A DNA stretch of 59,651 nucleotides. Source: a virus. Lineage: Duplodnaviria; Caudoviricetes. Position 1 is the first letter of the stretch. Every line of letters starts with the position of its first letter. Of the stretch, positions 1 through 59,651 are shown piece after piece. The notes below the pieces were generated by a model. That model was not told the DNA's origin. It saw only the letters and a program-made list of their open reading frames with translations, and made no database searches. Position numbers and translations under genes: made by a program. The DNA lies in the IMG/VR virus record IMGVR_UViG_3300042332_000610, positions 1 to 59,651 of that record. One strand, 5' to 3'.

Positions 1-181
1 CTATACCACACCCACCAGCACATTTTCTTGACTTTGTAGCACGAGACTTAACCTTTGAAACCTTGTATCTTTGCATAATCTTTTCCTTTGTTGCAGTTGC
101 CCTGCACTCAGGTGAGCAATAGATTTGATTTTTATTATTGCTTTCAAAGTGATTATCGCATAGCTTACAAAATTTACTCAA
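1..181 (-). CDS. Partial Cys-rich (zinc-finger-like) protein, runs off the left edge; not in the ORF track
   Basis: Manual translation from TTG at 181: MSKFCKLCDNHFESNNKNQIYCSPECRATATKEKIMQRYK...RKCAGGCGI; CxxC, CSxxC and CxxxC motifs; start overlaps the stop of the 174..953 gene. Confidence 0.7.
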   Translation of the reverse strand, partial: MSKFCKLCDNHFESNNKNQIYCSPECRATATKEKIMQRYKVSKVKSRATKSRKCAGGCGI

Positions 182-953
182 GATCTTTCCTTGGTGCTAT
201 TTTAATATCACCCTTTGGTTTTGTGCGACATACTGTTTCGAAATCACAACCTTTGCAAACTTTAGAGTTTGAACGGTAAGGATTTTCAGGAAGAAGACCG
301 TCATCGGATGCCTTCTTTACTTCTCTCATCCAATCAAAAAAGTAATTAATAAAATTCTTGTAGTGATCAGTTAGTTTAATGGGGAACAAAGAAAGTTCGT
401 GACTATTCTTTGATTCATAAACAAGGAATGCAAAACTCTTCTTAAGAATCTTCATATAGATTAGAAGTTGTTCAACATGGTATTTTCTTGCTTCTCCCTT
501 GACATTTAGATAATGAAAAGAATCTTCGTTAAGTGTTTTAATTTCAGTAAGAATATCCATATCATTCCACTTAATAATTGCATCTGTTCTACCAGAAATA
601 GGTGGGTCTATATAAGATAAACGCTCTTCATTGGTTACTAGAATACCAGCAGACTCCATAGCCTTTTCAATACGACCATGACGATCAGTACCGCTATCCA
701 TATTTGCAACTGAGTACCAGTCTGTTTTTACATCAGACTCATTTCCTTCAAACCATAAGTACCAAAATCTAGGACACTTACCTGCACCATACGTTAGTGT
801 TGACGGGGTAAAGCTATCTCTCTTTTTAAAAGATGCTTTTCTTTGCAGAGCATATCCTTCTTTAATCTTGTCAACAATTGCTTGACTATCAATTAAATTC
901 TCTTCACTCTTTTTTGGTTTTTCAACCAACTTGTTAATAAGGCTCTTAGCCAT
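174..953 (-). CDS. Cas4-like PD-(D/E)XK exonuclease (solo, phage recombination type)
   Basis: N-terminal KCPR, GTDRH, GRTD...EIKT nuclease motif, QLLIY, C-terminal CKGCDFETVC (1+3 Cys pattern of the Cas4/AddB family); start moved to ATG 953. Confidence 0.8.
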   Translation of the reverse strand: MAKSLINKLVEKPKKSEENLIDSQAIVDKIKEGYALQRKASFKKRDSFTPSTLTYGAGKCPRFWYLWFEGNESDVKTDWYSVANMDSGTDRHGRIEKAMESAGILVTNEERLSYIDPPISGRTDAIIKWNDMDILTEIKTLNEDSFHYLNVKGEARKYHVEQLLIYMKILKKSFAFLVYESKNSHELSLFPIKLTDHYKNFINYFFDWMREVKKASDDGLLPENPYRSNSKVCKGCDFETVCRTKPKGDIKIAPRKDLE

Positions 954-1263
954 TGTTAATCCTAACTGCATATTTTAATGCGTCCACTAGTCTATCCGTT
1001 GCTTCTTTAGCTGAATAGTATATATTTTTCTTTGCTCGTTCATCTTTCTTAACATTAGTATACCAGGAAGCGAGCATTGCAAATTTAGCAGAGTATGCCT
1101 GTAGCTTTACAATTAGTTCAACACCAACCGATGCTGGAACGTCTGGCTTAGAAATTAATTTAGCAATTAACACTAAAGTCTGTGTTAACTCTTCATCTTG
1201 CATATGTTCCGATATTTCATTAAACCCATTTACCTGATTTAATAAATCAACTGTTGTTTCCAT
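946..1263 (-). CDS. Hypothetical alpha-helical phage protein
   Basis: 105-aa ORF overlapping both neighbours in the operon. Confidence 0.65.
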   Translation of the reverse strand: METTVDLLNQVNGFNEISEHMQDEELTQTLVLIAKLISKPDVPASVGVELIVKLQAYSAKFAMLASWYTNVKKDERAKKNIYYSAKEATDRLVDALKYAVRINNG

Positions 1264-1546
1264 TATTCCTCAATTCTTCAAATACTTCCCATTCAATTAC
1301 GGCAAGTCTAACTTTCTTATTTCCCTCACCAATAACAAGCATAAGGGCTGGGTTTTTAGATCTGTCAACCTTTAAAGTGTCAGTAACAATTTTAGCCCAG
1401 TTGTCTTGACTGATAGAAAAACTTTTACTGTACTCTTTTACATCAACAACAAACTCATCATCACTGCCATCAGCCTTTACAGCACCTCTTCCAGAATTTT
1501 TATGAGCCTTAAGACCAGCTCTTTTAAGTTCTGCACGTTCGCTCAT
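1247..1546 (-). CDS. Holliday-junction-resolvase-like PD-(D/E)XK nuclease
   Basis: E...SGRGAVKADG...VVDVKE pattern resembles Hjc-type resolvases; lies between RecA-like and exonuclease genes. Confidence 0.55.
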   Translation of the reverse strand: MSERAELKRAGLKAHKNSGRGAVKADGSDDEFVVDVKEYSKSFSISQDNWAKIVTDTLKVDRSKNPALMLVIGEGNKKVRLAVIEWEVFEELRNNGNNS

Positions 1547-1701
1547 TAATTCCCCCTTGTAAGAATAACTTCAGACATATGTCTATTTGAACAAAGCCAA
1601 GTTAGTTTCATATCTTCACTATAAAATCTTGCAATTAAAACTAATTGTTTGCATGAGTGACAAGAAAATTTTCCTCTATACTCAGAAAATGCTTTATACA
1701 T
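1546..1701 (-). CDS. Small 51-aa zinc-ribbon-like protein, not in the ORF track
   Basis: MYKAFSEYRGKFSCHSCKQLVLIARFYSEDMKLTWLCSNRHMSEVILTRGN; CxxC...CxxxH; start overlaps the RecA stop and the stop overlaps the next start (TAATG). Confidence 0.75.
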   Translation of the reverse strand: MYKAFSEYRGKFSCHSCKQLVLIARFYSEDMKLTWLCSNRHMSEVILTRGN

Positions 1702-2707
1702 TTAGCTTTGCCTCTAGGTCTGCTACTCTCTTTGGATCTTCCTTTAGCCAATCAATGACTTTTGCTCTACCCTGGAATCTTTCTTCCCCGATAGTGTACC
1801 AAGCACCACCCTTTTGAATTGCACCAACAAGTTCTGCGGTATCAACTAGGTCTGCAACCTTATCTATGCCTAAGACACCATCTCCATCAAAGTAGAAGTC
1901 GTAGGAACCTGCAACAAATGCTGGACCAGTCTTATTAAAATCAATATGCCAATTAACTACACGACCAATTTTAGATTCAATCAACTTATCTCCAGAAGCT
2001 ATCTTGCCCTTGATTGCCTGATTGTCAGAATCACTTGACCAAAGTTTTACAATTGTGCTGCTAAAGAATTTTGTAGCAAGACCTCCAGTTGGCATATGGC
2101 TTGCAAACATAGCACCAATATTATTTCGGAGTTGGGAAATAAAAACTAGAAGTACTGGTTTTTCTTGATTGTTTGCAAAGTTAAGCATCTTTACTGCATT
2201 TGTCATATCTTTTGCTTCAGCCCCAATTTGTTTTGTATTCTCAAGTTGTTTTAATTCTTCTGAATCTTTTTCAAAATATATTGCAGGAAGCATCGCTGAA
2301 ATTGAGTCAACAACAATCATATCTACACCAGCCTTCATTAACTGAACACCAACATCAACCATTTCATTCATACTTCTAGCATTTGAATAAATTAAATTTT
2401 TAACATCTACTCCAAGCTTTATTGCCCACTCAGGATCAAATGATGCTTCTGAATCAATCCAAGCACAAATCTTTCCATCTTTTTGTGCATCAGCAATCAT
2501 TTGTAAACAAAAAGAGGACTTACCTGCAGACTTATTTCCCCAAACCATTACCTGACGACCATATGCAAACCCACCCTTTAATGCGTGGTTAAGGCTAACG
2601 CTAGGTGTCTTTTGTTTTATAATTTCAACGGTGTCCCCACTTGTAATCTTTTTACGCAACTTTGGATCTAATTGGGACAAAAATTCGTCAAGGTCTATTT
2701 TGCTCAT
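1694..2707 (-). CDS. recA: RecA/UvsX-like recombinase
   Basis: Walker A GNKSAGKS, AWIDSEASFDP, Walker B IVVDSI, ISQLR, TGG and KGGAWY motifs. Confidence 0.93.
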   Translation of the reverse strand: MSKIDLDEFLSQLDPKLRKKITSGDTVEIIKQKTPSVSLNHALKGGFAYGRQVMVWGNKSAGKSSFCLQMIADAQKDGKICAWIDSEASFDPEWAIKLGVDVKNLIYSNARSMNEMVDVGVQLMKAGVDMIVVDSISAMLPAIYFEKDSEELKQLENTKQIGAEAKDMTNAVKMLNFANNQEKPVLLVFISQLRNNIGAMFASHMPTGGLATKFFSSTIVKLWSSDSDNQAIKGKIASGDKLIESKIGRVVNWHIDFNKTGPAFVAGSYDFYFDGDGVLGIDKVADLVDTAELVGAIQKGGAWYTIGEERFQGRAKVIDWLKEDPKRVADLEAKLNV

Positions 2708-3030
2708 GCTAGAACACCATGCATCTTTGGACGTTCTGTATTTATCTTAGCCTTGTTTTTTAAAGACTCTTCAAGAGATATAGAAGTATATCCATCTCTA
2801 ACTAAACCAGCATATAAATCTAAGACCCTAATAATAATGTCAGCTAGTTCTTCCACTACTTGATCATCACCCTTCTCCTTGCGTATTGCCTCAAGTACCT
2901 CAGACACTTCTGAGTGTACCATTGCAAGTTGTTTTAGATAAAAGATAGTTCCATTATTATCATCCCAAAAACCTTTGTCTCTTGCATTTGCATGTAGTAC
3001 TGCTGCAAATTCATCAATTACGATAGCCAT
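2704..3030 (-). CDS. MazG-like nucleotide pyrophosphohydrolase
   Basis: HSEVSEVLEAIRK...EELADIIIR (ExxE...EExxD). Confidence 0.85.
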   Translation of the reverse strand: MAIVIDEFAAVLHANARDKGFWDDNNGTIFYLKQLAMVHSEVSEVLEAIRKEKGDDQVVEELADIIIRVLDLYAGLVRDGYTSISLEESLKNKAKINTERPKMHGVLA

Positions 3031-6000
3031 TTATAATACTTCCTTCAATGTAATAGTTCCTTCTTTTGTTTCACCAAAATTAATTTTTGCTACTTTTCCA
3101 GGCTGGCATTTCATATATCCAGTAGAGAACATTGTAGGGAATACCATTGCAGCAGTCATTTCTCTTGAACTATCAGCAACAATCATATTAGCCATTCTCT
3201 TTCCAGCTTTAGTAACTCTAGGAGTAAAGGATAGCACAAAGTGTTCATCATTTGCAAATGGTATTTGCTTATAGTTTAAAAACTTTATAAGTGGATTTTC
3301 TTTGTGCTCTTTTAATTCATCAATTGGAATAGCCTCAGAAATTCTATTTGCACCTGCAAGAATTAAATAAGTTCTTCCTGGTTCAATCTTAGTCTCTTCT
3401 TCATCAAAGATTCCAATTACTCCAGTAGAGTCCATAATTTCTACTCTTGACCAGCCTTTACCACGCTTAATATTTTTTGCAATACCAAGTAAGACAAATA
3501 CACCTTGCTCATCAAAGTCTTCTACCAGATCTATGTATGCATAGTAATGCTGTGGAACACTTGTATTTAATTCTGGAAGATTTAAATATTCATAAAGATT
3601 ATCTCTAACCTTTACTTCATCTCTAGGATTATCTTCAAATGTTAATGCACCAATAAGGTCTAATGCTTCTACTGCTCTTGAATTAATTCCACTACCTTTT
3701 TTTATTGCAAAGCTTTTAAACTGCTCTTTAGATTCAAAAGGTCTTCCTGCAATAATTTTACCTGCAACTCCTTCAGAAAGCCATTTGATTGCAGCAAGTC
3801 CAAACCTGATACCCTTGCCCTCAATCTTAAAGTCTGAATCAGATTCGTTAACGTGTGGAAGTTTTAAAGACAACCCCATACGCTTACACTCAATTAAGTA
3901 TTCAGTACGAGTGTCACTATCTTTTTCGTTCTTTAACAATGAAAACATAAATTCAATAGGGTAGTGATACTTTAGCCAAGCAGTCCAATAGGACAAGGTT
4001 GAGTATGCAACAGCGTGAGACTTGTTAAAGGAATAACCTGCGTGTGCTTCAAAGTCATGCCATAAATCTTTTGCTCTAATTCCAATATGCTTTTCTGCAT
4101 TGTTAACAAATTTATCTTTAAAGATGTCAAACTCTTTAGCATCTTTTTTCTTACCAATAATCTTACGAACTTTATCAGCTTCAACCATTGTCATTCCACC
4201 AAGAACCACGCAAGCTTGCATAACTTGCTCTTGATACAAGACACAGCCATAGGTGTCTTTTAGGTAATCGTTCATAGAAGGATGAATATATTCAACCATT
4301 TCTCTGCCGTGTTTACGGGCAATGTATGACTTTCCAATTGTATTCATAGCACCTGGACGAACAAGAGCGTTTGATGCAACAAGTTCATCAAAGTTGCTTA
4401 CTCTCATTTTAACCAGAAGGTTTGTATACGGAGTTGCTTCACACTGAAAAACACCCTTTGTACGCCCCTCAGAGAGCATCTCAAAGACTTTCTTGTCATT
4501 TAGAGGTATCTGCTTTAGGTTTATGTCTGTACCGTGGCGTTCTTTAATTGTTTTAATAGTCTGATCAATTACAGTAAGAGTCTTTAGACCAAGCACGTCA
4601 AGCTTGATTAGACCAATTTCTGCAGCCTCTTCCATATCTACTGCAACTACTGGAATTCTTTCTTTACTTCCTGGTGCAATTCGTGTTTCAAGTGGTGCAT
4701 ACTTAAAGATTGAATCCTTTGCAGTAACCACACCTGCAGCATGAATACCAGTTCCACGAATTCTTCCACGAAGTTGCTCTCCATATTTAACAATTTCAGG
4801 ATACTTCATTCTAAACCATTGAGCATTAGCTGATCTTGTAAAATCATCCCAGCTATCTACACCCTTAAGAACTTTATTAACATCATTAAGAGGGATGTTA
4901 AATGCTCTGGCAACATCTCTTACAACTCCCTTGTCTTTAAATGCAAGGAATGTAGCAATGGATGCAACATTCTTATACTCACGTTCAAGGTATGCCTTTA
5001 CTTCATCTCTTCTATCATCTGCAATATCAGAATCAATATCTGGGAAATCATCTCTGTCTGGATTAATAAAACGGAAAAACAAAAGACCATATTCAATTGG
5101 ATCAATTTCTGTAATTCCTAATGCATAACAAACTAAAGAACCTGCTGCTGAACCACGACCTGGACCAACCATGATGCCCTGCTCTTTTGCCCAATTAAGC
5201 ATATTATGAACGACCAAAAAATAAGGTGAAAAGTTTTTACTCTTAATAACATCAAGTTCTAGATTTAATCTATCAAGGTATTCTTTATTTTCAGAAAGAC
5301 CTCTTAGGACTAGCCCTCTAGAAGTAAGTGCAAGCAATTCATTATCTGGATCCTCAACCTTTATTGGAAGAAGATCTAGATTACTTTTAATAGTATACTC
5401 TTCTACCTTGTTTGAAATCTCAACAGTATTTTCATAAATGTCTTCACGCTTAATTCCCTGCTGTTGCATTGCTGATTTAATTTCTTCATAAGAAAGTAAG
5501 TGAATGTCAAAACTTCTAAAAGACATCATTCTATCTTCACCATATAAATAGTCAAGTCTTTTCATAGGGTCTTCGATCTTTGAAGCCTTGTCGAAAGTAG
5601 ATTCTTTATTAAGTTTTGCGTGTGTATTTAAAAGTAACATCATTTCTTGGATTACCTTTTGACTCTTATCAGAGTGATGGCAGTCAGGAGTTACTACTGA
5701 CTTCACACCATAAGTGTCAGCCATTTCAAGCAATTCTTTGTTTAATTCTGAAGAGTTGTGTGGCATAACTTCTACATAAAAGTCGTCACCAAATGTTTCT
5801 TTAAACCATGTCATATGCTTTTTTGCAGCAGCATATTCTTTATATTCAATTGCTTTTGCAAGAAGTCCACTCATACAAGCTGATAAAACTATTACACCTT
5901 CTTTATACTTTGATAATATTTCAAAGTCAATTCTTGGCTTTCTATAGTATCCTTCAGTCCAAGCGAGTTCATTAAGTTTATTTAAATTTTCTAAGCCCTT

Positions 6001-6300
6001 GTCATTTTTTGCAAGAAGAACAATATGGTTGTATACCATATCCAAGGGGTCTGTTCTTTCAGACTTGTCTCTATTGTCAAATCTATCTGCAGTTATGTAT
6101 CCTTCAATACCCAAAATTGGTTTAACGCCATTTGCTTTTGCAGCCCTATACATTGGTCTATGACCAGACAGAACGCCATGGTCAGTTATTGCAATTGCTG
6201 ATAGTCCAATTTCAGAAGCACGTTTTGCATACTCTTCTGGAGTTGCGACACCATCCATTAGTGAATAGTGTGTGTGAACGTGTAACGGAACGTAAGTCAT
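3031..6300 (-). CDS. dnaE: DNA polymerase III alpha subunit (family C, DnaE-type) with PHP domain
   Basis: LHVHTHYSLMDG, ITDHG, GPGRGSAAGSLV, FPDIDSD, HAAGVV, KLDVLGL, YSFNKSHAVAY. Confidence 0.97.
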   Translation of the reverse strand: MTYVPLHVHTHYSLMDGVATPEEYAKRASEIGLSAIAITDHGVLSGHRPMYRAAKANGVKPILGIEGYITADRFDNRDKSERTDPLDMVYNHIVLLAKNDKGLENLNKLNELAWTEGYYRKPRIDFEILSKYKEGVIVLSACMSGLLAKAIEYKEYAAAKKHMTWFKETFGDDFYVEVMPHNSSELNKELLEMADTYGVKSVVTPDCHHSDKSQKVIQEMMLLLNTHAKLNKESTFDKASKIEDPMKRLDYLYGEDRMMSFRSFDIHLLSYEEIKSAMQQQGIKREDIYENTVEISNKVEEYTIKSNLDLLPIKVEDPDNELLALTSRGLVLRGLSENKEYLDRLNLELDVIKSKNFSPYFLVVHNMLNWAKEQGIMVGPGRGSAAGSLVCYALGITEIDPIEYGLLFFRFINPDRDDFPDIDSDIADDRRDEVKAYLEREYKNVASIATFLAFKDKGVVRDVARAFNIPLNDVNKVLKGVDSWDDFTRSANAQWFRMKYPEIVKYGEQLRGRIRGTGIHAAGVVTAKDSIFKYAPLETRIAPGSKERIPVVAVDMEEAAEIGLIKLDVLGLKTLTVIDQTIKTIKERHGTDINLKQIPLNDKKVFEMLSEGRTKGVFQCEATPYTNLLVKMRVSNFDELVASNALVRPGAMNTIGKSYIARKHGREMVEYIHPSMNDYLKDTYGCVLYQEQVMQACVVLGGMTMVEADKVRKIIGKKKDAKEFDIFKDKFVNNAEKHIGIRAKDLWHDFEAHAGYSFNKSHAVAYSTLSYWTAWLKYHYPIEFMFSLLKNEKDSDTRTEYLIECKRMGLSLKLPHVNESDSDFKIEGKGIRFGLAAIKWLSEGVAGKIIAGRPFESKEQFKSFAIKKGSGINSRAVEALDLIGALTFEDNPRDEVKVRDNLYEYLNLPELNTSVPQHYYAYIDLVEDFDEQGVFVLLGIAKNIKRGKGWSRVEIMDSTGVIGIFDEEETKIEPGRTYLILAGANRISEAIPIDELKEHKENPLIKFLNYKQIPFANDEHFVLSFTPRVTKAGKRMANMIVADSSREMTAAMVFPTMFSTGYMKCQPGKVAKINFGETKEGTITLKEVL

Positions 6301-6321
6301 TTTAACCTTTCAGTTAGATAG

Positions 6322-6346
6322 GGTGGGGGAGTACTTCTCCCCCACC
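6322..6346 (-). terminator. GC-rich hairpin just downstream of the SSB gene (terminator or mRNA-stabilising element)
   Basis: Perfect 10-bp stem ggtgggggag/ctcccccacc with 5-nt loop; weak U-tract. Confidence 0.55.
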
Positions 6347-6350
6347 ACGA

Positions 6351-7001
6351 TTACCAATCTACAGAAGTTGATACAGATGGATTGTCAAAGCCAAGAAAGA
6401 ATGATTCTTGCTCTGCATAAGGGACTTCTCTTACAACAGCTTCAAGGTCTGGAACTTCAAACTTAGACCAGTCAAACTTTTCCTCATCTTGCTTAATTGG
6501 AATTAGAATATAGGTTGTTTCAGTTCCTTTTCCATTTCGCTTTAGCTTCCATGTCATGTTAGAAAGACTTTGTGAATCTTGAACATATTCACGAATTGTA
6601 TCAAATGTTGCAGACTTTGCTACACCCATACTCCATACAGCAATGTACGGATCGTTTGCACCATCATCAACCAATACGTTGATGTAGAAACGTAGACGAG
6701 ATCTCCATCCAGCCTTCATATCCTTTCTGTGCATTTCACAACCAAAGCAACGACCTTCGCTTTCAGCAGAACATGCTGCCTTACGCTTATAGTCCTTTGG
6801 GTTTGTATGCTCAGAAACAACAATGGCTAGACCATTCTTTTCGTCATAACTTGGGGAGTCTCCATCAAGCTCGTTTACAAAACGAACGGATACACTCTGA
6901 TTGTCTTCTAGTTTTAGCCACGTTACTCGTGGACCATTATTTTCAAATTTTGGCTTATCTAGCATTGCTTCGATATTCTTTAGCCCTTTTACAATTGCCA
7001 T
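6351..7001 (-). CDS. Single-stranded DNA-binding protein (T4 gp32-like)
   Basis: WLKLEDNQSVSVRF, H...C...CxxC metal-binding residues, KRNGKGTETTY, acidic C-terminus ending in an aromatic residue (SVDW); between primase and polymerase. Confidence 0.7.
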   Translation of the reverse strand: MAIVKGLKNIEAMLDKPKFENNGPRVTWLKLEDNQSVSVRFVNELDGDSPSYDEKNGLAIVVSEHTNPKDYKRKAACSAESEGRCFGCEMHRKDMKAGWRSRLRFYINVLVDDGANDPYIAVWSMGVAKSATFDTIREYVQDSQSLSNMTWKLKRNGKGTETTYILIPIKQDEEKFDWSKFEVPDLEAVVREVPYAEQESFFLGFDNPSVSTSVDW

Positions 7002-7042
7002 AATATTTCTCCTAATATTTGTCCTATAGATGGACAGTTTTA

Positions 7043-7996
7043 CTATTGTAACACATTTGCTATAAGATCGTCAAATTGTGACACAAACTTTTTTAATTCA
7101 TCATCAGATAGTTCTGATACATCTTTTACTGATTCTGGAAGACTTGCAATTGTTGCACTTGAGCCAAGTATGTTGGATAACTTTTTAGCCATTTCTCTTC
7201 CTGCATCATCATTATCTCCTAAAACTATTACATTATTAAAGTACTGTTTTAGCAATTCTCTCTGTCTACCTGACACTGATGCTCCTAAAGTGGCTACAGC
7301 GTGTGCTCCTACCTGTTCTAAGCGTATTGCATCAAAGGATGACTCAACAACAAATACCTTGTCAAATCTCTTTGCTCTAAATAAGTTAAACATTGTTTTT
7401 GATTTTGGAAGTCCTGGAGTGTTTTTAAACTCCTTGCCTTCTACAGACCTACCAACAAACCCTAGACATATTCCATCAGGAGAGTGCACTGGTATTGTAA
7501 CCATATCCTGACTTTCAGAGTATCCAAGCAGATACTTTTCAACACTATCTTTATTAATTCCTCTACCAAGATAATACTGTGCAGCTCTTTGAGAGTTTAA
7601 GGCAGAAGCATTTAGTCTTTTAATTAACTCATTATCAAACTCTATAAATTCAGGCTTTCTATTAAGCTTTGATTCAAGTACTTCAATAAAATTAGCATTG
7701 TCTGATTTAGAATCAATCATTCTTGCAGATTCAAAATATGATCTTTTAGTTACATGCATTATTACTTCAACAAGAGAATGAGATTCTTGACATCCAAAGC
7801 AATAAAATAATCCGCTTTCTTTTGAAATTTCTGCAGCAGGAGATCTATAATTATTATGATAAGGACAAAAGATTATAAAGTCAGATTCTACTTCATATAC
7901 TACATCAATACCTGCAGTTAGCAGACTTCTTCTGACTTGATCCTCTGAGTAGAAGAAGCCATCACTGGCTTGTTTCTGTCTATCCCTGCTATACAC
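7043..7996 (-). CDS. DNA primase (DnaG-like; zinc finger plus TOPRIM)
   Basis: CPYH...YCFGC zinc finger, GFVGR, VVESSFDAI, GDNDDAG, KDVSE. Confidence 0.93.
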   Translation of the reverse strand: MYSRDRQKQASDGFFYSEDQVRRSLLTAGIDVVYEVESDFIIFCPYHNNYRSPAAEISKESGLFYCFGCQESHSLVEVIMHVTKRSYFESARMIDSKSDNANFIEVLESKLNRKPEFIEFDNELIKRLNASALNSQRAAQYYLGRGINKDSVEKYLLGYSESQDMVTIPVHSPDGICLGFVGRSVEGKEFKNTPGLPKSKTMFNLFRAKRFDKVFVVESSFDAIRLEQVGAHAVATLGASVSGRQRELLKQYFNNVIVLGDNDDAGREMAKKLSNILGSSATIASLPESVKDVSELSDDELKKFVSQFDDLIANVLQ

Positions 7997-8229
7997 TCTG
8001 CTGTTCTCTTTCCTACATATACACCGTATATTGATATTTCAAAATTAAATGTCTTACCATTATAACTAATTGTAAAGTCTGTGTCAATATCATACCTTGG
8101 AACATATCCATCAGATCTCATTCCAGCGACAATCATACTGTAGTACTGCTCTTTAAGTCTTATGATATGGGAATCATCATAAATTTCACCATCAAGGCTA
8201 AATCTTTTTATTGACTTATGAGCGTACAT
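7918..8229 (-). CDS. Hypothetical phage protein
   Basis: 103-aa ORF with an extended -10 element 7 nt before the ATG; overlaps the primase 5' end. Confidence 0.7.
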   Translation of the reverse strand: MYAHKSIKRFSLDGEIYDDSHIIRLKEQYYSMIVAGMRSDGYVPRYDIDTDFTISYNGKTFNFEISIYGVYVGKRTAECIAGIDRNKPVMASSTQRIKSEEVC

Positions 8230-8236
8230 ACCATCA

Positions 8237-8245
8237 ATTATATCA
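8237..8245 (-). promoter_or_regulatory. Extended -10 promoter TGATATAAT, leaderless configuration
   Basis: Minus strand reads TGATATAAT-TGATGGT-ATG (7-nt spacer, no Shine-Dalgarno). Confidence 0.6.
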
Positions 8246-8261
8246 ATGGAATTAACTAGTT

Positions 8262-9476
8262 TTATTCAAAATCCTTATAAATAAAGCGACCTGAGTCAAA
8301 ATCAATATCTACCATAAACTCTCCACAGAAACCATGACGATTTTTTCTAAATATACATTCAAGGATTGTGCTACCAGTAGCACGACCTAAAGCTAAAACC
8401 CAGTCAGCATCATATGCTAATTGCTTTGACCACGCTACTTGACCAAGTGAGGGAACGCTGTTCATATCTGTAGCATCGTCAGGGGTGGCAGAGGCAATCG
8501 CAACAATTGGAACTTGGGAAGAAATTGCAAGAACCTTTAGTTCTCTAGAAATATTCTTAATCTTTACAACTTCATTATCATTTCCTTGATTTGAATTCAT
8601 TAACTGAATGTAGTCAACAAATACAACATCTGGAGAATACTGATCTATCTTTCCTCTAATAACAGAAGGAGATACATCTGCAAGACCATCATTAGAAATG
8701 ATATAGAATGGTGGTCTATCTTTTAAATTTTGCTTAGCCCAATTTTCAAAGCCTTCAATATCAATCATACCTGCACTTAATTTTCTATGTGAGAAATATC
8801 CTTCAGCCATAATTGTATAAACACGATTTCTAACTTCTTTCTCCGTCATTTCAAGAGAAACTATTAACGGCTTTTTGCCAGCTTTCCACGCCTGTACAGC
8901 CATAAAAATAGCGAGCCAAGACTTACCAATGGCAGGATAAGCAAGAAGTATGCCAAACTGACCAGGAGCAATACCACCAGGTAAATAGTTATCAAACCCT
9001 GCAAGATTCGTTCTAACGCCATGTATACCTTTTTCACTTAACTCCTTAATGTGTGTAAAGTGTGCAGAAGCATCTTCTACATCTGTTGCATCAATATCTC
9101 TTACATCAGAACTAATTCTTTTAAGATCAGATGTCTTTGAAATTATTGAATTAAGAGCTTCAATTGGTTGATGATCATTTAGTTGTTTTGCACTAGTCAT
9201 TAGTGCATTTCTTAAATGGTCTTCAAGGAACTGAATTCTTAACTCTTCTAGATGATGCTTTGTTGTACCAATTTCACCTATTGGTTGAAAGTCTCTAAAC
9301 TTTTCTACCAGAAGTGACCGTGTTGGAACGGTTGAATTTTGCTCATAATAATTCTTTACAAAATCCCAAACGTCTTTATGAGTTCTAAACAAAGTATCTG
9401 GGTTTGCCTGAAATAGCACATGAATTTGCTTATCATTTAAAACTGCAGATAGTACCTTTGCTTCTAAATCAGACAT
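8262..9476 (-). CDS. dnaB: Replicative DNA helicase (DnaB/SF4)
   Basis: AYPAIGKS, VSLEMT, VFVDYIQLM, AYDADWV, KNRHG. Confidence 0.93.
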   Translation of the reverse strand: MSDLEAKVLSAVLNDKQIHVLFQANPDTLFRTHKDVWDFVKNYYEQNSTVPTRSLLVEKFRDFQPIGEIGTTKHHLEELRIQFLEDHLRNALMTSAKQLNDHQPIEALNSIISKTSDLKRISSDVRDIDATDVEDASAHFTHIKELSEKGIHGVRTNLAGFDNYLPGGIAPGQFGILLAYPAIGKSWLAIFMAVQAWKAGKKPLIVSLEMTEKEVRNRVYTIMAEGYFSHRKLSAGMIDIEGFENWAKQNLKDRPPFYIISNDGLADVSPSVIRGKIDQYSPDVVFVDYIQLMNSNQGNDNEVVKIKNISRELKVLAISSQVPIVAIASATPDDATDMNSVPSLGQVAWSKQLAYDADWVLALGRATGSTILECIFRKNRHGFCGEFMVDIDFDSGRFIYKDFE

Positions 9477-9784
9477 TATCTATTTAGCCATTCCTTTGCT
9501 TGTTCCCTAAGTAGCTTTCTAGCCACATCATCTTCTTCTTTAATTCTTTTTGCATCATAAATTTTATCAGCATTGTTCACCAACCATTTCCAAGTTGGAG
9601 ATGCAGACACGCTAACATAGTATTCAATTAGATCATAACTTTGCTCTATACCGTATGATTCAATCAACGAGTCTGCAGCCCATTGCTGAATGTGAATATT
9701 GATATTTTCTTCTTTTAAGTTTTTTTCTTTTGTTAACTTCTTGTATCTAGATATTAGTGCAAAGCGATCTTTTTTTTCCGCCAC
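9476..9784 (-). CDS. Hypothetical protein coupled to the helicase gene
   Basis: 102-aa ORF with stop/start overlap to dnaB. Confidence 0.65.
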   Translation of the reverse strand: MAEKKDRFALISRYKKLTKEKNLKEENINIHIQQWAADSLIESYGIEQSYDLIEYYVSVSASPTWKWLVNNADKIYDAKRIKEEDDVARKLLREQAKEWLNR

Positions 9785-9987
9785 TAGTCCTCTAGTTCTT
9801 TCTTAGCTTCTTCAACCTTTTGAATTACCTTATTTTCTACAAACTGATAAACTCTATCAAGAGCCTGGTCTGTATTTTCTCCACTACGCACAAAATCTGT
9901 AATTCCTAAATCAATTCTAAGACTTTGAAAATTTCCAAGATTTAGTGTATATCCTAGTGTTACTGAAACATTTGTTGTTTCTGACAT
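9784..9987 (-). CDS. Small hypothetical phage protein
   Basis: 67 aa, VTLGYTLNLGNFQSLRID motif, AGGAG ribosome-binding site upstream. Confidence 0.7.
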   Translation of the reverse strand: MSETTNVSVTLGYTLNLGNFQSLRIDLGITDFVRSGENTDQALDRVYQFVENKVIQKVEEAKKELED

Positions 9988-9996
9988 TTTGGTCTC

Positions 9997-10509
9997 CTAC
10001 CATGTCTCTTCTTGCCAAGTCGGAATGAAACGCCCATCCGATGTCTTCGTATAAAGCATTATAGCATCTCCCATTCTAGAACGCAAGTCTTGCTCTGTTA
10101 GTACGTTTCTAGGGGTGATCTTGCCGTCTTTCCTTGGTCTACCACCGTGTATGGTTGTCATAATTTCCCTAATTTCAAAAATATGATCTTCAGAATAATA
10201 AGCATTAATTTGAAAACCTCTTTCTCCACCAATACTATCACCAATTGGCTCAGGAATCAAACCCTTTGCAATTATTCTTTGAAACTGCACCCTTGATCTA
10301 TTTAAAATTCTTGCAGTATTTGCAATAGTATAGGCTCTTTTCTTATGTTTCTTAAAATCAGAATATAGCATACTTTGCTCTTTACCCTGAGTTACATTAT
10401 AAAAGTTAACAATGTTGCTACTTTTATTGATATGAAATACCTTTACAAGTTCTTTATTGATAAAGAATATTTTTTTGCAAGGATTTATTTTATCCTGTGG
10501 TTGAGACAT
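9997..10509 (-). CDS. Putative DNA-binding protein (MerR/excisionase-like HTH plus GRPRK AT-hook-like motif)
   Basis: AYTIANTARILNRSRVQFQRIIAKGLIPEP...YYSEDHI; GGRPRK. Confidence 0.55.
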   Translation of the reverse strand: MSQPQDKINPCKKIFFINKELVKVFHINKSSNIVNFYNVTQGKEQSMLYSDFKKHKKRAYTIANTARILNRSRVQFQRIIAKGLIPEPIGDSIGGERGFQINAYYSEDHIFEIREIMTTIHGGRPRKDGKITPRNVLTEQDLRSRMGDAIMLYTKTSDGRFIPTWQEETW

Positions 10510-10518
10510 TCTACCTGC

Positions 10519-10953
10519 CTAAGAACTAATTCTTTCACCAATTGCAATTATTGAAACATCAGCAGAAAAAGCTCCAGAGGTTGCTGACGAGAATACGTTT
10601 ACCTGACAAGAGTTTTGAGTAACTCCACTTAAAACTGCGTACAAATTTGATACACCAGTTACAGATGTTACTGAAGATATAACTACTGGAGTAGTTTTAA
10701 ATATTCCAGAGTAGTCAAACGATGCTGGAGCATTTGGCTGAACAGATAAGTTTGCATCAACAATTTTTTGAGTCTCTGCATAAAATGCTAAATTTGATGT
10801 TAATAGTTGAGAAGGTGTAGAATTATCTCTATATTTAATTTTTGAAAGAGTAGTACCAATTAGCTCTGAAACTCTATTTATTTCTTGAGCTATTCTAAAC
10901 AAGTAAGATATGTCAAGTGGTTGACCTCTATCTGGTAATTCAATTTGTGCCAT
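10519..10953 (-). CDS. Putative tail-associated protein with C-terminal beta-sandwich (H-type lectin-like)
   Basis: FKTTPVVISS...VSIIAIG ending typical of this fold; last gene of the tail cluster. Confidence 0.5.
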   Translation of the reverse strand: MAQIELPDRGQPLDISYLFRIAQEINRVSELIGTTLSKIKYRDNSTPSQLLTSNLAFYAETQKIVDANLSVQPNAPASFDYSGIFKTTPVVISSVTSVTGVSNLYAVLSGVTQNSCQVNVFSSATSGAFSADVSIIAIGERISS

Positions 10954-10968
10954 TTTATCTCCTAGTTA

Positions 10969-10977
10969 ATTATATCA
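10969..10977 (-). promoter_or_regulatory. Extended -10 promoter TGATATAAT
   Basis: Intergenic, followed by AGGAGA RBS and the ATG at 10953. Confidence 0.55.
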
Positions 10978-10989
10978 GGTAAGTAATTC

Positions 10990-11574
10990 TTACTCAGATA
11001 AGGATACTACTCCAGTATCAAATATTTTAAACAAGTCATATACGCCTTGTGCTGAACCAGAAACTCCTAAGTATTCATTAAGTCTTGGCTGATAAGAAGT
11101 TGATGCTGATTCAAAAATTTCTAATCTTGGAATATCTTTTAATGCAACAGTTCCAAAAACTCTTACTGAAGCAGATCCAGGTGGTATGACAATGCTTGTT
11201 GTATCTTCAGATACTCTGTTATGATATTCAAAATTACCCATGGCAGATCCTGATCCCCATTGAACAAAAACGTCTGTATCGTGTTGTTTAAATTTTTGTG
11301 AATGATTGTGAGCAATAGATGCACTAGTAATTGAAGCAGAATTATAGTTATAAATTATTGGAGTATCCCATGTTAGACTAACCTCTTCTGAAGAAATTAC
11401 TGCAGTAATGTCTGACTCTAAAGGTCTATATTGACCAATGCTTTTAAGTGTATAAAGCTGTGACCAGGCTGACCACTGGTTTTTATCAACAGATATGATT
11501 CTAAATTGAAAAGCATGATCTCCATTTTTATCTGGAGTTGGTAATTTTTCTACAGGAATTCTTATCTGTGCCAT
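10990..11574 (-). CDS. Putative minor tail protein (FN3-like beta character)
   Basis: FRIISVDKNQWSAWS, VSLTWDTP; position in the tail cluster. Confidence 0.5.
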   Translation of the reverse strand: MAQIRIPVEKLPTPDKNGDHAFQFRIISVDKNQWSAWSQLYTLKSIGQYRPLESDITAVISSEEVSLTWDTPIIYNYNSASITSASIAHNHSQKFKQHDTDVFVQWGSGSAMGNFEYHNRVSEDTTSIVIPPGSASVRVFGTVALKDIPRLEIFESASTSYQPRLNEYLGVSGSAQGVYDLFKIFDTGVVSLSE

Positions 11575-12749
11575 TAGATAACTCCTATGCCAAACCTATA
11601 TTCTACATAGCTTGTAGAATTTTCTCTCTTTAAAATTGGATTTTCATCTAATGTTTTTACATATTCGGCAGCAACAAGAGAATATAATGGATTATAGCTA
11701 GAAACATTTTCAAACCTTAAGCCATCATACAATACAAAATGATCTGCAACAACATCATTAGAATTATTATGAATACAAGTGTAAATTCTTACACCATTTA
11801 CAGAACTCCAAGAAAAGTTTTGATCTGTTGTAAATTCTGAAAGGCTTTTTGTAATAACCTGATATCTTTTTAAATTTATATCTGTATCTTGAAGTACAAT
11901 GTCTACAGAAGCTTTTGGTGAATCCTCTATTGAATTATTTAAAAACTCTAATTTAATTTTAACATAATCTGGGTCTGAAGCAGATCTAGCGGTGCTAATT
12001 ACTGAAAATGCTAATTTTATTTGATCCGTTGGTAAATTATTTCCCAAGTTTAAACTGATAGAATTATTTTCAATATAATATGAAGCACTGCTAGAGGTGT
12101 TTATTACAGACGAACTTGCAGAAACTCCAGAAAGCACAGAAGTACTTCCAGAAACAAGTAGGCTTTTGTCTAAATATCTTGGGGGCTCTGCCCTATTTAC
12201 TCTATCTGAATATTCAAATATTGGAGAGTTGCTATTTATGAAAACAAAGTCTGCTAATGTGTAAATATTTTCTGGTGAAATTTCTAAATATTTTTCAATA
12301 TTTCCAGGAGTTACATCATCAATTCTAAGAGGACCTATGTATGAAACGGTTCCAGAATTGTCTTGATTATTAGAATATGCCCAAGGTTCTGAATTGTTAA
12401 ATGTTGATATAATTCTGCTATCAAAATTACCAGCTACTGCATTTGTTGCTGCTGGATATATTCCAAGTTCAGTTATTTGATATCTTTGTTCAATAGGAAG
12501 CTCTGCTTTAAAAACAATTTTTTCAACTTGCTCATTTGTTATTGGATCTAATTCTTTTAACAAGCCTTTTGATAAAATTGGAACTCTTGCTACTTCAAAT
12601 TCTAAAGACTGAACACTTGCAGAAAATGTTGCAGAAGAAGATGTTGGATATGGCTGTCCACCAACGCCAATAGCAATATGACTTGCAAATTCTGGAGCTT
12701 GGTTTAAAAGATATTTTGCTACAATATTTTTACCATTTGTCGTAATCAT
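11574..12749 (-). CDS. Putative tail-tip/baseplate protein
   Basis: MITTNGK...IAIGVG...LEFEVARVP...ITELGIY resembles tail-collar/baseplate N-terminal domains. Confidence 0.55.
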   Translation of the reverse strand: MITTNGKNIVAKYLLNQAPEFASHIAIGVGGQPYPTSSSATFSASVQSLEFEVARVPILSKGLLKELDPITNEQVEKIVFKAELPIEQRYQITELGIYPAATNAVAGNFDSRIISTFNNSEPWAYSNNQDNSGTVSYIGPLRIDDVTPGNIEKYLEISPENIYTLADFVFINSNSPIFEYSDRVNRAEPPRYLDKSLLVSGSTSVLSGVSASSSVINTSSSASYYIENNSISLNLGNNLPTDQIKLAFSVISTARSASDPDYVKIKLEFLNNSIEDSPKASVDIVLQDTDINLKRYQVITKSLSEFTTDQNFSWSSVNGVRIYTCIHNNSNDVVADHFVLYDGLRFENVSSYNPLYSLVAAEYVKTLDENPILKRENSTSYVEYRFGIGVI

Positions 12750-13642
12750 GATTCCACCTTTTCTATCTTATATATTGTACCATTTGTGTCTATTAAAACC
12801 TCTACCTGCTGATTTTTTTCTAAATTAATAAGTTCTATAACTAAATCACCATTTGTATCAATATAGTAATATCCTTTTTGACGAGTGATTATTTTATTAT
12901 TTTCATCAAGATATTGATAAGTTGAGTCTAATTTTTGCAATCTTATATAGTCTTCTTGAGGTATTTTATCTTCAATATTAATTGTATAAATGCTAGTAAG
13001 AGGCTTAAACTTATCCATTATACTTAATTGTTTTGATATATCATACTTTTTTCTAACTTCAGACAGGTTTGAAATAATTGAGTATCTTTGATTAATTCCC
13101 TCAATAGTGTCATGCCTTTCAGCTATTGATAATTCTATTGCAGAAATATTTTCAAAAAGAAGTTTTTGAATTTGTTCTGCATCAAATTGTGGAACTAAAG
13201 AAGATATGTCAAAAACATTCCTTGCTGCAATTCTAACAGGGGAGGGGGCAATGGTAGCCACTGGTTCAGGAGTTGGCTCCATAAATTGGGGTACTTCAAT
13301 TGGTGTATCAATTACCTTTGGTGGGGTCGTTGAAGAGTCGTTCTTTGTAGATCTAGGTGGGGGAGTTGGAGGTGGAGGAGTTGGAGGTGGTGGCGGAGGT
13401 GGGCTTGATGGAATTGCACCAGCACCGCTAAAATTGGGTCCAGCCTGAGCATACATTGCTGCTAGCTTAGAGGCTTGTGCAGCAGCTTGTGCTGCTTGTG
13501 CAGCAGCTTGTGCTGCTTGAGCACCGTCACTCTGAGGTTTCTTTGGTGGCGGAGGTGGGGGAGGAGGAGTTTTTCTGGGTGGTGGAGGTGGTGGATTTCT
13601 AGAATGACCCGCACCTGCTGGACCTGAATTTTCGCCTGGCAT
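12746..13642 (-). CDS. Tail-cluster protein with long Pro/Ala/Gln low-complexity N-terminus
   Basis: Poly-Pro runs, AAQAAQ repeats, globular C-terminal half; overlaps the downstream gene start. Confidence 0.65.
   Translation of the reverse strand: MPGENSGPAGAGHSRNPPPPPPRKTPPPPPPPPKKPQSDGAQAAQAAAQAAQAAAQASKLAAMYAQAGPNFSGAGAIPSSPPPPPPPTPPPPTPPPRSTKNDSSTTPPKVIDTPIEVPQFMEPTPEPVATIAPSPVRIAARNVFDISSLVPQFDAEQIQKLLFENISAIELSIAERHDTIEGINQRYSIISNLSEVRKKYDISKQLSIMDKFKPLTSIYTINIEDKIPQEDYIRLQKLDSTYQYLDENNKIITRQKGYYYIDTNGDLVIELINLEKNQQVEVLIDTNGTIYKIEKVES
13473..13514. repeat. 21-bp tandem repeat x2 encoding AQAAAQA
   Basis: gcttgtgcagcagcttgtgct repeated directly. Confidence 0.8.
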
Positions 13643-13643
13643 A

Positions 13644-16600
13644 CTAAACCTCCATTACCCTTAATTGACTTTTAACATTTGAAGAAGATCTTCCATATTG
13701 GGCAGATATTACAACAAATCTTTTATTCTCATCTACCATTTTAACACCTTCTGGTAAATCAAAATTAATTTTAACAATATCTCCAAGTTGAATGTGTGCT
13801 GTTGCAAAAGTATCTATCTCAAATACCTTTCTTGGTCTAATAGTTTTATCAAGAATCCATTTCATAATATCTTTTGCAGAATCTTCATTTTGAATATAAA
13901 CAGAGTCTAATGAAAATGACTTACTTCCATAAGTAGATCTACTATTTTTAATACTATCATATATCTTTTCAGATCTTTCTGGAGAAACAATTAAATTGTT
14001 GGCAACAACTGGGTCAGAAAAGTTTGATAGTTCTTTAAAGTAATCATCAACAGTAAGAACATTAGAAATATTCTGAGTAAACGTAATTCCTTGAATCATA
14101 ATTCTATTCGTAGAGCTTTCACTTAAATTTATTGCTTTGTCTGTTGTGTTAAAGATTAAGAATTCAGCTCCATAAGATCCTGGCAAAAAGCCTGAAATTT
14201 GATAAGATTTTTCTACGGTAAATGGAGGAACAAATTTTGCTATTAACGCTGGGTAAGCTTGGTCATATTTAATATTAAAATATGCACACTCTCTTAAGAT
14301 AGTTCCAAATTCTTCAAAGTAAAAATCTACAGTTGGCTTTGTCTCTGTACTAATAGAAGATAGAAATGTATTTTGAATTACTGATGGAAGAGAATATTTT
14401 TTTAAAGATTCAGCAGATATTGTATTCTTTACTTTTTCTCCCAAAGAAACATCTTCTTCTTTTATATTTTTTAAAGCAAAAATATTTTCAAACATACATT
14501 TGGTAGATCCTCTTGTAAATAAACAAGTCTTTAAACCACTGCTTGGCATTTGTAAAGGATTGTTATCAGACACTCTTCCAATTAATGCATTATTTAAATA
14601 TATATTAAAATCAATTCTATAAATTCCATTTGCATTTCTCTTAATGTCTGCATCTAAAGATAAGTCATAGACTGCTATATCTTGAGAAATTAATCTATCT
14701 TGACCAACAAACTTTCCTTCATCAACAAGGATTCTTGCAAGAGCTCCAAAAAGTTTTTTAGGGACTGCAATATTTATCTTCTTATCTACTTGCGTAGAAT
14801 ATGGAGTTCTTTCTACTTTATAAAAAATTATATTTTCAAGAACCTGATCCGTTGGAAGAATGCCTCCACTTGAATCTGAACCATAGTATTTAAGAACGTC
14901 TTCAGACATAGATGCTATTTCAAGATAGTATCCAGAGTTTGTGTTTGTATCAACCATGTATCCAATTCCACCAGCTCCACCAGACAAGGTTTTTAAATTA
15001 GAGCTTGTAGTGGCTTTATCAATTTCAAAAAGATCTGTTGAGTTTAAAGCAGATTGAGTTTTATCATCTATAATTTTTCCAATAATTCTCATTCTTGTTC
15101 CAACATGTCTGTAATCTGTGTCTAAATCTTTATAAACATAGCTTATTAAATCTCTACTACTTGTTGCAGACAGGTCTGTACTTTGTAGTGATGGAACTGG
15201 ATATGGTCCACTGAATATTAGTGCAGATGATTGAATTCCTGCAACGTCTTGCTGATTAAAACTAGAAAAGCCTTCCGATCTTGTTGACTTTTTCATAAAA
15301 TTAGCAATCTTACTAGTTATTGAAGACTGTCCTTGTGAAGCCGTATCGTTACCAAGGGGGTTTGCTGCAACTGAATTAGACACTGGATCATAAGTTAAAA
15401 ATTCTGTGGGAACAGTACTAAATATGTTTTTAGAATCCATTCTAAAAGATTTTCTATTGTTTGAATCTTCCCAATAAGGATTTAGTCCAGCACTGTGAGC
15501 TGTAATAGCTGTTCCAAACTGACCTCTACCATGAGACCTTACTTCTCCATTTTTATATTTAACATTTTCTTCTAAACCATCAAAGTTGGCTCCAGATGCA
15601 TTTTCATAATATGGTTCTGTATAGATTCTAAGAAGACCAGTTAGAACCATTTTTCCATTAAAAATTAGCTTGGAAAAGTATTTTTGATACTCGTTGTTAT
15701 TCGTTATCCATACAAGACCATTTGTTGCAGAAGCAGATGGAGAATCTACCTGATACTGCTGTGCATCATATCTTATAATTTCTCCATTAGCAAATAGATA
15801 TCCCTGAAATCTTGGCAACCAAAAAGCACTTTCTCCAACATCAATTGTGTTATTTATTATTTCATTATTTACTACAGTTGGTACTGCACTTCCAAGACTA
15901 GTTCCCAATGGCACTGCTCCAAGTGCATATCCAAGATTTGCTGTTGGTTGGTTTATTGTTCTTGCCTCTTGTTGATCTCCAAGTTCCCAAAGTATTGCAC
16001 TTTTATAGCCATAGGTTTTTTCACTAAGACTTAAACTTGCTTGTTCTAACTTTGATACTTCTCTTTGTATGTATCTGGTTGTGTAATTAATTTTGCCATC
16101 ATTTAATATCTTTGTTTCAAAACCAGCAATTCCCTCAATGTTTGGAACAATGTTACCAGTTCTTTGTCCGTAAAGAGTTGTTAGTCTTTCAGAAATTGCA
16201 TCGTTATCATCTCTTACAGAAACATCTGGCATTAAGTATTCTTTTGGCATAATAACAAAATTATTATATTCATCAAAAAACATTGAAGTCTGAGTAGCCT
16301 GTGCAAGTCTTTGTAAAACTTCTGAAACAGAAGCGTCTGGCTCAACAAAGAAGAATGGAATTACTGGATCGTTTGCAGTATTAATATTTTTAAATACATA
16401 ATTACTAAATCCAATATTGTCCAAAAGTAGTGCTACTGCTTTTGTAAGGGTAGAGTTTTGCAAGAATATAGATGTGGCATTATTAGATTCTAATATAAAG
16501 AAAGCATCTCTTAAATTTAATGAAACATCTTGCATACCACTTGTAGCAACTGCAGCATTTTCTGAATAGAATGTTTTTAATGGAATAAACTTATCATATC

Positions 16601-18128
16601 CATTAACATCTAAAATAGATTCATAAAAATCAAACTTAATTTGTGGCTTAAGAATATTAGCAATAATGCTTCCATCTCTATTTGCAATACCAAAAACATT
16701 TAGCTCTGTAAAGGCTCCATCATGGTTTGATAAATTAATACCTCCAGTTGAAGCTACAAGTCCACCAACTGGAAGACCAAAGTCTGTTGCCATAATATTT
16801 TTATTAATATCATAGTCCAAAACATAATCTGTTATATCAACTTTTAATCTTGGTGATATCTCAATTAGTTCAAATGGCTTATTTGGAGCATACATTGTTT
16901 CTACAATAACTCTAATTCCTTTAATAAAGGCAAACTCTCTATAAATATCATTACTTCCAACATTAAAATAGCTTGGACCTAATATTTTTTTAACTAGTCC
17001 AACCCTTTTTGTATCATCTTCTTCTAATAATGAAAATCCATATTCTGCGTTATAAGTTTTCCAGTCTTGATCTTCTTCACTCCAAACATATAGTGTCCCT
17101 GACTCAGAACTTGAGCTTCCAACTATGTAAGCATCTCCATTTATAATATTTCTATTAGTATAAAGTGGATCTGGAAGTTGACCAACTGTGTCTAAATATC
17201 CATAAAGGTGAAAGTTTGTTTTAAAGTTTTCAGGCACTTTGATACCATAATAAATTTCTACATGACCATCCCAAGGAACGATTCTTGAGCCATCTCTTCT
17301 TGTAGAGTTTTCGTTAAAGTCTATTGCGTCTATCCAGTTGTTATCAGCATTAAGATATTGAATTTTCCATTTTTTTGGAACTGATGATTTTGTTATATCT
17401 TGAAGCGGGTCTGTAACAAGATTGTTATTGGTTCTAATTCTGCCTGGAACTAAAAATTCTCCATTTATTCCAACTGCTGATGGATCTGCTAGATTAGTTT
17501 GCATTTTTACAACTATTCTATTTGTTGCAACTTCATTTTTATAAGTAACAAAAGGCACACAATCATTTATTTTATATGAAGGATTTCCAGTACTAAAGAA
17601 TGTTGCAGTTTGACTTGATATACCAAATTCTTGTCCATTTTCTTTTCTATATGAATTCCAATACTTAAACTTATCAAATCTTGAACAAAAATAATATCTT
17701 GGTCTTTTTCCAGATCTAATACTATCTACAAACTTTGTATTGTTTATATTTGACTCTCCAAAGTAAAGGATTTTATTAATTCCAGATCTTGGTCTAAATG
17801 GCTTAATACAATCTTTTAAAGAGTAGTAAAGCTCTCTACTTGTTTCTCCTGAATTAAAAGTTAAAGGCTCATTTGGATCTTCTGTTTTATATTCAGAAAT
17901 ATAGTTAGAGTCCAAAGCATTTGTATAAACATCAGCATTATCTTGGGAGTCATATTCTGGATAAAGTGTTCTATAAATAACACTTGCACTATCTGGTCTA
18001 AACCTATAGTTTCCATAATTGTCAAGGTTTAATAAATCATTTTGATTCCATTCAGCAACTACTAAAGAATCTACGCTAATGCTATTGTTTGTTTGGATAT
18101 GATCTATTAAGTCTGTATCTAAAAACAT
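13644..18128 (-). CDS. Large tail-tip/hub protein
   Basis: 1494 aa, second gene after the TMP; LAQATQTSMFFDEYNNF and IQLGDIVKI motifs typical of hub proteins. Confidence 0.65.
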   Translation of the reverse strand: MFLDTDLIDHIQTNNSISVDSLVVAEWNQNDLLNLDNYGNYRFRPDSASVIYRTLYPEYDSQDNADVYTNALDSNYISEYKTEDPNEPLTFNSGETSRELYYSLKDCIKPFRPRSGINKILYFGESNINNTKFVDSIRSGKRPRYYFCSRFDKFKYWNSYRKENGQEFGISSQTATFFSTGNPSYKINDCVPFVTYKNEVATNRIVVKMQTNLADPSAVGINGEFLVPGRIRTNNNLVTDPLQDITKSSVPKKWKIQYLNADNNWIDAIDFNENSTRRDGSRIVPWDGHVEIYYGIKVPENFKTNFHLYGYLDTVGQLPDPLYTNRNIINGDAYIVGSSSSESGTLYVWSEEDQDWKTYNAEYGFSLLEEDDTKRVGLVKKILGPSYFNVGSNDIYREFAFIKGIRVIVETMYAPNKPFELIEISPRLKVDITDYVLDYDINKNIMATDFGLPVGGLVASTGGINLSNHDGAFTELNVFGIANRDGSIIANILKPQIKFDFYESILDVNGYDKFIPLKTFYSENAAVATSGMQDVSLNLRDAFFILESNNATSIFLQNSTLTKAVALLLDNIGFSNYVFKNINTANDPVIPFFFVEPDASVSEVLQRLAQATQTSMFFDEYNNFVIMPKEYLMPDVSVRDDNDAISERLTTLYGQRTGNIVPNIEGIAGFETKILNDGKINYTTRYIQREVSKLEQASLSLSEKTYGYKSAILWELGDQQEARTINQPTANLGYALGAVPLGTSLGSAVPTVVNNEIINNTIDVGESAFWLPRFQGYLFANGEIIRYDAQQYQVDSPSASATNGLVWITNNNEYQKYFSKLIFNGKMVLTGLLRIYTEPYYENASGANFDGLEENVKYKNGEVRSHGRGQFGTAITAHSAGLNPYWEDSNNRKSFRMDSKNIFSTVPTEFLTYDPVSNSVAANPLGNDTASQGQSSITSKIANFMKKSTRSEGFSSFNQQDVAGIQSSALIFSGPYPVPSLQSTDLSATSSRDLISYVYKDLDTDYRHVGTRMRIIGKIIDDKTQSALNSTDLFEIDKATTSSNLKTLSGGAGGIGYMVDTNTNSGYYLEIASMSEDVLKYYGSDSSGGILPTDQVLENIIFYKVERTPYSTQVDKKINIAVPKKLFGALARILVDEGKFVGQDRLISQDIAVYDLSLDADIKRNANGIYRIDFNIYLNNALIGRVSDNNPLQMPSSGLKTCLFTRGSTKCMFENIFALKNIKEEDVSLGEKVKNTISAESLKKYSLPSVIQNTFLSSISTETKPTVDFYFEEFGTILRECAYFNIKYDQAYPALIAKFVPPFTVEKSYQISGFLPGSYGAEFLIFNTTDKAINLSESSTNRIMIQGITFTQNISNVLTVDDYFKELSNFSDPVVANNLIVSPERSEKIYDSIKNSRSTYGSKSFSLDSVYIQNEDSAKDIMKWILDKTIRPRKVFEIDTFATAHIQLGDIVKINFDLPEGVKMVDENKRFVVISAQYGRSSSNVKSQLRVMEV

Positions 18129-18757
18129 TATACTTCCTCAAGAGAAATAGAAATATCCCAAAGGTCTCTATCTTTGACAATGGGACTTTCTCCACTATGG
18201 TCTGTAACATTTCCTCTTTTAATAACATTGTAGCTAAAGTCTGAAATAAAGACTTCTAGTACATCTGAATATTTATCAAGTTTTTCATATATGTCTGAAA
18301 TAAAATTTTGAGGTTTGTCATAAGAAAGGAACATATAAAAAGATCCAGGATTTGAACTATACCAGTCTAGGAGTTCTGCACCACCTGCACCACCATCTAC
18401 TGTATATTCTATTAACGAAAGGTCTGTTGCAACTCCGCTTGTGTTAAATTCTGGGTCTCCATTAAAAGATCTAGATGGCAATAAGTTATAAGAAAAAGAT
18501 ACATTCATCTTATCTGCAATATGATAAGAACGCATATGACCATTTACCATTCTTTTTCTATTTTCAAGCCTATTGGTTTTAAAACTAATTTCACTTCTAT
18601 TATGGTCAGAAAGGATTATAAAGTCCTCTCTTTCTATTCCAGAAATTTGTGGAACACCGCCTGTAATTCCATTAGAATTGTTAGAGAAAATAACTGCTTG
18701 TGGTCTTATCCACTTTTTTCTGGCATTTAAATATCCACCAGGATTATTGATAATCAT
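18128..18757 (-). CDS. Distal tail (Dit-like) protein
   Basis: Immediately after the TMP, RMVNGHMRSY, ends WDISISLEEV. Confidence 0.6.
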   Translation of the reverse strand: MIINNPGGYLNARKKWIRPQAVIFSNNSNGITGGVPQISGIEREDFIILSDHNRSEISFKTNRLENRKRMVNGHMRSYHIADKMNVSFSYNLLPSRSFNGDPEFNTSGVATDLSLIEYTVDGGAGGAELLDWYSSNPGSFYMFLSYDKPQNFISDIYEKLDKYSDVLEVFISDFSYNVIKRGNVTDHSGESPIVKDRDLWDISISLEEV

Positions 18758-21700
18758 TAGTATCTATTACTCCTTAAATTTCCTCTATTTTGATTTGAAA
18801 GCTTTGCCATAACTACATTTGCAATATCATCTGGAGAAGCATTTGTTCCAGATACATTTACATTTACGTTATATGTACTATTATACATTGGTGAAGAGTT
18901 TGAAACAACGTTTGTGGTATTAACTGGAATATTAGTTACGCTTTGCCCTGGGATAGAGTATGTTGGAGAAGAAATTCCTTTTCCTACTGCAGGAAATACT
19001 TGACTATTTAGCTGGTTTAAGAATCCTCTATTTTGATCTGCTACTGATTTTCTAACAACAAATTCTCCAGGGGTTAACAGGGCAGAAACTTTGTCTGTCA
19101 TACCAGTTCCTGGAACAGTAAATCCATTATTCATTCTTAGTGCAGGAGGGGCTTCTCTAGAACCTTTATAAGCAACTCCACCATATGCCATCTTTATGCC
19201 CTTAAGTTTATTAAGAACTCCTTTCTTAGTTTGCTGAGCAGGACTAGCTACTTTAGGAGGAGTAGGAGGAGTGAGACTAGTAACTGTTGGTTTTGGTTTT
19301 GTTGTGGCTGCACCCTTGGCTGTTTTAGTTGCGGCAGAGTTTAAAGGATCTACGTTTGCTCCAGGATTTGCTGCATTATACATATTTAAAGAAGATTCGT
19401 ATTCTACAAGTGCTGCTTGATCTGCTTTAGAAAGGTTTGTTTTTTTCTTTAAAGCGTCAATAGTCTTTTGTTGCTCAATAAGGTACATTCTTGTTTCTAC
19501 TTTTTCACGCTCTTTTGCAACGTCTAGCTTTCTTTGTTCAAAGCCTAATAATTTATCTTGCACACCTTGAAGCTCAATTCCCTTACTATAAATTCTATCT
19601 TGAATTGTTTCTATTTCAGATTCAATACCCTTTCTTGTCATCAATTTTCCATTTATAGAAACTGTTAATGCATCTAAATCTGTTTGTCTTTGTTTTTCAA
19701 GTGCTGCTCTAGTATCTTCAATTTGATATTGTGCAGATTGCTGTTGCATATCTCCAGCTATACCTGCTGCTGCTGCAATGTCTCCAGAGGCAAGGGCAGA
19801 AGCTAAACTAATTCTAGACTTTTCCTGCTCATTAACTCTTGAATTTGATTCTAAAACTTTATCTAATGCTTCTACTCTTAAGTTATAAGCATCATTAACA
19901 GCCTCTTCTTTTTTAGAAAGTTGCTCTAGTCCTTTTTGTCTTAAATTAACTTGTCTTTCTTCTAATTCAATTTCTCTATTTAATTGCTTAAGTCTTTCAT
20001 TAAACCCTTCTGCTTCTTTATCAATAAGCATTTCTTGAAGTCTAAATCTTTCCATAAGCATCTTTAATAGGTTTTCTTCTTTATTGTTGCCACCAGACTT
20101 ATCTCCACTAGTAGTTCCTGGCTTAGGTCCTAAATTGCCAATGCCAACTTTTAATTTATTCAACAATGCACTTTCTAAAGTTTGCTTTTGTTCTTCACTA
20201 GTTCCTTCTTTGGCATTCAACTTTTTATTAGTTTCTGTATCCCACGCAACTGACATAATAATTGGAATTGAAACTGAGGCTGGTAATGCATTTATTGCAG
20301 ACATTATTTCGCTATTAAATATGTTCATACCAGTTGCTTTAACTAGAACTTCTTGAGTAAGTGGACCCTTTGCTGCAGCACTTTGAAGCTGTTCATAGGT
20401 TGAGTACAACTCTTCTATTGCTTTTGGATTTGGATTTTTAAAATCAATCACGGTAGTAATGTCTGGAAGAGATTCTATGACTCCTAATTTAAATACAAGT
20501 TCATCAATTTCTTCAGTAGTCAAACCTTGTGTTTGAAAATTTATAACCATTTGTGCATCTGTTGGGCTCCATTCTCCAGTCAGTAGCTTCCCCCAAGATG
20601 TACTTCCAACTTCTTCAAAATCTTTTATTATTTTATTAATTGCTTCTTCACTGTAGGCTCCAGATTCCTCAAGCATTGTTTTAACTTGTGTTTTTTGATT
20701 TTCTATTGCTTTGAGTGCTGGGCTTTCTATCCAAGCAAAACCAAGTATAGAGTCCTGCTTTTTTTGTGCTTCTATATCAGCAGTTGCAGTTAGTGCCTGA
20801 TTATTTTCAAATCCAAGAATTTGTGCATTTGCATCTAAAGTATTTCCTGTTACATTCTTAGAATCATCAAGAGCTTTTTTATAGTTTTCTAAAGTTATCG
20901 TTCCTTCTTTAAAGGCTGCGTTAAGAAATTCAACTGTATTAAGCTGTGCAGAAAGTGCAGAATTATTTACAGTAAGAACTTCTTCTAGTTTATATTGATT
21001 TTCAAATCCAGCACTTCCGCCCTTGAACACACTAAAGATTTTTTGCATTTGATTTAAATCATCGTATGCACTCTTTGCATCATCTCTTATTTGAGAAATG
21101 TCAACACTTGGAGTTATTTCTGCTTGAATTTTTAAGATGTTTTCTGCCGTAAGTTTTTCTCCATTTGGACCCATAAGTTGCGATATCTTGCCAGAAACTT
21201 CAACTGCAAGTCTTTCGTTTTCTAAGGCTGTTCCAATATCTATCGCTATTGCTCTAGCCTCTTCTGCAGTTATTGCACCTGCAATAATAGCTTGAGAAAG
21301 TTGATTTCTTAAAGCAGTAGCTGCATCTTTTCCAGAAGATTCTACAAAAGAAATGTCTTTTAGCAATGCTTTTCCTGCATCAGATTGCATAAACTGGCTA
21401 GAAACTTGCTGAGATTCTTCAGAAACTTCTTGACCTGTAGCTTTTTCTGCAGCTGCCACCATTGCCTGTTGTGCACGAGTTTGTCTTCCAAATGTTTCTG
21501 CAATAGCGTTAGTAGAATCTGCTGTTCCATACATTGCCGCTGCAAGTTTTCCTCCAGCCTTTGATGCATCGTTAATTTGTTTGTTTAATTTATACGCACC
21601 AAATCCAACTAAGGCAATTGCAGCTCCTGCTCCAGACAAAGGTCCAATAAATTTTAAAATGTTTGGACTTAGTTTAGATAATTGAGGAAATAGCTTTTTA

Positions 21701-24700
21701 AATCCTTCTCCAACTTGTCCAGTAGAATCTACTGCTTTTAAACTTACCTTTTGAAACTTCATTAAAACTGCTGTTACAGATTTTTGAGCTGCACTAAAAG
21801 CTGCTGTACTTGCAGCAATCTGTCCAAACATACCCATTTCTGGAGCCATTGCCATAGGAAGCATTGAAGCCCCTAATCCAGCTGCCATTGGAGCTATTCC
21901 TGAAAGCATTCCGCCAACACCTGTTGAACGACCTGAAATTTTGGCTCCTTGACCTTTATTTGAAAAATATTTCGCACCTTTTTGTTCTTGAACAACTCTT
22001 TCTGGTTCTTTTTTTGCAAAATATTGAACTCCAGCCATTCCACCCTTGTTTAATTTTTGAGAACCATTAATAGCAGTTAACAAATCATAATTGTTTTTAG
22101 TAGATTCTTTATTTACAACAAATTCTCCAGGAGTAAGCATTGCTGGAACGGTATCTGTATTACCCATACCTGGAACTATATTTCCTTGATTAAATCCTTG
22201 TACTCCAGATTGGGTAATTAAAGATGGTAACCTAGTTCTTAAATCACTTGCTACTCCAGTTATTTCAGAAGTTCTATTTCCAACAAGTAATTCATGCTCT
22301 TTTGCACGAAGCCTTTTTACTCTATTGTTTCTATCAGACATTACAGGGTGTTTATATGACGCTTTTTGCACATCAAGAGCAAGGACTCCAGATCCAACCA
22401 TTTCATCAATAAATAATTGTTGAATTTTTTTATCTGGAAAAGTTTTATTTAAACGTTTTTTAGCATTGTTGTACTCTCTTGTTTTATTTGCAAGAACTTG
22501 TTCAAAGGTCCAATCGCTACCAATAGTGGGATTAGGTCCAGGTCTAAAGGAACGGGCAGGACTCCATCCAGCCATTGCAAGTTCTCTTGCATATTCTGCA
22601 GTTCCAGGAGTAAGTTTTTTAATCTTAGGGGTCTTCATTATTTTTCTTAATCTGCTAATATCTTTCTTTTGAGTGTCCAACCCCATAAAGCCATATGAAA
22701 AATCTTTTAAAGTTGGATTGCTAAGATCTCCAATAAATGGTGAAAAATCTAAATCTCTTTTAGTTGTATAAGATCCTGCCCCACCCTTGAAATTTAATTT
22801 CATTCCAAATAGATCTTCATATCTTCCTTCTTTAATTGCAGAAACAATTTTCTTTTGCTGTGCATATGGTAACTCTTTATTGCTCGTTGATCCTAAAACA
22901 GTTCCTCTAGTTGCCCTAGTTTTTTGAGTAAGAGGATTCATCATTCCTAAAATAGTATCCATTTCTGGAGTTTCTCTTACATTTCTAGAATCAAAGGCAA
23001 AATTATGAAGAGCACTTTGTTGGGCAAGTCTTTCTTCTTTTCCAGGTCTTACTCTTCTTCTAAGAGATTTTCCAATAAGTGCTCCAGCATTATACCCTGG
23101 AACTTTTCCACCAGCATTATACGGCGTTGAGGCTCCAAATTTTTCCCTATAAGTCACTCCGTCTCTTTCTGTTTCTAGTACCCAGTATGGTTTTCTATTT
23201 GGATTAGATGGAACTATTTGTTTAACTTGAAATGGAAGATTTCTTTCTTTAAAAAAAACATTTGCGTCAGTTGCAAATTTTTGAGCATCGCCTGGAAGAG
23301 AACTTAATTCAGGACCACCACTTTCTTTAATAAAATTTGAAATATCTTTTTTTGCTGGTATGCGAAGACCTACAATTCTTGTAGAATCTTCAACATTTGG
23401 ATATGCATCTCTAGCCACCGTTTCTAAAATATCATCTGTTAAATCCACATTGCCGATTGGCTTACCTGATGCGTCAAGTCTACTTTTATATCTTAAAAGT
23501 CCCATAGCCATTTTTCTTCCAAATTCTTTTTCAGTTACTTCTGGGTAGGCTTGTCTAAATGCAGTAGTTTGATCAAAACTAATTAGTCCTCTAGAATCTC
23601 TCATTGCTATAGCTGCATCGTCAAGTGTCATCTTACCTTGTCCTCTGTTAGCTGCTTGATTTATTGTCTTAAGAATTTTAGACCAGTTGTTACTAAGACC
23701 TTCTATTGGAATTCCGTGTGATAAAAGGTCTCTTGCAAAAAGCCATCTATTTGAAGTTTTTGTACCAAATAATTCTTGAAATCTAGCAATTGTTTGTATG
23801 TTTTCATTTCCACCTAAGTGTGATTTTTGTAAATCAGGACTTGATGACACAGGTGCTCTAGATACTACTTGAGAATCTCTTCCAAGAAGTTCTCCAAAGC
23901 CATGTGGTTCATCCATTAAAGAGTCAAGGTCTCTTGGTGTGAGGTTTCTATTTCCCCCGATCCTACTGGCAGATTTTGCAGCCTGTCTAGCATGCCAAGC
24001 TTTTACAGCGTTTCCTATATTAAGATATTGAATTCCTTTTGCTTTTCCACCAACATTTAATCCTTGAGGATTTTTACTATCATTGATATTGTGAAGTAAT
24101 CCAAGATTGTTTTTAGTAGCTTCTTTATTTACTACAAATTCCCCTGGTGTAAGCATTGCTGGAACCGTGTCAGTGTTTCCAGATCCTGGAACAGTTGTTC
24201 CATTTGACATAAAGATTGGTCCACCAGAATTTCTTTTTTGAACACCTCTTATTACAACCTGGCTAGTTTTTGCAGATACTCCAGCAGCTCCAGCAGCACC
24301 AAAAACTTCAGGGAAATCTCTAGTTGCACCAGCTTGAGTGGCAATCATTGCAGCATATGCCTTTGTTAGATTTCCAATTGAAGCAGCGGCAGTATTTCCA
24401 ACCATTGCTTGCTTAACAAGAGTTTCATTTAATATTTGAGTTGGACCTATGAGTTGTTGAGCAGCCATTGCTGCATCCATTTCTGCAAGACTTAAATATT
24501 TTGCACTTTGTGTAACTGCTTTAATTGCACCTAATGGACCACCTTTTATTAATCCCATTCCAAATAAAGATATGCCCTGTCCCATTTTTGCAAGGGTTCC
24601 AACAAGGTTTAAGAATAAACCAGTTAACATTGTTACTGCTGGAACAACAATGCCAACTATAACTGCACCAATAGCAGCAAATTTCTTTTGACCATCTGAT

Positions 24701-26277
24701 AATCCATTAAAAGCTTCTGCAATTTTTGTAGCAAGATTAACAAGTGGAATTGCTAATTTAACAAAAATTTCTCCAATAGGGGCAATTGCTAATTTAAATC
24801 TTTCTATTGCCCCCGTTAATTGCACACCAAAAGATTCTTCAATAGTTTTTAATTCTTTGTCTGCTGTTGCAGCAAGTTGTTCTGTACTATATCCTAATGT
24901 TGCAATAACTTGTTGAGCTTGAGATCCTTCTCTAGAAATATTTTCAAACAATGCTCCAAGTTTTGCATATTGAAATTTTCCAAATACTTGTTCAAGAGCT
25001 TGTTGTCTTGAAAACTGATCTAGAGAAGCAAGAGCCTGTGCAAAAGATTGAACAGTACCCATAAGGTCTCCCTTGTTTGCCTCAATAATAGATTGAAGAT
25101 TTATTCCCATTCCAGAAAGCATCGCTGTAGCTTGCTTTGTTGGATTGATCAAAGATGCAAGACCAGACTTTAATGCGTTAGCACCTTCTGCTGCATCAAC
25201 TCCACCTTCTTGCATTGCTGCAAGGAATACTGTAAGATCTTTTACGTCTCCACCAAGACCTTGAATAACTGGTGCAACACGAGGAATTGCTGCAGAGATA
25301 TCTTGCAAGGAAACAACCGTTTGGTTTTCAACCATATTTAAAAAGTTAATAGTGTCTGCAAGGTCTTGTCCTGATAATCTAAATGCAGACTGTAAAGATA
25401 TTGTAGTTTCTAGTGCTGCATTTTGATCCATTTGACCAAGTGTTGCAAGTCTTGTTGCTTGAGTAACTGAGTCAGTAAGTTCTGTACCCTGTCTACCAGC
25501 AGCAGCAGCTTGAGAGGCAAGACCAATAGTATCTTTTACTGCAATTCCATACTTTGTATATTCAGCAGCAAGACCTTTTACTGCCTCAAGGTTTTGATTT
25601 AATTCTGCTGGAGTAGTAAATAAGTCTCCATATACCTTTTTAAATCCAACAACTTGTTTTTCAAGATCCATAAAGGTCTTACCAGCAACTGCTCCGAATA
25701 TTGTAAGAGGTACTGTAAAACCAACCATAAGCTGACGACCAGCCCATTGAACATTTTTACCAAAGTTGATTAACTGTGTAGTTCCTTGCTTAAACATTGA
25801 AGACATAATTTGTGCTTTTTGTCCAGCAATAGCAGCCTCAGTAGAAAATGCAGCAAGAGGTCTAACTGCTAAAGCATCTTGAAATCCATTTGCAGCAGCA
25901 GATGTTGCTATAAATTGTGTTTGAAGCCTTCTTGCACGTTCTGAAGCAAGTGCCATAGTTTCTGCTGCAATAGCACTATTTTTATTATATTTTGCACTAA
26001 AAAATTGACCCAGGGAGGTTTTTCCCTTGGTCAAAGTTTTATCTAGAGTTGCAGCAGCAGTTTGAAGTCTTATGGTTTCTGCTGTAAAACTTCCAGTTTG
26101 ATTTATTGCTTGTTGAAGTGCTTTTGAAAACTTTGCAGTAAATGCTGCTTGGTCTACATTGCCTTTGTTTAGAGCTAATTGAAAAGCATTTATTTGTGCT
26201 AGAAGAGCCTTAAGCTCAGAGGAAGCAGACCCTGTATTGATCTCAACTTCAATAATACCTTTTGCAATTTCAGCCAT
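18757..26277 (-). CDS. Tape measure protein with internal cargo-like domains
   Basis: 2506 aa, follows the tail chaperones; Ala-rich TP901-type core (AAEGANALKSGLASLINPT), hydrophobic segments, coiled-coil C-terminal region, three VPGxGxTDxVxAxLTPGEFVV motifs. Confidence 0.92.
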   Translation of the reverse strand: MAEIAKGIIEVEINTGSASSELKALLAQINAFQLALNKGNVDQAAFTAKFSKALQQAINQTGSFTAETIRLQTAAATLDKTLTKGKTSLGQFFSAKYNKNSAIAAETMALASERARRLQTQFIATSAAANGFQDALAVRPLAAFSTEAAIAGQKAQIMSSMFKQGTTQLINFGKNVQWAGRQLMVGFTVPLTIFGAVAGKTFMDLEKQVVGFKKVYGDLFTTPAELNQNLEAVKGLAAEYTKYGIAVKDTIGLASQAAAAGRQGTELTDSVTQATRLATLGQMDQNAALETTISLQSAFRLSGQDLADTINFLNMVENQTVVSLQDISAAIPRVAPVIQGLGGDVKDLTVFLAAMQEGGVDAAEGANALKSGLASLINPTKQATAMLSGMGINLQSIIEANKGDLMGTVQSFAQALASLDQFSRQQALEQVFGKFQYAKLGALFENISREGSQAQQVIATLGYSTEQLAATADKELKTIEESFGVQLTGAIERFKLAIAPIGEIFVKLAIPLVNLATKIAEAFNGLSDGQKKFAAIGAVIVGIVVPAVTMLTGLFLNLVGTLAKMGQGISLFGMGLIKGGPLGAIKAVTQSAKYLSLAEMDAAMAAQQLIGPTQILNETLVKQAMVGNTAAASIGNLTKAYAAMIATQAGATRDFPEVFGAAGAAGVSAKTSQVVIRGVQKRNSGGPIFMSNGTTVPGSGNTDTVPAMLTPGEFVVNKEATKNNLGLLHNINDSKNPQGLNVGGKAKGIQYLNIGNAVKAWHARQAAKSASRIGGNRNLTPRDLDSLMDEPHGFGELLGRDSQVVSRAPVSSSPDLQKSHLGGNENIQTIARFQELFGTKTSNRWLFARDLLSHGIPIEGLSNNWSKILKTINQAANRGQGKMTLDDAAIAMRDSRGLISFDQTTAFRQAYPEVTEKEFGRKMAMGLLRYKSRLDASGKPIGNVDLTDDILETVARDAYPNVEDSTRIVGLRIPAKKDISNFIKESGGPELSSLPGDAQKFATDANVFFKERNLPFQVKQIVPSNPNRKPYWVLETERDGVTYREKFGASTPYNAGGKVPGYNAGALIGKSLRRRVRPGKEERLAQQSALHNFAFDSRNVRETPEMDTILGMMNPLTQKTRATRGTVLGSTSNKELPYAQQKKIVSAIKEGRYEDLFGMKLNFKGGAGSYTTKRDLDFSPFIGDLSNPTLKDFSYGFMGLDTQKKDISRLRKIMKTPKIKKLTPGTAEYARELAMAGWSPARSFRPGPNPTIGSDWTFEQVLANKTREYNNAKKRLNKTFPDKKIQQLFIDEMVGSGVLALDVQKASYKHPVMSDRNNRVKRLRAKEHELLVGNRTSEITGVASDLRTRLPSLITQSGVQGFNQGNIVPGMGNTDTVPAMLTPGEFVVNKESTKNNYDLLTAINGSQKLNKGGMAGVQYFAKKEPERVVQEQKGAKYFSNKGQGAKISGRSTGVGGMLSGIAPMAAGLGASMLPMAMAPEMGMFGQIAASTAAFSAAQKSVTAVLMKFQKVSLKAVDSTGQVGEGFKKLFPQLSKLSPNILKFIGPLSGAGAAIALVGFGAYKLNKQINDASKAGGKLAAAMYGTADSTNAIAETFGRQTRAQQAMVAAAEKATGQEVSEESQQVSSQFMQSDAGKALLKDISFVESSGKDAATALRNQLSQAIIAGAITAEEARAIAIDIGTALENERLAVEVSGKISQLMGPNGEKLTAENILKIQAEITPSVDISQIRDDAKSAYDDLNQMQKIFSVFKGGSAGFENQYKLEEVLTVNNSALSAQLNTVEFLNAAFKEGTITLENYKKALDDSKNVTGNTLDANAQILGFENNQALTATADIEAQKKQDSILGFAWIESPALKAIENQKTQVKTMLEESGAYSEEAINKIIKDFEEVGSTSWGKLLTGEWSPTDAQMVINFQTQGLTTEEIDELVFKLGVIESLPDITTVIDFKNPNPKAIEELYSTYEQLQSAAAKGPLTQEVLVKATGMNIFNSEIMSAINALPASVSIPIIMSVAWDTETNKKLNAKEGTSEEQKQTLESALLNKLKVGIGNLGPKPGTTSGDKSGGNNKEENLLKMLMERFRLQEMLIDKEAEGFNERLKQLNREIELEERQVNLRQKGLEQLSKKEEAVNDAYNLRVEALDKVLESNSRVNEQEKSRISLASALASGDIAAAAGIAGDMQQQSAQYQIEDTRAALEKQRQTDLDALTVSINGKLMTRKGIESEIETIQDRIYSKGIELQGVQDKLLGFEQRKLDVAKEREKVETRMYLIEQQKTIDALKKKTNLSKADQAALVEYESSLNMYNAANPGANVDPLNSAATKTAKGAATTKPKPTVTSLTPPTPPKVASPAQQTKKGVLNKLKGIKMAYGGVAYKGSREAPPALRMNNGFTVPGTGMTDKVSALLTPGEFVVRKSVADQNRGFLNQLNSQVFPAVGKGISSPTYSIPGQSVTNIPVNTTNVVSNSSPMYNSTYNVNVNVSGTNASPDDIANVVMAKLSNQNRGNLRSNRY
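19054..19116 (-). repeat. TMP motif copy 3 (VPGTGMTDKVSALLTPGEFVV)
   Basis: Protein-level repeat of the copies near 22105 and 24121. Confidence 0.85.
22105..22176 (-). repeat. TMP motif copy 2 (VPGMGNTDTVPAMLTPGEFVVNKE)
   Basis: Nearly identical to copy 1 in protein and similar in DNA. Confidence 0.9.
24121..24192 (-). repeat. TMP motif copy 1 (VPGSGNTDTVPAMLTPGEFVVNKE)
   Basis: Nearly identical to copy 2. Confidence 0.9.
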
Positions 26278-26645
26278 TATGTAACCACCTCATATTCCAA
26301 GCCTTCTCCAATACCGAAACCAGCTTTTCTGGCTGCAGCACCTTGTAATGCAAGAATATCATTAGGATTTGATGTAGCACCGTTGCTATAAACTCTAGCC
26401 TTCATCTCTTCCCATTTATTTTCAGACGAACCAGAATCAAGATTCACTCCCTGAAGTGCTGCCATAAATTTCTTACTTTCGTAATCTTCTTTATTTTTAG
26501 CTTCTAGTATTGCTACTAGTTCAGGCATTGATATGCTTTCTTCCATTTCAGAATAATTCTTCCAGAATCCCAGAAGAAATACTCTTGATTCTATCTCAGC
26601 AAGATCTAGTTCGTCCCAACTAGAGCCGCTGTTAGTGCGTTTGGG
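26277..26645 (-). CDS. Tail assembly chaperone, frameshifted C-terminal extension (lambda gpT-like part of a G/GT pair)
   Basis: The -1 frame is open from CCC AAA CGC at 26645 through SGSSWDELDLAEIESRVFLLGFWKNYSE into the ORF-track 89-aa ORF; no ATG/GTG/TTG before 26546. Confidence 0.8.
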   Translation of the reverse strand, partial: PKRTNSGSSWDELDLAEIESRVFLLGFWKNYSEMEESISMPELVAILEAKNKEDYESKKFMAALQGVNLDSGSSENKWEEMKARVYSNGATSNPNDILALQGAAARKAGFGIGEGLEYEVVT

Positions 26646-26941
26646 TCATTTAACTGAATCCCTGCAGCCACTTCAATTACCTTGTACACAGTTGGAAGAT
26701 CCATTATATCTTCTAACAGCTCCTTAGTTGCTAATTCTGCATTGTATTGCTTCATTGCAATAACAGCACAGTTTAACAATAGATCCATTGATTTGATATT
26801 ATCTTCTGCAATTTTTGGATCACTAATCTTTTGAAACTCTTTCATAAAATCTCTCAATAAAGAAATCTTAAGTGGTTTCATAGAAATAGTAGAACCATCT
26901 AATAGTTCTACTTCTACAACTTCGTAAATACTTGTTGCCAT
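26606..26941 (-). CDS. Tail assembly chaperone (gpG-like)
   Basis: Between the tail tube and TMP genes; AGGAGG RBS; slippery site near the 3' end. Confidence 0.8.
   Translation of the reverse strand: MATSIYEVVEVELLDGSTISMKPLKISLLRDFMKEFQKISDPKIAEDNIKSMDLLLNCAVIAMKQYNAELATKELLEDIMDLPTVYKVIEVAAGIQLNDPNALTAALVGTN
26639..26645 (-). other. Programmed -1 ribosomal frameshift heptamer C-CCA-AAC
   Basis: X XXY YYZ in the correct phase (GAC CCA AAC), immediately after the last -1 frame stop (TGA). Confidence 0.8.
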
Positions 26942-26966
26942 TTATTCCTCCTATAGAATATATTCA

Positions 26967-26975
26967 ATTATATCA
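26967..26975 (-). promoter_or_regulatory. Extended -10 promoter TGATATAAT
   Basis: Between the tail-tube terminator and the chaperone RBS. Confidence 0.55.
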
Positions 26976-26998
26976 TAGAAGGCTTATTAAATAAACAA

Positions 26999-27024
26999 TG
27001 CCCACCCTTTTTAGGGGGTGGGCA
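26999..27024 (-). terminator. Intrinsic terminator after the major tail gene
   Basis: 9-bp perfect stem tgcccaccc/gggtgggca followed by TTGTTTATTT on the minus strand. Confidence 0.75.
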
Positions 27025-27043
27025 AAGTCTCTATATTTAGTTT

Positions 27044-27715
27044 TTACGGACCAACGACACGATCAACGATCTTGCCATAGGAACCATTGGATGCTGGAAG
27101 TAAACGGAATGTAACTTCATACATAGAAGGTTCGTCACGCTTTGCAGAAACAGTTACGTTCTCAATTGAGAGAACACGATGTCCCACATAAACACGCTCT
27201 ACCTTATCTTCACCAGTTGCTGTAGGATCTCCAGAACCTGGACCAACAGCAATAATTGCACGTTCTACAGGAACATCACCTAGCTCTCCAGCTGTTAGCT
27301 CAAGAGTTTTAGTAGCACTTCCTGATAGGTTGGTGTCTGCAGTTGCAATTGCAACAACAAGGTTTTCAAGTGTGGCTTCAGCGAATGCTGTAACCATGCT
27401 AACCTGCATACCTTGCTTGTAAAGCTTTGCAACGTCAAGAAGCTGATCTACCTGTACTTCACCGAAGTCTGGTTGGAACTGTACTTCTAAACCGTTCATT
27501 GTGTATCCTACATTTCTCCAGTTTGCTGATGCTGATTCAACAGTATCTGCATAAAGATCACCAGACACAAACGCAGGGACACCTGAAACAGATGCACCAT
27601 TGAATGAGTATACTGCAGGAGTTGTACCTGAAACATGCTCTAGTGGACCCTGCTTCGAAACGAAGAGTTGGGCTGCACCAACGATAATTTGATTGGAATT
27701 TCCACGAGTTGCCAT
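27044..27715 (-). CDS. Major tail (tube) protein
   Basis: 223 aa, IIVGAAQLFV, VGYTMNGLEV, VQVDQ, VTFRLLP; position, GAGGTG RBS and downstream terminator. Confidence 0.85.
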   Translation of the reverse strand: MATRGNSNQIIVGAAQLFVSKQGPLEHVSGTTPAVYSFNGASVSGVPAFVSGDLYADTVESASANWRNVGYTMNGLEVQFQPDFGEVQVDQLLDVAKLYKQGMQVSMVTAFAEATLENLVVAIATADTNLSGSATKTLELTAGELGDVPVERAIIAVGPGSGDPTATGEDKVERVYVGHRVLSIENVTVSAKRDEPSMYEVTFRLLPASNGSYGKIVDRVVGP

Positions 27716-27793
27716 ATTTTTTTCACCTCTTTTTAGTCTTAAAATTTATGGGGAGATTGGCGTTTCCTAAGTTAAGTATACATCTAGTTTTTA

Positions 27794-28372
27794 TCATTCA
27801 TTAAACTGTTTAGCATGATAGTCATATTTGATAATAAGGTCTCTTGTAGGGTTATATTCCATAAAATCAGAGACATCTTGCTGAGTATCTGTAAATCCAG
27901 ACTGGTATACATTTACACAATGGAAGTAATATTTGTTTAATTCTGGGTAATTAGCATCATTATAATCTGGCAAAGTTTTGGTAAATTCATTAATATCCTT
28001 TGCCGCATCGTCTTCTCTATCTAAAATGCTTTGAATAAGACTTGTAAGATTTATTGTTGTTGCATACCTATCCTGCTGGTTCCTATTAATGTCGTACAGC
28101 GAGCCACCAACGACTGTATATCTCATTTGGTCAGTCTTGATAGGGTAAAAATATTTATAGCCTGAGCGTACTCTGCTAAACTTATCAAACATAATATATG
28201 GCAAATCATTGTCAAGGACTGCAGTTGGAAGATTGTTTGCTGGTGCAGGGAAAAAGGGAACTATGTCTGGTCCTCCAGATGTTGGACCGTATAGGTTGTA
28301 AAATGCTGGGGCATAAGTTTTAAACTGTTCCCAAACATAAAGGTTGATAATATTTTCTGGTCTATAAACCAC
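27794..28372 (-). CDS. Putative tail terminator/completion protein
   Basis: Directly upstream of the tail tube gene; LPYIMF motif; GTG start at 28372 after AGGAGG. Confidence 0.6.
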   Translation of the reverse strand: MVYRPENIINLYVWEQFKTYAPAFYNLYGPTSGGPDIVPFFPAPANNLPTAVLDNDLPYIMFDKFSRVRSGYKYFYPIKTDQMRYTVVGGSLYDINRNQQDRYATTINLTSLIQSILDREDDAAKDINEFTKTLPDYNDANYPELNKYYFHCVNVYQSGFTDTQQDVSDFMEYNPTRDLIIKYDYHAKQFNE

Positions 28373-29054
28373 TGTTTCCTCCTGGTGCATTCATAATCCA
28401 TGATAGTGCAGCTTTTCTACCTTTAGATGCAGAAGCTCCACCTTTAACGGCTGAAGCAAAGTATTTTTCATAAGCTTTTGGATTTGAAAAATATTTATAA
28501 AATTTTATTGAATCTAAATAAACTTGAGAGAAATAATATCCATAAAATTCATTAAAGGCATTTACGAAAGAACCTCTAACGCCTTCTCCTCCAGGATTAG
28601 AAATAATAATTGGTCCACTTCTAAAAAATTCTTCTCCGTCAATTTCAAAAAACAATGCCTTGGCTTCAACTTCATTAATTACAATAGTTCCGCCTTCTTC
28701 CATTACTAAAGCCTTGTCATAAAATGGCTCAGTTGATGTTGGTGAAGGAACTCTTGATTGTAAGAATTCTGCACCAATAACTGCAGAAGTATTATTTACT
28801 GAAAGACTTAAGTCATAAAGTCTTCCAAATGGATCTCCAACCTGCCCCCATTCATAAACGTGGTGAAGCATTCCTGGATGAGATCTTGCAAGACTATCTA
28901 AGTAATCATAAAATGCTTCAATAGAGCCTACTCCAAGTTTTTGATTTAAAATACCTTTGCTTTTATTTAATTCTGAAGCAAAAGCTGAAGAATATTCTAC
29001 AGAATTTTTCAACATTTTAATCACATCATTAGCCTTAACTCTTGCTGTTATCAT
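28362..29054 (-). CDS. Putative neck/tail-completion protein
   Basis: Synteny within the head-tail joining cluster; HHVYEW motif; ATGA overlap with the upstream gene. Confidence 0.55.
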   Translation of the reverse strand: MITARVKANDVIKMLKNSVEYSSAFASELNKSKGILNQKLGVGSIEAFYDYLDSLARSHPGMLHHVYEWGQVGDPFGRLYDLSLSVNNTSAVIGAEFLQSRVPSPTSTEPFYDKALVMEEGGTIVINEVEAKALFFEIDGEEFFRSGPIIISNPGGEGVRGSFVNAFNEFYGYYFSQVYLDSIKFYKYFSNPKAYEKYFASAVKGGASASKGRKAALSWIMNAPGGNSGL

Positions 29055-29524
29055 TCTGGTATATCCCACTTTTGATTTGCTGAACGGGTTAAGAATACTC
29101 TATACATTCCAATATTATGGAACATATCAAAACTTGGAATAATTGTTTTAACTTCATACTTTGTTTTTACTGTCTCAGCTTTTGTCTTAAGATTTTCAGT
29201 ATTAATCCAAACTGGATCCCCATTTGGATCTCTCATATTAGTAACAGCAGTTGCAGTTATTGGATAGTATTTTCCAGAAGAGTTTTTTCTAATGTCCTCG
29301 TTTGTTCTAAAGAATAATGAAGAGTTGTAATCAAATGACTTATCTTTTACTTTAAGTTCTCCATCTAGTACCCCTGAAATTGCACTAATTGCTGAACAGT
29401 TAACAGTTCTATCAAATTGCCAAGTTCTAGTTATATTTCCATACTCTGATTGAGTTTCTACTGCATGATAGATATCTGCAGTCATTGGATAAAAAATATC
29501 GTCAAAGGCTGAATTAAAAAGCAT
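29051..29524 (-). CDS. Putative head-closure (stopper) protein
   Basis: 157 aa, beta-rich, EYGNITRTW; follows the adaptor gene. Confidence 0.55.
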   Translation of the reverse strand: MLFNSAFDDIFYPMTADIYHAVETQSEYGNITRTWQFDRTVNCSAISAISGVLDGELKVKDKSFDYNSSLFFRTNEDIRKNSSGKYYPITATAVTNMRDPNGDPVWINTENLKTKAETVKTKYEVKTIIPSFDMFHNIGMYRVFLTRSANQKWDIPE

Positions 29525-30397
29525 TTATAACACCCCGATACGAATATTATTCTTATACTTTGTTAAAATCCTATCAACAACAAGGTTTCCAGTGGAAGCA
29601 TTAAAGTTCTTTGCAAACTTAATCTTGAAGTCATCATTGTCAAAGGACTCAATATACTTATTAAGATATTTCATATTATCGCTTGAGATGTCTGAGCATA
29701 AAAGTCTTGTAGCTTCTTGAATATCTTGAGGGACTACCTTGTATCCAAAGTCTGCATCAATCACATAATCATATCCGTCAGAAAAGGCTCTAGATAAGTA
29801 TCTATCTCTCCACACTTGTGGATATTCTGTTTTATTGCTTTCTTCGTGTAATGGAACTATCGAAGTCTTATCCTTGCTAATTGTAAAGGTTAATTCATTA
29901 GTATCTGATGTTGAATCATATAAAAGGGTTCCATTTTCATATACCTTGTAAAGCTTGTTAATCTTTTCATTGACTACTAGATAGTCAGATCCATTTCCAA
30001 CAATCTCTTTTTCTTTTCTAACATATGCAAATCCTTGAGAAACTTCTGAATCAATAATATATCTTGCAATTCTTTCCATTTCTTTTACTTGGGCAGTGGT
30101 TTTATTTAAATCTGTGGCAAGGGTAGATATATTTGTATATGGTCTAATAACATCAATATTTGTAGTAATAACAACTTCGTCTAGATAATCATAAACAGTT
30201 GCATCTAAAACTGCGTCATAAGATGCGTACTTTTCGTCAAGTAGGAAGGAAACTTCTCCAGATCCGTTTGCAGTAGCACTTGCTGAAACTACTACATCTG
30301 ATAAAATATCTGAATACTCAATGGTATAAAGTCCACTTGGGACAAGATCAGAAAAAGAGACTGTTGGGATACTCCCATTAATTCTTAAAACTTCCAT
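29525..30397 (-). CDS. Head-tail adaptor/connector protein with N-terminal beta-rich extension
   Basis: ARYIID...FGYKVVPQDIQEATRLL...VDRILTKY adaptor signature. Confidence 0.7.
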   Translation of the reverse strand: MEVLRINGSIPTVSFSDLVPSGLYTIEYSDILSDVVVSASATANGSGEVSFLLDEKYASYDAVLDATVYDYLDEVVITTNIDVIRPYTNISTLATDLNKTTAQVKEMERIARYIIDSEVSQGFAYVRKEKEIVGNGSDYLVVNEKINKLYKVYENGTLLYDSTSDTNELTFTISKDKTSIVPLHEESNKTEYPQVWRDRYLSRAFSDGYDYVIDADFGYKVVPQDIQEATRLLCSDISSDNMKYLNKYIESFDNDDFKIKFAKNFNASTGNLVVDRILTKYKNNIRIGVL

Positions 30398-30588
30398 TAT
30401 TTAACACCGAAAACTTCGGCTACCTCCTCTGGGGATGTGACTCTAATCTTGGGGAATTTGCTAACCCAGATATCAGCATCTTTTTTACTTACAATATTAT
30501 AGCCTTTAGTAAGTCTGCCAAGACTTTTTTCATAAACGCTTGCATTTTCTACAAACAAACAAATTAAATCTTTTTCAACTTTTTTCAT
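30397..30588 (-). CDS. Small hypothetical virion-associated protein
   Basis: 63 aa directly after the capsid gene; TAATG coupling to the adaptor. Confidence 0.6.
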   Translation of the reverse strand: MKKVEKDLICLFVENASVYEKSLGRLTKGYNIVSKKDADIWVSKFPKIRVTSPEEVAEVFGVK

Positions 30589-30602
30589 AATACATCTATA
30601 TT

Positions 30603-30611
30603 ATTATATCA
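30603..30611 (-). promoter_or_regulatory. Extended -10 promoter TGATATAAT
   Basis: Just downstream of the capsid terminator, upstream of the neck genes. Confidence 0.5.
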
Positions 30612-30624
30612 TTCATAAATAGAT

Positions 30625-30654
30625 GAAGGGGAGACAAATTAATGCCTCCCCTCC
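30625..30654 (-). terminator. Intrinsic terminator after the major capsid gene
   Basis: Minus strand GGAGGGGAGGCA-TTAATT-TGTCTCCCCTTC. Confidence 0.7.
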
Positions 30655-30668
30655 AAAATTGACTATAA

Positions 30669-31664
30669 TTAGTCTTGCATGAATGCTACTGCATCAGTTT
30701 CTTCAACTGCTACACCAAAGCGTAGGAATACGGTATATTCTACTGTATCCTTCTTTGGCTTGAACTCACGGTGTACTGTTACGTCTCTCTGGAAGCCCCA
30801 GATGCGGTTTTCTGGGAATGTAAGTGATACATAACCAGCTGGCATCAAAGGAACTTCAACCAATGGAAGACCTAGAACACGGTATGCGATTGGGCTACCA
30901 AGGGTCTGCGGAGCAGAGCCATCAATAACACGCTCAACGATACGCTCTGAATTCAAGTTACCAGAAGAACCAAGACCGTTTACAATTGCTGCAACGGTTT
31001 CAGTGTCTGCATAGAACTTCATGTTTGAACGGGAACCACGGTACTTACGAGGCATTGCAAGAACAAGTCCCTGCAAACTTTCGATAGTTGTACCGTAAGT
31101 TGCTGAATTACCATCGGCTTCGATTGATACGAATCCTTCAAGGATGTTCAGGAAGTTGTTTGTACCAGTTCCTGTACCATTGATGGCTAGATCTTCAAGA
31201 TCGTTAGCAAACGCACGAGTCATGGTACGGACCAAGTGATCCTCCAGACCTGCACCTTCGATATTATCTTCAAGAGCTTCAGTCGAAACTTCCCAATCAA
31301 GACGAATCTTCTTGGTTGTAAGAGTAACCTTTGTGAACTGAACATCAGCGTTAGTGTAGGTTGCATCAGCCTGGGCTGCTGCACGAATTACACGTTCTCC
31401 AACATTCATTTTCTCAAGCTCAGTTGTGTTAGCTCTCATTGTGACTCTACGACCATCTTGGGCTAGAACCTGCTGTTCAAAGATATACTCAATAAACTGA
31501 CGTGACTGTTCAGGCTGCAAAATACCGCCATCAGACACTAGATCACCAACTGGGTTAGTATTGTCAAGAATTCCAGCTGCTGGAGTGCTTACTCCACCAA
31601 TACCACCAGATGCGATAGTACCAGCTGCAGCCGCTTTTTCTAAAATTTCATTATTTTCTGTCAT
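30669..31664 (-). CDS. Major capsid protein (HK97 fold)
   Basis: GGILQPEQSRQFI, VSTEALEDNIEG, DLEDLAINGTG; follows the protease-scaffold gene; GGAGGTG RBS and terminator. Confidence 0.92.
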   Translation of the reverse strand: MTENNEILEKAAAAGTIASGGIGGVSTPAAGILDNTNPVGDLVSDGGILQPEQSRQFIEYIFEQQVLAQDGRRVTMRANTTELEKMNVGERVIRAAAQADATYTNADVQFTKVTLTTKKIRLDWEVSTEALEDNIEGAGLEDHLVRTMTRAFANDLEDLAINGTGTGTNNFLNILEGFVSIEADGNSATYGTTIESLQGLVLAMPRKYRGSRSNMKFYADTETVAAIVNGLGSSGNLNSERIVERVIDGSAPQTLGSPIAYRVLGLPLVEVPLMPAGYVSLTFPENRIWGFQRDVTVHREFKPKKDTVEYTVFLRFGVAVEETDAVAFMQD

Positions 31665-31688
31665 TTTTTATTTCACCTCCAGTTTCTC

Positions 31689-33083
31689 TTAATGATATAG
31701 GTCAGCGGAATTTAGGAAACGTCCACCCCACATAGACCCTTTTCTTATTGTATTGCCCTGAACGATCCCGCCAAGATCGCCAGACTTACGGACAGCGGTA
31801 TCGTCTTCTAGACCATCCACACGCTTTCCAAACTCTTCAAGACTGCCTCTTACTCCAGCAACTTCTTCTGCTACTGTGGCGTGACCCTTTTTAAGGTCTG
31901 CAATCTCTTCATTTAGTGACTTAATTGTTGAAACAAGTTCACTCACTGCCTCTGTTACTGAAACCTTAATTTCGTCAACAGCTTTTACAAGCTCAGAATC
32001 AGCTGAATCTGTTTCAACAACAGACTTTTCAACTTCAACGTCATCGGAAGCTTCTTCTGCAATTTCTTCTGCAGGTGCTTCTTCTGGATCAGCAGACTTA
32101 ACTACTGTTTCCTCAACAGCGTCAACTGCGTCAACTGACTTTTCTACGGTTTCTTCGGCAGGAGCTTCAGCAACAACTTCTTCAGTTGCAACTTCTTCAA
32201 CGGTCTCTTCTACTACTGTATTATCTTCTGACACGTTGTTCTCCTCCTCTATATTGTTTTTAACAATTGACGCATTATTGTCAATCGCTGATTCAAGCGT
32301 TTCGCCTGAAGTTTCTGGGGTTTCGGAAACATCTTCAGATTTAGCAAGGTCTGTAGAACCAATAAACTTATTTAAAATTGATTTAACTGTCATAGCTTTT
32401 TCTGTATCCTTTGTCTCAACAAAACCAATATTTTTCATACTGACTTCACATGATGGGCAACTTGAATCGTCAACTTCTGAAAGTCTGACGATACCGTCAT
32501 TCTCACACCAGTAGACATTTTCAAAGTCTGCTTTTGCAATTATACCATCTATTTGTTCATCATTGTTAACTTTTTGAATTGACACGACATTTGCAAATTG
32601 ATTTGCTGGATTATCTACCAAAGATAGTTCATGAAGTTCATAATCTTTAACAATTCTAATTGTCTTATCAATGTTTTCATCCCAGCTATTTTCTGAATCT
32701 TTAATTACTCCACCAATGGAAAAGCCTGAGAGAGTGCCATCAAGAACTTTTTCCCAAGTATCCTGAGCACCCTTAGAAATATATGCATCTACATAGACAC
32801 CATTATAAAGTTTGTCTGTATTCTTATCAAAGAATTTTTCTTGTCTAAAATTAACAACCTTGCCAACTGCAATAGCTTGATGCATTTCTCTCAAGTTGCC
32901 ACGGAATGTTTCAAAAGCCTTTATACTTACATCAGTAGGAACAATGTCTGCTTGCTTGTCAATGTTATCAAGCGTGGCAAATCCAGAAACGATTCTACGC
33001 TCTACATCCACTTTAGCAATTGGCATTGATAACTTGATATCATCGTTATCTGATGTCCAATAAGCCTTGCTTAAATTAGTCAT
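31689..33083 (-). CDS. Prohead protease fused to an acidic scaffold domain
   Basis: RIVSGFAT, DKQAD, LREMH, GFSIGG, ELSLVDNPAN (HK97-type protease) followed by a Glu/Val/Ala-rich coil. Confidence 0.9.
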   Translation of the reverse strand: MTNLSKAYWTSDNDDIKLSMPIAKVDVERRIVSGFATLDNIDKQADIVPTDVSIKAFETFRGNLREMHQAIAVGKVVNFRQEKFFDKNTDKLYNGVYVDAYISKGAQDTWEKVLDGTLSGFSIGGVIKDSENSWDENIDKTIRIVKDYELHELSLVDNPANQFANVVSIQKVNNDEQIDGIIAKADFENVYWCENDGIVRLSEVDDSSCPSCEVSMKNIGFVETKDTEKAMTVKSILNKFIGSTDLAKSEDVSETPETSGETLESAIDNNASIVKNNIEEENNVSEDNTVVEETVEEVATEEVVAEAPAEETVEKSVDAVDAVEETVVKSADPEEAPAEEIAEEASDDVEVEKSVVETDSADSELVKAVDEIKVSVTEAVSELVSTIKSLNEEIADLKKGHATVAEEVAGVRGSLEEFGKRVDGLEDDTAVRKSGDLGGIVQGNTIRKGSMWGGRFLNSADLYH

Positions 33084-33132
33084 GTTATTCCTATTATATA
33101 TGTATTTTTTATATCTTTATAATATTGTTATA

Positions 33133-34692
33133 TTATACTACAGATCTTCCTTCGCCACCAGGATTTCTTCCTGTTGTGGTTGCAGTTGAATCAGATGCTT
33201 GATCAGTTCTTTGCTGATCTCTTTGTCTTGTTCCAGCCATTTGAGCATTTTGCTCTGCACGTTGTTGAGGGGTCATAACTACTGGAGTATCTCCTTGTGG
33301 AACTACTGGGAGTCCAAGTCTAGGTCTGATATCGTTTGGAACAACAACTTGTGCTCTTAGATATCTTTCATCAATTTGACTTTGAGTATTTTCATCAGTC
33401 AAAGTTAGTTCATTAAACTTTAGTAAAAGAATATCTGTCTTCTCTTTAATAAGTTTGTTGATTGTTTTTTCTAAATTCTTTTGGGCTGGTCTTGCTACCT
33501 GTTCTTTAAATGTTCTGTCTGAAACAAGTGCAGAGGCAATTGAGCTACCAGGATCTGATCCAACTTTTGAAATTGGAACTTGATGTGCCATAAGGATATC
33601 ATGAACATTTGAAGTTCTATACTTATCAAATGATCCTTCTTGAATTCCATTTTCAACTGGCTCCATTTTAAATTCAACCTTGTTGTCTGGACCATCTCCA
33701 GGAAGTGGGATGTAAAGGGTTCTATGATTTTGTCCACGAAGACCAGACTGTAGGAATCTAAATAATTTGTCTTCTGCTTCTGAACTTAGCTTTGCACCTT
33801 TTAGTGTAACAATATATCTTGGCACTGCTTTGTTTTCAAAATAATCAATATTGTATCTTGCAGCAAGCTGGTCTCCAACTACTGAAGTTGCAGCAGACAC
33901 AACATCTGGAACTCCATAGTAAGTATTTTTTGGACTATATTTTTTAATATGAATAAGTTCATTTGGTCGTGAGTCTGTGGTTACAGGATTTACTGTTTTT
34001 GTGTCTTGAAAGTTTTTAAAGAAAACAACTCTTTGATTTACAATCTGAACATAACCATCACGCATACGTCTTACACGAACTGTTGTTGCAGGAATGTGAC
34101 CGATATAGCCAATTTCTCCAGTATTCTTTCTTCCAATTTCAATGTATCCATTTCCAGTTGCTTCATAGTCTGTCATTGCTTTTTCAAGGACGTGGGTAAA
34201 AGTATCTTCATCATTTAATTCTTCAAGCCAATTGCTTAATTCAGACTTAGCTCTTTCAACTTTTCTCTGGGCTCTAACTCTTTGATTAACATCTTCAATC
34301 TCTTCTATTCTTGCTTTAACAATATCAGACATTATAAAACCGTATCCAAGACCAACTGTGTTTGCAACCTTTGCATTAATTGCAGCGTGGTTTGCAAAAG
34401 AATTATCAAAAAAGAATGCTAATTCATCAAGATTATAAGGTGGCAACACGACATCAAAAAGACCATAGGCTGTGGTTACGTCTTGCTCTGGAAATAATTG
34501 CTTAGACTTTACACCATCTTGACCAGTGTAAGCCTTGTTCATTCTTGTAATTCTGCGTTTAAAGTTTGCATCTATACCATCAAAACCTTTTACAAGGTCT
34601 GCTTCAGTCATAAAGTCATCTGTCTTATTTGCAGATGGTTTGTTCTTGTCTAGATTATCAATTCTAGCAATAACTTCATCAGTCATTTCCAT
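33133..34692 (-). CDS. Portal protein
   Basis: DYEATGNGYIE, ELIHIK...YYGVP, YFENKAVP, HQVPISKVG, NDIRPRLGLP. Confidence 0.92.
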   Translation of the reverse strand: MEMTDEVIARIDNLDKNKPSANKTDDFMTEADLVKGFDGIDANFKRRITRMNKAYTGQDGVKSKQLFPEQDVTTAYGLFDVVLPPYNLDELAFFFDNSFANHAAINAKVANTVGLGYGFIMSDIVKARIEEIEDVNQRVRAQRKVERAKSELSNWLEELNDEDTFTHVLEKAMTDYEATGNGYIEIGRKNTGEIGYIGHIPATTVRVRRMRDGYVQIVNQRVVFFKNFQDTKTVNPVTTDSRPNELIHIKKYSPKNTYYGVPDVVSAATSVVGDQLAARYNIDYFENKAVPRYIVTLKGAKLSSEAEDKLFRFLQSGLRGQNHRTLYIPLPGDGPDNKVEFKMEPVENGIQEGSFDKYRTSNVHDILMAHQVPISKVGSDPGSSIASALVSDRTFKEQVARPAQKNLEKTINKLIKEKTDILLLKFNELTLTDENTQSQIDERYLRAQVVVPNDIRPRLGLPVVPQGDTPVVMTPQQRAEQNAQMAGTRQRDQQRTDQASDSTATTTGRNPGGEGRSVV

Positions 34693-35050
34693 GTTTTTTT
34701 AGCCCCTTTGCAGCGTCCATGAAAGCTCCAGTATCAAACTCACTTGGTATGTAGCCTTGTTTCATTCTATCAATTTGAACAGAATGTTCCTCTTCAGTAA
34801 TTCTTGTAACTCCTGGCATAAATACTGCCTTTCCTGGACCAGCACCATAGTGTGCTGCAGCCTGTGTAATTCTATTAATAGCGGTTAAGTCATATTTTCT
34901 GGCTGGAATATTCATAAAACTTCCATTACCATCTCCAAACACTCTTCCTGTTTCTGTTTTCCAAACATATAAACCATATTCAGCATCGTTTTCAACGTAG
35001 CTTACTTTTGGCTTGTTTGGCAGTTTTTGTAATCCTTCTAGATAATCCAT
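34679..35050 (-). CDS. Hypothetical protein upstream of the portal
   Basis: 123 aa; TGGTACAAT lies 6 nt before the ATG. Confidence 0.7.
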   Translation of the reverse strand: MDYLEGLQKLPNKPKVSYVENDAEYGLYVWKTETGRVFGDGNGSFMNIPARKYDLTAINRITQAAAHYGAGPGKAVFMPGVTRITEEEHSVQIDRMKQGYIPSEFDTGAFMDAAKGLKKHGND

Positions 35051-35076
35051 GACATCATTGTACCATAATATCTAAC

Positions 35077-38000
35077 TTAAACCAAATATTGATCCCAAGA
35101 TATGTCATTTATTATTACAACAGAGTCCTGAGTAACATTTATAATACTGCTATCATTTACAACTCCAGAGGACAGACCAGCATAAGTATTAAAAATTTCT
35201 TTTGCATCTAAAGAAAGAATGGTTACTTCCAAAGGTTCTTCAGCTAAAACTGTTGTCCATGTTGCAGATGCAGCCTTTGTGCCCCAAGTGTAATCATCAA
35301 CAAGATTCCATTCGTCAAAAATAACCAAGTCTTGTTTAATAGGATTTAACTCCATAAAGCTTGCAACATTATCTACCTTTACTCCAGAATATATTTCAAT
35401 TTCACCAACAACTCCATCTAAAAGTATTGAATTTTCTTGTAAAGATATAGCAATATAGTTCCAAGATAGGGGTTCAATAACTATATTATTTACAAAATTT
35501 CCATTTAAAAAGAATTTGGCATTAGTAAATTCTGCACCAGTATTAGAATTAAAAATATTTAAAAAGGCTCTTCTTCCATTGCCTTCAGGGGTTAAAATAA
35601 TGTCGTACGAATCACCAGAGCCAAATATTCTACCAATTTTTTTTCTTTCAGTAAATAAGCTAGACTCGTTACACATTAAGAACATTTGCAGTCCAACTAC
35701 TTCTTGATTATCTTTTAGTGAATCGTTTATTGGAATAGCAATTCCTTTTACCAAAGTTTCATCTACAACTGGTAAAACTTCTATTCCAGAGTCCCCACTT
35801 AAATATAGATATGGAGATGATTCAGTATTAATAACCACTGGAATTTTTCTTTTATAAACATATTGATCTTCATTTTTAACTATTGGATAAAATTTTCCTG
35901 CAGCAGGAGTATTTATTGAATAGAATTGTCCTTCATCAAAAGAAAGTGAGACAAGTCCCATATTTTTAATTTTTACATTTTCTGTATTTACTCCCTTAGA
36001 AGAAATTTCAATATGAATAGTTATGTAGTAGTTAGTAAAACCAGATATATCTTTTGGTGGATAAATAATAGTTCCATCATTAATCTTATACTTGGTATCT
36101 CCTCTAGTAGCTCTACCTCCAGCAGTTGTAGAAGTTGGGGAACCTGACTCTTGTGTTAAAGTAACGGTAAAACTTGAAGAATTTGCAGTTGCAACAGTTA
36201 CTTTAGAAAGATTAAAGTTATTAGGAGAACACCCAGTAATAGTGACTATATCGCCAGCAGAAAAAGTATTGGCTGCTATAAAAGTATAAGTTCCAGCCGA
36301 ATAACTTGCACTTGTAATAGTAGTTGTAACTGGTCCAATTACATTTCCTAAATCTAAAATTCTATTCATTCCAATATTTTCTACATTTGTAAACTGAGTG
36401 TATACTACATTTCCCAGTTCAATTATGTTTTGTAATGTTATATAAACTTTTGTTGATAAAGAATCTTGATAATTTGAAGATGTTTCATTATACTTTGAAA
36501 ATATTGAGCTTGGTGTGTCAATGTTAAACTGCAATAAATCTAAGTCATATTTTAATTTACCATTAGCTTGGGTTATATATTTTCCAAAATAAGATAGAGG
36601 TATTGAATTTTCCCAATACCCTGAAGCTCCTACATCTAAAACTATTGAAGTGTTTGTTGTTTTTGGCAGCAAGGTATACGATCCAATATAGTCATAAAGT
36701 TCTGAACTAAAGTTTTTAATTGCTATTCCAGAGTTGTTAAATATTTGAGACCCGTCTTTATCTGTAAAAAAGTCATTATTAAGTGTTAAAGAAAATATTT
36801 TTCCAAGGAATGTTTGTTCCTGATTTCCCGCAAAATTTAGAGAAAGAGATTCTGGTTTTGAAAAGAAAGATCCTACAGTTGAGTAATAAGATTGCTCAAT
36901 TTTATCAAAATCAATGCCAACTGCAAAGTAAGAGCTTGCACCAACAAGTGCTGAATTTAAAATAGTTTCATTATAAATATATTGAATACTTCCAGAGTTT
37001 ATTGCTACTTCAAAAGTATTTCCGTCAAAATTATTTGAAATGTACATCAAAGATTGTCTATCTGAAACGTTATTTGAAGATTTTAATATTGAATGAATAG
37101 ACCTTGTTTGATTTCCAGTTTGATTTAATTTTGAAAAATAAATTGTTCCATAAGAATTATTTGATAAGTATGTGCCATTTGGATCCATTGAAATGTATGG
37201 ATAGTCTTCATCTTGAATTGCATAATTTTCTTCATAGAATCCTGAAGTAATTAAAGATTTTTGAAAAACTGTTGATGATGAATTGTTATTAAATATGATT
37301 TCTGGTAATTCATATTTTGGTAAAGTAATGCCTTTATTATCTGCTACAAGGTTATTATAAAATCCATCATTCCACTTGCTTCTATCTGGATATTTTATTG
37401 TAGAACTGTATCCAGAAAATGGGAAATCTACATATGACAGCGTTCCATTTTTTGATGCAATAATGTTTTCCTGTTCTTGAACACCTTGTCCAAATACATA
37501 TCTTTTCTTTGCAACCTGCTCTGCAACAACGTATGGGAATATTGAAAAAGAATCTATTTCAAAAAGATATATAAATTCATTTGTATAAAACCCTAAATAG
37601 TTTTCATCTTCTTCTGTAAAGGTTGGAATATCCAAAGATTCAATTATAATTGATATTACCTTTTCTCCATTAATCATTAAGAAGATCTCATTTTGGCTCT
37701 GGCAAAAATGAACAAGCATTGGTCTGTACCATTTTCCAATAAAATAAGACTTAGTATATTTTCCAACATTTACAGTTATAAAATCTCTATCAACATATAT
37801 TCCATCTTCTGACGCAAGTGGTCCAAATATTCTTCTTCTTGTAACTGTTTCAGGATTGATTCTTAACCAAAATTCTGTTGTAAGTGTTTTATTGTATCCA
37901 GTTTTATTCAAAAATCCTTTTCCAGGAAATACCAGAGATGGGAATTTATAATACTGTTCAGAGTCTAAGTATATAGAAGAATTTCCTCCATCAAGAAATT

Positions 38001-38904
38001 CTGCATAGGATGATGAAGCAGATCCTCCATCAAACAATAGTTCTTCTAGGGAAGACCCATCAACTAGTAGCTCATTTACACTTATGGCATCTTTATTTAA
38101 TTTAATGTTTCCAGAAGAGCCATAAACCATTGGGATAGATGATAACTTTGCAAAAAGAGAATTATTTACAGATAAAACATATCCATTGTCTGAAGCATCA
38201 TTAAAACCATAAGGATCTATAATGGTACTTTTTATTTCTCCAGGAAAGTCTATTAAAGAGCTAATTTCGTTTGGCAAGACAACCAAAGAAGCACTAGAAA
38301 TTCCAGTACTTATTGAATTATAAGGCTCAGACCATTGTGCAAAAGATACTCCATTAAAATAAACAGAAGAATTACTTTCTCCAGCAATAGTATCTGGATC
38401 ATATACCACCCTTATAAAAATGGAAAAGCTTTCTCCACCCAAGGGTTCTGTGTGTGAAATTTTTTCCCATATATTTGTTTTTAAGAATGAATATCTTGTA
38501 TAATACTCTTGCCCATCTATAATAAGTCCTATGTCTGTATATAAAATAGAAGTTTGATCAGGAATATAAATATAGCTTGACGTACATACGCTTCCCTTGT
38601 TTGGATCAAGCTGTACATAAGATATAGAAGATGATAAAGAAACTGTAAACTCTTTTATTGCAGCTGAAGCTGTAGATAGATATAGTCTGTTTACATCCAA
38701 ATCATCAAAAGGATACCCAGATAGTGTAAATGTTGCAGATGCGTTTCTACTAGCATTGTCAAAATCCCAATTAGATTCTGTTATCTCTTTTTCTTGTTGT
38801 GAAATTAAAGAAACAAAATAATTTGGCTCATCCATAGCCCACAAAGCCACTGGATGCTCTGCATAGACTCTTGAAGCATAAAGATTTGAACTTGTGTAGG
38901 ACAT
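35077..38904 (-). CDS. Large putative virion protein with LamG/concanavalin-like character
   Basis: HPVALWAMDE start, TTEFWLR, LMINGEKVI, FLNG...SWNYIAIS; 1275 aa, beta-rich. Confidence 0.55.
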   Translation of the reverse strand: MSYTSSNLYASRVYAEHPVALWAMDEPNYFVSLISQQEKEITESNWDFDNASRNASATFTLSGYPFDDLDVNRLYLSTASAAIKEFTVSLSSSISYVQLDPNKGSVCTSSYIYIPDQTSILYTDIGLIIDGQEYYTRYSFLKTNIWEKISHTEPLGGESFSIFIRVVYDPDTIAGESNSSVYFNGVSFAQWSEPYNSISTGISSASLVVLPNEISSLIDFPGEIKSTIIDPYGFNDASDNGYVLSVNNSLFAKLSSIPMVYGSSGNIKLNKDAISVNELLVDGSSLEELLFDGGSASSSYAEFLDGGNSSIYLDSEQYYKFPSLVFPGKGFLNKTGYNKTLTTEFWLRINPETVTRRRIFGPLASEDGIYVDRDFITVNVGKYTKSYFIGKWYRPMLVHFCQSQNEIFLMINGEKVISIIIESLDIPTFTEEDENYLGFYTNEFIYLFEIDSFSIFPYVVAEQVAKKRYVFGQGVQEQENIIASKNGTLSYVDFPFSGYSSTIKYPDRSKWNDGFYNNLVADNKGITLPKYELPEIIFNNNSSSTVFQKSLITSGFYEENYAIQDEDYPYISMDPNGTYLSNNSYGTIYFSKLNQTGNQTRSIHSILKSSNNVSDRQSLMYISNNFDGNTFEVAINSGSIQYIYNETILNSALVGASSYFAVGIDFDKIEQSYYSTVGSFFSKPESLSLNFAGNQEQTFLGKIFSLTLNNDFFTDKDGSQIFNNSGIAIKNFSSELYDYIGSYTLLPKTTNTSIVLDVGASGYWENSIPLSYFGKYITQANGKLKYDLDLLQFNIDTPSSIFSKYNETSSNYQDSLSTKVYITLQNIIELGNVVYTQFTNVENIGMNRILDLGNVIGPVTTTITSASYSAGTYTFIAANTFSAGDIVTITGCSPNNFNLSKVTVATANSSSFTVTLTQESGSPTSTTAGGRATRGDTKYKINDGTIIYPPKDISGFTNYYITIHIEISSKGVNTENVKIKNMGLVSLSFDEGQFYSINTPAAGKFYPIVKNEDQYVYKRKIPVVINTESSPYLYLSGDSGIEVLPVVDETLVKGIAIPINDSLKDNQEVVGLQMFLMCNESSLFTERKKIGRIFGSGDSYDIILTPEGNGRRAFLNIFNSNTGAEFTNAKFFLNGNFVNNIVIEPLSWNYIAISLQENSILLDGVVGEIEIYSGVKVDNVASFMELNPIKQDLVIFDEWNLVDDYTWGTKAASATWTTVLAEEPLEVTILSLDAKEIFNTYAGLSSGVVNDSSIINVTQDSVVIINDISWDQYLV

Positions 38905-38935
38905 AGATTACCTCTACCCTATTTTATCATAGAGC

Positions 38936-40876
38936 TTAGCTTGTAATGTCTACAATTTCACAGGCTCCAGCAACACAAGAAAGTTCTTGACTTCCAGTTG
39001 TTCCGTCTGTTGTTTCATATAACGAAAGCATTTCCCATCGAATTGAGTCAGGCATTTTGCTTAACCATGACTCATATTCTTCTTTAGAAATTTCCTGATA
39101 TGGAGCTTGCTTGTAAGAGTGCTCTACTGATGGCAAGAACGATACTCCACCAATTGAATCAAAGTTATCAAACACCCAAGCACCAACACGCATCCACTCA
39201 TCTTCTTCAACATTTACAGTAACACTTGGATTATGTTCTGTCCAATGAGTTCTATATGTTTTCCACATTTCAAGGTGATCAATTGCAGTAAGATCTTTTG
39301 TAAGAACTGCATTCTTTGGAGCCTTGATTGGGAAGTAAAATACAGTTGTCGCTTCAGGCTTCATAACATCTGGTTCAAAAGGAATTCCAGAGTCTTTTAA
39401 AAATTGAGTTAAAGGATCTTTATTATCTGCTCTAACACTTCTAACATAGTATTCTGAATACCACGGATGGATTCCAGAAGATACCCCTGTAAGCTGTGAG
39501 ACTGTTCCTGAAGGCTTTACGCAAGTAATTGATACTGAGGGATTGATATTTAAAGACTTAGCCTCTTTATCATTTACTGAAACAGATAGATCTCTCATTT
39601 CATCAAGTAGTGCTTCCAGAGCCTTACCATTCGTAGCAGTAATCTTATTTCCATAGATTCCTGTTAGAGATACTCCAAGAAGTCTCTCCTCTTCACAATT
39701 ATCTTTCCAAGTTTTTCTAATGTACTTAAAGTTTGTCAAAGTTGACTGCCACGTTCCAAGAATTGTGGCTAGTCTTACTTTTTCAAGCAATGTTTCTTTT
39801 GTATCAGTTGCATCAATTACAACTTCAGTTAGGTTACAAAATTCATTTGGGCGAAGAAGAATTTCTCCACAAGGATTTGTTCCACCAACTAGGCTAGAGT
39901 CTCTACGACCAAATTTATCAATATGCTTACGAACAGAGTCCATGTTGTAAATACCACGCTCACCAGACTTTGACTCGTATAGGTTTCTCCATTCACGAAG
40001 GAACTGTGCAGTATTTGGCTTTGAATTGTAAACAGCAGAATTATTTGCCAAAGCTCTCTGTCCATTTCCTTCCCACCACTGTCCACTCTTTGCCTTTGCC
40101 ATTTCAAAGTCATCAAGATTAGAAAGTGAAATTAAAGCACTTCTGCGAACTCCACCAACAACAACAACTTCTCCAACTTTACACATTAGGTCGTGTGCTT
40201 CAATTGACTTTAGCTTTCTTCCTGCAGCAAGTCTAAATGTTTCAATGGTAAATTTAAATAAGTCAACAAGGGGATCTGGTCCAGAAGCTCTTCCTCCAAA
40301 TACCTTTAGTCTTGCTCCTGATGGACGAACCTTAGAAACATCCCAGTTTGGAATCTGACCTTGATAAAGAAGTGCAATCAGTTCTTTAAAGGCTTTTGCC
40401 CAGCCAAGCTTAGAGTCGTCAACAACAATAGTTGTATCTGTTTGAAAAAATGACTCAGCAATTACTGGTAGCTGATTAATATATTTTTGTTCAACACTAA
40501 ATCCAACACCAGTTCCATTCATTAAGATGTACATTGCCTCATCAAAGGCTCTGGGGCTATCTACAGAGATGAAGGAGCAATTGTAGGCTGCGATATGGTC
40601 TCTTTCTAAAGCAGGTCCAGCGGTCATCAGTGCCCTCATAGAAGGCATTATGTGATGATTTAAAATTGCTTCTCTAACTTCATTAAAAACTTTTGCATTT
40701 GGGCTATAGCCGTGATTAAGAACTAGATGATCTCTCATAAAGTTACAGTATCTGTCAACAGTCTCCTGCCACGTTTCTCTGCGGTTTTCGCTTTCAATCC
40801 AGCGAGCATACCTTGAGATATGAATAAAGTTGCGGTATGGATCTGTTATAGATCCGTTGGAGTCAATAAATGACAT
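38936..40876 (-). CDS. nrdJ: Class II (adenosylcobalamin-dependent) ribonucleotide reductase
   Basis: PSMRALMTAG, YNCSF, GGVRRSALI, GTNPCGEI, TCVKPSGTVSQL, C-terminal CVAGAC; no beta-subunit gene nearby; start moved to ATG 40876. Confidence 0.92.
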   Translation of the reverse strand: MSFIDSNGSITDPYRNFIHISRYARWIESENRRETWQETVDRYCNFMRDHLVLNHGYSPNAKVFNEVREAILNHHIMPSMRALMTAGPALERDHIAAYNCSFISVDSPRAFDEAMYILMNGTGVGFSVEQKYINQLPVIAESFFQTDTTIVVDDSKLGWAKAFKELIALLYQGQIPNWDVSKVRPSGARLKVFGGRASGPDPLVDLFKFTIETFRLAAGRKLKSIEAHDLMCKVGEVVVVGGVRRSALISLSNLDDFEMAKAKSGQWWEGNGQRALANNSAVYNSKPNTAQFLREWRNLYESKSGERGIYNMDSVRKHIDKFGRRDSSLVGGTNPCGEILLRPNEFCNLTEVVIDATDTKETLLEKVRLATILGTWQSTLTNFKYIRKTWKDNCEEERLLGVSLTGIYGNKITATNGKALEALLDEMRDLSVSVNDKEAKSLNINPSVSITCVKPSGTVSQLTGVSSGIHPWYSEYYVRSVRADNKDPLTQFLKDSGIPFEPDVMKPEATTVFYFPIKAPKNAVLTKDLTAIDHLEMWKTYRTHWTEHNPSVTVNVEEDEWMRVGAWVFDNFDSIGGVSFLPSVEHSYKQAPYQEISKEEYESWLSKMPDSIRWEMLSLYETTDGTTGSQELSCVAGACEIVDITS

Positions 40877-40942
40877 TTTGTAACACGTCCTTCTGATAAA
40901 ATGTAATAGATACATTCTACACGAGTATTCAAGGAGAAGCAA

Positions 40943-41164
40943 ATGGATCTAACAATTCAAGAGGTTAATCACTATAACAATCTTGTAAAAAATAATAAAG
41001 CATTAAAAATAGAATGTCAATTTGATAAAGAAGATACAATTATTTCTAGAGTTGACAGTAGTGATAAAGTTTTCTTTTATTGTCTTGGATGCAGATCATC
41101 TTTTTATCCAGGAATTAATTTAGTACAAAGAATTAAAGGATATATTTCTTTATCTACTTCTTAA
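40943..41164 (+). CDS. Small plus-strand hypothetical protein with Cys motif
   Basis: AAGGAG RBS; ECQFD...YCLGC; fills an intergenic gap. Confidence 0.65.
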   Translation: MDLTIQEVNHYNNLVKNNKALKIECQFDKEDTIISRVDSSDKVFFYCLGCRSSFYPGINLVQRIKGYISLSTS

Positions 41165-41684
41165 ATAATATTTTAGAGTTGTTTGTTGACTCTTGAATAT
41201 ATTTTCTATTGACAAAACTTTTATCCCCTGGTTTTTTAATCTTGTCTTTTACTGAGAATGTATTAAAGACAGTTCCAGGAGAAAAGTAAGAAACAATTCC
41301 TTGACCAATTACCAATGCATAAACCTCTTCATCTATTTCTTTTGAATCATTTGTTAGATTAATAATAAGTGTAGGACACTTAAAATTCATATCATATTCT
41401 TCTCTTGGCATAGATCTTTTTACAAGTGGCATAGTTTTAATTTCAGCCTTTGAACATTGATAGTAAATTCTATCTCCAAGCTCTTGCATATTTTGATCAT
41501 TATTATACAAGTAAGCATTGAATAACTCTTCTGCTGGATATTCTGGAATAAAAAGACTAATGCATATGTCAGCATTTTGTTCGTGAACTGCTAGGTTATG
41601 AGGAGTACTTTGTCTAATATATTTTTTTAAAAAAGTTTTAACTGGTTCTGAATATTCATCACTTTTTATATATATTTTAGCCAT
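41154..41684 (-). CDS. Hypothetical protein, possibly a degenerate Amidase_3-fold protein
   Basis: MAKIYI, NADICISL, CPTLIINL echo amidase strands; TATAAT 6 nt before ATG 41684. Confidence 0.45.
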   Translation of the reverse strand: MAKIYIKSDEYSEPVKTFLKKYIRQSTPHNLAVHEQNADICISLFIPEYPAEELFNAYLYNNDQNMQELGDRIYYQCSKAEIKTMPLVKRSMPREEYDMNFKCPTLIINLTNDSKEIDEEVYALVIGQGIVSYFSPGTVFNTFSVKDKIKKPGDKSFVNRKYIQESTNNSKILFKK

Positions 41685-41691
41685 ACATATA

Positions 41692-42783
41692 TTATAACGC
41701 AAGAATTTCTTTGCAAACTTCTTCCCAGTCATACCCTCTTTGTTTCATTGAAAACTTTTCGGATATAATTTGAAAGTTTTTATCTCTTTCTTCAAGTCTA
41801 ACTTTTGGATCTAATAATTCTTCCATATGTCCTAGCCACTCATCTGGAGTATTTGCAACTCTTCCAACTCCAGAATCAGCAAGTAGTTGATACTCTGGCA
41901 ATGCTTGTGCAATAAAAGGAATTCCAGCAGCCCCATACTCAAGACCTTTTAAATATGACTTTGCGTGATTAAATTCAACATCTCTTAATGGAACAATTCC
42001 AACATCCATTTTTCTATATAATTCTGGAACATTCATCATTGTCTTCATTGGCTCAAACGTACAATATCTTTTATCAATTCCAATTTGCTGTGCTGCAGTC
42101 GGAGCATTAATAATATTTCCTGCGTGATGAAACTTTAAATGTTTTTGTTTTAGGAATTCTCCAAAGAAAGGATTAAGAGTTTCTAGATCTCCAGATCTCC
42201 AAGGAGTTGCCCCTACCCATCCAAATTTTGGAAGAAGACCAGCGTAGTCTTTTCTTTTTATTCCCCATCTTTCAATATCAATACCATTTCTTATTAAGAA
42301 TATTGGCTTGTCTGGATATTTTTTCTGATAGAAATCTTTTAAGAATGGGGTAGATGTTACTAATGCATCTGCTTGTTCAATAATTGCAATATAGTGATCT
42401 CTATTATTATCTGGATTTGAATCTGGATGAGTTGTTTTATATGCAAGATTAGTTTCTTCAAGACCTTCCATATGATCATCAATATCAACAACAATTTTTT
42501 GACCAAGCTCTCTTGCTCTTCTAACATGGTCAACAAATCTTTTAAGCATAATTAATTTTAGAACAACTATGTCCCATCCGTGTATTGCTTTTTCATCTGG
42601 GATTAAAATACCAAAAGCATGTTCTTCGCTAAATCCTGGCAATCCAATTCCACTTTCCCAGCCATGCTCCTTCAATTGCTTCATTGGAAGGTATGCTCTA
42701 TACCAACCACATCCGTTTGGTTGTAGTGGCTTTACGCCAAATGACCAGTCATAGGTTAAAAAAGCAATTGTCGGAGTTGGCAT
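41692..42783 (-). CDS. Glycosyltransferase (GT-B, GT4-like)
   Basis: GCGWYR, VVDIDD, ADALVTST, IRNGID, GWVG, DVGIVPL...FNHAKSYLKGLEYGAAGIPFIA. Confidence 0.88.
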   Translation of the reverse strand: MPTPTIAFLTYDWSFGVKPLQPNGCGWYRAYLPMKQLKEHGWESGIGLPGFSEEHAFGILIPDEKAIHGWDIVVLKLIMLKRFVDHVRRARELGQKIVVDIDDHMEGLEETNLAYKTTHPDSNPDNNRDHYIAIIEQADALVTSTPFLKDFYQKKYPDKPIFLIRNGIDIERWGIKRKDYAGLLPKFGWVGATPWRSGDLETLNPFFGEFLKQKHLKFHHAGNIINAPTAAQQIGIDKRYCTFEPMKTMMNVPELYRKMDVGIVPLRDVEFNHAKSYLKGLEYGAAGIPFIAQALPEYQLLADSGVGRVANTPDEWLGHMEELLDPKVRLEERDKNFQIISEKFSMKQRGYDWEEVCKEILAL

Positions 42784-42789
42784 AGGTTG

Positions 42790-43053
42790 TTACTTCTTTG
42801 TAACTTTTTTAACTGATTTTATAACTTCTGCAGCAACTTCTTCTGAGGTTGAGTTGCCAGAAATTTTTCCAAAAGCAATATCATTCTTATTAAAGAATCT
42901 AATAGCAACTGGTGCAAATGCAGCAACTAGAGCATATAGGTATGTATATGGATCTGTATTACCTGCCATGTATAGTGCAAGTGCTGCACCTAAAAATGAG
43001 CGACCATAAGATTGCAACATTTCTTTTTGTGATTTTGTTAACTTGAGTACCAT
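42790..43053 (-). CDS. Putative holin
   Basis: 87 aa, SYGRSF followed by two hydrophobic segments and a basic C-terminus. Confidence 0.6.
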   Translation of the reverse strand: MVLKLTKSQKEMLQSYGRSFLGAALALYMAGNTDPYTYLYALVAAFAPVAIRFFNKNDIAFGKISGNSTSEEVAAEVIKSVKKVTKK

Positions 43054-43117
43054 TTTATTTCTCCTGTCTATAGTACTTGTTTAAAGTATATCTTAAAGTT
43101 ATAAAATTGTCAAATAT

Positions 43118-43978
43118 TTAAATTCCATAGCTCCATTGAGATCCATTCCAAACTCTTGCTTGAGAGTCTACCCAAGATGTACCATTCCAAACTTTAGGAA
43201 AAGCCACTACCCAGGCAGATCCATTCCATACTTTAAAAATTCCACCAATAGTTTTGGCAGTTAAAGATGCAGCAGTTCCTTCTCCAGCTGAATTAACAGC
43301 AGTAACTGTATAGGAGTAATCTGCATATGGAGATAGCCCAGTATGCGTGTAAGATGTTGCTGCAGTATTTTGAAGCAGTGTTGTACCATTTCTAAGTGCA
43401 TAACTAGTTACAGTAGCCCCACCATTACTAGCTGGTGCTGCCCAAGATAGACCAATTTGTCCAACTGTTGAAGTATTTGCAGCAAATGACTGAGGTGCAG
43501 ATGGAACAGTTACTGTTGGAGGAGTTGGAGGTGGAGGAGTTGGAGGTGGAGGAGTTGGAGGTGGAGGAGTTGGAGGTGGAGGTGGAGGAGGTGGGGGTGG
43601 AGGAGATGGTCTAGTTGGAGTTGGGATTGAAACGCTAACAGATGGAGTTATTCCAAGATAGTGTAAAGAAAGTGATGCTGTAAAAGTAAATGATGCTGGA
43701 TTTGCTCCATAGGTATGTGTATAACTTTTAGTTGCACGTTTAGTTGCAGTTGAGCCCTGAGTATTATTATAGTTTGTAGTTCCAGATATTGATCCGCCAT
43801 AGGTTAACCTTTGATTATTGTTATGTGTATATTGGTTATCGGTCCATACATCAATTGTTGCAGTTGTACTGGTTGAACTAGAATCCACACCTGACCAGGA
43901 TATGTCTAAGCCAACACGCATTCCATTTGCACTAGATCCACTTCCACCATATCTCCAAGAACCCCAGACTATTGCCAT
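43118..43978 (-). CDS. Putative fibre/appendage protein: beta domain, poly-Pro linker, fibronectin type III domain and VWNG repeats
   Basis: VPSAPQS...LSWAAPASNGGATVTSY...LSPYADYSYTVTAVNSAGEG; C-terminal (K/R)VWNGxxW x3. Confidence 0.75.
   Translation of the reverse strand: MAIVWGSWRYGGSGSSANGMRVGLDISWSGVDSSSTSTTATIDVWTDNQYTHNNNQRLTYGGSISGTTNYNNTQGSTATKRATKSYTHTYGANPASFTFTASLSLHYLGITPSVSVSIPTPTRPSPPPPPPPPPPPTPPPPTPPPPTPPPPTPPTVTVPSAPQSFAANTSTVGQIGLSWAAPASNGGATVTSYALRNGTTLLQNTAATSYTHTGLSPYADYSYTVTAVNSAGEGTAASLTAKTIGGIFKVWNGSAWVVAFPKVWNGTSWVDSQARVWNGSQWSYGI
43521..43580. repeat. 15-bp tandem repeat x4 (ggagttggaggtgga) encoding PPPTP
   Basis: Four perfect copies; the same unit occurs about twice at 13362..13390. 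Confidence 0.9.
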
Positions 43979-43986
43979 AATAGGTC

Positions 43987-44532
43987 CTAAAAATCAATCC
44001 AGATATCGCCAATATTTACTGCTGTAGGTTGTGCTGCTTGAACAAAAATATTTCTATTTAAAATAGTTCCTTCATATCTAAGAGTTGGTTTTAAATTAAT
44101 TTGTGTTTGAATTGCAGAAGTCACACCATCAACATAGTTAAGCTCAGCAGTAGATGCAGTAATACCATCAAGAACATTTAATTCTGTTGATGTAGCAGTA
44201 AGAGTGACATCTTCATTAATTTTTGGTGTAGTCAATGTTTTATTAGTAAGAATTTGTTCATTAGTTGTTCCAACAACAGCACCAGTAGCACCATGAGCAG
44301 CAGTTGCAAGAACATGAGTAGAAGTATCAATTGCATTAATTCTATTATCAAAATCTACAAGGTTTGCATAAATGCTATCAGTTCCATCAATTGTATTTCC
44401 ATTTGTAGAATTTCCATAATAAAATAGTTCTAATGCATCTTGAATATTTGCACTCTCTCCTAGAGCTGGAACATATGTATCAAAAGCTGGAGTAAATAAA
44501 AGACCTTTTGTTTCACTAATTGGTTGTGGCAT
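43987..44532 (-). CDS. Putative fibre shaft/connector protein
   Basis: QILTNKTLT, ATSTELNVLDGITASTAELNYVDGVTSAIQTQ, ends PTAVNIGDIWIDF. Confidence 0.6.
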   Translation of the reverse strand: MPQPISETKGLLFTPAFDTYVPALGESANIQDALELFYYGNSTNGNTIDGTDSIYANLVDFDNRINAIDTSTHVLATAAHGATGAVVGTTNEQILTNKTLTTPKINEDVTLTATSTELNVLDGITASTAELNYVDGVTSAIQTQINLKPTLRYEGTILNRNIFVQAAQPTAVNIGDIWIDF

Positions 44533-44533
44533 T

Positions 44534-45133
44534 TTAAGCACCCGCTCCAGCAGTTATATAGAAATTTATGGGAACTGCAGATGCTGATATTAAAGATACA
44601 GATCCTGAAGATAGTTGTGCACTTTTTAATTCTGCAACAAAGGTTTTTACACCTGAAATTGTTTGAATGCTTTTATTTGAAATAGATATAAAAGCTGGAT
44701 TATTTAATTCTGCAGTTGCTTGAACAAGAATTGTATCTGAATCTAAATCTTCTGGAGCATTTGGATAAAATCCAACACTTCCTGTTAATGGAATAAATAC
44801 CGATCCACTTCCAGCTGTAAAATCAACTGGCTTTTTAACACTATGCGATAATGGTTGAAATTTTAATATTCCTTGCCAAGCAGTACCACCAGGAATTGTA
44901 TTTAATTTATAGACCGTTCCATAATTTCCACCGAGTTCATTATTTATATACAAGTCGCTAACTTTTGCATCTACAAGAGTTGCTACATTTGCTGCTGCTG
45001 TAGGAAGACCAAATCCATAATAGAATTGAGATCCTCTTTCTCCTTGTGGACCAACATCAACACTTACAGATACTGAGGCAGGTGGTCCAACTACAACTAA
45101 TTCATCACTAGAAATAATAGTATCTATTGCCAT
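44534..45133 (-). CDS. Putative fibre base protein with short collagen-like GPQGERG motif
   Basis: VSVDVGPQGERGS...DLYIN; same layout as 50498..50971. Confidence 0.55.
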   Translation of the reverse strand: MAIDTIISSDELVVVGPPASVSVSVDVGPQGERGSQFYYGFGLPTAAANVATLVDAKVSDLYINNELGGNYGTVYKLNTIPGGTAWQGILKFQPLSHSVKKPVDFTAGSGSVFIPLTGSVGFYPNAPEDLDSDTILVQATAELNNPAFISISNKSIQTISGVKTFVAELKSAQLSSGSVSLISASAVPINFYITAGAGA

Positions 45134-45134
45134 G

Positions 45135-45500
45135 CTACGTTACCGCCACATCTTGTGTAACACTTATTGTTCCAGTCAAAAGTGTAAATATTTTTCCACT
45201 GGTATTATTTTGAATTTGCAAATCATATAAGTATGATGGATTTATTAACTTCCTACCGCCAGCTGGTTTGATAGTGCAGGAAACATGGTCTCCACCTAGA
45301 ACAGTTGCTGAAGCGTCTGTTGAAGCAGTAATAGAGTTTATAACAGATGCAGATGCACCTCTAGACTCACCAACTACAAATAATGCACTGTAGCTAGAAA
45401 GGTTATCAAACACTTCACCAGTTGAATTTTTGGGGTAAACAAAAAACTCAAAAGTATCACCTGCATAGTAGTTAAAATTATATGTTCCTGGAAATGCCAT
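45135..45500 (-). CDS. Putative BppU-N-like adaptor protein
   Basis: YAGDTF...YLYDLQI...LLTGTISVTQDV; paralog of 50971..51324. Confidence 0.55.
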   Translation of the reverse strand: MAFPGTYNFNYYAGDTFEFFVYPKNSTGEVFDNLSSYSALFVVGESRGASASVINSITASTDASATVLGGDHVSCTIKPAGGRKLINPSYLYDLQIQNNTSGKIFTLLTGTISVTQDVAVT

Positions 45501-45518
45501 TATCAATCACCTTAAATT

Positions 45519-45527
45519 ATTATACCA
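45519..45527 (-). promoter_or_regulatory. Extended -10 promoter TGGTATAAT
   Basis: Intergenic, upstream of an AAGGTG RBS. Confidence 0.5.
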
Positions 45528-45535
45528 GATTTCTT

Positions 45536-45919
45536 TTATATTGAAGAATGTCTTAATTCCCAAACTAGTAAGTTTTCATTCCATACATAATAGTCTCCAT
45601 TAGAAATATCTTCAACTTCTGGCATTGGACTTGGAGGATACCATTGACAAGTATCTTCATTTAATAACCAAGATTCAAATAGTTTTGAAGGAATAAAGGC
45701 ATCTCTTATTTCATCATAATTATATCCTGGACTTGCATAGTTAAAACGAAAGCTTCCATTGTAACTAGTTTGTTTCCAAACTCCATCTAATCCAAGGGAT
45801 GCAATAAATTCTTGACCTACTATTTCGCTATCTGGAAATTCTAAATTACCAAGTGTATTGTTATCTACAACAATTACTTGTTGAACTATATTATCTTCTA
45901 TTCTTGCAAAATGAGCCAT
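45536..45919 (-). CDS. MAHFA-type small protein following a Gly-rich gene (putative fibre chaperone/cap)
   Basis: MAHFA...WKQTSYN...DAFIP...SWLLNEDTCQW; paralog of 54565..54936. Confidence 0.65.
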   Translation of the reverse strand: MAHFARIEDNIVQQVIVVDNNTLGNLEFPDSEIVGQEFIASLGLDGVWKQTSYNGSFRFNYASPGYNYDEIRDAFIPSKLFESWLLNEDTCQWYPPSPMPEVEDISNGDYYVWNENLLVWELRHSSI

Positions 45920-46830
45920 TATGCTAACACCCTTATTCTTGCTATTCCTGAACCGCCAGCACTGCCAGGACGACTATTAGTACCGCCACCACCGCCACCG
46001 CCAGTATTTGCAGTACCAGCAGTTGAAACTACTCCAAACCAATCACTAGATCCACTTCCGCCACCACTTGTGCCTCTGCCATAATCTAAAGAACCTGCAC
46101 CATTTCCACCGCCACCGCCAGCAAGAGAAACTGAACTACCAGTTATAAAAGTAGCAAGTCCAGCACCACCAGCACCAGCACCACCAGCAGCAGCCGCACC
46201 AGCACCACCGCCACCACCGCCTCTATTATATCCGTTTGGATAGTCACCAGTATTACCTTGACCAGATACAGCTTTAATTAAAATCTGTGTTTCGTGGCTA
46301 GATCCACCAGAAGACCCTCCATGATAACCACCCATAGCAGAAAAACCGCCTCCTCCACCGCCAACTGCAACTAAGTATCCAACAGTACCAGGTGCAGAAA
46401 TATATGTATCTCCTCCATAATTAGTATAGCTATTTCCGCCACCACTACCACCACCAATGGTTACAGTGTGCGTACCTGCTGGCAAATAAAAATTAGTTCG
46501 GTAGACGTGCCCACCAGCACCACCACCACCACCTTGAGTAGTGGCTCCACCTCCACCACCAGCAATTAACAATACATCAAGTAGACCACCTTTTGAAAGT
46601 GTAAAAGATCCACTTCCATGCCAGGTATAAACCCTATAGTAAATTCCATTATTTAAAGATGTATCTAAAAATGGTTCTGCTGGTGTAATATTTCCTACAG
46701 TAGCTAAGATATGACTGTTATTTAAAAGTCCACTAAAATTGCGAGATGGATTATTTAAATTTCCATCACCTTGACCAAACCAGCTACTTACTTGGCTTGA
46801 TGAAACTGATCGGTGTAAAGGATTAGCCAT
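45919..46830 (-). CDS. Glycine-rich putative fibre-tip/adhesin protein
   Basis: LLIAGGGGG, GGGGGAGG, ANTGGGGGG, GGSGIARIR. Confidence 0.7.
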   Translation of the reverse strand: MANPLHRSVSSSQVSSWFGQGDGNLNNPSRNFSGLLNNSHILATVGNITPAEPFLDTSLNNGIYYRVYTWHGSGSFTLSKGGLLDVLLIAGGGGGATTQGGGGGAGGHVYRTNFYLPAGTHTVTIGGGSGGGNSYTNYGGDTYISAPGTVGYLVAVGGGGGGFSAMGGYHGGSSGGSSHETQILIKAVSGQGNTGDYPNGYNRGGGGGGAGAAAAGGAGAGGAGLATFITGSSVSLAGGGGGNGAGSLDYGRGTSGGGSGSSDWFGVVSTAGTANTGGGGGGGTNSRPGSAGGSGIARIRVLA

Positions 46831-47192
46831 TACGCAATCCTATTTACATAACCTGAAATCGTAATTACGTTAGTGGTAGCAGCATAGGCAGCAACTGTAT
46901 TGGCAGCACTACCAGTGCCAGTTAAAATTAAACCAGGAACAACTAAAGTTAAACCAGATGTTGCAGGAATAGATAATTTAATATCATTATCAACCGCTGT
47001 TGTTCCACCAAATTGAATTGTTAGTGCTACTGTAACTGATGAAGAATTATATGCATATAACCAAATTTCATCTTCTATTGTTGCTGATGTTCCAGTAGCG
47101 TGAATAGTTGTTCCAGCTGAGGCAGTAGCAGCAACTTTAATTGCTTTACCTTGTGTTGAACCTGAAAGAAGTACTTTAGAATAAGTCGCCAT
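46830..47192 (-). CDS. ~120-aa beta-sandwich adaptor (MATYSK type)
   Basis: Close paralog of 57414..57776 (GTTIH, DEIWLYAYNS, SGYVNRI). Confidence 0.7.
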   Translation of the reverse strand: MATYSKVLLSGSTQGKAIKVAATASAGTTIHATGTSATIEDEIWLYAYNSSSVTVALTIQFGGTTAVDNDIKLSIPATSGLTLVVPGLILTGTGSAANTVAAYAATTNVITISGYVNRIA

Positions 47193-47206
47193 AATTATAT
47201 TATACC

Positions 47207-48997
47207 TTATCCAAAAATCTGCCCTGGCAAAATAAACTGATCAGATTCTCCGTTTATACTATCTAAAGCTGCAGTTGTTGCATACGTTGTAGATGCTGAA
47301 GACTGTGTAAGATACAGGGAAAGATCTAAAGTTCCCCACGAGGCTACTGAACCATCTGTAGTTAGATAATTTCCAGCATTTCCAGCTTGAGATGGTAATG
47401 CATCTATGTTATCTAAGTCTACTTGTGTTGCATATATTGTTGAAGCATTTATTTGGGTTAAATATATAGAAGAAGCAGAAGATTGAGTTAAATAAGGAGT
47501 TAAATCTTGGGCTGCACTTGAAGTTAAAATAATTTCACCATTTGTATCATCATAAGTAGCTGTAATATTTGAATGATTACTATGTGTGAATAATGTAGAT
47601 GCATAGTCTTGTACTTGATCTTCAGTTAACCCGTCAATAATTCCATTTACTTCAATCCAATATGTTCCATCGTAAATAAGAAATGATCCAGTAGATTGCT
47701 TGTACCAAGTATCTCCCAAAACTGGTGCTGCTGGAGCAGTTTCAGAAACAGTAGTTGTAGCACCACCACCACCTTCACCACCCGAAATTAATTGATTTAC
47801 CCAAGCACCTGATGCTGAGTTCCAAACTAAAGATTGTAAATTACTTAATGAATTTATTTCAACATTTGAAAGACTATCTAAAGAATGATTATGAGAAGAT
47901 TCTGAAAGACCTGCTTCTGCTGCCGTTTGATTAATCCATAAATTAGTTGATAAATCATATGCTAATAGTTCATTATTTTGAACAGATGCAGAAATTAAAA
48001 TGTCGTGAATATCTTCTAAATGACCCCCACTTGATGGTCTTACAAATAAAATACCAGTTGTCTGATGACGAATTATAATAATTGCAACTACAATAGCATG
48101 TGTTGGTTTTATGTTTGTTAATTTTCCTGGAACAGTTGGATGAACGTATAAGATATCTCCAGCAGCCCAGGTTTCATCTCCAACGCTTATTGCAGTTGAA
48201 GAAGTTCCTCTTGTATCTAAATTTGATACATATCCAAAGTGTTGAACAAATCCATTAACTCCATTATTAATACTTTCTGTTGCAAGACCCATAAATCTTA
48301 CTTCTCTTACAGATCCATCTGCTACATATGGAGTTACTTGTATTCTTCCACTTGATTCAACTCCAGATGCATACAGGGCAGTTCCTTTTGATATTGTAGA
48401 ACCAGTTGAATTTCTTACTCTGTATACTGACTCTTCTCCAAGGTGTATATGTTTTGTGGATGATAGTCCAAGATTTAATGTACCTTCAACACTGTCCCAT
48501 CCAAGTAATCCAGTTACTGGAGTAATATTTGCAGTTGTATCAAATTGAATAAAATCTGGGGATGAAATAGAATCAATAGATACTAAAGATCCACTAGTAC
48601 TTAAATTAATAACATTATTTATATCGTCATAAACTGCTGTAATATTTGTAGTACTAGCACTTGTAAATAAAGGGGCAACATAATCTTGAACTTGTTCTTG
48701 TGAAAGACCTTCAATTACTCCATTTACTTCTACCCAATAAGTTCCATCATAAATATAAAATTCACCAGTATCATTTTTATACCAAGAATCCCCGATTTCT
48801 GAAGATTCTGGTTCTGTTGTACTAACAGTGGTAGTACCACCACCGCCACCACCTGCACCAAGGACTGACCAAGCTCCTGCTTGGTAAATCTTTGCAACGG
48901 ATGCTGAAGTATTAAAGTATAGTTCTCCCTCGGATCCAACTGTAGGATCTGAAGGTAGATTAACTATCTTTAAAGTACTTAAAAATTTCTTTGCCAT
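47207..48997 (-). CDS. Putative fibre protein with duplicated GDxWY...YDGTYW module
   Basis: Two internal copies of TTTVS..P...GDxWYK..TG.F.IYDGTYW.EVNG.I.GL...QVQDY; YLTQxSAS repeats. Confidence 0.7.
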   Translation of the reverse strand: MAKKFLSTLKIVNLPSDPTVGSEGELYFNTSASVAKIYQAGAWSVLGAGGGGGGTTTVSTTEPESSEIGDSWYKNDTGEFYIYDGTYWVEVNGVIEGLSQEQVQDYVAPLFTSASTTNITAVYDDINNVINLSTSGSLVSIDSISSPDFIQFDTTANITPVTGLLGWDSVEGTLNLGLSSTKHIHLGEESVYRVRNSTGSTISKGTALYASGVESSGRIQVTPYVADGSVREVRFMGLATESINNGVNGFVQHFGYVSNLDTRGTSSTAISVGDETWAAGDILYVHPTVPGKLTNIKPTHAIVVAIIIIRHQTTGILFVRPSSGGHLEDIHDILISASVQNNELLAYDLSTNLWINQTAAEAGLSESSHNHSLDSLSNVEINSLSNLQSLVWNSASGAWVNQLISGGEGGGGATTTVSETAPAAPVLGDTWYKQSTGSFLIYDGTYWIEVNGIIDGLTEDQVQDYASTLFTHSNHSNITATYDDTNGEIILTSSAAQDLTPYLTQSSASSIYLTQINASTIYATQVDLDNIDALPSQAGNAGNYLTTDGSVASWGTLDLSLYLTQSSASTTYATTAALDSINGESDQFILPGQIFG

Positions 48998-49016
48998 TTT
49001 TTCCTTCTAAAAATGA

Positions 49017-49040
49017 GGGGCTGGGGTTTATTCCAGCCCC
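49017..49040 (-). terminator. Hairpin/terminator after 49058..50479
   Basis: 8-bp stem ggggctgg/ccagcccc followed by TCATTTTT on the minus strand. Confidence 0.65.
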
Positions 49041-49057
49041 CCACATTATATTATACT

Positions 49058-50479
49058 TTAGCCAATTACTACAACACGATAAGTGTCAGCAGAAATTGTT
49101 GAAGCACTATTGATTTTAATTGTTACAGCAGATGTTGATGTATGTTGTACATCTACTTCTACCTGCGAATAATCAGCAGCAACTTCATATACTTGAACTG
49201 TCACATCCTTGGTTGCAAGGTTATGTGTAACTGTCCAAGTGCATACTCCACCAGTTGATGTTAATGAGGTATTTCCAGTTGCATACTTTCTTGGGAACCC
49301 ATCAGCTACAAGTGCTGTTTCTAAATTAGCCTTGTCTACTGCTAGACCTCCTACCTTTGTAAGGTAAGATGCAGAAGCGGCAAGAGTTGCATCAATTGAT
49401 CCTGAGATAATTGAAATTGAATCGCTACCAGTTAGGTAATCATCAATTTCAGCATCTACTGCAGTATCAAAATCAGTAACATCACTTGCAACGTGTGTAT
49501 GACCTTGTAAAGAAATAGTTGTTACACTACCCGATAGACCAGCCTTCCAAACGTCAGCACTTTCATCCCAAATAAGTTCTGCATTGGTTGAATCTCCACG
49601 CTCAATCTCAATACCAGCATTTACTGCAGGTGTTCCAGTAACATTACTATTAAGGGTAACTAAGTTATCCTCAACTAGCAAAGTTTCTGTATTTAGCGTT
49701 GTTACACTACCACTTACAGTTAGATTTCCACCTACTATAAGATTTCCATCAATAGTTACATCATCTGGAAGACCAATCGTAACTGCTCCAGCAGATGCTG
49801 AAACTGTTATCTGATTAGGTGTTTCTAAAAGAGATGTAACACCAGTATTTTGAATTGTAAGAGTTGAACCTTCACCACCTGAACCAGTTACACTGATACC
49901 TGCACCAGATGCACTTGCACCTGCTACATAGTCACCAGTTGTATCTGTACCAAGAGCGACTGAATCTGCTACAATATCTGCTGTAATAGTCACGTCAGAA
50001 GTTCCGTCAAAGCTTACGCTTCCACTTAGGCTTCCTCCTAGACTGATTGTTCTAGTAGTTTCAAGAGATGTTGCAGTATCTGCATTACCAGTTAAATCAC
50101 CAGTTACATTAACGTGAATGTTATCTGGAAGGCTTAATGTAACAGATCCTGAAGAAGCACTTGCAATAACTTCATTAGCTGTTCCAGCAAGACTTACAAC
50201 ACCTGTGTTAGAAACAGTTAAGCTATTAGCACCATCGTTATATGTTAAATCAACACCATAACCTGCATCAAGTAAGTCATTTACTGCATCACCAATGAAT
50301 TCGGTAGACCCAACGGCTTCCCATGCTGATCCAGTATATACTTTTAGTGTGTTGTCAACAGTGTTAAAATAAACCTGACCAGCAACTCCAGTACCTGGAT
50401 CTGTAGCCAAATTATGAATAACACCATTACGCAATTCATTACTATTTAAATCAATATTTGTTAAAAATTTTCTAGACAT
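49058..50479 (-). CDS. Putative major fibre/shaft protein
   Basis: LTGNADTATSLETTRTISLGG, GNLTVSGSVTT, AGIEIERG, C-terminal HNLATKDVTVQVY domain; strong AGGAGGTG RBS and own terminator. Confidence 0.7.
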   Translation of the reverse strand: MSRKFLTNIDLNSNELRNGVIHNLATDPGTGVAGQVYFNTVDNTLKVYTGSAWEAVGSTEFIGDAVNDLLDAGYGVDLTYNDGANSLTVSNTGVVSLAGTANEVIASASSGSVTLSLPDNIHVNVTGDLTGNADTATSLETTRTISLGGSLSGSVSFDGTSDVTITADIVADSVALGTDTTGDYVAGASASGAGISVTGSGGEGSTLTIQNTGVTSLLETPNQITVSASAGAVTIGLPDDVTIDGNLIVGGNLTVSGSVTTLNTETLLVEDNLVTLNSNVTGTPAVNAGIEIERGDSTNAELIWDESADVWKAGLSGSVTTISLQGHTHVASDVTDFDTAVDAEIDDYLTGSDSISIISGSIDATLAASASYLTKVGGLAVDKANLETALVADGFPRKYATGNTSLTSTGGVCTWTVTHNLATKDVTVQVYEVAADYSQVEVDVQHTSTSAVTIKINSASTISADTYRVVVIG

Positions 50480-50497
50480 ATATATTCACCTCCTTCA

Positions 50498-50971
50498 TTA
50501 CGATAAATACGCCCTTCCCGAAAATGCTCCGACAAAGGTTAGAACTACAGTATTTGAATTTGGATAGTTATATGACCCCTCAACAACTGTTCCTGCTGTA
50601 TCAACTACTGTAATATTGGGAGTAAATCCCAATCCGTGTGTTATGCTCCAGCTTGCAGAAGCAACTTCTTGAATATGAACATACCCAAGCTCTTGACTTC
50701 CTACTAAATCTGTTGGAGTTCCCCATCCAGATTCTGTTTTTGGACCATACAAATTCATATTTATTGTATTTAAGAAAAAATCTCCATTTATTCCAAGGGA
50801 TGAAGATGGTGCACCAACACCATTAAGAAGTCCAGTTCCTCTAGGTCCTTGTGGACCAGAAGTTCCTAGATCTACATTAACTATTTGTTCTGTTAAATTA
50901 ACATCTACATTTGTTTCATTTATAGAAACATTATTATTTATTTGACTAAGTTCTACTTTTACTTCAGGCAT
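50498..50971 (-). CDS. Putative fibre base protein with GPQGPRG motif and C-terminal HxLG domain
   Basis: GPQGPRGT...GAPSSSLGINGDFFLN...LYGPK; WSITHGLG...SGRAYLS. Confidence 0.65.
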   Translation of the reverse strand: MPEVKVELSQINNNVSINETNVDVNLTEQIVNVDLGTSGPQGPRGTGLLNGVGAPSSSLGINGDFFLNTINMNLYGPKTESGWGTPTDLVGSQELGYVHIQEVASASWSITHGLGFTPNITVVDTAGTVVEGSYNYPNSNTVVLTFVGAFSGRAYLS

Positions 50972-51324
50972 TATCTAGTTACCTCTGGAGTTACATTAAA
51001 TGTACCTTCTACCAGTCTATCAACAATGTTAGATGGACTAATTATTTCAAGGTCATATACATGTGTTCCAGTAGGAAATCCAGAAGTTACACTTGCTGAA
51101 ATTAATATATCAATAGTTCCAGCTGATCCACCCAGAGTAATTCCGCTACCAGAAACTAGAGAAACTACTGGATCTGTTGAATAATAAGCTTCTCTTACCT
51201 GAAGTCTTGAGGAGTAGCCAGTTAAATTTACTGGAACTTCATCCAGGGTGTATGTTAGAGTCCTTCTAAAGGTACTACCTTGAGGACAAACAAAGTTTAC
51301 AAGCCCTGGGGTCATGTTGGGCAC
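50971..51324 (-). CDS. Putative BppU-N-like adaptor protein
   Basis: QGSTF...PVNLTGY...VYDLEI...RLVEGTFNVTPEVTR. Confidence 0.65.
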   Translation of the reverse strand: MPNMTPGLVNFVCPQGSTFRRTLTYTLDEVPVNLTGYSSRLQVREAYYSTDPVVSLVSGSGITLGGSAGTIDILISASVTSGFPTGTHVYDLEIISPSNIVDRLVEGTFNVTPEVTR

Positions 51325-51350
51325 TCCTATTTAAATTTTCTTACTTTCTT

Positions 51351-51359
51351 ATTATACCA
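51351..51359 (-). promoter_or_regulatory. Extended -10 promoter TGGTATAAT
   Basis: Intergenic, upstream of the adaptor gene. Confidence 0.5.
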
Positions 51360-51366
51360 AACTATT

Positions 51367-51681
51367 TTATTTCTTATCTGCGATATAAGCTACCAGAACA
51401 TCGTGAATTACTTTTACTTCCCCAGTTAATTGCTTAATATCTGCTTTAATTTCTGATTGATTATCAGCTAAGCATTTTACCTTGTCTGGAATACTTGATC
51501 CACCATTTGGAAATATTTGATGCTCTACACGGTCTAGACGATCTGCTATAGTTCTACCCTTTTCATCTTTACCAAGAATTCTTTCAAATTTTCTTACGGT
51601 TGCATAACCAACGCCTAGAATGGCGGTAAGAGATAAGAACATTTGCCAGTTTTCGACAAACATAGATATTGAATTATTCAC
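51367..51681 (-). CDS. Small membrane protein with coiled coil
   Basis: One N-terminal hydrophobic segment, PNGGSS motif, heptad-like C-terminus. Confidence 0.65.
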   Translation of the reverse strand: MNNSISMFVENWQMFLSLTAILGVGYATVRKFERILGKDEKGRTIADRLDRVEHQIFPNGGSSIPDKVKCLADNQSEIKADIKQLTGEVKVIHDVLVAYIADKK

Positions 51682-51688
51682 GATTTTA

Positions 51689-51727
51689 TGGTATACTCCA
51701 AAGTAAGACTTAATGACAATTATAACA
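51689..51727. promoter_or_regulatory. Face-to-face extended -10 pair: TGGTATACT on + (51689..51697) and TGTTATAAT on - (51719..51727)
   Basis: Both match the motif seen across the window and point at the two divergent flanking genes. Confidence 0.45.
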
Positions 51728-51753
51728 TATAAATAACATAAGGAGATTAATAA

Positions 51754-51975
51754 ATGCCCGAAACTAAAGAAGAAGTTAAGAAAGTATTAAAGATTGCAGA
51801 TCGTTGTGATAAATGTGGTGCTCAAGCATTTGTACTTGCTACTGGAGTTTCGGGGGAATTAATGTTTTGTGGTCATCATTATCACAAATATGAATATGCA
51901 ATTACTCAATGGGCTTACAAAATTGTTAATGAATTAGATACTATTAATGAAAAGTCTGCAAGTAGTAATATTTAA
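51754..51975 (+). CDS. Small plus-strand zinc-binding protein
   Basis: AAGGAG RBS; DRCDKCGAQA...LMFCGHH. Confidence 0.75.
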   Translation: MPETKEEVKKVLKIADRCDKCGAQAFVLATGVSGELMFCGHHYHKYEYAITQWAYKIVNELDTINEKSASSNI

Positions 51976-52296
51976 TTAAGGCTTTGGATATTTTGCTTTT
52001 ACCGCTAAACAAGCAGCAATGTATGCATCAATTTGTTCTTGATCATTTTTAACAATACCATCTAAATAATCTTTAAAATCAGGGTATTCAACAGATCTTG
52101 ATCTTTGATAAGATAGTGCATCGTGTTCTGCTTGAAGTCTTGCTACCTCTGCCAACAAAGTTTCTTCAGAAGGCTTTTCAGTGTCTGTACTTCTCCATTC
52201 AAGACTTTCATAATCATCTCCACTAAGTACCCATTCTGCACCTGGTGCTAAAGATGTCAAAGCATCTGGTAATCCAAAAATTCTATTAAAAATCAT
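51976..52296 (-). CDS. Putative tail-fibre assembly chaperone
   Basis: ALTSLAPGAEW...KPSEE...YQRSRSVEYP...VKAKYPKP; follows three fibre-tip paralogs. Confidence 0.65.
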   Translation of the reverse strand: MIFNRIFGLPDALTSLAPGAEWVLSGDDYESLEWRSTDTEKPSEETLLAEVARLQAEHDALSYQRSRSVEYPDFKDYLDGIVKNDQEQIDAYIAACLAVKAKYPKP

Positions 52297-52320
52297 AACT
52301 TCTCCTATTTATATTATACA

Positions 52321-52869
52321 TCATTGTGCAATCTCAGTAACTGTTAAAATACTTCTTCCCTGAGTTGAATAGTTTTGAGAAGCATTATTATCTTGTGATC
52401 TATTAATAAAAAAGTTTCCAGATCTTGTTTTAACTCTAAGAGAATATAGTCTAGAAGATGCAGAAGAATTTGTCTCTGTCCAATGACCTGAAAAGGTATT
52501 TAATAGATTATTGTCGCCTGAGGTTCCATATGTTTGCTTCCAGGCATCTCCAATATTAAATGTACTGACCATTCCAGTAGATTCTCCAGTATACATACTG
52601 TTTGAATCTTTAAATGGTGCACACCATGCAACCAAGTCTGCATTGTTTTGTACGCCCTGCAATTGCCATTGAACTAATATTAAAGAATTTGATAGTTTTG
52701 GTACAAAAGTAATTGACATTGGTGTAGTTCCATCTGTTACAGTTGTCCAAGATGTTGGTGAAGACATTATTGCACTCGAAGTTAATCTTACTGTTTTTAC
52801 TTGTACTACTGGATTAAATGGACTACCAGCCGTACTTTCCCATGTATCAAATCTTAGTGTTGAAGCCAT
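52321..52869 (-). CDS. Fibre-tip beta-sandwich paralog 3
   Basis: VVQV...ITFVPKLSNSLILV...LTVTEIAQ; start moved to ATG 52869, 6 nt after TATAAT. Confidence 0.7.
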   Translation of the reverse strand: MASTLRFDTWESTAGSPFNPVVQVKTVRLTSSAIMSSPTSWTTVTDGTTPMSITFVPKLSNSLILVQWQLQGVQNNADLVAWCAPFKDSNSMYTGESTGMVSTFNIGDAWKQTYGTSGDNNLLNTFSGHWTETNSSASSRLYSLRVKTRSGNFFINRSQDNNASQNYSTQGRSILTVTEIAQ

Positions 52870-52885
52870 TATATTATTATACCTC

Positions 52886-53467
52886 TCATTGTGCAATCTC
52901 CCAAATAACTCCTGTTGAAACTGAAACTTCATAATCATCTTGTCCAGCACTACCTTGTGCCCTATTTAAATAAAATGTATATGCTGTTCCTCCAGCACTT
53001 CTTACTGCTGGTGCAAATGTTGCTTCAGCCGTGCTTCCTGAATTACAAAAATATTGCATAAATCTATTTTGTGGAGTACTATTCTGATCTGTATCATAGG
53101 TTGATTGCATAAAGCCAGACCATCTTGAATTTCCAGCAATAGAGTTATACCCAGTTTCTCCAGATGTTGTTATTAGCGAACCGCCTTTGTGAATTAAAAA
53201 TACATTGTCGTGATGAAATTCTCCATTTATCATCCATTGCATCATTAAAAGACTATTTGAAAATTTTGGAGTAATTGTTAAGTTTAAATCTGTCACAGTT
53301 GTTCCGTTACCTGAAGTAGCAGATGAGTATGTTGTCCTTGCTTCAGTTCTTACTTTTTGTACTTGAACAACACTTCCTGGAGCATATAATTTATGTCCAG
53401 CAGGTATTGTAATAGTATTACTATTTACTGTTAAGCCTTTTAATTGACCAACACTTAATTCGCTCAT
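52886..53467 (-). CDS. Fibre-tip beta-sandwich paralog 2
   Basis: GSVVQVQ...LTITPKFSNSLL...VIWEIAQ. Confidence 0.7.
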   Translation of the reverse strand: MSELSVGQLKGLTVNSNTITIPAGHKLYAPGSVVQVQKVRTEARTTYSSATSGNGTTVTDLNLTITPKFSNSLLMMQWMINGEFHHDNVFLIHKGGSLITTSGETGYNSIAGNSRWSGFMQSTYDTDQNSTPQNRFMQYFCNSGSTAEATFAPAVRSAGGTAYTFYLNRAQGSAGQDDYEVSVSTGVIWEIAQ

Positions 53468-53964
53468 AATGTTTTTATCTCCATAATTCTAAGGGTTGAT
53501 GTATTGCTTACTGCACCATTAGCTGGATCCCAAACTTTTCTGTTAAACTGATGACTATATGATGCGTGGGGGGATGCCTGAATAGATATTGTTTTTGCTG
53601 TAGTTCCCCAACTATTATGAACATATGTTAAATCTACTGGAGAATATGCTTGATGATAATGCTGACCAATATACCTAGTGTATACAAAGTCATCCCCAAC
53701 TTTAAAATATGCTGTCCACAGATGCCAGTCATTTGTTCCTGTATTTGTACAACTTATATTTGTAGATATTACAATTTTTGATGAAGCATTTATTGGAGTA
53801 AATGATGTTGACATTAATGTTGTTAATCCAGTATAGTTTATAATATCTGTACTTGTTACCTGAACAATTTGTAATGCACCTACTCCAAGCAGGTCAGTCT
53901 GTGCTGTTGACATAGTTTTTGAGCCAGAAAGGTCTTGAATTGTACCAACTTTTAATGTACTCAT
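53464..53964 (-). CDS. Fibre-tip beta-sandwich paralog 1
   Basis: MSTLKVGTIQ...GALQIVQ...FTPINASSKIVI...LRIMEI; TAATG coupling to the upstream gene. Confidence 0.7.
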   Translation of the reverse strand: MSTLKVGTIQDLSGSKTMSTAQTDLLGVGALQIVQVTSTDIINYTGLTTLMSTSFTPINASSKIVISTNISCTNTGTNDWHLWTAYFKVGDDFVYTRYIGQHYHQAYSPVDLTYVHNSWGTTAKTISIQASPHASYSHQFNRKVWDPANGAVSNTSTLRIMEIKTL

Positions 53965-54503
53965 TATACAACGCTCCAAGCAGATCCGTCAGGAATTGTA
54001 ACAGTTACTCCATCAGCAATTGTAATTGGTCCTGCGGTAACTCCATTATACCCTGAAGGAAGTGTATAATTTGTATTTATTGTTTTTAAATTTAATCTCA
54101 TAAATACATCATCTGAACTTCCTAACTGTACCCAACCAGATCCACTATATGTTTTTAATAATGGTGATGTTCCAGATGAATCAATCCACATATCTCCAGT
54201 AGCAACACCAGTTGGGGATGCAGATGTATATGGAATTAATTTTTCATACTGAGCAGAAGCAGATGTCTGTGTAAGATAGGTTGTAGAAGCAGAGGACCTA
54301 GTTAAGTAAGTTGTTGAAGCAGATGCTTGTGTTAAATAGTTTGTAGAGGCAGACAGTTGACTTAAATATGTAGTCTGTAGTACGGCTTCTTCAAGATATC
54401 CAAAACCTGCATCTTCTCCTGATCTTTTCCAAACATTTCCATCCCAATAATATCCTTGATATAAATCATTAATTTCTGGATCAAGAGGAAATAAAGTAGC
54501 CAT
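53964..54503 (-). CDS. Fibre anchor/linker protein with four 11-aa YLxxxSASxx repeats
   Basis: YLSQLSASTN, YLTQASASTT, YLTRSSASTT, YLTQTSASAQ; GDMWIDSS; ends GPITIADGVTVTIPDGSAWSVV. Confidence 0.7.
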   Translation of the reverse strand: MATLFPLDPEINDLYQGYYWDGNVWKRSGEDAGFGYLEEAVLQTTYLSQLSASTNYLTQASASTTYLTRSSASTTYLTQTSASAQYEKLIPYTSASPTGVATGDMWIDSSGTSPLLKTYSGSGWVQLGSSDDVFMRLNLKTINTNYTLPSGYNGVTAGPITIADGVTVTIPDGSAWSVV

Positions 54504-54564
54504 AATATTATAATTATACCATTTTAATTTTGTTTAATATTATATTTAATAGATAGGATTGATA

Positions 54565-54936
54565 TTAGGAAGCTGTTTCTTCAGGAGTCATTAATTCCCA
54601 ATCTATTAAATCTTCATTCCAAACATAATATGATCCCTCTGGAACTTCACTTGGATAAGGGACTGGAGATTGCCATTGGCAAACAGTTTCATCTAATATC
54701 CAGGAATTAAATGGTTTTGGTGGAATAAAAGCATCAAGATCTAAATCATATGAATACCCTATACCAGCATAGTTCTTTCTAGTATTTCCATTATATGAGG
54801 TACGAATACAAGTTTGATTTCTAAAATTACCATACCAGATTTCTGGGGATAATTCTTCAATTAATTCTGTTTCATCAATGCCAACAATAACTTCAGTTAC
54901 AATGTTGTTTTCATCTAAAAATGCATAATGTGCCAT
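54565..54936 (-). CDS. MAHYA-type small protein following a Gly-rich gene
   Basis: Paralog of 45536..45919; TGATATAAT 6 nt before the ATG. Confidence 0.7.
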   Translation of the reverse strand: MAHYAFLDENNIVTEVIVGIDETELIEELSPEIWYGNFRNQTCIRTSYNGNTRKNYAGIGYSYDLDLDAFIPPKPFNSWILDETVCQWQSPVPYPSEVPEGSYYVWNEDLIDWELMTPEETAS

Positions 54937-54982
54937 AAATATATTATATCAGATTTGTTTTAGAATGTCTAAAAGTTTGCTA

Positions 54983-55705
54983 TTATGCTACAAAAGTTCC
55001 GTTTGTTGTAAATGTATGATAAGTAAATCCGCCACCAGAAGATACAGTTCCACCTGTTCCTCGTTGTGTACCTGAGTAACGTACTATAACAATGCCACCT
55101 GTACCAGACTGTTGGGAACCACCACCATGACCATATCCTGATGCTGTAGAACCGCCACCATTGTTTGAACCACCTGTACCACCAATGGCATAAGTAACTC
55201 CTAGTGATTTCCAGTTAGTTCCTGGTCCACCTGCACCACCACTAAACTGGTTTGTGCTTGTGCCTACACCAGCAGAACCACCGCCACCACCTGAAGCACC
55301 ACTAACCGCTGCTTGGAAACCACCAGTTCCACCTGCATAACCTTGTCCAGCAGTACCTTGACCAACTGCACTACCATGGTTTCCAGAACCACCAGAGCCA
55401 CCAGTAGTACCACCAGTTCCACCACCAATAGCGGTTAAAGTAAAACCAGTTGTGTTACTACCGTTAGAACTGCCAACTCCAGCAGCACCAACAACAAAGG
55501 CATAACTGTTTCGTGCATTTACTGTTTGCACACCCTGCAGTAAACCACCAGCACCACTAGCAGCACCATTGCCAACAGAACTACCACCACCAGCAACTAA
55601 TAAATAATCAATTTCGTAAGCCACTCCTGGAGATGAATCAAAAGCCCTGCTGACCTTTGGCATTCCCTGACTAATGCTTGACTTATTAAAAAACTTAACA
55701 GCCAT
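54983..55705 (-). CDS. Glycine-rich putative fibre-tip/adhesin protein
   Basis: IDYLLVAGGG, GAGGLLQG, GGIVIVRY, FTYHTFTTNGTF. Confidence 0.7.
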   Translation of the reverse strand: MAVKFFNKSSISQGMPKVSRAFDSSPGVAYEIDYLLVAGGGSSVGNGAASGAGGLLQGVQTVNARNSYAFVVGAAGVGSSNGSNTTGFTLTAIGGGTGGTTGGSGGSGNHGSAVGQGTAGQGYAGGTGGFQAAVSGASGGGGGSAGVGTSTNQFSGGAGGPGTNWKSLGVTYAIGGTGGSNNGGGSTASGYGHGGGSQQSGTGGIVIVRYSGTQRGTGGTVSSGGGFTYHTFTTNGTFVA

Positions 55706-56034
55706 TAAGAAATCTCCGCACCAAATATTCCAAACGATGTACTTGCACTTGAAGCATAAATAGTTACCACATCAGTAGCAGAAAGAGTAATGCCAAGGGT
55801 AAGAGCGGTTGTGTCATTAGCGAGAAGGGTAACATCGTAAGCAATATAGTGCTGATTTGCTAATGTTGCACCTAATGGACGAATAGCAATACGATAAGAT
55901 GCAGAAGTAGCAGCACGATTGGCTACAGTCATGGTTGAAACTACTGCTTGTTTGCCAGAGCCTACCGTGTAGATGTCTGTAGCTGTTGTAGCAGCAGGTG
56001 CACTTTGTGCAAGTACTTTATATGTTAATGCCAT
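55705..56034 (-). CDS. ~110-aa beta-sandwich adaptor (MALTYKVLAQ type)
   Basis: YKVLAQSAP...IYTV...VSTMTVANR...LGITL...FGAEIS. Confidence 0.7.
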   Translation of the reverse strand: MALTYKVLAQSAPAATTATDIYTVGSGKQAVVSTMTVANRAATSASYRIAIRPLGATLANQHYIAYDVTLLANDTTALTLGITLSATDVVTIYASSASTSFGIFGAEIS

Positions 56035-56035
56035 T

Positions 56036-56515
56036 TTATCCTCCCATCAATAAAAACGGATGTACTGTATTTTGTTCTATTATACCAGGTATAGAAGCAG
56101 ATGTTGCATATAAAGATAGGTCTAGAATTCCCCAAGATGCTACTGATCCACTTGTAGTTAGATATTTTCCATCATTTCCTGTTTGGGATGGTAGTGCATC
56201 TATATTATCTAAATCTGTTTGTGTTGCATAAATTGTCGAGGCAGAAGATGCTGTAAGATATTCAGAATAATCTGTTGGGGCTCCAGATATTTCTACCCAA
56301 TATACAGAATCATACATAAATAATTCATTTGTATCTGTATCAAACCATAGTTGTCCTTCTCCAGGAGAAGCTGGGGGATTAGAAGATATTGAAATGCTAG
56401 GAGTGAATTCATCTACATATTCAGTAGTTGCATATCCAGTTAAATCTGGAGTACCAGAAACTAGGGGAAGCCAATTTATTCCATCACTTATATATGCTTT
56501 TTTAGCATTTGGCAT
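56036..56515 (-). CDS. Fibre anchor/linker protein
   Basis: PGEGQLWFDT, YATQTDLDNIDALPSQTGN, ends VHPFLLMGG. Confidence 0.7.
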   Translation of the reverse strand: MPNAKKAYISDGINWLPLVSGTPDLTGYATTEYVDEFTPSISISSNPPASPGEGQLWFDTDTNELFMYDSVYWVEISGAPTDYSEYLTASSASTIYATQTDLDNIDALPSQTGNDGKYLTTSGSVASWGILDLSLYATSASIPGIIEQNTVHPFLLMGG

Positions 56516-56601
56516 AATTTAATCAGCCTCCTTTTTTATATTTAATTATATCATCTTAGTTATATTGTATTAGTAAAAGTTATTTAATTAGTAATATTTA
56601 A

Positions 56602-57414
56602 CTATCTAACAAATATCCAAGCTGTGTGATCTGTAGTAGTTCCATCATTGCTATAAATTCTTGCAGAATCATCTCTTGCTAAATTACCTCTCCAGGTATA
56701 TGCTATGGTATTATCAACTCTTGCAGCAATACCACCAGTTGACTCTTGAGATATTGGCGTTGAAGCAATTCTTGCACCATCATTAATTAAGCTATAGTTA
56801 AACATAAGAGTGTTTGAACTAAAGGAAGAGCTACCATTTGTCATTGAATCTCCAGAAGCTCCTATAATTGAAGAAACATCACTAACGTATGAAGTATTGT
56901 TTGCTCTTGCAAATCTATTTAAAAATGTATCTTGACTACTTAACCTATATCCTTTATATCTAATAGATCCATTAAAATTTTCTCTAATCATCATATCTTG
57001 AAATGAGTATGATGTAAATGCAGGAAGCCTAAAATTAGCTTTATTAGATAAAGAGTTTGCTACAGATATATTTAAATTATTACCTGATGCTGCAGTAAAC
57101 CAGTTTGTTCCAGTACCATAATCTCCCTCAAGCCAGGTAGTTATATCTCCAGTAAAATTTGTAACACAAAATGCTAACAACCATCCACCACCAAGAGTAT
57201 TCATATCGCACCAGACTTGATGCTTTGTTGAGTCTCCAGATGGTAGTTGTATGTAGTATGCTCCATCATCTACTACACCTTCAGTATTTTTTAAAAACAA
57301 TGCACTTGGTGCTGGATTATCAATTGTCCCAAATGGTATGGACTCTCTAATTATTTTTGTAGACCCATGCCAATTAGAAACTTTACTTCCTACAAAAGTT
57401 CTATTTCTAAACAT
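56602..57414 (-). CDS. Fibrinogen-like (xCDxxxxGGGW) domain protein, putative carbohydrate-binding tip
   Basis: GTIDNPAPSA...DGAYYI...QVWCDMNTLGGGWLL...WIFVR. Confidence 0.75.
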   Translation of the reverse strand: MFRNRTFVGSKVSNWHGSTKIIRESIPFGTIDNPAPSALFLKNTEGVVDDGAYYIQLPSGDSTKHQVWCDMNTLGGGWLLAFCVTNFTGDITTWLEGDYGTGTNWFTAASGNNLNISVANSLSNKANFRLPAFTSYSFQDMMIRENFNGSIRYKGYRLSSQDTFLNRFARANNTSYVSDVSSIIGASGDSMTNGSSSFSSNTLMFNYSLINDGARIASTPISQESTGGIAARVDNTIAYTWRGNLARDDSARIYSNDGTTTDHTAWIFVR

Positions 57415-57776
57415 TAGGTAATCCTATTTACATAACCTGACAAAGTTATAACGTTTGCAGATGATGCATATGCATATACTGTTGTTGATGCTGAACCAGT
57501 TCCTTTTAGCAATAGTCCAGGAAGTACTAACACTAGTCCAGATTGTGAAGGAATTGATACTTTTATATCGTTATCTGGTGAAGATGTTCCAGCGTGTTGA
57601 ACTGTTAATATTGAAGATGTTGAGGCTGAGTTATAAGCATACAACCAAATCTCATCTATTGTTGAAGCAGATGTGGTAGTTGAGTGAATTGTTGTTCCAG
57701 TAGATGATGTTGCTACAACTTTTATTGGAGCACCATTTGTACTTACTGATAAAAATTCTTTTGTATATGTAGCCAT
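57414..57776 (-). CDS. ~120-aa beta-sandwich adaptor (MATYTK type)
   Basis: Close paralog of 46830..47192; TATAAT 7 nt before the ATG. Confidence 0.7.
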   Translation of the reverse strand: MATYTKEFLSVSTNGAPIKVVATSSTGTTIHSTTTSASTIDEIWLYAYNSASTSSILTVQHAGTSSPDNDIKVSIPSQSGLVLVLPGLLLKGTGSASTTVYAYASSANVITLSGYVNRIT

Positions 57777-57802
57777 ATTATATATTATACCTCATTTTTA
57801 TT

Positions 57803-58375
57803 TTATCCCATAAACATAGATGAAGCAATTATTGCTTGTGGATCATCTACTGCAGAACCTAATTGAACCCAGGAAGATCCGTTATATGTTTTTAAAGCTG
57901 GTGGACTTGTTGAAGAATCTACCCATAAGTCTCCAGTTGCTGGAGTTGATGGAGTAGAAGAGGAATATGGAATTAATTTTTCATATTGAGTAGATGCTGA
58001 TGATTGCGTAAGATAAAGACTTAAATCTAAAGTTCCCCAACTACTTACAGATCCAGAAGTAGTTAAATATTTTCCACCATTTCCATTTTGAGAAGGAAGA
58101 GTAGCAGATTCTGGGATATTTGAAAAATAGTTATTATCTCCATCCATTACTTTATTTGTTAGTATTTGATATCCAGAGGCTGTTGCATAAGTTATTTCTT
58201 CAATTACCTCGTTTGAATCTACCCAAATAAATCCTGGCTCGTGATAGTCTGGCTCTGTTGCTGAATAAGTAAAAGGCTTCCAATTCTCACCAATAATATT
58301 CCAAGACTCTCCATCAAAAGCATAATCTTGAAATTGTTGTCCAACAGAAGCGGATAGTGGAAAAATTGTAGCCAT
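57803..58375 (-). CDS. Fibre anchor/linker protein (mosaic)
   Basis: MATIFP..., LPSQNGNGGKYLTT, YEKLIPY, GDLWVDSS, ends DDPQAIIASSMFMG. Confidence 0.7.
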   Translation of the reverse strand: MATIFPLSASVGQQFQDYAFDGESWNIIGENWKPFTYSATEPDYHEPGFIWVDSNEVIEEITYATASGYQILTNKVMDGDNNYFSNIPESATLPSQNGNGGKYLTTSGSVSSWGTLDLSLYLTQSSASTQYEKLIPYSSSTPSTPATGDLWVDSSTSPPALKTYNGSSWVQLGSAVDDPQAIIASSMFMG

Positions 58376-58419
58376 AGTATCTTAATTATATCATTATATG
58401 TATTATGTTAATAAGGTTA

Positions 58420-59259
58420 TTATGAGAATGTTACTGTTCCTGTGCCAGCAGTAATACTGGTAACTTTAAATCCACCAGAAGGTGATGCAGTTGTTGCTGT
58501 TAATCCAGAAGTAGTTACTGTGTAAGCATCTGGATATTTTAAGATTATAATTCCTGAACCTCCATTACCATTAGCCCCACCACCACCAGAACCTGAGTTA
58601 GCTGTTGCATTTGGAGATGCTGGAAAACCAGAACGATATCCGTTATCTAGCCTTCCTCCTCCTCCTGCATATCCTAAGCTTGTGCCAGAAATAGAACTTA
58701 AAATTCCGTTACCACCATTACCAGCAACTCCACTCACTCCATTAGATCCAGCTGTTCCTGCTCCACCACCACCACCTGCTGCATCATCATTTCCTGCAGA
58801 TCTTGCCCCACCTTGATTACCTTGACCAGCAGTTCCTGGTGCGTTATTTGGAGCAGTTCCACCACCACCAGTACCTCCTTGTCCTCCACCAGAACCACCT
58901 GAAGATCCTGAAGATCCAGCACCACCACCAGCACCTCCGCCAGCAATAGTTGTTAGTCCAATACCTGTTGTATTATTTCCATTTCCACCTATTGCCCAAG
59001 GACCATCAAATCTATTTGATGTAGAACCCGATGGTCCTCCTGCACCAATAGTAATTGCATAAGAGCTTGTAGCTAAAGAAGTAGATCCTTGAAGCAAGCC
59101 TCCAGCACCACCACCTGCGAACTGTGGACTGCTTCCTCCGTGTCCTCCACCGCCACCTCCAGCAGCTATAAGATACTGAACACTAAGTGGTGGACGACTA
59201 CTATTTTTTCTTGTACCAAGAACTCCAAGAGTTCCGCTAACACTATTTAAAAATGGCAT
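58420..59259 (-). CDS. Glycine-rich putative fibre-tip/adhesin protein
   Basis: VQYLIAAGGGGG, GGGAGGLL, GGSGIIILKYP, TAGTGTVTFS. Confidence 0.7.
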   Translation of the reverse strand: MPFLNSVSGTLGVLGTRKNSSRPPLSVQYLIAAGGGGGGHGGSSPQFAGGGAGGLLQGSTSLATSSYAITIGAGGPSGSTSNRFDGPWAIGGNGNNTTGIGLTTIAGGGAGGGAGSSGSSGGSGGGQGGTGGGGTAPNNAPGTAGQGNQGGARSAGNDDAAGGGGGAGTAGSNGVSGVAGNGGNGILSSISGTSLGYAGGGGRLDNGYRSGFPASPNATANSGSGGGGANGNGGSGIIILKYPDAYTVTTSGLTATTASPSGGFKVTSITAGTGTVTFS

Positions 59260-59267
59260 ACAATCTC

Positions 59268-59651
59268 CTAGATATTTAAATTAGCACTTGCAATTAAGAC
59301 ATTTGATGCTGCCAATATTAATGTAAAGTTAAATATATCAATTTTTCCAGCAGAACTTGTTGGTGTTGGTGCTGATCCGCCAACCCATCTAATTGTTTGA
59401 GATGATCCATTTAGATTTATGGTTGTTGGTATATATCCAGTTGAACCTTGTGTAATTAAAAATGACATAGTAATAGATTTAGAAGTAGTTGTTGGAACAT
59501 TTGTTAAACTTATTGTAAAGTTGGCAGTTGGTGCAACTGTAGCATAATGTATTGCTCCATCATTATAATTTGCTGTCATTACATTGGTAGAAAATGAATT
59601 ACTTACAACCGTTTCTCTAACTTCTGCAACATCTAAAATTCCAGGAATAGA
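59268..59651 (-). CDS. Partial fibre linker protein; frame is open to the right edge
   Basis: Upstream of the ORF-track start the frame reads SIPGILDVAEVRETVVSNSFSTNV with no stop; ITQGSTGY...IRWVGGSAPT...IDIFNF. Confidence 0.65.
   Translation of the reverse strand, partial: SIPGILDVAEVRETVVSNSFSTNVMTANYNDGAIHYATVAPTANFTISLTNVPTTTSKSITMSFLITQGSTGYIPTTINLNGSSQTIRWVGGSAPTPTSSAGKIDIFNFTLILAASNVLIASANLNI

Follow-up and report, generated by a model that had tools for sequence, protein, structure and literature searches.

Distinct C-terminal shaft peptides pair with distinct small adaptor genes in a phage fibre gene array

How could a phage that encodes several receptor-binding tips sort each of them to its own shaft? 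The question is raised by the array at 45536-59651 of the 59,651-nt stretch of DNA analysed here (the window). The genes for tape measure and distal tail are ~20 kb distant from the array, which itself lies upstream of the head genes; we assume that its appendages attach to the tail, not to the head or neck. A preliminary description had seen in it a recurring order of shaft (called anchor there), adaptor and tip. This order is borne out, and all peptides quoted were found at their positions on the minus strand. The modules with a type-1 adaptor (A and D) and with a type-2 adaptor (B), and two small genes associated with tips, are as follows.

57803-58375, minus strand: module A shaft, 190 aa, ending ...DDPQAIIASSMFMG, a divergent type-1 plug
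57414-57776, minus strand: module A type-1 adaptor, 120 aa, MATY(S/T)K, phrog_30535
56602-57414, minus strand: module A tip, 270 aa, type-1-like head GSKVSNWHG and fibrinogen-like lectin-type body
56036-56515, minus strand: module B shaft, 159 aa, type-2 plug ...HPFLLMGG
55705-56034, minus strand: module B type-2 adaptor, 109 aa, matching phrog_1276 (325 aa) over its first 102 positions
54983-55705, minus strand: module B tip, 240 aa, 30% Gly, type-2 head (MAVKFFNKSSISQG...), phrog_2295 (E 2e-9)
54565-54936, minus strand: small phrog_7759 protein, 123 aa, candidate tip chaperone (E 1e-37)
47207-48997, minus strand: module D shaft, 596 aa, canonical type-1 plug ...ESDQFILPGQIFG, phrog_9729 tail fiber
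46830-47192, minus strand: module D type-1 adaptor, 120 aa, MATY(S/T)K, phrog_30535 (E 3.1e-32)
45919-46830, minus strand: module D tip, 303 aa, type-1 head MANPLHRSVSSSQVSSWFG (SSQVSSWFG) and Gly-rich PF21722 body
45536-45919, minus strand: small phrog_7759 protein, 127 aa, candidate tip chaperone (E 4e-34)

As described earlier, shafts 47207 and 57803 are each followed by a MATY(S/T)K adaptor, and the two adaptors are 66% identical over 119 aa (E 4e-35). Residues 1-120 of the module A copy align with positions 1-124 of 125 of phrog_30535 (E 1.1e-34), whose function is given as unknown in PHROGs. The HPFLLMGG shaft (56036) indeed precedes a different adaptor (55705-56034) and a Gly-rich tip (54983-55705). 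The genes are closely packed, with 14 nt between the stop of shaft 47207 and its adaptor, 1 nt between the stop of shaft 56036 and its adaptor, and a 1-nt overlap of the module A adaptor stop with the start of tip 56602. The end of shaft 57803 is one residue longer than the canonical plug and is unmatched by the type-1 C-terminal pattern; its relatives at two other loci (L030, L032) end ...DDAQLIIAIQVFG.

The plugs were described by the patterns ...DxDQxILxxQ[VI]F[GS] (type 1) and ...FLLMG[AG] (type 2). A type-1 joint was defined by an upstream ORF that finishes no more than 45 nt from where the adaptor begins and whose end reads [hydrophobic pair]xxx[IVM][FY]+1, and a type-2 joint by an upstream ORF with a ...FLLMG[AG]-like end immediately 5′ of a 109-aa adaptor; 47207 forms a type-1 joint and 56036 a type-2 joint by these definitions. 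Within the window, the C-terminal patterns match only 3 of 255 ORFs of at least 40 aa on both strands, namely 47207, 56036 and a 46-aa antisense ORF inside the tape-measure gene. Across 78 IMG/VR loci, plug 1 was found in 73 of the 81 ORFs that end -10 to +45 nt before a type-1 adaptor and in 6 of 1963 other ORFs of at least 60 aa, three of these six also resembling true plugs. When the longest upstream ORF is taken at each locus, the type-1 loci have plug 1 in 70 cases, plug 2 in none, another end in 7 and no ORF in 1, and the 80 type-2 loci have plug 2 in 64, plug 1 in none, another end in 5 and no ORF in 11. There are thus 0 crossings in 134 classified plug/adaptor pairs. Collapsing the adaptors at 90% identity left 102 clusters with the same outcome (own plug/other-type plug/other/none: 44/0/3/1 for type 1 and 44/0/2/4 for type 2). 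Furthermore, a plug-1-like end was judged by eye to be present in 13 of 14 upstream ORFs of an independent collection of MAG contigs, the pairings were seen again in ~160 other loci, and where one contig carries both types (L027, L083, L096, L098, L116, L117 and the window), each adaptor keeps its own plug. Together, these counts lend strong support to a code in which each kind of C-terminal peptide goes with one adaptor family and no other.

The plug has thirteen conserved residues, and synonymous codons vary freely at the conserved positions (Q-4 is CAA in 28 and CAG in 29 cases, F-2 is TTT in 23 and TTC in 38, and L-7 uses six codons), which shows at the codon level that selection acts on the plug peptide. 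Read-through fusion was rejected as an explanation, since the stop-to-start gaps differ in both length and frame. The plug is common to shafts of 42 to 1213 aa, and among 11 pairs of loci with type-1 adaptors at least 90% identical, the shafts are unrelated in 6. An upstream plug-bearing ORF is absent from 11 of 80 type-2 loci and from phage PA-SR01, whose upstream gene runs on the opposite strand; an adaptor therefore does not always need a plug-bearing neighbour. On the adaptor tree, the variants of plug, head and adaptor fall into clusters (13 changes versus 27.1 with shuffled labels), a pattern that co-inheritance alone would also yield.

At the tip, the N-terminal head is RRxVSSSQVSxW-like in type 1 and MA[VI]xxFxxSS-like in type 2. 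Heads are far less conserved than plugs, and the strict head patterns match only about half of the adaptor clusters. One tip-body family stands behind type-1 adaptors (L019, L043, L052) and behind type-2 adaptors (seven loci, L151 and L156-L162); in an aligned subset of this family (L151, L157, L159), the tips are homologous from about residue 28 onwards, whereas the head in front depends on the type of adaptor. Another tip-body family likewise occurs behind both adaptor types with the head tracking the adaptor, and at L030 one adaptor is followed by two tips that share a head. These alignments show that, at the level of sequence, tip bodies exchange across head types and the head follows the adaptor. 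In the window, the head region of tip 54983 aligns with tips of type-2 loci L083 and L142; the whole tip (54983-55705) has no Pfam match at E≤0.1. Profile scores also confirm the earlier remark that similar N-terminal peptides precede unrelated bodies. Tip 45919-46830 scores 61.5 bits against PF21722 Gly_rich_2 (gathering cut-off 24.3), and tip 56602-57414 scores 36.3 bits against NCBIfam NF040941 (YCDxxxxGGGW motif domain; cut-off 30) and, over residues 46-81 only, 21.5 bits against Pfam Fibrinogen_C, just below the cut-off of 22. The N-terminal part of 56602-57414 gives weak PDB matches to intelectin, XEEL and ficolin (E 9e-4 to 0.02). A profile of 43 Gly-rich tips matches the Pam3 tail fibre gp24 (7yfw/7ypx) at E 1e-5 with high compositional bias, aligning profile positions 68-254 with chain residues 74-275; a single Gly-rich tip sequence found no match in the PDB at E≤1.

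The two phrog_7759 proteins, 45536 and 54565, are 47% identical. No Pfam or NCBIfam family was found for them, and among PDB sequences only a ribosomal protein appeared (E 1.5), so that there is no detectable similarity to solved chains. A gene of this type directly follows 41 of 81 Gly-rich tips versus 7 of 56 non-Gly tips, and by this genomic association phrog_7759 is probably a folding chaperone of Gly-rich tips.

The adaptors belong to large families, with at least 1680 related protein clusters and at least 588 IMG/VR loci for type 1 and 264 related IMG/VR loci for type 2. They are highly conserved (82% mean column identity); neither has a family in Pfam or NCBIfam, and both are labelled 'unknown function' in PHROGs. 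Other contigs contain hints of a third plug/adaptor/head set. Both adaptors are predicted to be small jelly-rolls. Adaptor 2 is modelled with eight strands (pLDDT 92.3; 89 to 92 in all five models), and adaptor 1 is modelled by AF2 as a nine-strand all-beta protein with pLDDT 85 in one of five models and 34 to 60 in the other four. The Bacillus endospore appendage subunit Ena1B (7a02) matches adaptor 1 with Z 9.0 (rmsd 2.7, 95 aligned) and adaptor 2 with Z 8.6, and the KHP40 trimeric cement protein (7dou) matches adaptor 2 with Z 9.6 (rmsd 2.8, 102 aligned) and adaptor 1 with Z 6.7. For adaptor 1 alone, there were further matches to TNF/C1q-like knobs (BclA, C1q and TNF-family ligands), with BclA, the Sf6 knob and C1q given by Foldseek at E about 1e-3. 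Sequence identity in the fold matches is 7 to 18%, and Z values of 7 to 10 are near the tool's quoted background, so only a common jelly-roll, a resemblance of predicted fold class, is indicated. BFVD gave 90 matches at E≤0.001, mainly phage proteins of 100-120 aa, some named 'virion structural protein', which is a database label rather than a test. The two adaptor models match overlapping sets of PDB chains, both families include variants with an insertion after the first strand, and profile-profile alignment of the two (hhalign) is collinear over 93 columns at a probability of 0.5% (E 0.12). Single chains that combine adaptor, head and tip body occur for type 1 (P0128 to P0131) and type 2 (P0149, P0151, P0154), and these fusions support a physical adaptor-tip link. 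No shaft-adaptor fusion was found in a weak search among the longer relatives listed (25 and 10).

The array also contains a module of another kind.

53964-54503, minus strand: module C shaft, 179 aa, with ...TIPDGSAWSVV at the end of a conserved C-terminal domain
53464-53979, 52886-53467 and 52321-52950, minus strand: three consecutive module C tip genes, 171-209 aa, spanning 52321-53979
51976-52296, minus strand: 106-aa protein, phrog_9114, invariably following the triplet

The preliminary description took TIPDGSAWSVV for a short docking peptide ahead of three paralogs. The ending, with the triplet in the corresponding position, recurs in 5 of 5 related loci. The three genes are there, but a relationship is demonstrable only between 52886 and 52321 (30% identity, E 2e-9), each of which matches the last ~170 positions of phrog_6942 'tail fiber protein'; 53464 had no match by BLAST or phmmer. 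Residues ~130-179 of 53964 align with the C-terminal ends in fibre PHROGs 5342, 34255 and 36881, and with internal parts of PHROGs 7459 and 29506. Because domains homologous to the end of this shaft are fused to a tip domain in PHROG families 7459 and 6942, TIPDGSAWSVV is better read as the boundary of a conserved C-terminal domain than as a short peptide plug. Shaft 57803 has fibre blocks in common with 53964, and also with 47207 and 56036. The remaining genes are as follows.

59268-59651, minus strand: C-terminal remainder of an ORF truncated at the contig edge, preceding 58420-59259
58420-59259, minus strand: Gly-rich PF21722 protein (Pfam 55.3 bits, gathering cut-off 24.3)
49058-51324, minus strand: fibre-associated genes between modules (473-aa fibre-like, 157-aa and 117-aa phrog_1084 proteins)

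Relatives of the cut ORF are 247-352 aa long, and the copy at locus L020 is likewise followed by a Gly-rich gene; no similarity to adaptor 1 was found in 58420-59651. The genes of 49058-51324 occur in identical order in L020, L030 and L032.

We propose that the region encodes a set of tail fibres (or other appendages of the virion), each of which would be built end-to-end and non-covalently from separate polypeptides through a serial shaft-adaptor-tip joint of at least two orthogonal types, a reading to which we give a probability of roughly 0.6. A trimeric-fibre-type shaft of any length would end in the short conserved C-terminal plug; the gene directly downstream would supply the small, strongly conserved jelly-roll adaptor, and the tip gene would be translationally coupled to the adaptor gene by the 1-nt overlap. 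The first ~25 residues of the tip would form a head specific to the adaptor type, and the body behind it, whether Pam3-gp24-like TNF-like/glycine-rich, fibrinogen-like lectin, LamG-like or other, would be freely exchangeable. At least two such sets of plug, adaptor and head are present, type 1 with the 120-aa adaptor and type 2 with the 109-aa adaptor, and they are mutually exclusive. We infer the binding of plug to adaptor, the place of the adaptor between shaft and tip in the virion, and the stoichiometry. Type 1 occurs twice in the window and type 2 once; therefore, one virion could carry several different tips, each of them presumably sorted to its own shaft.

The position directly after a fibre gene is the classical one for fibre chaperones. 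The adaptor might accordingly be a non-structural assembly chaperone of the lambda Tfa or T4 gp38/gp57 type, absent from the virion, that brings about trimerisation or folding of the shaft by recognising its conserved C-terminal end, with the tips as independent short fibres. The small size of the gene and its place, its high conservation and the lack of a shaft-adaptor fusion among the 35 longer relatives listed would all fit. We nevertheless consider this unlikely, as adaptor and receptor-binding body share a single polypeptide in the fusions of both families, phrog_7759 already holds the chaperone position after the tip and tracks Gly-rich tips, and the head tracks the adaptor type, which a shaft chaperone unrelated to the tip would not need; the phage structural relatives named as virion proteins point the same way, by their labels only.

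Two other readings were considered. Adaptor and tip might be an appendage complete in itself and attached at another site on the particle, such as the baseplate or the flank of a different fibre; the plug-bearing protein would then be a separate neighbour with an end that serves another partner. Some adaptor-tip pairs do lack an upstream plug-bearing gene, and some plug-bearing proteins measure only 42 to 86 aa and have an N-terminal domain of the attachment type. The absence of crossings is hard to explain by such an arrangement without a direct or complex-mediated relationship; the tight shaft-to-adaptor spacing (1 to 15 nt in most loci) also speaks against it, and we consider it improbable. 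Slighter still is the chance that the conserved ends are mere boundaries of recombination or expression (ribosome-binding site, coupling, cassette homology) with no role in docking. Cassettes have clearly been exchanged at the plug and head borders, the gap is 9 nt in many loci, and the last Gly codon, mostly GGA, is followed by TAA or TAG and a G/A-rich spacer that could form the ribosome-binding site of the adaptor. Against this, the thirteen residues are conserved despite free synonymous variation, their conservation persists in other collections with adaptors only 37 to 49% identical, and two different peptides are strictly paired with two different proteins.

The proposed joint has counterparts in known multi-RBP systems, such as the SP6/K1-5 gp37 adaptor, the anchor-branch depolymerases of Klebsiella phages and lactococcal BppU-BppL, in which a conserved docking element receives a conserved N-terminal peptide or domain on exchangeable RBPs and several RBPs are carried per virion. 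The principle would be the same here, including exchange by recombination. Those systems use other domain families, and their docking element is part of the tail or of another RBP, whereas here a free-standing jelly-roll of 109-120 aa would stand between shaft peptide and tip head, with at least two orthogonal versions of the joint in one genome. The long tail fibres of the T4/S16 type (gp36-gp37, gp38) are likewise made of several polypeptides with serial non-covalent joints; to our knowledge, that system has neither a small jelly-roll adaptor nor a conserved C-terminal plug. The gene order (shaft, small proteins, tip, helper) is similar, as is the glycine-rich adhesin on the shaft end, described for S16 gp38 (PMC9608196). 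No sequence relationship to T4/S16 fibres was found, and S16 gp38 is absent from the tip-profile matches at E≤1. In the Pseudanabaena myophage Pam3, by the same account, the TNF-like/glycine-rich domain of gp24 is the receptor-binding end of a single-protein fibre that docks on the baseplate via its own N-terminal helical bundle (PMC9608196). The Gly-rich tips here match the gp24 part, and in both cases a small gene follows the tip (gp25, a chaperone, in Pam3); unlike gp24 as described there, the tips here have only a short head peptide and are preceded by a separate adaptor and shaft. We found no description of the shaft-adaptor-tip joint in the openly accessible literature searched, supplements apart.

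A homologue of adaptor 2 is also present in a cultured phage, the 31-kb siphovirus Pontimonas phage phiPsal1. There the tape measure gene is followed by a 'putative tail fiber', an 86-aa protein ending ...ALMLMGG, this homologue, a Gly-rich ORF of 298 aa that has no annotation, and finally a gene resembling phrog_7759. Some receptor-binding genes are mis-called at present, phiPsal1 being an example.

Fibres determine which hosts uncultured aquatic phages infect, and nearly all of these fibres lack annotation. A rule leading from plug to adaptor to head would help annotators to locate the true receptor-binding genes, would explain how unrelated binding domains move between phages, and would offer a testable model for the sorting of several different tips within one particle, each to a different shaft. 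More tentatively, and with some doubt on our part, aquatic phages may possess a family of orthogonal peptide-to-jelly-roll connectors that acts as an addressing code, one jelly-roll capturing both plug and head, possibly by strand or groove complementation as in the pilus-like Ena fibres. A swap of ~25 residues would then re-address any tip to any shaft, and a virion would display several independently sorted tips. If this were true, plug, adaptor and head would be portable, non-crossing parts for multi-specific phage particles.

The window comprises the whole 59,651 bp of its IMG/VR record (completeness estimate 56%), has a GC content of ~35% and carries almost all of its genes on the minus strand. 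PHROG matches include portal, prohead protease, major head protein, ribonucleotide reductase, glycosyltransferase, a tape-measure protein, a 1494-aa minor tail protein, DNA polymerase, helicase, primase, SSB, a UvsX-like recombinase and a Cas4-like nuclease, and megablast found no DNA match to the window among cultured phages. The phage is a large, siphovirus-like one without a close cultured relative. Its tape-measure gene (18757-26277, minus strand; 2506 aa) implies an unusually long non-contractile tail. The fibre array occupies ~43-59.6 kb, with the head genes downstream of it and some 20 kb between it and the genes for the tape measure and the distal tail. It contains four modules (A to D), in which a fibre protein (shaft) precedes a small adaptor and a tip or, in module C, three tips:

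59268-59651, minus strand, ORF cut by the contig end, preceding the gene at 58420-59259
58420-59259, minus strand, Gly-rich protein (PF21722)
57803-58375, minus strand, module A shaft
57414-57776, minus strand, module A adaptor, MATY type (phrog_30535)
56602-57414, minus strand, module A tip, fibrinogen-like (NF040941)
56036-56515, minus strand, module B shaft
55705-56034, minus strand, module B adaptor (N-terminal part of phrog_1276)
54983-55705, minus strand, module B tip, Gly-rich
54565-54936, minus strand, module B small protein (phrog_7759)
53964-54503, minus strand, module C shaft
52321-53979, minus strand, three module C tip genes
51976-52296, minus strand, module C 106-aa protein
47207-48997, minus strand, module D shaft
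46830-47192, minus strand, module D adaptor, MATY type (phrog_30535)
45919-46830, minus strand, module D tip, Gly-rich (PF21722)
45536-45919, minus strand, module D small protein (phrog_7759)

Several fibre-associated genes separate modules C and D. Adaptor and tip genes overlap by 1 base in modules A, B and D, the shafts have fibre-typical repeat blocks in common, and the two MATY adaptors and the two phrog_7759 proteins are 66% and 47% identical, respectively. The cut ORF shows no similarity to adaptor 1. The array also encodes a 104-aa protein with a hydrophobic N-terminal segment (51367-51681, minus strand), which lies beside fibre genes in two other loci as well (L030, L032), and a 73-aa protein with CxxC...CGHH spacing (51754-51975), the sole plus-strand gene of the fibre region. 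Two phrog_1084 proteins of 117 aa (50971-51324) and 123 aa (45135-45506), both on the minus strand, recur next to fibre genes, and their family is represented by 41 ORFs across the fetched loci; one of the two weakly matches phrog_3304, 'L-shaped tail fiber protein assembly'.

The preliminary description proposed that the last residues of the shaft (the plug) co-vary with the next gene. All the peptides it quoted are present where it placed them, and the association of terminal motif and next gene family is retained across related phage loci, with 0 crossings after dereplication. Two pairings are distinguished: type 1, with a DxDQxILxxQ[VI]F[GS] plug and the 120-aa adaptor 1 (module D, and module A with a divergent variant of the plug), and type 2, with an FLLMG[AG] plug and the 109-aa adaptor 2 (module B). 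Among 1718 candidates, 1680 proteins belong to the adaptor 1 family at E≤0.001; nearly all are 120 aa long, with a mean column identity of 82% in a 16-row sample. At least 588 IMG/VR loci carry adaptor 1, of which the best 80 were fetched and 78 had the adaptor located by script. ORFs ending -10 to +45 nt before the adaptor were compared with the pattern [ILVFP][ILV]xxx[IVMLT][FY][GSNTA], which was found at the C-terminus of 73 of the 81 ORFs ending directly before adaptor 1 (consensus DxDQxILxxQVFG) and in 6 of the 1963 remaining ORFs of ≥60 aa on both strands of the same loci, three of these six resembling genuine plugs. For adaptor 2, 80 of the 264 loci found were fetched: an FLLMG[AG]-like end precedes the adaptor in 64, another end in 5 and no ORF in range in 11, and a plug-1-like end was found in 0/80. 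Collapsing adaptors at 90% identity gave 102 clusters, with 44 own plugs, 0 type-2 plugs, 3 other ends and 1 case of no upstream ORF for type 1, and 44 own plugs, 0 type-1 plugs, 2 other ends and 4 cases of no upstream ORF for type 2. On contigs carrying both types (L027, L083, L096, L098, L116, L117), every plug stays with its own adaptor. Within the window, the plug patterns match the shafts at 47207 and 56036 and one antisense ORF among 255 ORFs. Plug-1-like upstream ends were also recognised by eye in 13 of 14 cases from an independent collection of MAG contigs, including adaptors 37 to 49% identical to the query; the MAG taxon labels of these contigs cover many phyla, and such labels are unreliable where phage contigs have been binned. 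Together, the recurring gene order and the pairing of plug, adaptor and tip head (the first ~25 residues of the tip) are real, widespread and specific.

Codon use indicates that it is the peptide that is conserved. Type-1 plugs use synonymous codons freely (Q at -4, CAA 28 and CAG 29; F at -2, TTT 23 and TTC 38; six codons for L at -7 and three for I at -8), and the shaft-adaptor spacer varies in length and frame among loci, so that neither a purely nucleotide-level signal nor read-through fusion explains the pattern. A shaft-adaptor fusion made by read-through or frameshifting was rejected, with gaps of 26 nt in module A, 1 nt in B and 14 nt in D and a varying frame elsewhere, as were tRNA or recoding signals, a tRNA search having found no tRNA gene in the window. 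The common GGA-TAA/TAG-GA context may double as a ribosome-binding site.

The window adaptors matched no Pfam or NCBIfam family. In PHROG, the MATY adaptors match phrog_30535 (unknown function) over their full length, and the module B adaptor matches the N-terminal 102 positions of the 325-position phrog_1276. PDB sequence searches gave a non-significant PapE match for the adaptor 1 profile (E 0.082) and none for the adaptor 2 profile, and an ESM Atlas search returned unnamed viral clusters only. Both adaptors are predicted small jelly-rolls: the adaptor 2 model has eight strands and a mean pLDDT of 92.3 (89 to 92 in all five models), and of the five adaptor 1 models one is good, with nine strands and a pLDDT of 85 (34 to 60 in the others). 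Adaptor 1 aligned with Ena1B in VIA-align (Z 9.0, rmsd 2.7, 95 aligned) and, in Foldseek at E ~1e-3, with the BclA C-terminal domain, IBDV VP2, the Sf6 needle knob, Pgp3, C1q and TNF-family ligands. The top fold matches of adaptor 2 include a nucleoplasmin-like domain (Z 9.8), the trimeric cement protein of phage KHP40 (Z 9.6, rmsd 2.8, 102 aligned), the HFTV1 turret (Z 9.4) and Ena1B (Z 8.6). Because these Z scores lie slightly above the tool background (best Z 7 to 8), they point to a common, oligomer-prone jelly-roll and nothing more. The adaptor 2 model has 90 BFVD matches at E≤0.001, mainly phage proteins of 100-120 aa; a few of these, from S-TIM5, MaMV-DC and S-SCSM1, go under the name virion structural protein, and another forms part of a 380-aa 'tail fiber-like protein' of S-CAM1. 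Profile-profile comparison of adaptors 1 and 2 was not significant (probability 0.5%, E 0.12). Complex prediction with three copies of adaptor 1 and three shaft ends (last 36 residues; 42-row alignments) returned no answer (score 0.01) and speaks neither for nor against binding.

Several comparisons support a mix-and-match of shafts and tip bodies. The lengths of plug-bearing proteins span 42 to 1213 aa, and in 6 of 11 locus pairs with type-1 adaptors ≥90% identical the shafts have no detectable similarity; counts of related tips for these pairs are underestimates, since the SEG filter masks likeness among Gly-rich bodies. Gly-rich tip bodies (26 to 39% Gly) occur behind both adaptor types, and the tip bodies also include several non-Gly families. 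In the most telling case, one non-Gly family lies behind type-1 (L019, L043, L052) and type-2 adaptors (L151, L156-L162); in an alignment of the former with L151, L157 and L159, homology begins at about residue 28, and the heads differ by adaptor type. A LamG-like body family (L025, L030, L064 versus L149) behaves in the same way. At one locus (L030:4363-6119), a single type-1 adaptor is followed by a non-Gly tip of 258 aa and a Gly-rich tip of 281 aa that have the same head, which suggests that one adaptor serves two tips, as alternatives or at the same time. With strict head patterns, only about half of the adaptor clusters could be classified, and the claim for heads therefore rests on the shared-body alignments and on the fusions described below. 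Plug, head and tip classes changed 13 times on the adaptor tree versus 27.1 times when shuffled (0/200 shuffles as low), a clustering compatible with co-evolution but also with simple co-inheritance; in 64 pairs, the mutual information of plug positions with adaptor columns showed lineage-bound signals only.

Among the longer adaptor relatives listed (25 for adaptor 1 and 10 for adaptor 2), P0128 and P0130 join adaptor 1, a head-like peptide and a PF21722 body in one chain, and P0129 and P0131 join adaptor 1 and a head to a different repeat body. Other adaptor 1 relatives are tandem double adaptors or have domain insertions after the first strand, and the same three kinds occur for adaptor 2 (fusions P0149, P0151 and P0154; insertions P0150 and P0158). 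These chains argue that adaptor and tip would form one physical unit, with the adaptor C-terminus beside the tip head. None of the 25 and 10 relatives is a shaft-adaptor fusion, which fits, weakly, a need for a free shaft C-terminus. The variants P0124, P0125, P0127, P0137, P0141, P0147, P0150 and P0158 have tandem duplications of the jelly-roll or insertions; the latter are 90-270 aa long, Thr/Ser/Val-rich, and at the same place in both families. Pseudanabaena phage PA-SR01 (MT234670: 76467-79861) has an adaptor-1-like gene (41% identity over 76% of the query) with no same-strand gene upstream, i.e., without a neighbouring plug-bearing shaft, and its stop overlaps the start of a gene for a 1013-aa protein.

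A third adaptor of ~100 aa (MAxTSKAL[AF]R) was found on L099, L102, L134 (1747-2049), L137 and L027, sharing contigs with type-2 or type-1 modules. The ends upstream of it in four contigs are hydrophobic in three (LILMGAL once, IMQIMQAY twice) and not in L102 (KEIKQQLI); ...IAQIMGAY is also among its upstream ends, and its tip heads are distinct (MGI[SN]VFPAP). Plug-bearing proteins of only 42 to 86 aa are encoded on L128, L134, L137, L102 and L163 (4734-4994).

The tip at 45919 has the same PF21722 assignment as the protein at 58420. The tip at 56602 matches NF040941, 'fibrinogen-like YCDxxxxGGGW' (36.3 bits versus a cut-off of 30), and weakly intelectin, XEEL and ficolin chains. A profile of 43 Gly-rich tips matched the Pam3 tail fibre (7yfw, 7ypx) at E 1e-5, with strong compositional bias, the match ending in a common GGxGGxGIvIvxY motif. 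Pam3 gp24 is described as having a helical dock at its N-terminus, a TNF-like domain and a glycine-rich receptor-binding domain that is compared to the S16 gp38 adhesin, and as being assembled with the chaperone gp25 (PMC9608196). With five tips too near a locus end excluded, 41 of 81 Gly-rich tips have a phrog_7759 gene directly behind them, versus 7 of 56 non-Gly tips, which suits a candidate tip-specific chaperone; PDB sequence and NCBIfam searches gave no similarity to a known chaperone. The Gly-rich domain also occurs without an adaptor, joined in one chain to an attachment end of its own: Gly-rich proteins of 317 to 594 aa start directly with a fibre-type motif, MPIDFPSGPT..GQ.Y.Y....W.YNG (L104, L127, L128, L166-L169; e.g., L166:4888-5859).

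In module C, the shaft end is better read as a domain boundary than as a short plug. The three tips of this module had been described as paralogs, which holds for 52886 and 52321 (E 2e-9); 53464 gave no match. The last ~50 residues of the shaft align with C-terminal ends of several fibre PHROGs and, in phrog_7459 and phrog_29506, with internal segments. The C-terminal part of phrog_6942 is matched by both 52886 and 52321, and that of phrog_7459 by 52886; single-chain homologues of shaft end plus tip thus exist. Relatives of tip 52886 in other loci numbered none in a first search and six in an alignment-based search. All five further loci examined (L164, L166 to L169) have a shaft ending in ...IP[TA]GS[SA]WS[IV]V, then three tips of 164 to 203 aa (14/15 ending in ...EIAQ) and a ~105-aa protein. 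Module C is a conserved split at a domain boundary, and its tips may form a heterotrimer or be alternatives.

A cultured example is the 31-kb Pontimonas phage phiPsal1 (MG835450; L163), in which the tape measure is followed by a 'putative tail fiber', an 86-aa protein ending in ...GGGLDNALMLMGG, and an adaptor 2 homologue annotated 'putative virion structural protein' by similarity to a protein of Pelagibacter phage HTVC010P. Next come a 298-aa Gly-rich ORF (L163:5349-6245; TTG start) with a type-2-like head and a phrog_7759-like protein. This gene order places the module at the usual siphovirus location of receptor-binding proteins. GenBank leaves the Gly-rich ORF without annotation and instead has a Val-rich CDS in another frame (phiPsal1_022, L163:5536-6009), which looks like a wrong-frame call. 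The 86-aa protein amounts to an N-terminal fibre-attachment-type motif plus the plug and little more.

The most economical reading is a serial, non-covalent joint of shaft, adaptor and tip in at least two orthogonal versions, whose binding, stoichiometry and virion location we infer; a small jelly-roll adaptor would hold both the C-terminal peptide of the shaft and the head of the tip. A conserved docking element combined with an exchangeable receptor-binding domain is known from T4-type fibres, SP6/K1-5 adaptors, Klebsiella anchor-branch systems and lactococcal baseplates. The window modules would have this principle in common with those systems, the proposed joint being a variant of it. If the proposed joint is correct, one phage could carry several independently addressed tips, and tips could pass between phages by the swapping of short ends.
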